Part shown: positions 1-34,693 of the stretch, piece after piece
How the letters are laid out: each line of letters starts with the position of its first letter
Position numbering within the stretch: position 1 is the stretch's first letter
Notes under the pieces: model-generated
The model's database searches: none
What the model saw: the letters and a program-made list of their open reading frames with translations, nothing else
What the model was told of the DNA's origin: nothing
DNA from: Candidatus Bathyarchaeia archaeon
GTDB taxonomy: Archaea > Thermoproteota > Bathyarchaeia > TCS64
DNA length: 34,693 nt
Assembly (NCBI GenBank): GCA_050014495.1
Contig: JBEKDF010000028.1
Coordinates: forward strand, 1-34,693
Direction: 5' to 3'
Translations under genes and position numbers: made by a program

Positions 1-2
1 TG

Positions 3-119
3 GCCGAGGCCGTGATACATGTCTCCCTGAGCCTCATCTCGATGCTCGCGGTGGCGGTGACCGCGGTTAGGATCGGTGTGCCCCGTCTGGTGAGGTGTAT
101 CAAGCGGTTCGTTGAGTGA
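3..119 (+). mobile_element. 3' end of a probable DDE transposase (IS4/IS5/IS1182-like), truncated by the window edge
   Basis: Frame 3 reads AEAVIHVSLSLISMLAVAVTAVRIGVPRLVRCIKRFVE* (TGA 117-119), resembling the hydrophobic C-terminal helix (HVxLxxIxMLxVA) of DDE transposases. A GC-rich tail continues to about 275, then composition turns AT-rich. Confidence 0.55.
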
Positions 120-525
120 GTCAAGGGATGTCTTGTGCGGGGTTGCCTAGCGTGATCCATCGCTTCGCGTGCGGGTCATGTTCTCCGCTGGTCTCTCAGC
201 TGTTTGCTTTCATTTGTATGGCTTGTTTTTCTCCTCGTAGAGTATAATTGACGTGCTCAGAGCTTCCGAGAACACGAATTTCTAAACAAGCAAGCGCGCG
301 CAGCGGTCGGGGAAAATGACACTAACTTGACTCCATTGATCTTCATTTCAATTCACAATCTGAAAAACGGAAAAGTAATTTAACAATATGGGGTAAATAA
401 TTTACCGTAGTGATGGGTTTAAAACTGGACCAAGAGGTTGTGGGGGCGCACGCGCATTGTAGCGGCTCGATAAATCGCATCCTTATACCTGTTGCGCGAG
501 ATTAATCACAATGAAAATAACACAT

Positions 526-1329
526 TTAGAGGAATGTTTTGGGCTCTTTTCTGTCTCCATGTTGAGTAGATAACCATTTAGCAACACGAAGTATAGGCTC
601 GTGCTCCCAGCGCCTAGCCCCAGTTGGACAACTCTGAACACAGGCACTGCAGAGGATACACTTCTCAACCTCCGTCTTCACCACATCAGAAACTTCAACA
701 CACCCCGTCGGACAAACACTCGCACATACACCACACAGGTTACAAGTCCCTACATCTGTGACTGGATGTGCGCCTGCGCGTATCGCTTCTGTACGAGTCC
801 GAGTATTCTCAGTATAGGGATAATTGCCCGGTATCATTAATGCTGGAAACTCATCAAGGCTCTTCACTTTTTCCAGTATTTGCATTCCGAATTCATGTGC
901 CTTCTTAAGATCCATTTCATCGGGTCTTCCAGCTCCTATAGGCGTCTTCTCAGTACTGAAACTATGTTGACCAATGAAGGCAGCACCAGCTATTGGACAG
1001 AATCCTAACTCCTTTATGGTGTCATTTAGCTCGAGTAATGAATCCTCAAAATCTCTGTTTCCATACATTACAACGATTACGGCGGGGGTTTTGTCTCCCT
1101 TGACCGTTTTAAGTCGGTTGATAACAGTTGATGGAACTCGTCCTTCGTAGACGGGTGTCGAAAATATCGCCAGTTCGTCTCTTCCCAGTTTATAATTATG
1201 GGAGGTGTCTGGTGGGGTAAGATCAATGGTGTCGGTGTTCAGTTTCATGGCTGAGGCAATTTCTTTGACTATTTTCTTTCCTGTGCTGGTTGGAGAAAAG
1301 TAGACGAGTTTGACTCGGTTGATCATCAT
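526..1329 (-). CDS. EFR1-family flavodoxin/2x[4Fe-4S] ferredoxin fusion protein
   Basis: N-terminal YFSPTST flavodoxin loop, YGNR motif, C-terminal CNLCGVCASVCP and CILCSACVQSCP. Confidence 0.9.
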   Translation of the reverse strand: MMINRVKLVYFSPTSTGKKIVKEIASAMKLNTDTIDLTPPDTSHNYKLGRDELAIFSTPVYEGRVPSTVINRLKTVKGDKTPAVIVVMYGNRDFEDSLLELNDTIKELGFCPIAGAAFIGQHSFSTEKTPIGAGRPDEMDLKKAHEFGMQILEKVKSLDEFPALMIPGNYPYTENTRTRTEAIRAGAHPVTDVGTCNLCGVCASVCPTGCVEVSDVVKTEVEKCILCSACVQSCPTGARRWEHEPILRVAKWLSTQHGDRKEPKTFL

Positions 1330-1596
1330 TTTAGTTCACCATCTGAAGGACAGAAAAGTGATTTAACCGTGAGGGTCAAAAAATTAACCTTGATGAGAGT
1401 CTGTGGATTTTTTCAAAAGTCTATAAGCCAATCTAACTAGTTTTTCATATTATACACGCGCACTTAGAGTTAAGCCTCATCTTACACCAAGGTATTTGAT
1501 GGACGAATAGTCTTATCCTCACTTCCACCTGGGTGCAAACAGTGATTGTATATGCCCGCGTAAACTCTTTTAGACGTATAATCTAGAATATTTGCG

Positions 1597-2160
1597 ATGA
1601 AGATACTTGGAATAGTCGGAAGCCCTAGGAAAGGTGGAAACACCGAACAGCTCACCAGAATAGCGCTGGAAGAGGTCCAGAAAGAGGGGATAGAGGTTGA
1701 ACTCATTAGACTAGCTGGCAAGAAGATAGCGCCATGCACAGGATGCGGAGCCTGCCGATCAACAGGTGAGTGCGTGATCAAGGATGACTTCGGCGCAATA
1801 TATGGCAAGATGGTGGATGCAGAGGGGTTTATACTGACATCTCCCGTTTATTTTGGCGCTGCAACGCCGCAGATTAGTAGCCTTATCAGTAGATGCTTCG
1901 TGAGCCGAAGAAAGAAGCGTGTCTTCGATAATAAAGTCGGTGGCCCGATTGTTGTGGCTCGACGTGCTGGGAAGAACTTCACCTATGCGCAGCTCCTGTT
2001 TTTCTTCATGATATCTGGGATGATTGTGCCGGGCTCGACTTACTGGAGTGTTGCGATAGGGGACGATATGGGTGATGTGGTCAAGGACACGGAAGGTGTT
2101 GAAACAATCAGGAACTTTGGGAAAAAGCTTGCCTGGCTCGCAAAAAAAGTCAACGCCTAG
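1597..2160 (+). CDS. Iron-sulfur flavoprotein (NADPH-dependent FMN reductase/flavodoxin family)
   Basis: GSPRKGGNT, CTGCGAC-x5-C cluster motif, SPVYFG, ARRAG. Confidence 0.9.
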   Translation: MKILGIVGSPRKGGNTEQLTRIALEEVQKEGIEVELIRLAGKKIAPCTGCGACRSTGECVIKDDFGAIYGKMVDAEGFILTSPVYFGAATPQISSLISRCFVSRRKKRVFDNKVGGPIVVARRAGKNFTYAQLLFFFMISGMIVPGSTYWSVAIGDDMGDVVKDTEGVETIRNFGKKLAWLAKKVNA

Positions 2161-2172
2161 ATGTCGCTTGCG

Positions 2173-2736
2173 TCACTTCATCAGCTTCTTCCCGACGCTG
2201 AACGCCTTCTCGAACTGCTTGCCCTGCGCGTAGTAACCCGCGGCTGGGCTCTCGATGAGCTGGAACTGCTCCGTCTTGGAGACGTCCAGCTTCTTGTCAG
2301 TCAGGTACTTACCGTCAGCGTAAGCGCCCACAACTTCGCCTATGAAGAGGCGGGAGTCGACGAGCTCGACGGTCTGCTTGAGCTTCAGCTCGTAAGAGAC
2401 GGGGCACTCGGCGATCATCGGCGCCTTGTGCTCGCCGTACTCTACCTTGAAGACCCCCGACTTGTCCGTCTTCCTACCCGAGACCATGCCGCAGTAGTCC
2501 GTCTTCTCTGCGAGGCTCTTCCCCGGGAAGTTGATGCTGAAGACCCCGTTCTCCTTAATGCCCTCAGCCGTATAGCGGGGGTTCTCCAGCGACACCATGA
2601 ACATCGGCGGCTGGCCGTTTACTTTGGAGAACCATGCCACCGTCATGAATGTGGGCTTCCCCTTTACGGTCGCCCCGATAAGGCAAACCGGCATAGCGTA
2701 CGGGATTGTAGTATTCTCGATCTTTACCTTAACCAA
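2173..2736 (-). CDS. Flavin reductase family protein (flavoredoxin-like)
   Basis: MPVCLIGA...PPMFMVSL...FSINFP...CGMVSG...P-x-I-x-ECP. Start reassigned to TTG at 2736 behind AAGGAG; the longer track ORF runs antisense through the HxlR gene. Confidence 0.85.
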   Translation of the reverse strand: MVKVKIENTTIPYAMPVCLIGATVKGKPTFMTVAWFSKVNGQPPMFMVSLENPRYTAEGIKENGVFSINFPGKSLAEKTDYCGMVSGRKTDKSGVFKVEYGEHKAPMIAECPVSYELKLKQTVELVDSRLFIGEVVGAYADGKYLTDKKLDVSKTEQFQLIESPAAGYYAQGKQFEKAFSVGKKLMK

Positions 2737-2755
2737 CTCTGAAATCTCCTTCACA

Positions 2756-2776
2756 ATACTGGAAAATCGGAAGTAT
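2756..2776. promoter_or_regulatory. Candidate HxlR operator, ATACT-N11-AGTAT, in the divergent spacer
   Basis: Inverted repeat ATACT (2756-2760) / AGTAT (2772-2776) between the divergent flavin reductase and HxlR genes. Confidence 0.45.
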
Positions 2777-2815
2777 TTAAACGGGAAAGGGTAAAGCTGT
2801 ACAGTTGGTGTAGAG

Positions 2816-3160
2816 ATGGGAAGCGATACACTCGACATCTGCCTCGGCTCGGGCGGCCCCATGATAGAGCTCCTCGGTAGCAGGGGCACCCTCGACATAC
2901 TCTGCGTCTTCACCACGGGGACGAAGACGGTGAGGTTCAACCAGCTTAACGGTCTCCTCGGCCACATCAGCACCAAGACCCTCACGGCGAGGCTTAGGGA
3001 ACTCGAGGGGAACGGGATACTGAAGCGGACGGCGTATAACGAGATACCGCCTCGTGTCGAGTACTCGATAACCGAGAAGGGGCAGAGGCTCACCGAGGCG
3101 CTCGTACCCCTTGTTCTTTGGGTGGAGGAGTGGGCCAACAAAGAGGGGCGAGCGCATTAA
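2816..3160 (+). CDS. HxlR/DUF24-family winged-helix transcriptional regulator
   Basis: RFNQL...ISTKTLTARLRELE...EIPPRVEYSITEKG signature. Confidence 0.92.
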   Translation: MGSDTLDICLGSGGPMIELLGSRGTLDILCVFTTGTKTVRFNQLNGLLGHISTKTLTARLRELEGNGILKRTAYNEIPPRVEYSITEKGQRLTEALVPLVLWVEEWANKEGRAH

Positions 3161-3293
3161 ATCTTGAAACGGTTGTGCGCGCGCTTGATCTCCAAGCAAC
3201 CAATAGGGTATACAGGTACCCCCTTTTTTTCCACGCGCCTAGATGTCGTGCGCGCGGCGGAGCGGGTGCACACCAAGAGGTTGTGACCCCGCC

Positions 3294-3728
3294 CTAGGGG
3301 TAGAAGTGGACTATTTTCCTCGGCGCGACCCTCAGAGTGACCTGTGTCTCGGGATCGTATTTTGGGTCGAAGGACGGCTCTTTGTGGTATTTGCCCCACA
3401 CCCAGCGCACGTACTCATCGTAGCCCTCCTCGGGCTCGAAGCCCAGCTCTGCCATGCCGTAGACAAGTGCGCACTTGGAGGGGACGTCACCCTCACTCAA
3501 CTTCGACCCCTGCATGAGGAAGGAGAGCGAGACGTCGCTGTTCCTCTTGAGGTTCTCTACCCTCAGCGACTTCTTTATCGAGACGAAGTAGAAGGCGTTG
3601 TCCCTGTAGTTGTACCAGATGGGTGCCGCGTGTATTGTGCCGTCCTTGTTGTGGCTGCAGAAGGTCGTCGTGTAAGAGTCCCTAAACAGGGTCTCTATGT
3701 CCTCGGGCGTCATCTTGTTGCTGCTCAT
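3294..3728 (-). CDS. Pyridoxamine 5'-phosphate oxidase-like (PPOX/FMN split-barrel) protein
   Basis: DGTIHAAPIWY...NLKRNSDVSL...G-x-AE pattern; ATGA overlap with the upstream AKR stop. Confidence 0.8.
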   Translation of the reverse strand: MSSNKMTPEDIETLFRDSYTTTFCSHNKDGTIHAAPIWYNYRDNAFYFVSIKKSLRVENLKRNSDVSLSFLMQGSKLSEGDVPSKCALVYGMAELGFEPEEGYDEYVRWVWGKYHKEPSFDPKYDPETQVTLRVAPRKIVHFYP

Positions 3729-4930
3729 GAAGCCTCGTGCCCCATAGTCTTTCTTCCCTGCAACCTGTAGCGCATGTCTTTACCCATCGCTTCCCAGTGG
3801 GGGAGCTTCTCGAGGATCGCCTGGAACGTCTTCATCGCCTCTGGGATGTCTATGCCTTGCGGGCAAACCTTCTTGCAGTTGCCACACCCGATGCAGGCAG
3901 ACGGTCGCTGTTCAGGAGCCAGGGCGTCAACATTCATGCTGACCGTGAGGGCGGGCTCGAAGCGGCACTCGTTGTAGAGGGAGAGAAGCATCGGTATGTC
4001 CAGCTTCTTCGGGCACTCCGTGCAGCAGTAGCGGCAGGCTGTGCATGGCAGCATATCCATCATGCTCGCCGCTACACCCTCGAGCAGCTTCCTCTCCTTC
4101 GTATTCAGCGGTTTACCGGCTGAGAACGTCTCGATGTTGTCCTCAACCTGCTGCATGTTCGACATGCCCGAGAGGACGATCTTCACGTTCTGCAGCGCCT
4201 GTAGCCAGCGAAACGCCCAAGCGGGGATGCTCTCATCCGGGCGTACCGCCTTCAGCTTCGCCTCGTTCTCAGCGCTGAGTTTCGCGAGGCCGCCGCCCCT
4301 GACGGGTTCCATGACCCAGACAGGTAGACCGCGCTCTGTCAGAAGCTCATACTTCGCCTTCGCGTCCTGAAGCTTCCAGTCGAGGTAGTTGAGTTCAATC
4401 TGCCCAAACTCCATCTTGTCACCGTAGACGTCGAGGAACTGCCTTATCGTTTCAGCGCGCCCATGCGCAGAGAACCCGAGGTGGTGGATTTGCCCCGCCT
4501 TCTTCTGCTCAAGCAGATAGTCAACTATCCCCCACTTGGGGTTAAGGTACGTCTTTATCGAGTTCTCGTAGACGTTGTGCAGCATGTAGAAGTCGAAGTA
4601 ATCCACGCCGCATTTGACGAGTTGCTCCTCGAAGATTCTCTCCGGTTCGTAGGTTGGGAGGATCGCATGCCCCGGGAACTTTGTAGCCAGATGAAAGCTG
4701 GTGCGCGGGTAATGCTTCAGGATTCTGCCGATGATGTGCTCCGATTCGAATCGGTGATAAGAGTAAGCGGTGTCGAAGTAGTTGACGCCGTGCTCTATCG
4801 CATAGGCGACCATCTTCGACATCTGTGTCTCGTCGACGGTTGCCTCTGGGCCCGTTCCGTTGAGAGGCATGCGCATAGTGCCGAAGCCTAGCGCCGACAA
4901 CTTCTCGCCCTTAAAATCCTTATAGATCAT
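3725..4930 (-). CDS. Aldo/keto reductase with C-terminal 4Fe-4S domain
   Basis: LGFGTMRMP, GVNYFDTAYSY, ATK, MEPVRGG, CTACRYC...CP, CIGCGNCKKVCPQ. Confidence 0.92.
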   Translation of the reverse strand: MIYKDFKGEKLSALGFGTMRMPLNGTGPEATVDETQMSKMVAYAIEHGVNYFDTAYSYHRFESEHIIGRILKHYPRTSFHLATKFPGHAILPTYEPERIFEEQLVKCGVDYFDFYMLHNVYENSIKTYLNPKWGIVDYLLEQKKAGQIHHLGFSAHGRAETIRQFLDVYGDKMEFGQIELNYLDWKLQDAKAKYELLTERGLPVWVMEPVRGGGLAKLSAENEAKLKAVRPDESIPAWAFRWLQALQNVKIVLSGMSNMQQVEDNIETFSAGKPLNTKERKLLEGVAASMMDMLPCTACRYCCTECPKKLDIPMLLSLYNECRFEPALTVSMNVDALAPEQRPSACIGCGNCKKVCPQGIDIPEAMKTFQAILEKLPHWEAMGKDMRYRLQGRKTMGHEAS

Positions 4931-4964
4931 TTTTCTGTCAAATCCGTTTTTCTAAGCTGAGTGT

Positions 4965-6146
4965 TTACCAATCCATCTCTAGGGTTTGCCCCGCGTCGCG
5001 TAGCAGGCTCCTGATAGGCAGGTGCTGCGGACAAACATCCTCGCAGTGGCCACAGCTCACGCAGTTCTTTGTCCACTGCTCCGGCTTGAGCTGCTCCTTG
5101 TATTTCGCCTTGACTGTCTGATCCCTGTCCTTCATGTAGAACTCGTTGAAGAGGCTAAATATCTCTGGAATAGCGACTCCGCTGGGGCAAGGCATACAAT
5201 ACCTGCAACCTGTGCAACCGACGAAGCCCATCTCACGGTACTTCTTCGCGACCCTGTCAACAAGCTTAAGATCTTCCTTCGTCAACTTTCCGACGCCACC
5301 GCGCCCAGCCGAACTGACGTTCTCGACGACCTGCTCCATCGTGCTCATACCACTTAAGACGATACTAACCTCAGGCTGGTTCCAGAGCCACTGCAGAGCC
5401 CACTCCGCGGGCTTCCAGTGATGGTGTCCCTCCTTCCAGAGCTTTGTTATGCCCTCGGGTGGGTTGACGGCTAAACGACCACCAGCGATAGGCTCCATGA
5501 TGACAACAGCTATTCCCTTCTTAGCAGCGTAGCGGAGCCCTTCCTTACCAGCTTGAAACTTTGTATCCATGTAGTTATACTGTATCTGGCAAAAGTCCCA
5601 GTCGTAGGCGTCGACGATCTCCTTGAAGAGGGGAAGTTCGTCGTGGAAGCTGAATCCGAGATTTCTTATCTTACCCTCTTTGATCTTCTTCTCCGCCCAC
5701 TTGAAGACCCCAAGATCGACTATTCGTGGCCAGCTACTTTTCCCGAGGGAGTGTAGGAGGTAGAAGTCGATGTGGTCGGTTTGGAGACGCTGTAACTGCT
5801 CGTTGAAGTACTGGTCGAAGTCGTCGGGGGTGTTGACGAGCCAGCACGGCATCTTGGTTGCGAGCTTCACCTTCTCACGGTAACCGTCCTTTAGCGCCTT
5901 ACCGACGACTACCTCGCTCTGCCCCTTGTGGTAGACGTAGGCGGAGTCAACGTAGTTGACGCCATGGTCGATAGCGTATCTGATCATATATATTGCTAGG
6001 GGCTCATCGATCTTCGAGGCATCACCGCCAATTGTGGGGAGCCTCATAGCGCCGAATCCGAGAGCTGAGGGTTTGAAGTCGAGTTTACCGAACTTTCTAT
6101 ACTTCATTTCTGGCGCCCAAGTAAAGCCATTATTGTTTATAGGCAT
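4965..6146 (-). CDS. Aldo/keto reductase with C-terminal 4Fe-4S domain (alternative start ATG 6107)
   Basis: LGFGAMRLP, GVNYVDSAYVY, ATK, MEPIAGG, CTGCRYCMPCP, CVSCGHCEDVCPQ. Confidence 0.92.
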   Translation of the reverse strand: MPINNNGFTWAPEMKYRKFGKLDFKPSALGFGAMRLPTIGGDASKIDEPLAIYMIRYAIDHGVNYVDSAYVYHKGQSEVVVGKALKDGYREKVKLATKMPCWLVNTPDDFDQYFNEQLQRLQTDHIDFYLLHSLGKSSWPRIVDLGVFKWAEKKIKEGKIRNLGFSFHDELPLFKEIVDAYDWDFCQIQYNYMDTKFQAGKEGLRYAAKKGIAVVIMEPIAGGRLAVNPPEGITKLWKEGHHHWKPAEWALQWLWNQPEVSIVLSGMSTMEQVVENVSSAGRGGVGKLTKEDLKLVDRVAKKYREMGFVGCTGCRYCMPCPSGVAIPEIFSLFNEFYMKDRDQTVKAKYKEQLKPEQWTKNCVSCGHCEDVCPQHLPIRSLLRDAGQTLEMDW

Positions 6147-6169
6147 CTTGAAGTTCTCTCCGTGTTCCT

Positions 6170-6667
6170 TTATTTAGTCATCCCGAGTTCTCGAAGCCAC
6201 TTTGAAATATCATTCTGCGAGGTTTTTACGGCGCTGCCTCGTATTGCTAGACCATTAAGGACGGTTGACTTTGGACATAGTTTCTTGATGTCCATGACGC
6301 TTCTTCCAAGTTGGCTACCTTCGTTTGTGCAAACCGGCGCGATAGTCTTTCCGGTAAAATCGTACTCCGACAAAAATGTTGCAACAGGCATGGGTACCGT
6401 GCCCCACCAGTTAGGGTAAGCAACGAAGACCACGTCGTACGACTGCATGCTCTCGACTTTTGTTTTCAGTTTAGGCCTATACTGCAGATTAAGCTCCTTC
6501 TTGGCCTGCTCTACAACCTCATCGTAATCAGTTGGATACTTGTCCACAGCTACAATTTCGAAGATGTTACCACCTACCTTTTCACGTATCTGGTTGGCAG
6601 TGACCCGCGTGTTACCGGAGTGGGAAAAATAGGCGACAAGAATGGCCCTTTTTTCAGATGTCAGCAT
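6170..6667 (-). CDS. Flavodoxin
   Basis: YFSHSGNT FMN loop, YPNWWGTVP, GKTIAP-x-CTNEGS. Confidence 0.9.
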   Translation of the reverse strand: MLTSEKRAILVAYFSHSGNTRVTANQIREKVGGNIFEIVAVDKYPTDYDEVVEQAKKELNLQYRPKLKTKVESMQSYDVVFVAYPNWWGTVPMPVATFLSEYDFTGKTIAPVCTNEGSQLGRSVMDIKKLCPKSTVLNGLAIRGSAVKTSQNDISKWLRELGMTK

Positions 6668-6687
6668 GGTATTTTAAAAGAACAAAG

Positions 6688-6729
6688 CGTATATATACGA
6701 AGTACGCACAAAAATGTTACATAGTAACA
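6688..6729. promoter_or_regulatory. Divergent promoter: palindromic TATA (CGTATATATACG) and candidate HxlR operator (TGTTAC-ATA-GTAACA)
   Basis: Perfect palindrome at 6688-6699 and inverted repeat at 6715-6729 between the flavodoxin and HxlR starts. Confidence 0.55.
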
Positions 6730-6740
6730 GGAATGATACT

Positions 6741-7088
6741 ATGGACACTACTAAAAAGTTCGAGTATAATTCTGGAATCGAAGCGGCGCTCGACGTGATC
6801 GGGGGTAAATGGAAACCTCTGATGATGTATGCGCTACGTGACGAGACTCTACGTTTCAGCCAGCTACTCGTTAGGGTAAGCCCAAGAATCACGCAGAGGA
6901 TGCTTACTAAGCAGCTTCGCCAACTTGAGGTAGACGGCCTTGTCGCCAGAAAGGTTTACGCGCAGGTCCCTCCGAAGGTGGAGTACTCGTTGACAGATAA
7001 AGGAAAATCACTTATGCCTATCCTCGACGACCTTTGTATCTGGGGATGCGAAAACATGAGAGATCAAGTCCAGTACCCTTGCGTTTGA
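6741..7088 (+). CDS. HxlR/DUF24-family winged-helix transcriptional regulator
   Basis: ALDVIGGKWK, RFSQL, MLTKQLRQLE, QVPPKVEYSLT. ATG 6741 is preferred over 6714, which lies in the operator. Confidence 0.92.
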   Translation: MDTTKKFEYNSGIEAALDVIGGKWKPLMMYALRDETLRFSQLLVRVSPRITQRMLTKQLRQLEVDGLVARKVYAQVPPKVEYSLTDKGKSLMPILDDLCIWGCENMRDQVQYPCV

Positions 7089-7114
7089 CAGATACAATTT
7101 CGCGAAGCACACAC

Positions 7115-7987
7115 CTACTGATGCGTTTGGAACCTCGGAAGTACCTCTTTGGATAATATCTGAACATCACTGAGTACGTGCGGTCCCGTAACCAAGAATG
7201 TAACTAGACCAATTCCTCTCTTCTTGTACTCGTCGATTTTGTCAACCACGTCTTCTATTGAATTTCCTGGAGCCGAGGTGTTCACACGTATGAATGCTCC
7301 TTTTCTGATATCGTTGTAATCTCTTCCCACGTCCTCACAGTGCTTTTTGAGGATGGACAGTTTATGATCAAGGTCACTCAGGTCTGAAGTCACAAGGTGG
7401 CTGATATTGGCATGTTTAGCCGCTATTTTGAGTGTCACTTTCTCCCCTGCCCCTCCTATAAGTATCGGGATTGGTTTCTGAACCGGTTGAGGTGAGTTGA
7501 GCACATTATCTACCGTATACATTCTTCCATGGTAGGTTGTACGCTCCGATGTGAACATCGATTTACAGATCTCAACCGTCTCCAGCAATCCTCGCACTCT
7601 TTCCTGTTTTGGCGGAAAACCTCCCATAAAACCTTTAAACTCTTCCTCGTGCCATCCGGCCCCGATTCCAAATATCAGTCTCCCTCCCGATATGATGTCT
7701 ACTGTCGTGGCCATTTTTGCCAAGATCGTTGGTCTCCGATAGGCATAGCATGTGACAAGTGTGCCGAGTTTGATCTTCTTCGTCACAGCGGCGAGTGCGG
7801 CCAGCGTTGTCCAGCATTCCAGCGGGTGATTTCCTACTCCGTTTGGGTCTCCCATGTTCATCAAATGGTCTGTTAGGGTGAACAGGCTAAACCCTGCATC
7901 TTCCGCCGTTTGGCAGATCTGTTTAACTTCTTCAAAGGACTTGCCTTCTGGTGGAGCATGTATCTCAAACCACATCTCTTTCGACAT
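7115..7987 (-). CDS. LLM-class (luciferase-like, possibly F420-dependent) oxidoreductase
   Basis: DHL, ECWTTLAALAAVT, LAKMATTVDIISGGRL-x-GIGAGW, PILIGGAGEK. Confidence 0.88.
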   Translation of the reverse strand: MSKEMWFEIHAPPEGKSFEEVKQICQTAEDAGFSLFTLTDHLMNMGDPNGVGNHPLECWTTLAALAAVTKKIKLGTLVTCYAYRRPTILAKMATTVDIISGGRLIFGIGAGWHEEEFKGFMGGFPPKQERVRGLLETVEICKSMFTSERTTYHGRMYTVDNVLNSPQPVQKPIPILIGGAGEKVTLKIAAKHANISHLVTSDLSDLDHKLSILKKHCEDVGRDYNDIRKGAFIRVNTSAPGNSIEDVVDKIDEYKKRGIGLVTFLVTGPHVLSDVQILSKEVLPRFQTHQ

Positions 7988-8266
7988 AAAATTCACTTTT
8001 CCACACGAGTCAGATGCGCGCGCACGTCACTGCTTATTGTTTAATGCGCACGCATAGTATAAGAAGAGAAATAAGGGCATATTTACACCATACGCTCAAA
8101 ATGGATATATACTAACCGAATGTATACTATTGAAAGAATTAAAGATTCCACGTATTACGGGGGAATCGATGCGCGCATGAGCTACTTGGGAAAACTTCGA
8201 ACCTTAGATCTAAAAAATGTCGAAAAATGCACGCGCGCGTGTACAATATTAATATTTAATTAAAAG

Positions 8267-8341
8267 TAGCGGGGGGTAGATTTGAACTACCGACCTTGGG
8301 GTTATGAGCCCCACGGGCTAACCTGGCTGCCCTACCCCGCT
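8267..8341 (-). tRNA. Initiator tRNA-Met (CAT), no intron, CCA not encoded
   Basis: Cloverleaf AGCGGGG/CCCCGCT with A1:U72, anticodon stem TGGGG/CCCCA around CTCATAA, T-loop TTCAAAT. TTTATAA box about 27 nt upstream. Confidence 0.95.
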
Positions 8342-8411
8342 TCCCTCCCAAAATATCCACCCAACTCTTATAAACTCTTCCCGACTCCCCCAAACCAAGC
8401 AGTGAAAACGA

Positions 8412-8720
8412 ATGCCCGACGACGCGAGACGGATCACCAGGGAGAGGATAAGAATACTCTTTGACCTCGCCCAGAAGGAGGAGCTGAAAAACCCCGAGAG
8501 GGCGCAGAGATACATTATACTCGCCCGCCGCCTCGCGAGCCGGAACCGAGTCCACCTCCCATCCAACCTCAAGCACCTCATCTGTCCCGGATGCATGTTC
8601 TACATGAGTCCGATTACAAGTCGAACAAGGATTAGACAGACTCGCGAACCTCACATCACAATAACCTGCCTACGCTGCGGGCACATTATCAGGATACCCC
8701 TAAGGAGCAGAATTCCATGA
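8412..8720 (+). CDS. rnp4: Ribonuclease P protein component 4 (Rpp21)
   Basis: ERIRILF...AQRYIILARRL...CPGC...ITCLRCG zinc ribbon. Confidence 0.9.
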   Translation: MPDDARRITRERIRILFDLAQKEELKNPERAQRYIILARRLASRNRVHLPSNLKHLICPGCMFYMSPITSRTRIRQTREPHITITCLRCGHIIRIPLRSRIP

Positions 8721-9742
8721 CACTCAGCCTCATCAGCGTCGGCCTCGCCAACGAACAAGACATGAGCCTACGTGCCCTCGAAGAAGCCAGAGGCTGCAAC
8801 GTCCTCTACGCCGAGCTCTACACGATGAAGCTAGCCACAACACTAGCTACCCTAACCGACCTGGTAGGAAAGCCCGTTGCCCTTTTATTACGTAGAGACC
8901 TCGAAGAGAATAGCACGAAGATAATAGGTGAGGCAAAAAGTGGTAGAATCGGTATTTTAATAGGAGGTGATTGCCTCAGCGCAACCACTCACATTAGCCT
9001 ACTCCTCGAGGCCAAGGCGAACGGCGTTGAAACCCACATCATCCATGGCTCCAGCATATTCAGCGCTATCGCTGAGACAGGGCTAAGCCTCTATAAATTC
9101 GGGAGGACAGTCACAATGCCCTTCCCCGAGAAGGGTCCAGCTGATACAGTTCTCAATGGGATAGAGCGAAATCTATCCGAGGGACTTCATACCCTCGTCC
9201 TGCTAGACCTCGACAACGAGCAGAACAAGTACATGTCCGCACCCCAAGCGATAATGGGTCTAATCGAAGTGGGGATCAGCCCCGAAACCCTAGTAGTCGG
9301 GGTTGCCCGGCTGGGACAACCCAACTCAATTATTAAGGCGGGTCGCGCTACCGATGTGGCCTTGCTCGACTTCGGGGAGGCACCTCACAGCCTCGTAGTT
9401 CCCGGACCTCTTCACTTCCTTGAGGAGGACTCACTCAAGACTTTGGCAAATTGTCCACGCGAGCTACTCAAGAACCGCGACATGAAGCCGGAACTCGACC
9501 GCCTCATAGACAAATACATCGATGGATGTCGACGTGTGAGAGAAACGATGAAAACAACTGATCCCACCTCTCCCCCGAATTCAGCACAGATACGAGGCAT
9601 ACTCGACCATGTAGATCGTTACCTCGCAGACGCTGAGTACTACCGCACAGATCAGAGGCCCACAGCCCTTACAAGCGTAGCCTACGCCGAGGGCATCCTC
9701 GACGCACTAAAGCTTTTAGGGATAGCAGACTTCCAGTGGTGA
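8717..9742 (+). CDS. dph5: Diphthine synthase with C-terminal DUF357-like domain
   Basis: GL...ELYT, GDCLSATTH, LYKFGRTVT, GLHTLVLLD, PHSLVVPG-x-LH-x-x-E; tail YLADAEYY...ALTSVAYAEGILDAL. Confidence 0.92.
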   Translation: MTLSLISVGLANEQDMSLRALEEARGCNVLYAELYTMKLATTLATLTDLVGKPVALLLRRDLEENSTKIIGEAKSGRIGILIGGDCLSATTHISLLLEAKANGVETHIIHGSSIFSAIAETGLSLYKFGRTVTMPFPEKGPADTVLNGIERNLSEGLHTLVLLDLDNEQNKYMSAPQAIMGLIEVGISPETLVVGVARLGQPNSIIKAGRATDVALLDFGEAPHSLVVPGPLHFLEEDSLKTLANCPRELLKNRDMKPELDRLIDKYIDGCRRVRETMKTTDPTSPPNSAQIRGILDHVDRYLADAEYYRTDQRPTALTSVAYAEGILDALKLLGIADFQW

Positions 9743-10191
9743 ACGAGATGAAGGTCCTCGCCTCAGGTGTTTTCGACCTCCTACACTACGGCCACATACG
9801 TTTCCTCGAGGAGGCTAAGAAACTCGGCGGACCCAACGCGAAGCTCATCGTAATAGTTGCCAGCGACGAGACAGTAATACGCGGGAAGGGTAAACCCCCG
9901 ATAATCCCTGAGGACCAACGCCGCGCGGTCGTGGAGTCACTAAAGGTGGTAGACGAGGCGATACTCGGATACAAGGACCAGGACCTTAACAAGGTCATGA
10001 AGACAATAAAACCCGATATAGTCGCCGTGGGGCACGACCAACACGACATCGAAAAGGAAGTCAACCGACTCATAGTCGAGAAGGGTTACAGGACGCGCGT
10101 GGAGCGCGTGGGACGATTCGGCCCAGAGGATCTCAACAGCAGCAGCAAGATCAAGAGGAAGATCGCCGAGGGCTCAGGAAGGAGACCTTGA
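9739..10191 (+). CDS. ribL: FAD synthase (cytidylyltransferase superfamily)
   Basis: ASGVFDLLHYGH, LIVIVASD, KPDIVAVGHDQ, SSSKIK; adjacent to ribK. Confidence 0.85.
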   Translation: MNEMKVLASGVFDLLHYGHIRFLEEAKKLGGPNAKLIVIVASDETVIRGKGKPPIIPEDQRRAVVESLKVVDEAILGYKDQDLNKVMKTIKPDIVAVGHDQHDIEKEVNRLIVEKGYRTRVERVGRFGPEDLNSSSKIKRKIAEGSGRRP

Positions 10192-10849
10192 TTGGGTCCC
10201 CGTCACTCAACCCTAAATGCCTCCGAAGATAAACAGGACTCACGATCTCCATCGTGGACAAGTCGTGTATTGTCCTATCAGCAACAATCAACGCCCCCTT
10301 AATCTCATCATTAAGCAGGAGTGGGTAACACTTGCAGGAGCCGAAGCTCCTCTCCCCATCCTTAAAACCCTCCAGAGTGACCGAAGGATGCCTCTCCAAC
10401 CTCCTCCTCCTCTCGAAGTCCTCAGGTTTGATCTTAATATTCAGGGTCCCGGGGAATGGGTCGAAACCCATCATCTCCTTAATTTGGCTCCTATATCCCT
10501 CCCTGCTGATGTAATAGGCGCCCTCGTAGAGCCCAGAGACAACAGTCCCCTCGAATACGAACACCTCAGCCCCGACACCCTCCAAATGTGCCTTAAGCTC
10601 CTGTAGAACCTCGTCAAGCACTGACAGACCCCTCTCGGTAATAGTTATCAGGCTTCCGTCTGAATCGATTCTCCTTGTGATAAGCCCGGTCTCCTCCAGA
10701 ATCTGGAGGTGCCTCGAAGCAGACTGCTGTGAGGCACCTAAAGCCCTGCTGAGCTCCGTCGTTGACACTTTTACCGGCGCTTTTCCGCCACCTAGTGTCA
10801 GCAGGCTGTACATTGTGAACCAGAGATGTGGCTTAATCTCCTTCTCCAA
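10151..10849 (-). CDS. ribK: CTP-dependent riboflavin kinase with N-terminal HTH
   Basis: SQQSASRHL HTH, GTVVSGLYEGAYY, PFPGTLNI, EIVSPVYLR. Confidence 0.92.
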   Translation of the reverse strand: MEKEIKPHLWFTMYSLLTLGGGKAPVKVSTTELSRALGASQQSASRHLQILEETGLITRRIDSDGSLITITERGLSVLDEVLQELKAHLEGVGAEVFVFEGTVVSGLYEGAYYISREGYRSQIKEMMGFDPFPGTLNIKIKPEDFERRRRLERHPSVTLEGFKDGERSFGSCKCYPLLLNDEIKGALIVADRTIHDLSTMEIVSPVYLRRHLGLSDGDPIKVSFLSPRRSSS

Positions 10850-10993
10850 GGGGAATCACCGAAAGGGGTAGCTGGTCCCTATATATACCTATTTCTTGGT
10901 AGCTACGCAAAGACTTTGACTAAAACTTTTTGTGATCACCCCTAATAACACTATAATAATTAGAAATTGAGAAATGGATGGGAATAAATCGAT

Positions 10994-12442
10994 TTATCCC
11001 TTCGCGACTGCTACCGGGATCGACATCATAACCTTTCGTCCAATCCCTAAACGGTGGCTGACGTCAGCCACCTTGTGAATATCTTTGTAGCTATCAGGGC
11101 TCTCCTCCTCGACGACTTTACCGGAGGCTGCCCGAATAACTATCCCTTTCTTCTTTAGGTCATTCACGATCTCGTTGGCGGTCCAAGCCCTGCGAGCTCC
11201 AGCACGTGACAGGACCCTACCCGCTCCATGAGCGGTGGAGGCGAAGCTGATCTCCTCCCCCTTTTCAGTCCCCCTGAGGAGATAGCTTGCAGTACCCATG
11301 GTCCCAACGAGTAGGACAGGTTGCCCCACTGACTTGTAGTCTGCAGGGAGGTCCTCACGTCCTGGGCCGAAGGCACGACTCGCCCCTTTCCGATGTACAA
11401 CGGTCTTCCTTCTCTTCCCATCGACGATATGTTCCTCCCTCTTCGCAGTATTATGGGTCATACTGTAGACGAGTTCCATACCCATCTCTGATGCCTTCTT
11501 ATGGAATGTCTGCTCGAACGCTGTCCGTACCTGATGGAGTATGATGTGACGGTTGATGAATGCCCAGTTAACGGCGCAGGCCATCGCTGCGTAATAGTCC
11601 TCCGATTCCCTACTCTTAATGGGGGCGCAGGCGAGTTCTCTATCCGGTAACCTGATTTTATACTTGCTTGCCGCCTGCTCCATGACCCGGATGTAATCGG
11701 TAGCGATCTGATGCCCGTAACCCCTGCTACCAGTGTGTATCCAGCACACGATCTGGTCGGGATCAGTGATACCATAGACCTTAGCTGCTTCCCTATCGAA
11801 AACCTCGCTAACCTTCGCCACCTCGAGGAAGTGATTCCCCGCACCGAGTGTTCCCAGCTGAGTGGCTCCTCGACTCTTGGCCCTCCCTGAAACCATATCC
11901 GGGTTCGCCTCCTTCATACATCCATTCTCCTCCATATGGAGATGGTCGCCATCCCAGCCGTAGCCCTTCTCGATGGCCCACTCGACTCCCCCTGTCACAG
12001 CCTTGTCGAGCTCCAGGTTGCTTAAGCGGATCTTGCTTCCGACGCCAACGCCGCATGGGACTAGGCTGAATACCCTGTCGATTAATTCATCGACCTTTGG
12101 GCGTATCTCCGCGTATGTGAGGTCGCTTCTCATTAGGAGGACACCGCAGTTGATGTCGTAGCCGACTCCACCCGGGGTGATTATGCCCTCCTCCTCATCG
12201 AAGGCGGCGACTCCCCCGATGGGGAATCCGTAGCCCTGGTGTCCATCGGGTAATGTGATGCCATACTTCAAAATACCGGGAAGCTGCGTCACGTTCATGC
12301 TCTGAGTGAGTGTCATGTCATCCTGCATAGCGTGGAAAAGCTGCTCATCAGCGTAGATCCTCGCGGGGACCTTCATGTTCGGGTCCGCCGAGAGTGGGAT
12401 CTCCCAAACGAGATCCCCGATCTTGTTGGATGGTGGCTTCAT
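10994..12442 (-). CDS. rtcB: RNA-splicing/repair ligase RtcB
   Basis: PDGHQGYGFPIGG, DINCG, GNHF, HTGSRG, HN, HRKGA, HGAGR; no intein. Confidence 0.96.
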   Translation of the reverse strand: MKPPSNKIGDLVWEIPLSADPNMKVPARIYADEQLFHAMQDDMTLTQSMNVTQLPGILKYGITLPDGHQGYGFPIGGVAAFDEEEGIITPGGVGYDINCGVLLMRSDLTYAEIRPKVDELIDRVFSLVPCGVGVGSKIRLSNLELDKAVTGGVEWAIEKGYGWDGDHLHMEENGCMKEANPDMVSGRAKSRGATQLGTLGAGNHFLEVAKVSEVFDREAAKVYGITDPDQIVCWIHTGSRGYGHQIATDYIRVMEQAASKYKIRLPDRELACAPIKSRESEDYYAAMACAVNWAFINRHIILHQVRTAFEQTFHKKASEMGMELVYSMTHNTAKREEHIVDGKRRKTVVHRKGASRAFGPGREDLPADYKSVGQPVLLVGTMGTASYLLRGTEKGEEISFASTAHGAGRVLSRAGARRAWTANEIVNDLKKKGIVIRAASGKVVEEESPDSYKDIHKVADVSHRLGIGRKVMMSIPVAVAKG

Positions 12443-12511
12443 ATCTTATCAACCAAGACGACCGAAGAAGATTAATAAGTCTTTATTGGTATTCGCACCA
12501 ATGATAAGGAT

Positions 12512-12979
12512 ATGCGCTGGAGAGTTGTGAAACGGGTACCCTTCAATGAGGTCAGGGAACGTGTCATAAGACTCGAGCATAAATACGGAGACCGGTTCCA
12601 GCAACTCCACGAGGAGTTCGTCGCCGGTAGAATGCCGCGGGACAGATTCGACGACTACGTCGAGTGGAGCAGTATGATCCACTCACTCAGGGCTGCCGGG
12701 GAGGGCGAGGACTTCGACTATTATGCAGAGGAAGACCTAGCACTCACACCAGAAGAGTTCGAGAGCCTCACTCCAAAGAGACTTCAGCTGCTCAACTATT
12801 TAGCAGACGAACACGTCTCATCCATAAACGAGCTCGCCAACCACATCGGGCGCGACGTGAAGAATGTCTACGGCGATCTCCAAATCCTTGAGCATCTGGG
12901 ATTCCTCCGCCTTGTAAAGGAGGGGAGGAGCCTTGTACCAGAACTCCTGGTTCAGGAGGTAACTATCCTACTCGGCTGA
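12512..12979 (+). CDS. Predicted winged-helix transcriptional regulator with helical N-terminal domain
   Basis: LTPKRLQLL...SINELA...RDVKNVYGDL-x-x-L...GFL wHTH pattern. Confidence 0.75.
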   Translation: MRWRVVKRVPFNEVRERVIRLEHKYGDRFQQLHEEFVAGRMPRDRFDDYVEWSSMIHSLRAAGEGEDFDYYAEEDLALTPEEFESLTPKRLQLLNYLADEHVSSINELANHIGRDVKNVYGDLQILEHLGFLRLVKEGRSLVPELLVQEVTILLG

Positions 12980-13023
12980 GCCGAGATTATATATCGGACG
13001 ATGTCGCCTCTAACGTGATTTAG

Positions 13024-14655
13024 ATGTCCACGAAGACGTGTACAGCGGACCTCATCCTCATCAACGGTAAAATAGTGACCGTCGATGAGGCGTTCAGTAC
13101 CAAGGAGGCAATCGCCGTCAAGGATGGCAAGGTCATGGCGACGGGTCCAAAGAAGGAGATCAAGAAGCTCATGGGTGACTCCACTGAAGTTATCGATCTC
13201 GAAGGGAAGACCGTACTCCCAGGTCTCTACGATAGCCATCTCCACATGCTCGGCACAGGTGCATCGTTGCAGGTCATTAACTGTAGAACGCCCCCAATGA
13301 AGAGTATCACCGACATTGCTAAGGCCGTAGGTGAGAATGCTAAGAAGGCTAAATCAGGTGAGTGGATCGTTGGCAGAGGGTGGGACCAGGTCAAGCTTAC
13401 GGAGCATAGGAACCCAACACGTTATGATTTTGATAATGTAACCCCCAAAAATCCCGTCTACTTGACGCGTACCTGCGGTCACCTAGCCGTAGTCAATAGT
13501 AAGGCCCTCGAGCTAGCAGGGATAACTAAGAAAACTAAGGACCCGGTTGGTGGCAGGATCGTGAGAGACGAGAAGGGAGAGGCTACAGGTATGCTCGAGG
13601 AGATGCCCGCAATGAGTCTCTGCACCAACCTCATCCCAGCAGCAACAATCGAGGATAAGGTCCAGCAGATTAAGGCAGCGAGCGACGCTTTCAACACCGT
13701 CGGGTTAACGAGTGTTATCGAGGCCGGCATAACCGAGGACGAGATAGTTGCCTACCAACTCGCTCTGGAGAGAGGATTGCTAAATGTCCGAGTGAACTAT
13801 ATGCTACGAGCCATCGATGGGAATGAGCCAGAGGAGAAAAGCATACAGCGCATAGAGCATTTCCCCATGATAACCGGCTATGGCAACGATATGCTAAGGT
13901 TCCAGGGACTCAAGATTCTCATAGATGGAGGAATCGGGGGAAAGACCGCCCTTCTAAGAGAACCATACGAGAATGACACCCGCACAGGTCTACTTACTGT
14001 ACCCGAGGCGAAGCTCCAAAACCTAGTTGATGCTGCCAACAGGCGTGGAATGTTGTCTGGCATCCACTGCTGCGGAGGAAAGGCGATGGATATAGTCATA
14101 GATACATTCAAGAACACCGACAAAGTCAAACCAATAAAGGGGCGCCGATTCTACCTCATTCACGCCTACCAGCCGAGCGAGCAGAACTTTAAGGATTGCA
14201 TAGAATATGGCATTTCCGTCGCCAGCCAGCCCGACTTCCTCTACTACCTTGGCGATAGCTACGTCGAGAACGTGGGAATGAAGAGAGGTGCATGGCTCAA
14301 GCCACACAGGGCCTGGATTGATAAGGGAATAATGGTGGCGGCAGGTACCGATTCTCCAGTGACACCTTACCCGCCCTTCCCATGCCTCTGGGCAGCTGTC
14401 GCGAGGAAGACAGAGCTCAAGAAGACGGTGATGGGTTCAGACCAGCGTGTCTCCCGCGAAGAGGCCCTAAGAATGTATACCGTTAACGGCGCTTACCTGA
14501 GCTTCGAGGAGAACCTAAAAGGAAGCCTCGAGCCAGGGATGCTCGCCGACATGATAGTAATCGATCGCGACATCCTGACCTGCCCCGAGGACGACATTAA
14601 GGATACAAAGGTCCTGCGTACCATCCTCGGCGGAAAAACCGTCTACGAGGCATAG
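13024..14655 (+). CDS. Amidohydrolase (YtcJ/Amidohydro_3 family)
   Basis: PGLYDSHLH, GRGWDQ, GHLAVVNS, KILIDGG, GTDSP, KGSLEPGMLAD. Confidence 0.9.
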   Translation: MSTKTCTADLILINGKIVTVDEAFSTKEAIAVKDGKVMATGPKKEIKKLMGDSTEVIDLEGKTVLPGLYDSHLHMLGTGASLQVINCRTPPMKSITDIAKAVGENAKKAKSGEWIVGRGWDQVKLTEHRNPTRYDFDNVTPKNPVYLTRTCGHLAVVNSKALELAGITKKTKDPVGGRIVRDEKGEATGMLEEMPAMSLCTNLIPAATIEDKVQQIKAASDAFNTVGLTSVIEAGITEDEIVAYQLALERGLLNVRVNYMLRAIDGNEPEEKSIQRIEHFPMITGYGNDMLRFQGLKILIDGGIGGKTALLREPYENDTRTGLLTVPEAKLQNLVDAANRRGMLSGIHCCGGKAMDIVIDTFKNTDKVKPIKGRRFYLIHAYQPSEQNFKDCIEYGISVASQPDFLYYLGDSYVENVGMKRGAWLKPHRAWIDKGIMVAAGTDSPVTPYPPFPCLWAAVARKTELKKTVMGSDQRVSREEALRMYTVNGAYLSFEENLKGSLEPGMLADMIVIDRDILTCPEDDIKDTKVLRTILGGKTVYEA

Positions 14656-14701
14656 AAGGCCCACCCCTTTTAAGCCCGAGCTCAGAGTTTTCATCGATCT
14701 C

Positions 14702-16390
14702 ATGGTCAAACGCAGGTACCTGACTCTTCTAGTTCTCCTCCTAGTATTCTTTGGCTCGGTCTATGTTGCTTCGCTCATCAACGATGACTTTGGTGGGCTC
14801 TCCGTCACCGAGGTAACCATACCCGCCCAGGGTTACACTATCCGCGGGACACTGTACTCTCCAAAGGATGTTTCCGGGAAGATTCCGGCATTCGCACTTG
14901 CCCACGGGGTAAGCAATACGAAGGAGGTTCTCAGCGGAATTGCACTTGAGCTAGCACGGAACGGGTTCGTTGCCCTGACTATCGATGAGAAGGGACACGG
15001 GGAATCCGACGCCGGGTTCGGTGTGAATGATACGACTCTCGGGCTCAGTTCCGCGGTGGCTTATCTCTCGACTCTGCCATATGTGAACGCCAACCTCATA
15101 GGTGTATGTGGGCACAGCATGGGAGCCGGCGCTGTAAGAGCAACGATATCAGCCAACCCAGAAATAGCCGCGACGGTCCTCATCGGCGGTGGGCAGGGTG
15201 ACTCGGGATACACCCCAATGGACACGGAATATCCAAGAAATCTTCTCTTCATAGTCGGCAGAAACGACGTCCTTTTCGATCTCACCAGCCTCGATGCGTA
15301 TCTGAGGCCTGTTTTTGGCACCTCGGACCAGATTATTCCTGGGAATGTGTATGGCGAGTTCGGTGACGGCACAGCTCGAGAACTGATCGTGCTCGAGGCC
15401 ATACATCTCGTGGAGCCAATCGACCATGCAGCCATCGAGGGGATCGTGTCATGGGCTAACTCGGTTCTTCGCCCAGAGGTATCCTACCCAATCACGGTGA
15501 AGCCCCAGACTTACCTAATCCGCGAGGGGTTGATGACCATCTCACTCCTCGCGTTTGTCGCCTCAATAATTCCCCTCTCCCAGATCCTCAACGGACTTCT
15601 GCCCGGTGGCATTGGTAAGCTGGTGAGTGTCCGGAACAGATTTCTTAGGGAGAGGCGTGTTCTCATCTTCTGGAGCCTTCTAGGGCTAATTCTGTATCTC
15701 CCAGCCATGTATCTGGGCACAATTATTCAATTTCCCCCACTCCTCTTCGGAGCTTCGATGGCCTGGTGGCTCATGACTACAGGCATCATAGGGTTATTGA
15801 TCCTGCTGATTCTAGCGTGGCGGAGGCCGAAGGGGAGCGTCAGCGTGTTTGGCTACCTCCGTGAATCCCTTCAAATCAGGGATATTACTCTGAGTATAAT
15901 CATTGTGTCGCTGCTCTATTTGTTGGCCTGGGCCTCAGCTGACTTACTAGGCGAGAAGATCAGGTTCATCGTACCGATCTTCCCTCCACTGATACTTACT
16001 CGGGCTCAAGTATTACCCCTCTTCATTCCATTTTACCTCGTTTACTTCATATCCGAGGGGCTCTACCTCCATGTCTATAGGCAGAGGCAATCCGCGGGCT
16101 CCTCTATAGGTAACATGTTGAGGACACTGCTGCTTAGGCTGGCACCTTACTTGGCTCTACTCACAATCCAGTACCTGCCGATGTTCGTCGCAAACTATAA
16201 GCTTGTACCAGGTTTTCTAGGCTTCTTCATAGAGTTCATCTGGGCCATCGTTCCACTTCTAGCGATCTCGACTTTTTCATCCTGGTGGCTATACAGGTAT
16301 ACCGGAAGAATATGGGCCGGCATTGTACTGAACACCCTTCTATTCGCATGGGCCTCGGCGGGTCTCTTCCCATTCACCGCCTTCAGGTAA
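14702..16390 (+). CDS. Membrane-bound alpha/beta hydrolase
   Basis: N-terminal TM, HG, GHGES, GHSMG nucleophile elbow, followed by several hydrophobic TM segments. Confidence 0.85.
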   Translation: MVKRRYLTLLVLLLVFFGSVYVASLINDDFGGLSVTEVTIPAQGYTIRGTLYSPKDVSGKIPAFALAHGVSNTKEVLSGIALELARNGFVALTIDEKGHGESDAGFGVNDTTLGLSSAVAYLSTLPYVNANLIGVCGHSMGAGAVRATISANPEIAATVLIGGGQGDSGYTPMDTEYPRNLLFIVGRNDVLFDLTSLDAYLRPVFGTSDQIIPGNVYGEFGDGTARELIVLEAIHLVEPIDHAAIEGIVSWANSVLRPEVSYPITVKPQTYLIREGLMTISLLAFVASIIPLSQILNGLLPGGIGKLVSVRNRFLRERRVLIFWSLLGLILYLPAMYLGTIIQFPPLLFGASMAWWLMTTGIIGLLILLILAWRRPKGSVSVFGYLRESLQIRDITLSIIIVSLLYLLAWASADLLGEKIRFIVPIFPPLILTRAQVLPLFIPFYLVYFISEGLYLHVYRQRQSAGSSIGNMLRTLLLRLAPYLALLTIQYLPMFVANYKLVPGFLGFFIEFIWAIVPLLAISTFSSWWLYRYTGRIWAGIVLNTLLFAWASAGLFPFTAFR

Positions 16391-16395
16391 CAAGA

Positions 16396-16854
16396 TCAGC
16401 GGTGGTCGTGAGGCCCATCGTTGCTCTTTATCGGTGTTATCACTAGGTTCCCGTTCTTAACCGAGTAGGTCCTCACACCACTGAACTCTATGTTATTGTT
16501 CTCGAGGAGCTTGATGGTCTTCTCCTCCACGCCTTCGGGGACATATAGGAAAAACTTCTTCACGAATCTTCCCTTACCCGCCGAGTCGCTGAAGAGCCTC
16601 CACTTCGGCACATTGGCTACGTTAATACCCTTCTCTGGCTCTACCTCGCCTATCTCCTGTAAGCGACCATCAGCGAGAGTTATCACTATGCTCGGGTAGA
16701 CAATCTCAGTCCCGGTTTCTATTCCCTTTCGCTTTACCTCGTCGTTCACTATCGTGATGTATCCTTCACCCCAATCCTCCTGATCAACGAAGGGAAAACG
16801 GGTGGCAGCTATGATCCTGATTATTCTGTTCCTCAGAGTTTCTTCTTCAACCAT
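16396..16854 (-). CDS. Hypothetical protein, possible restriction-endonuclease-like fold
   Basis: Clean 152-aa ORF with a GGTGA RBS, 10 nt after the HD gene; YPSIVI...IGEVE. Confidence 0.7.
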   Translation of the reverse strand: MVEEETLRNRIIRIIAATRFPFVDQEDWGEGYITIVNDEVKRKGIETGTEIVYPSIVITLADGRLQEIGEVEPEKGINVANVPKWRLFSDSAGKGRFVKKFFLYVPEGVEEKTIKLLENNNIEFSGVRTYSVKNGNLVITPIKSNDGPHDHR

Positions 16855-16864
16855 CGTATATCAC

Positions 16865-17422
16865 CTAAAGTCCCAGCTCCCCAGCGACCTTCGACATCGA
16901 GTCGAGCCCGATGCGGAAGAACTCATCAAGTTCGATGCCGAGCTCGGTGCACTTGACTATGTTCTCCCTGTTAACACCCTTGGCGAAACTCTTGTCCTTC
17001 ATCCTCTTCCCAAGACTGGAGACTTTGATGGAGGCAATCTTCTTGTCTGGCATCATGAGCCCTTGTGCGATGATGAGCCCCGAGAGGCCATCAGCAGCAT
17101 ATAGACTCCAGTCCATCATGCTCTTAGGGAGATAACCTGTTTGGGGATTGTGAGCACTAATTGCGTAGAGCCCCACATCCGGGAGCAGGTCCTTAACAAT
17201 CTCAGCAGACACTGCCCCATGCTTTGTCCAGTCTTGGCCAACCTCCTCATAGTCAACATCGTGGAGAATACCAGTTGCCTCCCATAGGTCCTGGTCCCCA
17301 CCTAATTTCGCTGCGAGGCCCCTCATTATCGCACCCACAGCGATCATATGCTTGACGAGATTCTCATTCTTCACGTGCAGCTTCACGACCGCAATGGACT
17401 CATCGCGAGTAATCATTATCAT
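16865..17422 (-). CDS. HD (HDIG-type) metal-dependent phosphohydrolase
   Basis: KH...GILHDVDYE...HG...AHN...AAD, KSFAKGVNRE. Confidence 0.88.
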   Translation of the reverse strand: MIMITRDESIAVVKLHVKNENLVKHMIAVGAIMRGLAAKLGGDQDLWEATGILHDVDYEEVGQDWTKHGAVSAEIVKDLLPDVGLYAISAHNPQTGYLPKSMMDWSLYAADGLSGLIIAQGLMMPDKKIASIKVSSLGKRMKDKSFAKGVNRENIVKCTELGIELDEFFRIGLDSMSKVAGELGL

Positions 17423-17653
17423 ATTCGCGACTTCCAGCATGTTTAAGCCTTAAGCATCACCATCCAACTAAAGCATTATATAACAAGCATCCTTCCCCAA
17501 TTGTTCATATCTGTCAACACCCATTCCTCAACAGTCTATGAAACAAATATGAATAGTTAGATGTGTTACCCATTGCTGCCGGCAAACCCTTTTTAAGGTG
17601 GATTAGGTTAGATTGGGCGAACAAGAGAAGGAGAGACGAGGAGAACCAGCGCT

Positions 17654-18358
17654 TTGTTCATGCCCCGAGCCTATGACCGTGCCATTACGATCTTCTCACC
17701 AGAGGGAAGACTCTACCAGGTCGAATATGCCCTGGAGCTGGTGAAGAGAGGCGCGCCGATTGTCGGCGTCTCATCGCCTCAAGGGGTAGCCCTAGCGGCA
17801 AATGAGTCCCCTGAGAGCGTGCTGGAGGACGGAGACTACTTCCGTAAGATATTCCAGCTAGATGCACACGTTGGCATGGCTATTGCGGGGCTAAGCAGCG
17901 ACGCACGCGTACTAATCAATCAAGCACGCGTTTACGCGCAGAGTAACCGACTCCTGTATGACGAACCGGTTGACATAGAAATGCTGGCAAGGCGCCTAGG
18001 TGATATCACTCAGATTTACACGCAGCATGCAGGCGTCCGGCCCTTCGGTGTGAGTACCATATTAGCAGGTGTAGACTCCGAGGGCAGTCGAGTAATGACA
18101 ACGGACCCGAGCGGCAGCTACAGGGGCTACAAAGCCACGGCGGTTGGGAGAAAAAGTGAAGAAGCCAACAAGCTCCTGGAGGAAAAGTACAACGATGACA
18201 TATCGCTGGGAGGCGCAATCAGCCTCGCTGTAGAGGCGGTCAAGATCGCGTCCGATGGAAACGTAAACCCAGAGAACGTTAAGGTAGCCGTTATCCCAGT
18301 AGAAACGAAGGTTTTTCGAAGGCTCCCCGACTCCGAAGTGCAGAAGCACATAAGGTAG
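17654..18358 (+). CDS. psmA: Proteasome subunit alpha
   Basis: YDRAITIFSPEGRLYQVEYA, RPFGVS, DPSGSY. Confidence 0.97.
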   Translation: MFMPRAYDRAITIFSPEGRLYQVEYALELVKRGAPIVGVSSPQGVALAANESPESVLEDGDYFRKIFQLDAHVGMAIAGLSSDARVLINQARVYAQSNRLLYDEPVDIEMLARRLGDITQIYTQHAGVRPFGVSTILAGVDSEGSRVMTTDPSGSYRGYKATAVGRKSEEANKLLEEKYNDDISLGGAISLAVEAVKIASDGNVNPENVKVAVIPVETKVFRRLPDSEVQKHIR

Positions 18359-18371
18359 AAGGGCCAGAGGA

Positions 18372-19061
18372 ATGGGAAGCAACTACACCCTAGTTCGTTA
18401 CCAACACGGCGGAGAAAAATACGAGATACTCGTAGACCCAGATAAGGGACTATCATACAAGAAGGGGGAACCTATCGATATCTCCAACGTGATCCTTATT
18501 GATACGATCTTCACCGACGCGAACAAGGGCGAGAAGGCGTCTGAGTCAAAGCTGAAAACTGAATTCGGCACCAGCGACCCCATAGAGGTCGCGAAGCTCA
18601 TGTTCGAGAAAGGAACTTTCCTCCTAACAGCCGCCCAGCGTAAGGAGATGACTGATCAGAAACTAAGGCAGATCATCACAATCATCTCCCGAACATATGT
18701 AGACCCAGCCACAAAACTTCCCCACCCCGTCACACGCATAGAGAACGCCATGGAGGAGGTCAAGTTCAACATAGACCCCTTCAAGACGGCGGAGGAGCAG
18801 GTGAAGGAACTCGTTCAGCTACTCAGACCTATACTGCCTATGAGTAGCGAGAACATACAGCTCGCCATCAAGATCCCTCCAGAGCACGCGGCGAGGTGCT
18901 TCGGGATAGTCAAGAATTTCGGCGAGATAAAGAGAGATGAGTGGCAGCGTGATGGAAGCTGGGTCGCTGTGGTGGAGGTACCCGCAGCGATGCAACTCGA
19001 GTTACTAGACAAGCTCGGTAAGGCAACGCAGGGGAACCTCCAATCTAAGATAATAAAATGA
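18372..19061 (+). CDS. Ribosome maturation factor SBDS/Sdo1
   Basis: GEKYEILV, IFTDANKG, PHPVTRIENAM; canonical position after psmA. Confidence 0.95.
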   Translation: MGSNYTLVRYQHGGEKYEILVDPDKGLSYKKGEPIDISNVILIDTIFTDANKGEKASESKLKTEFGTSDPIEVAKLMFEKGTFLLTAAQRKEMTDQKLRQIITIISRTYVDPATKLPHPVTRIENAMEEVKFNIDPFKTAEEQVKELVQLLRPILPMSSENIQLAIKIPPEHAARCFGIVKNFGEIKRDEWQRDGSWVAVVEVPAAMQLELLDKLGKATQGNLQSKIIK

Positions 19062-19073
19062 GGCTGAACAGGT

Positions 19074-19766
19074 ATGAGTGCGAACTTCCAAGACAGAGAT
19101 CTGGTCATCCCAGGAGACGTCGTATTTGAGGGGAGGATCAGGACTGGTGAGAACACCTACCGCCAACAGGATCAAGTTTACGCCACGCGACTCGGCCTAG
19201 TAAACTACTCCCCTGATAATGTGAATGTAGTCGCCCTCTCAGCGGGGTACACCCCCCTCGTCGGCGACGTAGTGATAGGTGAGGTCGTGGACATCGACCT
19301 CGGTGAGTGGAAGATAGGCATAGGCGCCCAGACGGAAGCTGTTATGGGTATACCGGACGCCGTTGACCGCCCCTTCAGAACCGACTATATTATGACAAGG
19401 ATACTCGACATCGGTGACACTTTAGTTGCTAAGATAGTGGATCTCGATAGGAGGAGGACACCGATTCTAAGCATCCTCGGCCCTGGTCTCGGTAAGGTTT
19501 ATGATGGATTCATAATGCGAATTACGCCATCAAAGATCCCCCGCCTAATCGGCAAAAAGGGGAGTATGATCAACATGATAATCAGGGAGACGGGGTGCCG
19601 TATAGTCATTGGGCAGAACGGCCGCATCCTCATCTCCGGACCTAACAGAGAACGAGAAGAGATGGTGGTTAAGGTAGTCACCAAAATAGAGCTAGAGGCT
19701 CACACCTCCGGGCTCACAAATAGAACACAAGAGTATTTGAGACAACTCAAGGAGAGATCACAATGA
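19074..19766 (+). CDS. rrp4: Exosome RNA-binding cap protein Rrp4
   Basis: VIPGD, S1 domain, KH motif [24 protein letters not shown]. Confidence 0.95.
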
Positions 19767-20602
19767 GTAAGAAACCAACGACTAAGAAGACGACGGCCCG
19801 GAAACCAGTGAGATCTAAGAAATCCCAAAAGGTGATCAGCTGGAAGAGGGCAGACGGGCGGTTATTCGATGAACTCCGCCCACTGAAGATCGAAAGTGGC
19901 GTCCTCCCCAACGCGGACGGCTCCGCTTACATAGAGATGGGTAGAAACAAGATACTCTGCGGAGTTTTCGGGCCCCGAGAGATGCATCCCAAGCACCAAG
20001 CTAAGCCGAACGAGGCGGTCCTGCGCTGCAGATACCATATGGCACCATTTAGCGTCGACCCTCGCAGATCCCCAGCCCCGTCGAGGAGGGATCAAGAGAT
20101 CAGCATGGTCATGAGGTCCGCTCTAGAGCCAGCTGTATTCCTCGAACGCTATCCGAGAGCAAGCATCGATGTCTACATTGAAGTTCTCGAAGCAGACGGT
20201 GGAACACGTTGTGCCAGCATCAATGCAGCAGCCGTCGCTTTAGTAGACGCGGGAATCCCCATGAAGGACCTCGTTGCAGCATGCGCAGTCGGAAAAATCG
20301 AGGACAAGCTCATCGTCGACCTTGGCGATTACGAGGATAAAAAAGGGCAAAGCGACATGCCAGTCGCCTACATGCCAAAACTCAACAAAGTAACACTCCT
20401 CCAGATGGATGGCAACATGTCAGCAGAGGAGAACGAGAAAGCCCTCAATCTTGCAATCGAAGGTTGCAAGAAAGTCTACGAGGTCCAGCGCGAAGCACTG
20501 AAGAAGAAGTACGGCATCGACCAACCACAGGACAGGCCACCAAAGGAATTTCCACCAGAAGAGCCTGCTGAGGAACCCCAAAATGAGGAGGGTCCAGAAT
20601 GA
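19763..20602 (+). CDS. rrp41: Exosome exonuclease Rrp41
   Basis: RADGR, ADGSAY, GPRE, YHMAPFS, ADGGTR, LLQMDG. Confidence 0.96.
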
Positions 20603-21399
20603 GCAAGAATAATATAGTCAGCCACTTGAAGCAGAAAAAGATCTCCGAAGTGCTCTCCACGGGTAAACGAATGGACGGGCGTGGTTTCGGGGACTTCCGC
20701 GAACTAACGATTAAGAGAAACATACTATTCAAGAGCGAGGGGAGCGCCGAGGTGTGGCTTGGAAAGTCTCACGTAATGGTCGGCGTAAAAGTAGGAACCG
20801 GCACACCCTTCGAGGACACACCCGACGAGGGCGTTCTAATGACCAACGCCGAGTTCACTCCAATTGCTAACGCCGCATGGGAACCCGGCCCACCTAACGA
20901 AGCTAGCATCGAGTTAGCACGCGTCGTTGACAGGGGCATACGCAGCGCGGAAATACTCGATACAGCCTCACTCTGCATAATCAGCGGTAAGCTCGTCCAA
21001 ATAGTGTTTGTAGACCTCTATGTCCTCAACTACGACGGTAACCTCATCGACGCCTGCAGTGCTGGCGCAATAGCAGCCCTCATGGGGGCGAAGAAACCGG
21101 TCTACAGCGTAGTTGAAAAGGAAGCGAAGCCCACAGGTGAAAAGGTGCCCCTAACTATCCGTAAGAAGCCTATCGCGGTAAGCGTGATTAAGATAGGGGA
21201 TAACCTCATAATCGACCCCACAGCCGATGAGGAGGACGTCATGGATTGTCGCCTCACTGTCACATTCGACGAGGAAGGCAACATCTGCACGATGCAGAAA
21301 AGCGGTTCAGTGGGCCTGACAGTAGATGAGATTAAGAAATGCATAAATATGGCGCAGGAGAAGGCGCCTGAGATAAGGGCGAAGGCCATAGGCGACTAA
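20599..21399 (+). CDS. rrp42: Exosome component Rrp42
   Basis: [32 protein letters not shown]-x-x-EE, MQKSG. Confidence 0.96.
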
Positions 21400-21401
21400 C
21401 T

Positions 21402-21653
21402 ATGACAAAGAAAAAGAAGACTTACGGTCTAAGACTCAGAACCCGCGGAGGAGCTGCAGTACAGAAGCGATGGACACGCATAATGCAACAGATGAAGATG
21501 CCGCACAAATGTCCTAGCTGTGCCAGCCCTAAGGTTAAGCGCACAGCCGTCGGCATTTGGAGCTGCACTAAGTGCGGTTTCAAATTCGCGGGCGGGGCTT
21601 ACGTTCCGTCGACGAAGACGGGGCAGGCCTCTACAAGGGTCCAGGAGTCATAA
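21402..21653 (+). CDS. rpl37ae: 50S ribosomal protein L37Ae (eL43)
   Basis: CPSC...VKR-x-x-x-GIWSCTKCG...AGGAY. Confidence 0.93.
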   Translation: MTKKKKTYGLRLRTRGGAAVQKRWTRIMQQMKMPHKCPSCASPKVKRTAVGIWSCTKCGFKFAGGAYVPSTKTGQASTRVQES

Positions 21654-21672
21654 CCCCCACAAGGCGATTGCT

Positions 21673-21936
21673 TTGGGGCCTCGAAGTCAAGCCGAGGCGA
21701 AGATTTTAGTAGAGGCGTCGCGAGACGCCGTCAACATTATAATTAAAGCGTTGAGACCGGAACTTGAGTCAGGCATCTCAGACAGATCTAAGGTCGATGT
21801 AAAGGCATCGGAGATTGGACTGGTCATCGAGATATCAGCTGACGATGTCACAGCTCTAAGAGCTGCTGTAAACAGTTACCTCTACTGGATTCACGGAATA
21901 TTAGACATTGGCAGAAGGCTAGACAAAGAAAAGTAG
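21673..21936 (+). CDS. pcc1: KEOPS complex subunit Pcc1
   Basis: ALRPE...RS...ISADDVTALRAAVNSYL-x-W; TTG 21673 start is inferred. Confidence 0.85.
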   Translation: MGPRSQAEAKILVEASRDAVNIIIKALRPELESGISDRSKVDVKASEIGLVIEISADDVTALRAAVNSYLYWIHGILDIGRRLDKEK

Positions 21937-22246
21937 ACCCGGCATGACCAAGCCAGTACGTAAGTTAACCCATCACTTGCATGAAAACTTAAATATGATA
22001 TAATTAAAATCATGTTAAATTGATATGAGTGAAAAAAAACTGCGCGCGCTATCTCATTGAACCATTTGCCCTTTGCTGAGTTCTATATGGTGTCAAGCTG
22101 AATACTCTCAATCTTCATATAAAAAAATAAGAAGGGGGAAATCCCTTGTTATTTAAATCACTTTTCCACTCGAGAATCAACCTGGAAACGTCCTATAAGG
22201 GTTAGGGCTTAAATATCGTAGCCATTAACTGAGGAAGGTGAAGGGA

Positions 22247-23011
22247 ATGGCCGATCTCTCCATCATAGACCCAATTCTAGGAGTGATAGTTGTCGTCGTA
22301 GCTGCTGTTGCCATCTATATGTTCTGGCGTGCAAGCGGTGGGTCGAAGAAGAAGGAGGAGTCAGTGGTCCAACCCGAGGAGCCACCCAAGGAGGAAGACC
22401 CCCTCAGAGTAGAACTACAGATGAGTGAACATCGGGTTAAAGTTCCACCTATCGAGAAAAAAATTGCAACCACAGATATTGAGCAAGCGAAGAGCCAAAT
22501 CAGGACGCTGACCCTCAAGCAGGAGATAAACAGTATGGTTCTTCGACGTCTCTTCGAAGCCGAGGACGAAGGAGAGGTCAGCCGAGAGGAACGTATTCGC
22601 CTCGGGAAGAGCTATGAGGACGAGATGAAGCAGATCGCCGACGAACTGAAGAGAAGCGAGATGCTCGTTAGTCTCGCAGAGTTAGAGTCTATTCGTGAGG
22701 AGATCGTGCAAAAGTTTGAGGATAGCCTAAGCCAGACTCAGAGCCGCATAGACCAGATACTCAAGGAACTGAAGATTGAGGAACCGCCCAAACCTGTCGA
22801 GGAGGATAAGCCAAAGCTTCCAGCTATGAACAAGAAGCGACGCGTAGTATCGAAGACGAAGACCGAGGAGGGTGAGGAGGAGTCTGAGGAGAATGAGGGC
22901 GAGGAGAAGCAATCAGCAGGCAAAGGTGATGTCGAGAGTCGCCTAGAACAACTTAAGAAAGAGGTTATGAAGGAACTAGACGAACTCGACAAACTTGAAC
23001 TGGAGACCTAA
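22247..23011 (+). CDS. Membrane-anchored coiled-coil protein of unknown function (alternative start GTG 22238)
   Basis: N-terminal TM helix, heptad-rich middle, acidic linker, amphipathic C-terminal helix. Confidence 0.8.
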   Translation: MADLSIIDPILGVIVVVVAAVAIYMFWRASGGSKKKEESVVQPEEPPKEEDPLRVELQMSEHRVKVPPIEKKIATTDIEQAKSQIRTLTLKQEINSMVLRRLFEAEDEGEVSREERIRLGKSYEDEMKQIADELKRSEMLVSLAELESIREEIVQKFEDSLSQTQSRIDQILKELKIEEPPKPVEEDKPKLPAMNKKRRVVSKTKTEEGEEESEENEGEEKQSAGKGDVESRLEQLKKEVMKELDELDKLELET

Positions 23012-23013
23012 AC

Positions 23014-23733
23014 TTGAGTGCAAACGCAGCTAAGAAGAAGGCAGCTATTAGGGCGGTGAAACATATCGAGAACGGCATGATACTCGGCCTAGGCAGCGGC
23101 ACAACGGTCTCCTTCGCCATCAAGTACATCGGGGAACTCATAGCCACAGACGAACTTTATGACATCTATGGTGTGCCGACAAGCATACAGACAACGTTCG
23201 AGGCGATCAAAGCAAAGATCCCACTAACCAGCTTAGATGAGCATCCCCAGCTTGACCTCGGCATCGACGGCGCCGATCAGCTGGATGTAAAACTCAACGC
23301 GATAAAGGGAGGCGGTGGGGCCCTAATGAGGGAAAAGATAGTCGCAGCAGCCTGTAAAGAGTACATCCTAATAGCGGATGAATCAAAGCTCACAGATGTT
23401 CTGGGTACTGGGAAGGTAGTCCCCGTAGAGATTCATCCTTTCTCCGTAACACCTGCCCTAAAATCCGTGGAGAAGCTTGGAGCGAAGGTCAGCCTAAGGC
23501 AAAGCTCGGGTAAGTTAGGCCCCCTCGTGACCGATAACGGTAACTACATAATTGACGCCGATTTCGGCCCTATCCAGGACCCTTGGTGGCTGAATAGAGA
23601 GCTTCACGCCATACCCGGCATCATTGAGACAGGTATGTTTCTCGGCTACGCCCACCTCGCTTACATCGGTGGAAGGGGCTCAGTGAAGAGGCTCAAACCT
23701 CAGCCCGACGCCACCCTAAAGAAGACGATCTGA
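23014..23733 (+). CDS. rpiA: Ribose-5-phosphate isomerase A
   Basis: GLGSGTT, DGAD, KGGGGALMREK, TDNGN. Confidence 0.96.
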   Translation: MSANAAKKKAAIRAVKHIENGMILGLGSGTTVSFAIKYIGELIATDELYDIYGVPTSIQTTFEAIKAKIPLTSLDEHPQLDLGIDGADQLDVKLNAIKGGGGALMREKIVAAACKEYILIADESKLTDVLGTGKVVPVEIHPFSVTPALKSVEKLGAKVSLRQSSGKLGPLVTDNGNYIIDADFGPIQDPWWLNRELHAIPGIIETGMFLGYAHLAYIGGRGSVKRLKPQPDATLKKTI

Positions 23734-23734
23734 T

Positions 23735-24310
23735 CTACTCTAGGAACGAATCCGAGCTCTTATTGTATGCCGCATACGCGAGATAGTAAACTAGCGCAAT
23801 TATCCCAATGCCCCCTATGAACCAAATGTCTCCGGCTAATGTGAGAGCATTGCTGGCAAAGTGAAAGAATATCGCGATGCCATAATACTTCAAAAACTTG
23901 TGTTTGGCAACGCCATACGCTACGAGGGAGGTGTTTGCGGCGTGGAAGAACGTTTCAGGGAGCCTAACTGCGACAGGTGCACTGAAGAAGAAAACGTACA
24001 CGAGTAACTCTGCAAGTCCGAACCCTAGACCGGATAGGAACCCTAGCTTAACAATTGACTTCTCCGTCTCAGCGTGTCGATTAAGCAGAGGGAATACCTT
24101 AGTGAACTCCTCGATCACGGGGGCGAACGCCGTCACTAGAATTATGTAATCTAGGTCCCCTGGGATGGCAAAAGCTACGTAGTTCTTCGCGAGTGTTTCT
24201 AAGAAGGCCGATATTGCGACGCTGACTATAAGTCCCTGAACGAAGAAAGATGACATCTCAAGCGTGCCAGGGTGGTGGAGCGGTATCGTAGTCGACTGTT
24301 TGTTCTCCAT
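23735..24310 (-). CDS. PrsW-family intramembrane protease
   Basis: APVIEEFTK (EExxK), GLGFGLAE, H-x-x-x-T, FHFASN; multiple TM segments. Confidence 0.85.
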   Translation of the reverse strand: MENKQSTTIPLHHPGTLEMSSFFVQGLIVSVAISAFLETLAKNYVAFAIPGDLDYIILVTAFAPVIEEFTKVFPLLNRHAETEKSIVKLGFLSGLGFGLAELLVYVFFFSAPVAVRLPETFFHAANTSLVAYGVAKHKFLKYYGIAIFFHFASNALTLAGDIWFIGGIGIIALVYYLAYAAYNKSSDSFLE

Positions 24311-24423
24311 ATTTGATTCGTGGAATTCATTTTTTTAATTTACTTTTCCCATACTAGCTCTAGAAAGCCTTAAAATGGTTGGGAGGATTGCATAGAAAGC
24401 GGTGCCCCAATGAGGGGCGTAGT

Positions 24424-24509
24424 GCTGGGGTCTCCTAGCCTGGTAGGGAGCGGGCCTGCTAAGTCCGTGAGCCTTGCTCGCGAGGGTTCAAATCCCTCCC
24501 CCGGCGCCA
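24424..24509 (+). tRNA. tRNA-Ser (GCT), long variable arm, CCA encoded
   Basis: Acceptor GCTGGGG/CCCCGGC, anticodon loop CTGCTAA, variable arm TGAGC-CTT-GCTCG, T arm GAGGG-TTCAAAT-CCCTC, G73, then CCA. Confidence 0.93.
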
Positions 24510-24562
24510 AATTTTATCACCCCTATATAAAGAGGTAATTCAATATTAGTTACGAAGAAGCA

Positions 24563-24991
24563 ATGTCATACTACATCAAGGATTATATGGATAAGGAGTT
24601 CCCCACGATAGAGGTTGAAGCAAAGGTCGTTGACGCGGCAAAGATCCTCGACAAGCAAAAGAAGGGTTACATCATCGTCCTTGAGAAGGGCAAGCCCTAT
24701 GGGATCGTCACAGAGTGGGATATGGTGAGCAAAGTTCTCGCGGCAGAGATGGACCCAAAGATGCTTACTGTGAGGCAAATCGCCTCCTCACCTTTAGTGA
24801 CCATTGATCCAGATGAGGACCTGTTGAAGGCTTCGGAGCTTATGCAGAAGAAGGATATAAAGAGAATACCCGTAGTGAAGGGTGGTGTCATCTACGGGGT
24901 TATAACGTCGATGAACATCGCCCAGAAGTGTGGCGAGTACGTCAACAAGTCCGTTAAGGATATTCTACGATGGTCTTTTCCAATACCCTAA
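24563..24991 (+). CDS. CBS-domain pair protein
   Basis: Two CBS repeats (GIVTEWD; IKRIPVV...GVIT). Confidence 0.9.
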   Translation: MSYYIKDYMDKEFPTIEVEAKVVDAAKILDKQKKGYIIVLEKGKPYGIVTEWDMVSKVLAAEMDPKMLTVRQIASSPLVTIDPDEDLLKASELMQKKDIKRIPVVKGGVIYGVITSMNIAQKCGEYVNKSVKDILRWSFPIP

Positions 24992-24993
24992 AT

Positions 24994-25622
24994 TTACTCA
25001 ACGAAAGCTACTCCTTTTCCGATGAGTTCACACCTCAACTGCTCCGCGTTTTCAAATAGAATCGATTCAATCCCCAGGGATTCGGCAGCATCAACACAGT
25101 TAGTGTTATCATCTATGAAGAGACACACCTCAGCCCTTAGGCCAAGGCGGCTCAGAGTCAACCTATATACATCTAGATTCTCCGAACCCTTCTTGGAGAT
25201 GTCAGGCTTTCTAAGTCCCACCTCACATGAGAATATGACGACGTCGAAGAGTGAGTTTATTCCTTGATCCCTAAGTCGTTTCGCCCTAGATGGTTCCAAA
25301 TTTGAGAGTGCAGCCACCCGATATCCACCTATCCTCAATTTGCTAACAATATCTAGGAGTGCAGGGTTGAAACTAGCAGCATCGAATGTTTTCTCCCATA
25401 CCTCACCGAATCCAGGAGGTGGAAGGCCAAAGTGCTCGAATGTCTCCCTCATCCATGTGATTTCGTCAACCTTCCCCGTCTGAACATCCGCTATACCCTT
25501 CTCAGCGACCTCCCTAAAGTCCCTAACAGGTATGCATATCTCTCCTCGATGTATTGATACGTGGCCAAATTACTCCACTCGACGACGACTCCCCCGAGGT
25601 CGAAGATAAGTCCCTTGAACAA
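24994..25622 (-). pseudogene. HAD-superfamily phosphatase with a 1-nt frameshift near 25534 (pseudogene or sequence error)
   Basis: TTG 25622 gives MFKGLIFDLGGVVV (motif I). After ...EERY the frame shifts to IPVRDFREV...LSN...KPD...FIDD. The 629-nt span is 1 nt short of a codon multiple. Confidence 0.8.
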
Positions 25623-25630
25623 ACTTTCTT

Positions 25631-26419
25631 TCACCCCTCGATAGCCTTCCTAATCTCATCAACAAGCTGCGCTCTCTGGTGAAGGCTACCAGTTATCTGG
25701 AGGCCGTTCACGGTCAGGTTATGGTTAGCAAGGCGAATTGACTCATGAGGCTCTTCCCACTGGTTAACAAGGTAAACAGGTAGAGCTGGGTATATGCTCC
25801 CGATGAGATCCCTTATCCTGAGCGCGGTGGGATAGGAGTACTCGCAGATGGGGTTAAAGACAATGATGCCCTTTCCCTCGTCTCTCTTCGCTCTTTTGTA
25901 CCTAATTTCACGCGGAGGAGTGTAATCCCCAGCTATAATGTGAACCATCTCACCCGTCATCTTCTTGAAACTGCTTGCCTCATAGAGCCTCTCCAACGGG
26001 ACACCCTCTTCGGTGTTGACTGCCTCCGAAGCGATGAACCTGCATTCTTCGCCATTTAAGCATCTGGGGCCATGTTCACACTCCTCTATCAGGTCTCTAA
26101 TCAAAGCGGTTGAGGCACCCTTCCCCTGAGCCTCCTTGAAGGGATTGTAAACACATCGTAATAATACGACACCTACCCTTGGGTGTGGTATGTATGGCGC
26201 AGTAACCTCCGAGTAAAAAAGAAGCTGTGCAACGGGTCCGCCTTCAATATAGGCGATCTTGACACAGGGGCCCGTGGCAGCTAGCATCTTCTCCATCCAT
26301 CGCCGTCTGAGCTGAATGCCCTGTGCATGGAGGACGTCGTTGAGCAATCCATTGCTGCAAACCCTGAATGTGTCATCCAGATTTAACTCAGTGACGTCCT
26401 TCACAATTACTCGACTCAT
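25631..26419 (-). CDS. GNAT-like acetyltransferase with a thioredoxin-like C-terminal part (YoaP-like)
   Basis: C-x-Y...AQGKGASTALI acetyl-CoA loop, C-terminal P-x-CEY...VNG. Confidence 0.6.
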   Translation of the reverse strand: MSRVIVKDVTELNLDDTFRVCSNGLLNDVLHAQGIQLRRRWMEKMLAATGPCVKIAYIEGGPVAQLLFYSEVTAPYIPHPRVGVVLLRCVYNPFKEAQGKGASTALIRDLIEECEHGPRCLNGEECRFIASEAVNTEEGVPLERLYEASSFKKMTGEMVHIIAGDYTPPREIRYKRAKRDEGKGIIVFNPICEYSYPTALRIRDLIGSIYPALPVYLVNQWEEPHESIRLANHNLTVNGLQITGSLHQRAQLVDEIRKAIEG

Positions 26420-26459
26420 TGCTGTAGGGTACCAAACCCCCCAGTATCAGTTTTTCCAC

Positions 26460-27547
26460 CTAAAGCACAGTGAAACCTTCGACGGTCTTCTCATCAAGCC
26501 TCTTAGCGAGCTCTATGATCAGTCGGACTGTGTTCTCAGCATCCTTCAGGCTGAGGAGGCCACTGTGGCTGTGAATATGCCTTGTAGGAACACCAATTAC
26601 GACTGTTGGGCAACCTGCCCTGCTCATGTGGATAGGTGCGCCATCCGTTCTGCCACCCCTCATCTGGCTGAGCTGCAGGGGTATTTGGCACTGCTTCGCA
26701 ACTTCGATGACCCAATTCTTCAGTGGCTGATTCGGGATCATTCCCGCGTCAAATGTTAGGAGACTTGGGCCTTTCCCCATCTTCGCCTGAGCGTCCTGCG
26801 GCTTTATTCCGGGTACATCCCCTGCAATGTCCACCTCGAGGATTATTGCTACATCAGGGTCTACTACATGAGCTATGGTTTGGGCGCCTCTTAGTCCTAC
26901 TTCTTCCTGAACGGTAGCTACTCCGTAGAGTGTGTTAGGGTGCTCAATATTCTGGGACTTAATCCTCTTCATCGTCTCTGCGAAGACAAAAGCCCCAATG
27001 CGGTCATCGAAGGCCTTCCCCATGGCGATCTTCCCATTCTGGATTAGTTGGAATGTGCTATATGGGACGACTGGGTCACCTATCATGACCCCGATCTCCT
27101 CAGCCTCCTCCTTACTCGTTGCGCCAACGTCGATGAACATGTCCTTTTTCTCGACAACCTTCTTCCTTTCCTCCTCCGAGAGGATGTGAGGGGGCTTCGA
27201 GGCAATAATGCCGTGGACATCCCCTTACTCCCTCTGATTACTACTCGCTGCCCAAGGAGGACCTGATCAAACCAGCCACCGAGCTGGTTGAAGGTTAGGT
27301 AGCCCTCTTCAGTCACGCTAGAGACAATGAAGCCAACCTCGTCAGTGTGACCTGTGATGAGAACACGTGGACGATCAGAGTTACCCTTTGCAACAAAACC
27401 GACGGAGCCTAGCTTATCTGTTATGACCTCGTCGACATAGGACACAAGATACTTCTTGAAGAGGCTGTTCACCTCTCTCTCGAAACCCGAGGGTCCGAAA
27501 GCCTCCGTCATCTCCTTCATGAGTTTCATGGATTTGTTGTCGAACAA
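26460..27547 (-). pseudogene. M42-family (TET-like) aminopeptidase with a 1-nt frameshift at 27221-27224 (pseudogene or sequence error)
   Basis: GPSGFE, HTDEVG, LGG in the first frame; PPH, DVGA, KAFDDR, QEEVGLRGA, TDG, HIHS in the second. One extra G in a G4 run restores KGDVHG. Confidence 0.88.
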
Positions 27548-27871
27548 ACTGTTTCAGCAATCGTTGGGTTCGTCGACGATTTAGCTTAATCGCCTTCGCC
27601 CCCGCGTGGTGGCATACTCTATATCGTATATAGACTGTGTGTTACCAATCGACCACTCATTTTTTCTCTCATCATGAAACTGAAGGCATAGTTGACCCCT
27701 CATTATTTCATAGAGGTGTCGTTATGGGGAGGCTTCAGGGTCAGTAAAAATAGCCCTCTATTATTAACATGATACACTCAAATTTTCTTATAATTCCCTA
27801 AGCTTTTGATTCAAACAGTTATGGATTGTTGAGGTGGTGGTTTTATCCGTATGTCATAGAGGTCTTACAAG

Positions 27872-27994
27872 TAAGGAGCCGCACCGCGTCGAGCGTCGTT
27901 CCGTGTTGCCGTTGGGGCGGCCCCCCTCCTGGGCTTTGAGAGTGACTGCCTTACCGTTCCTTGGAAGCCCACTGCCCGCGGTTACGGCACCTTA
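27872..27994 (-). ncRNA. Candidate structured non-coding RNA (or MITE) of unknown family
   Basis: GC-rich island in an AT-rich spacer with a long terminal stem and nested stems; G-U pairs favour the minus strand. Confidence 0.5.
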
Positions 27995-28084
27995 ATACTA
28001 CAATTGTATCAACGTAAAAGGTTATTCTCTCATTATTTGAGAGCAATATAAAATAATATGATTGTCCAATAAAATTAGGACGAG

Positions 28085-29089
28085 TTATTTCGTACCCGAT
28101 TCTAGAAACACTAAACTTTCTACAGTTGCATCGAGCCTAGCCATCACACCAATAGGGATTGTAGCCATCGGGTTGGTATGTCCGAAATCGACGCCTGACA
28201 CCATGGGGAACTCGTAGCCTTCCAGAGTGTCTTTTAGGATCATATCCAACGAATCGTTGTCCTTTAGACCCGTTACTGAAGGGATGCGCCCAATCATCAG
28301 TGCCTCGACATCTTGTAGTGCACCGGTTTGCTCTAACTGTCTGAATTTCCTCGCGATATTCCCCGTCGGTCCACCCTCTTCATCCTCCTCGACCATGAGT
28401 ATTTTATCGTGGAGGTTTGGCCAGTAAGGGGTGCCAGCGAGGGAGAGGAGTGTGCCGAGGTGGCCACCGATGAGTCTTCCCTTAGCGATGCCGCCATGGT
28501 GAGTTGTCCAGCCTGGATTATTAACTTCTCGCGGGGTTTCTTCGGGATGTAGGAAGTAATATGGGTCGTCAACATAAGTGGGGGAAGCGGTAATCTTCCT
28601 AGGAGCGTTAGCCCTCATAATCATCTGTTTGAATTCCTCGACCTCCCAGGGCATGAGGTGAGGGTGTGTGAATGTCACGAAAGCGGGTCCTTGGAAGTTT
28701 ATGAGTCCAGCCCTCTCTAGGAGGACCGCATTAAGAGTCGTTATATCGCTGTAGCCGATGAAAACTTTTGCGTTTCTGCGTATCTCAGCGTAGTCGAGGT
28801 AGCCAAGGATGTCGCTTGAGCTCCATCCACCCCAGACGGTCATAACACCGTCTACGGTAGAATCATTGAAGGCATTCATGAGATCTTCTGCTCTCTCTCG
28901 AGGCGTACCTGAGGCATGGCCGTAGCGACGGCAAACATGGGTGCTTAATTCGACGCGTAGTCCCAACTTCTCGAGGTTCTCAATGCCACGACTGACGGCT
29001 GTCTTATCAAGGGCATCCATACTGCTGGCCGGCGCAATAATTCGAAGGGTGTCACCCTCCGTTAGATGCCTCGGCTTGACTAGATCCAT
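28085..29089 (-). CDS. S66-family peptidase (LD-carboxypeptidase/MccF-like)
   Basis: IIAPAS, RAEDL, GG, GYSDIT (Ser), GP, GG-x-L, EE (Glu), DFGH (His). Confidence 0.9.
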   Translation of the reverse strand: MDLVKPRHLTEGDTLRIIAPASSMDALDKTAVSRGIENLEKLGLRVELSTHVCRRYGHASGTPRERAEDLMNAFNDSTVDGVMTVWGGWSSSDILGYLDYAEIRRNAKVFIGYSDITTLNAVLLERAGLINFQGPAFVTFTHPHLMPWEVEEFKQMIMRANAPRKITASPTYVDDPYYFLHPEETPREVNNPGWTTHHGGIAKGRLIGGHLGTLLSLAGTPYWPNLHDKILMVEEDEEGGPTGNIARKFRQLEQTGALQDVEALMIGRIPSVTGLKDNDSLDMILKDTLEGYEFPMVSGVDFGHTNPMATIPIGVMARLDATVESLVFLESGTK

Positions 29090-29892
29090 GACAGTGAGTT
29101 AAGACCTTCAGTAATTAAATGGTTAGGAATGACTTTACGAGCGGTGGTGAGGTAACCCGAGTGCCCGATCATGAGGGTCTCGGGACGCGTCTTGTTCTCG
29201 GCGACCGTTATCCTGCGGAGGATGAGCTCGACAGTATCCACCTCTATGAAGGGTTTAGACTCAAGGGTGTAAACAGTTTTCATTACCTGCTCTATTGTGG
29301 GACTAAAGCTGAGAAATATCCCACTACCCGATAGAGCATCCCAGGCGTGATCGATGACCAGCCATGGTGTTGCCATATCAAGGACGACGGCATCGACGTC
29401 CCTCTCGGTGATCCCAAGTGTCACATCCCCGAGCTTCATCTCCACGATTGATCGTAGGCCCGACCGATCGATGTTCCCAGCAGCAATGTGCTGGCTTCTC
29501 TCGTCGATCTCGTATGTGTAGACTCTCCCATCTGGTTCGACTGCGTTTGCGAGAGACATGGTTAAAGCTCCACTGCCCGTTCCAGCCTCAACAACCGTAG
29601 AGCCATTTCCGATCCCAAGCTGGTAAAGGATGTACCCTATATCCTTCGGGTAGAGAACCTGAGTTCTCCTGTCAGTTTTCATTACCCTGTCCTTAATTAG
29701 TGGTCGAAGTGCATAGAAGCTGATGCCGAGGCTACTGACAATAGTTGAGCCATATGGCTTCCCTATGAGGTCGTCGAGTTGTATGAAACCCTTATGTGTG
29801 TGAAACTGCTCCCCATGTTTAACATTGATCTGATAGGTCCTCTCTTTATCGAGATAGAGGAGTACATCATTTCCCTCAGCTATGGTCTTCAC
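29080..29892 (-). CDS. trmI: tRNA (adenine-N1)-methyltransferase
   Basis: THKG, RRTQVLYPKD, EAGTGSGALT, LDMATPW, PTIEQV, RP...HSGYL. Confidence 0.94.
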   Translation of the reverse strand: MKTIAEGNDVLLYLDKERTYQINVKHGEQFHTHKGFIQLDDLIGKPYGSTIVSSLGISFYALRPLIKDRVMKTDRRTQVLYPKDIGYILYQLGIGNGSTVVEAGTGSGALTMSLANAVEPDGRVYTYEIDERSQHIAAGNIDRSGLRSIVEMKLGDVTLGITERDVDAVVLDMATPWLVIDHAWDALSGSGIFLSFSPTIEQVMKTVYTLESKPFIEVDTVELILRRITVAENKTRPETLMIGHSGYLTTARKVIPNHLITEGLNSLSWI

Positions 29893-29974
29893 GGCGAAGC
29901 ATGGTATCCTCGCGGAATAAAACCTTCACCTCAGGAAGCAGAGTTTTTAGCTTCGTGGAGCGAAGCTCCAGCCC

Positions 29975-30349
29975 ATGAAGAATCTGGATAAATATAACAA
30001 GTTTAGAAAGGATATGAACGAACGAATACTCAATTGCGGCCACCTCGGCCTGAAGAGGTTCTGGGCCTTAGATAGCCGAGCGTACGAGAAAGGAGCTCTA
30101 GATGAAAAGACATTGGAGTTGCTCGGTCTAACCACGAGTATGGTGCTTAGATGTGATGACTGTGTAACCTACCATATAATCAGGTGCATCCAGCTTGGAA
30201 TAACCGACAAGGAACTCTGTGACGCTCTCAATGTCTGTGTTATAGTCGGTGGCTCCATCACAGTACCACACATAAGGCGAGCTTTCGAGACCATCGACAT
30301 CTGCAGGAATATGGAGAAGAACGACCCAGGACTAAAGAGTCTCCTTTAA
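29975..30349 (+). CDS. Carboxymuconolactone decarboxylase/AhpD-family protein
   Basis: GALDEKTLELLGL...LRCDDCVTYH, VGGSI. Confidence 0.88.
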   Translation: MKNLDKYNKFRKDMNERILNCGHLGLKRFWALDSRAYEKGALDEKTLELLGLTTSMVLRCDDCVTYHIIRCIQLGITDKELCDALNVCVIVGGSITVPHIRRAFETIDICRNMEKNDPGLKSLL

Positions 30350-30674
30350 TATTTTGACACCGCGCGGTTTGGTTTACTCAATCACCCGTAAGCTGCTAAC
30401 TATAACTTACCGGAAATCGGAAATCAATACATCACGCGCACGAATGTGTCCATATTTTACGGTGAGACTATTACTGGTACCTTATGGAATGGTGCTTCCC
30501 CGATGAATTCATTTCAACAAATGTATCACTTGAGGCACTCAACACATATACCGAAACCGTAGAGCATCGCACGTTTGAAATCCTTATGCCTAGCTTGAAT
30601 TTATCCACTTAGCACAGCTTTGTCCAATCTTTAGTGCAATGATTGTACGCAACACAGGTAAATAGCTCTTAATA

Positions 30675-30733
30675 TAAAATTATTCTATTAATAAACGTAA
30701 TATTTACTAAATAAAACTTAAATATTCTATTAA
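30675..30733. promoter_or_regulatory. Three phased AT-rich semi-palindromes, candidate Lrp autoregulatory sites
   Basis: TAAAATTATTCTA, GTAATATTTAC and CTTAAATATTCTA centred at 30681, 30702 and 30723. Confidence 0.45.
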
Positions 30734-30748
30734 CTTCGTATTTTTTCA

Positions 30749-31237
30749 ATGTCTGCTGTTACCCTCGATGAAAAGGATAAAGAGATTCTGAAGATGCTCA
30801 TCGAAGACGCAAAGGTGTCAGCTAAGGATATCAGCGCTAGAATAGACTCACCAATCACCACTGTCTACAGTAGAATAAAGAAACTGGAAGACTCTAGAGT
30901 CATAAAAGGCTACAAACCTATTCTCGATGCAGGAAAGTTGGGTAGGCCTACAACTGCTTTCATCTTCGTGAGTTTCACATATCGACCCCCCGGGACAGAG
31001 AAGGACCTAGATCAAAGAGAGGTCGCCAAGAGGGTGGCGAGGTTTCCCGAGGTTCAAGAAGTCCATATCATCACAGGGGACTGGGACTTCCTCATCAAGG
31101 TTAAGGAAAAAGACGTTAACGCGGTAGGTCAGTTCGTAGTCGACAAGCTTAGGACAGTCCCTGGAATATCCAAGACATTAACGATAATGGTCTTCGACCC
31201 CGTCAAGGAGTCTATGGACGTCCCATTAGAGCCTTAA
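30749..31237 (+). CDS. Lrp/AsnC-family transcriptional regulator
   Basis: LDEKDKEIL...TVYSRIKKLE...VIKGY, ITGDWD. Confidence 0.93.
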   Translation: MSAVTLDEKDKEILKMLIEDAKVSAKDISARIDSPITTVYSRIKKLEDSRVIKGYKPILDAGKLGRPTTAFIFVSFTYRPPGTEKDLDQREVAKRVARFPEVQEVHIITGDWDFLIKVKEKDVNAVGQFVVDKLRTVPGISKTLTIMVFDPVKESMDVPLEP

Positions 31238-31272
31238 CCTCTTATAACAAGTGGGAGCCACTTTACACATCG

Positions 31273-32436
31273 GTGGTCTTAGTTTTGGGTTCACGCTATA
31301 AGGAACTCGGTGTCGACGTAAAAAAACCTGGCGTGGAACAGTTTAGAAATGCTATTGATGACATCTACCCAGATGCATTCTGCGTCGTATACCGAGACCC
31401 TAGTGATGAATCTATGGGGCTCGTCCTTCACACCGATTCCGCTGGGACCAAACCAATCCAGGCATATCTAATGTATAGAGAGACCGGTGAAGCATCTTGG
31501 TTTAAGGGACTCGCTCAAGACGCACTCGCCATGAACATCAACGATATTCTCTGTGTAGGCGCAGAGCCAATGAGCTTTGTTGACTACGTCGCCTATAACC
31601 CAATAAATATTGACCGCATCGCGATGCTCGGTGCACTAGCAGAGGGCTTCAAAGAGTGTAAGACACTCCTTGCAGGCGAGGGTACTCCAATAATCTTTGC
31701 AGGGGGTGAGACAGCTGACCTCCCAGACCTTCTCAGGACCTTAGATGTTTGCGTCACTATCCATGGGCGTGTGCACCTGAACCGCGTAATTTCGGGAGAC
31801 GCGGTTAAGCCGGGAGATGTTATCATCGGGCTTAGAAGCGGTGGTAGGGCCCGCTTCGAGAAAAAAGCGAATAGTGGAATAATGAGCAATGGCCACACCC
31901 TCGCGAGGAGCTGCTTACTCTCACCGAGCTACCTTGAGAAGTATCCCGAGATATCTAATCAGAGAAAGGGAAGATACACCGGGAGGTTCAGACTCGATGA
32001 CACGCCACAGAGTCTCAGCGAATCAATAGGTGAGGCCCTACTACACCCTACGAGGCTATTCTCTCCAATCGCTTCGGCGATATTGAGGGACTCGGGTGAA
32101 GGCGTACATGGAATGGTCCATAATACCGGTGGAGGGCAGACTAAGTGCCTCCGAGTCGGTAAGAATGTGAGATATATCAAGGACAGTCTCCCCGACCCCG
32201 ACCCCATCTTCTCCCTAATCAAGAGCGAATCCGGCATCGAGTGGAAGGAGATGTACCAAGACTTTAACATGGGTGTCGGTTTTGAGATCACGATCGACCC
32301 TGATTACGTTGAGCGAGTCCTCCGCGTCTCGAAGAGTTTCAGCATCGATGCGCAGGTAATCGGGCGATGCGAACAATCTAGAGGAGAAAATGCTTTAGAG
32401 ATCAGGACGCCTAACGGCGTTTTCCATTATAACTAG
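31273..32436 (+). CDS. purM: AIR synthase (PurM-like) protein
   Basis: DSAGTK, AMNINDI-x-C-x-GA, GGETAD, SNGHTLAR, HNTGGG, FNMGVG. Confidence 0.8.
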   Translation: MVLVLGSRYKELGVDVKKPGVEQFRNAIDDIYPDAFCVVYRDPSDESMGLVLHTDSAGTKPIQAYLMYRETGEASWFKGLAQDALAMNINDILCVGAEPMSFVDYVAYNPINIDRIAMLGALAEGFKECKTLLAGEGTPIIFAGGETADLPDLLRTLDVCVTIHGRVHLNRVISGDAVKPGDVIIGLRSGGRARFEKKANSGIMSNGHTLARSCLLSPSYLEKYPEISNQRKGRYTGRFRLDDTPQSLSESIGEALLHPTRLFSPIASAILRDSGEGVHGMVHNTGGGQTKCLRVGKNVRYIKDSLPDPDPIFSLIKSESGIEWKEMYQDFNMGVGFEITIDPDYVERVLRVSKSFSIDAQVIGRCEQSRGENALEIRTPNGVFHYN

Positions 32437-32517
32437 AAATTTACTGTAAGTGAGAGTTTCTGTTTTTTCTTATAATTTTTAACTAATTAAGGTGAATGCG
32501 CGCTCGCATTGTAGCCC

Positions 32518-32922
32518 TTAGTTTTTTTGGCTTTTAAAGTATTTTTTCATGGGTTCCCAATAATAGTCTTTCCATCCCTGGCTAATGTCCTCCACTACTT
32601 CTTCAGGTACTCCCTCGTGGATCATGATCAGCTCCGTTCCACCCCTTATTTCCTTCAGAATTATTGCAAGTTTGGAAGGGGATGCCCCTTCTGGAAAATC
32701 CGAAGAAATCCATTCCTGTACGATTTTCTTACCCAGCTCAAGCTCAGTGTACTTGCCTGTTATATATCCGTCCCATGCTGTAAATTCGCCTCCAACCCTT
32801 GGATCTGAGGTAGCTGAGCTGCCAGTAAATTCTGTTTGCTTCTCCGCGTCGATGTACGCCTTGTAGACCTCTTCTGGCGTCGCGGGGATAATGACTGTTT
32901 GTGTAATCTTCACTGTCTTCAT
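32518..32922 (-). CDS. SRPBCC/AHSA1 (START-like) domain protein
   Basis: ATPEEVYKA, GGEF-x-x-WDG, IVQEW, GW-x-x-YYW. Confidence 0.88.
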   Translation of the reverse strand: MKTVKITQTVIIPATPEEVYKAYIDAEKQTEFTGSSATSDPRVGGEFTAWDGYITGKYTELELGKKIVQEWISSDFPEGASPSKLAIILKEIRGGTELIMIHEGVPEEVVEDISQGWKDYYWEPMKKYFKSQKN

Positions 32923-33021
32923 AATACTTCAACACCTTGAGATGTCCCAGGATAGCCCAATTCATTAATCTTGAGGACATCATGCGTGCGACTCGAAGAG
33001 TATTCCTGAATTAGTCTATTT

Positions 33022-33726
33022 TCATCCTTTAATTATTCTGAAGCGAGCCACTACCCCCGAACCAGAAACCTTCTCTCCCTCGAAGGCCACAGGGGACTTG
33101 AACCAAGCTGATAAGGCTGAGCCGGCCACACTCACAGGTAGGGAACCCATGGATGCTAAACACCTTGGACGGTTCTTTACCTGCCATAATAATTTCAGTT
33201 CTAATATGACACTTTCCCCATTTACCTTAACGATGATGGATTCAGCTGCCCCCAGTGCGTCTACAACAACTGACCTTAACAACTCCCTTACATCTCTCTC
33301 GCTACCCTTCATCGTAGTCTTTACTGCCACATAGCCCGGCGCAGGAAATACTAAGCCGCGACCCTCTAAATCCGCTTCAACAGCCTCCTTAAGTGAGCTC
33401 ACCTCGATGTTGAGATTATTCTGTTCAGCCCCGATAGCGACGTAAACGAGGGAGACTTCTTCATTTGGAGGCAAATAGATAGCCCTCGACTCCACACCCT
33501 TCTCCTTGAGAAGCTTCTCCACGCCCGTATAACTTCCTTCCACCATCGCCCTCAGACGTCGCTTTCCTGTAGCAAAGGTCGGTATCTGGATAATAATAGC
33601 CCCAACAATCATGCAGACCAGACCAATGATCGTAAACAGAACATTGTATAACCTATAATACGAGACTTCAGCAACCGCAACGCCGCCCACCAATAATGCG
33701 ACTCCGATCATGAGCAGTCTATTCAA
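33022..33726 (-). CDS. Hypothetical membrane protein (two N-terminal TM helices plus a soluble domain)
   Basis: 234-aa ORF with two hydrophobic segments, AIYLP and C-x-x-x-x-GS motifs. Confidence 0.7.
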   Translation of the reverse strand: MNRLLMIGVALLVGGVAVAEVSYYRLYNVLFTIIGLVCMIVGAIIIQIPTFATGKRRLRAMVEGSYTGVEKLLKEKGVESRAIYLPPNEEVSLVYVAIGAEQNNLNIEVSSLKEAVEADLEGRGLVFPAPGYVAVKTTMKGSERDVRELLRSVVVDALGAAESIIVKVNGESVILELKLLWQVKNRPRCLASMGSLPVSVAGSALSAWFKSPVAFEGEKVSGSGVVARFRIIKG

Positions 33727-34036
33727 CGACTATCAACCGCCATAAATACTGGTAACCAATAAAACCAATGCATCCCTCAAGTGAATACATAGACGAGATT
33801 CTCCTGATACCCTGCTTAGAGGATATTTAAAACTCCCTAAAACCATCAAATACATGAGTAACTCACGTGTATGAATAAGTCCAGTTATTTCTTCAAAATC
33901 CAATGTCTGGATTAGACGCAATGGCTCATAGGGATCCACCTGAACTTCAGCATCTCGGGTATCATAATACAAAATCAAAAAATCGAAAAGGGGATGGTAT
34001 ATTTAGTGGCGTCGATTGTATCCTTCGGAGATTAAT

Positions 34037-34519
34037 TTGTCTGAAAGAGTTAAAACTCTAAAAATATTTGCTGAGTTGGTCTTTGGTAGATTTGATGGCT
34101 CAGTGAAGGATCTGAAAGAGGTCGAGGCCGAGTGGAAACCAGTGGGTGAAGCAAATGACATCAAGTGGATTCTAACACACTTATCCCAACAATGGAATGT
34201 GGGCGTGACAAGGGCAGTGAAAGGTGATCCCAACTTTAAACCCGCCGGCTGGCCCGATGATTACGTCGGCAATAAGTCATTCTCGCTAGTCAAGATAATG
34301 AATGACCTTAAACAAGGCAAAGAAAATGTTTTGCAAAGTCTGGACAAGCTTAACCCAGCGGATCTGGATGTTGACGTTAACACGCCCCGTGGGGTTAGGA
34401 AGCGTGAGAATATGCTCATGATGTTACTGTCTGAGATACCTCACCATGAAGGGCAGATCGCCTACATTAGGGGCGCAGTCGGACGGAGAAGGCTGACTGA
34501 GCCTTCTTTCCTTGCTTAG
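34037..34519 (+). CDS. DinB/YfiT-family protein
   Basis: W-x-P...N-x-I-x-WILTH...HHEGQIAYIR; TTG 34037 follows GGAG. Confidence 0.82.
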   Translation: MSERVKTLKIFAELVFGRFDGSVKDLKEVEAEWKPVGEANDIKWILTHLSQQWNVGVTRAVKGDPNFKPAGWPDDYVGNKSFSLVKIMNDLKQGKENVLQSLDKLNPADLDVDVNTPRGVRKRENMLMMLLSEIPHHEGQIAYIRGAVGRRRLTEPSFLA

Positions 34520-34693
34520 TTGGTCTAACTTTCTGTTAGAAGTAGTGTCCGAGCTTTACATTATTTTGAAGTGCGCGCTGGCTTGTCCCTAAAATAGACA
34601 CCCCCAAATAACCCTCCAACAAAAGAGTAAAACCACCACATAAATGACTCAGCCACTCACTTACAGCAAAAACAAGCCCACACCCATCACAGC

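Follow-up and report, generated by a model that had tools for sequence, protein, structure and literature searches.

Short GC runs at deletion and rearrangement junctions in a peat Bathyarchaeia archaeon: candidate filler from Ku-independent end joining

Short runs of alternating G and C mark places in the genome of a Bathyarchaeia archaeon from peat where DNA has been deleted or rejoined, and since most of these runs occur in neither parental sequence, they are likely filler written on broken ends. We give about an even chance to the reading that the tracts are GC filler of ~5-10 bases at deletion and rearrangement junctions, written by Ku-independent, templated end joining. This reading is based on the position of the runs at junctions, their absence from the parents, an in-register joint between parent and run, a length ceiling near 10, a transition-like spectrum of variants, and the IS ends that abut the runs.

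The window, the 34,693-nucleotide stretch of contig JBEKDF010000028.1 that was analyzed, contains all 16 tracts listed in an initial annotation, each string being found at its coordinates (Table 1), although the tract listed at 8015 truly extends from 8014 to 8027. The same annotation described the tracts as alternating between purine and pyrimidine; 30359-30368 (ACCGCGCGGT) does so without strict regularity. The housekeeping spacers at 10850-10993, 12443-12511, 17441-17653 and 24311-24562 had been described as free of such tracts, and they contain zero GCGCGC, GCGCAC or GTGCGC hexamers. The proposed intergenic enrichment is borne out in the window's genome (G000; 3.11 Mb, 96% complete, our own gene calls): GCGCGCGC occurs 427 times in intergenic DNA, compared to 16.2 expected under an order-2 Markov null, at a density of 76.1 per 100 kb against 3.5 per 100 kb in coding DNA (22-fold). 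AT, AG and CT runs lie near the shuffle level and the strong excess is limited to (GC)n; this confinement to one dinucleotide, together with a single 2-bp length change among 40 crossing tracts, led us to reject a slippage microsatellite. Runs of 6, 7, 8, 9, 10 and 11 bases occur 261, 143, 174, 121, 90 and 4 times (55, 13, 2.4, 0.6, 0.2 and 0 in shuffled sequence), and the ceiling near 10 is also seen in the relatives G013 and G016. Intergenic runs total ~800 in the window's genome, and the same intergenic runs were found in 9 of 11 other sampled class members. Their density drops to 0.45 per kb within 40 nt of start codons (versus ~1.1-1.2) and is highest close to stop codons (1.85 per kb) and in convergent spacers that are short; runs also occur in the middle of broken genes.

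Table 1. GC tracts of the window and the context or evidence for each.
Positions	Interpretation	Context or evidence
294..302	GC run beside IS end (subfamily B)	IS end fills contig start; inner terminal repeat ~277-293
446..457	Likely decayed scar, downstream of EFR1-like ferredoxin gene	Sequence; no parent mapped to junction
1451..1463	Likely decayed scar, truncated left edge of repeated cassette-type site	Common to G002
3174..3184	Scar after HxlR gene	Common to G008 (there 2 bp shorter); G016 homology ends here
3232..3238	Short decayed run	Within block common to G008
3247..3256	Scar, exact end of 1.76-kb block 91% identical to G008	Alignment
8014..8027	Likely scar, LLM gene/tRNA-Met spacer (one of four there)	Sequence; no parent mapped
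8044..8056	Likely decayed scar	Sequence; decay spectrum
8169..8179	Likely scar	Sequence
8227..8245	Likely decayed/compound scar, 20 nt from tRNA-Met end	Homology to relatives begins at tRNA-Met end
22041..22049	Best-documented scar, 7 bases (22042-22048)	Close strain X12 has 423 other bases instead
30359..30368	Scar just beyond end of homology with relatives	Alignments stop at 30350-30355
30433..30442	Likely decayed scar, same replaced spacer as 30359	Sequence; relatives
32496..32503	Run in spacer of purM and SRPBCC-like gene	Two strains have single-base indels close by
32981..32990	Decayed scar, end of G012 homology	Alignment
34571..34578	Run, likely insertion point of IS (subfamily A)	IS end motif; IS end at 34579-34693

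Association with synteny breakpoints, which had been suggested from the window, is pronounced genome-wide: runs of at least 7 bases lie in 108 of 495 spacers with broken gene order versus 4 of 181 in which it is kept (p = 6e-12; for 1596 spacers data were lacking). Alignments of paralogs stop at runs more often than in controls (176 versus 77) and cross them in only 5 of 645 cases. Junctions were mapped to parents within the window's genus, where the GC run is absent from the parent at 165 of 213 mapped non-IS breakpoints and GC-like sequence is present at the remaining 48. Where both flanks of a non-IS, non-crossing tract could be mapped, neither parent carries the run in 17 of 23 (one of them a duplicate), and a run closes each of three internal deletions (169, 321 and 451 bp). 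The clearest case in the window, a comparison within the species, is the tract at 22041, up to which the X12 contig aligns and from whose end at 22049 it aligns again, with none of the 423 intervening letters shared; a contig of strain X15 likewise begins at 22049, and G002 and G012 have ~3.5 kb at this position. Six repeat homologs start just to the right of 1451..1463, which one G002 alignment crosses. The EFR1-like ferredoxin gene stands in different contexts in G012 and G016, as does the LLM gene in G016. That the tracts bracket accessory genes, as the initial annotation had pointed out, is explained by the gain and loss of DNA at those places. Among 256 abrupt non-IS repeat ends, 65 carry a perfect scar, 37 a near one and 154 none; since most lack a scar, GC filler would be one route among several. 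At 46 of 87 strictly mapped ends, the run is separated from the breakpoint by additional bases, which have no clear consensus.

The way in which runs join their parents is suggestive of copying. At 108 joints, the last parental base and first added base were G|C in 39, C|G in 29, T|G in 19, T|C in 7, A|C in 6, A|G in 6, C|C in 2 and G|G in none, so that two joints are out of phase (p = 2e-7 against a hand-estimated expectation of 18%), and 38 of the 108 parents end in A or T yet were given a run. Microhomology of at least 1 nt was present at 92 of 165 junctions, compared to 25% by chance. The joint thus looks as if the run had been copied from a (GC)n template. The bases before the run vary by lineage, being AT in the window's genome and, in families f17 and f23 as judged by eye, frequently A or TA, which would suit a template with a lineage-specific edge.

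In the mechanism that we infer, a double-strand break would be the trigger. A Ku-independent polymerase might anneal the terminal one or two bases to a (GC)n template that is short and fixed and could be an RNA, and copy this template onto the broken end; the self-complementary tails of two ends would then pair and be sealed. Because (GC)n is self-complementary, any two tailed ends could join, so that deletion and the capture of foreign fragments would be favored. The scars would afterwards decay and become targets of an IS5/IS1182-like family.

The initial annotation had offered binding sites for a protein, Z-DNA-prone supercoiling sinks, or target and scar motifs. The last of these is supported in both senses, the tracts being junction scars and, in addition, the insertion target of an IS family. 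Functional sites under selection, whether protein-binding motifs or Z-DNA sinks, would account for the strong intergenic excess, the palindromic form and the RY alternation, but we consider them extremely improbable. Tracts are rare where gene order is conserved (4 of 181), are depleted near starts, lie in the middle of broken genes and show no motif or consensus in their flanks. For the protein-binding option, neither positional conservation nor a promoter-linked position is apparent from the sequences, the tract at 30359 being absent at the orthologous place in four relatives (G002, G008, G012 and G015), and the Z-DNA option appears to fail on the same two points. Variants at tracts (G>A 223, G>T 61, G>C 28) resemble neutral SNPs of the same classes between strains (131:26:14). 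GCAC and GTGC variants thus fit ordinary transition decay, which accounts for the RY alternation.

Who might write the filler is a separate matter. A complete operon of Ku, a LigD-type polymerase and a ligase/phosphoesterase is present in the window's genome (C3:64206-67463), Ku was found in 15 of 18 family members versus 0 of 12 others in a first sample of 30 relatives, and PolDom is described as joining self-complementary 3' ends (in the part of PMC3898472 cited here). Nevertheless, that this operon writes the filler is very improbable and already largely refuted: the association that looked good among the 30 relatives failed across Bathyarchaeia, with Ku in 3 of 22 tract-rich genomes outside the genus versus 49 of 212 others (p = 0.42), not found in the single-contig genomes G089 or G169, and present in G001 and G010, which have one tract copy each. 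Neither another writer nor a template was found in the window's genome, and a reverse transcriptase was not detected there either (no RVT_1 match, no RT-like motif; 96% complete). PolX was dismissed, being present in all six tract-free f4 genomes and found in only two of five tract-rich ones. Two extra primase-like genes of the window's genome, of the C20 and C53 types, do not track the tracts: the former has weak matches (E ~1e-4; PriS plus another family) in two of five tract-rich genomes and none in three, with no conserved RNA beside it in four homologous loci, while the latter is in 12 of 251 genomes and a search for related loci returned none. The window's genome has no ortholog of a 255-aa primase-like family from G207. 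Searches for a template RNA by conserved context, folding and motif, which sampled the relatives in part, yielded none in the window's genome; what they brought up were tRNAs, IS ends, the leader of an IS110 and a small ORF.

Alternatively, self-templated filler could be made by a core enzyme, for instance the replicative primase PriSL, with ends that pair via one or two GC pairs slip-extending on each other without a separate template molecule. A core enzyme would account for the fact that no special gene was found; PriS is the sole PF01896 match in four of five tract-rich genomes tested, and PriSL is reported to anneal strands by 2-4 GC pairs and to mediate error-prone break repair in Saccharolobus (PMC12019639, in the portion cited). 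We nonetheless regard this as unlikely, since the insertions given there are mostly 1-2 bp (CC, GGC, CGG, CCG) rather than alternating runs of 5-10, many class members have 0-10 tract copies even though PriS is universal, runs were added to parents ending in A or T (38 of 108), and the lineage-specific flanking bases are left unexplained. The scars could also derive from IS elements that contain GCGC(GC) or duplicate it, have their ends joined into breaks or cause deletion of adjacent DNA, and are later lost between their terminal runs. The family concerned is IS5/IS1182-like (DDE_Tnp_1 with a weak DUF772 match). IS ends and runs, whose association the initial annotation had proposed to test, go together: 65 of 69 IS ends in the window's genome adjoin a run of 5-10, the end beside tract 294 has a GC run next to it on contigs C6, C7, C64 and C77 as well, and copies in distant genomes also adjoin GC runs. 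The ends thus adjoin the motif, and the empty site at 34578 retains it, strain X12 reaching this position and continuing in the GC run without the IS. The family is commoner in tract-rich genomes (15 of 30 versus 48 of 221 others, p = 0.003, kin not being independent), 9 of 10 outer flanks adjoin parents without GC, and insertion of IS into breaks without target duplication has been reported (bioRxiv 10.1101/2024.06.02.596822, in the part cited). By arithmetic on the IS-end scan, the best fit to the 10-bp ceiling is given by GC at the IS terminus together with a GCGC duplication of 4 bp. Against such an origin, which we hold to be quite unlikely, none of 40 crossing tracts shows a clean footprint (38 have offset 0), the target motif is missing from the parent at 165 of 213 breakpoints, X12 has a run without the IS, and of the 30 richest genomes 15 yielded no member of the family. 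The single-contig genome G089 (601 tract copies, 86% complete) yielded neither the family nor a DDE_Tnp_1 match, and its tracts are at least as fresh as those of the window's genome (perfect to one-transition tracts, 601:129 versus 512:173), whereas the IS-bearing G182, G152, G197 and G058 have 34, 9, 9 and 6 tract copies. The family was also not found in the tract-bearing G096, G207 and G015, and when IS flanks were paired to reconstruct empty sites, none of the pairs was contiguous.

To our knowledge, Ku is missing from the majority of archaea, and their way of joining broken ends without homology has yet to be worked out. If templated filler is the correct reading, a fixed, self-complementary filler would constitute a new end-joining logic that gives every break an identical sticky end. 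Each genome of a lineage abundant in sediment and peat would then preserve hundreds of deletion and gene-capture events in a form that can be counted and dated. An enzyme that tails any DNA end with a defined sequence could, moreover, serve as a tool.

A literature search, with subscription papers and supplements outside its scope, found no published description of such GC filler. Filler of non-parental bases at end-joining junctions is familiar as N-nucleotides. Archaeo-prokaryotic NHEJ, as set out in the cited part of PMC3898472, likewise leaves non-parental bases at joints and achieves synapsis by short microhomology, but the filler described here has a single, fixed sequence, and its occurrence across the class does not follow that of Ku. 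End joining by PriSL in Saccharolobus islandicus resembles our proposal in being archaeal, Ku-independent and favoring GC pairs, and differs in giving mostly 1-2 bp indels and, in the portion of PMC12019639 cited, no alternating filler of 5-10 bp. IS5/IS1182-type elements share with the tracts the adjoining runs, the window's tracts 294 and 34571 being IS flanks, but the window's genome has ~69 IS ends versus ~800 runs, without footprints, and half of the tract-rich genomes yielded no member of the family. The HIP1 palindrome is common in coding DNA, whereas the GC runs avoid it (22-fold lower), vary from 6 to 10 bp and mark junctions. Both are short, hyper-abundant and GC-rich palindromes, HIP1 being a fixed, methyltransferase-linked octamer of cyanobacteria according to the cited parts of PMC4390886 and PMC5861425. 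The closest logic may be that of telomerase, which inserts short interstitial telomeric sequences at repaired breaks: as far as the cited part of PMC2246262 goes, a fixed repeat is placed at breaks, often with deletion, ends are in register far above the 25% expected by chance, and old copies are mismatched. Here too, the insert is absent from the parents and the break end is in register with it. The differences are that ours is a prokaryote, that its insert is a self-complementary dinucleotide repeat capped near 10 bp, and that the template is a proposed one, with no reverse transcriptase found in the window's genome. With somewhat less than even confidence, we suggest that Bathyarchaeia may possess a telomerase-like end-joining system, in which a dedicated non-RT polymerase with its own small RNA template would add up to ~10 bases to any end and make all ends mutually sticky, thereby driving deletion and the capture of foreign DNA, and to whose scars the IS family, and an IS110 targeting the end of that IS, would have adapted.

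The tracts are a real feature of this genome (G000), and they are best read as scars written during end joining. All 16 that the initial annotation had placed in the window are present, and the four core spacers from which it had reported them missing are without the hexamers. The intergenic enrichment that it had proposed to test for holds genome-wide, with 427 intergenic occurrences of GCGCGCGC against 16 expected, at a density 22-fold above that of coding DNA; the strong excess is limited to GC runs. Where gene order is broken, 108 of 495 spacers contain GC runs, versus 4 of 181 where it is kept. Few runs fall within the 40 nt upstream of start codons, their density is highest past stops, and no flank consensus exists around them. 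Their lengths are nearly evenly spread from 6 to 10 and drop to 4 cases at length 11, with a similar ceiling in the related genomes G013 and G016. We found no published description of such tracts in the literature searched, which was mostly open-access. G000 comprises 3.11 Mb in 92 contigs (96% complete; 3418 genes called with our own dicodon model). The window, the full length of contig C28, holds the archaeal core genes for RNase P protein 4 and diphthine synthase and presumably those for proteasome and exosome subunits, and most sequencing runs that hold it are peat metagenomes.

Several comparisons show that the tracts are junctions. When G000 was aligned with itself, 176 repeat alignments stopped at GC runs versus 77 in controls; among 645 runs, 167 lay at an alignment end and 5 were crossed. 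Flank mapping covered 999 GC runs, taken from G000 plus roughly 1.8 Mb of sequence from seven relatives, and yielded 328 mapped ends (213 stopped, 67 crossed, 48 IS ends). At 165 of the 213 stopped ends the parent sequence continues without any GC run. Both flanks were mapped for 63 runs (30 crossed, 10 with an IS on one side, 23 others), and in 17 of these 23 others neither parent holds the run. GC runs also close paralog-internal deletions of 169, 321 and 451 bp, and one primase-like gene occurs as scraps with runs sealing both ends. A contig of X12, a close strain known from one sequencing run, matches the window up to 22041 and again from 22049, and the 423 letters separating its two matching stretches have none in common with the window; this version, known here by its alignment and length, we read as the putative parental allele. 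Not every junction carries a scar: of the 256 repeat ends that were abrupt and not IS ends, 154 were unscarred, 65 had a perfect hexamer (5% in controls) and 37 a near-hexamer (11% in controls).

The purine-pyrimidine pattern of the tracts matches decay. One-mismatch variants of GC runs comprise 223 G>A, 61 G>T and 28 G>C changes, for comparison with 131:26:14 among window strain SNPs. Since transitions leave R and Y unchanged, GCGCAC and GTGCGC are likely aged GC runs, and the Z-DNA option of the initial annotation is not supported: the variant spectrum fits ageing by transitions, and no selection for Z-DNA is needed. That the tracts are functional sites is very improbable.

An IS5/IS1182-like family (a DDE_Tnp_1 element that also matches DUF772 weakly, plus subfamilies) makes use of the runs: 65 of its 69 ends in G000 terminate at a GC run, such ends occur at runs in distant genomes too, and one lies at each extremity of C28. 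The tracts could derive from this family by insertion into breaks and later loss, a minority reading that we consider doubtful. Break insertion has a reported precedent (bioRxiv 10.1101/2024.06.02.596822). Against this origin, clean IS footprints number 0 of 40, several genomes bearing the family hold few GC runs, and the runs of G089 (a single contig), G096 and G207, in which the family was not found, are at least as fresh as those of G000. Nor was it found in G015, and in X12 the run at 34578 goes on with no IS. Searches that scored at most 8 candidates per genome detected the family in 15 of 30 genomes with at least 90 octamers versus 48 of 221 others, kin not being independent and octamer counts being raw for GC content.

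A host enzyme, whether a fixed-template writer, a self-templating primase or Ku/LigD, quite probably writes the GC runs. G000 encodes a complete archaeal NHEJ operon, and Ku was found in 66 of the 251 class genomes searched. Outside the window's genus, Ku occurs in 3 of 22 tract-rich versus 49 of 212 other genomes; we therefore rejected Ku as the writer, and authorship by Ku/LigD is very improbable. PolX and two extra primase-like genes of G000 also failed as candidates, and G000 has no RVT_1 match. Self-templated filler by the replicative primase, which draws on PMC12019639, is a live if rather unlikely alternative. To a fixed-template writer we give about even chances. A search of G000 for a locus that joins a primase-like gene to a template RNA found none; such a locus may be too divergent, unassembled or lost, or the idea itself may be wrong.

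Other features were noted along the way. G001, classified in the window's genus, has a GC content of 33% (187 kb sampled) and retains Ku and a divergent LigD polymerase despite a near absence of GC runs. A two-gene PriS-like module occurs in five genomes in differing gene contexts, with 320 homologs. The Isf-like block of the window shows 91% identity to G008 versus 76-83% in core blocks, and is likely a recent transfer. A site of about 28 bp recurs in about 163-174 copies across G000. In 76 cases a same-strand ORF follows it within 70 nt, and in 76 the previous ORF ends at most 30 nt away; the site's tandem arrays, mainly of DUF4760-family genes sharing an N-terminus plus some unrelated genes, look like a putative integron-like cassette array. 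One extra base at 27220 in three other strains, and at 25534 in four, suggests that the split of the peptidase gene reflects either misassembly or a recent frameshift. In G000, G012 and G016, an element with a GC-rich leader, presumably IS110-like by its motifs, is inserted between the IS5/IS1182-like end and the GC run of that end; its leader contains a stretch complementary to this target, as would be expected of a bridge RNA guide.

Coordinates of features in the window and related genomes
Feature	Location	Loci	Details
Isf-like, flavin reductase, HxlR block	window 1492-3255		right end exactly at tract 3247-3256
~28-bp site, window copy	window 1506-1531
~28-bp site arrays	G000 C24, C50, C53, C72, C74, C75	L057, L058
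Peptidase gene, presumably M42-type	window 25452-27547		broken into two frames at ~27083-27140
NHEJ operon	G000 C3:64206-67463	L054	polymerase, Ku, ligase-phosphoesterase, then DUF72
PriS-like module	G000 C20:26047-27707	L056; L261-L264	114-aa protein; 439-aa PriS-like protein with long C-terminal extension
Presumed IS110-like element	G000 C17:57461-58785, C48:5777-7101	L073, L091, L110, L127	GC-rich leader
IS copy	G109 C1:586031-590005	L224	outer flanks form an exact 8-bp inverted repeat around GC run; DUF72-like gene adjoins

The joint between parent and GC run looks templated. Register, the phase of the run relative to the parent's last base, was tabulated for the 108 of 132 examined ends whose last base matched the parent: after a parental G the next base was C 39 times and never G, after a C it was G 29 times and C twice, and after a T it was G 19 times and C 7 times. 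Junction microhomology of 0, 1, 2 and 3 nt was seen in 73, 65, 23 and 4 cases. The commonest bases before the run are AT in G000, and, read by eye, often A or TA in families f17 and f23. A fixed template with about ten copyable bases and a lineage-specific edge would account for register, flanks and length ceiling together. Counting against so neat a scheme, extra bases with no clear consensus stand ahead of the run at 46 of the 87 ends mapped strictly. Telomerase has been implicated in interstitial telomeric insertions through an in-register signature (PMC2246262), and the GC tracts bear a signature of the same kind.
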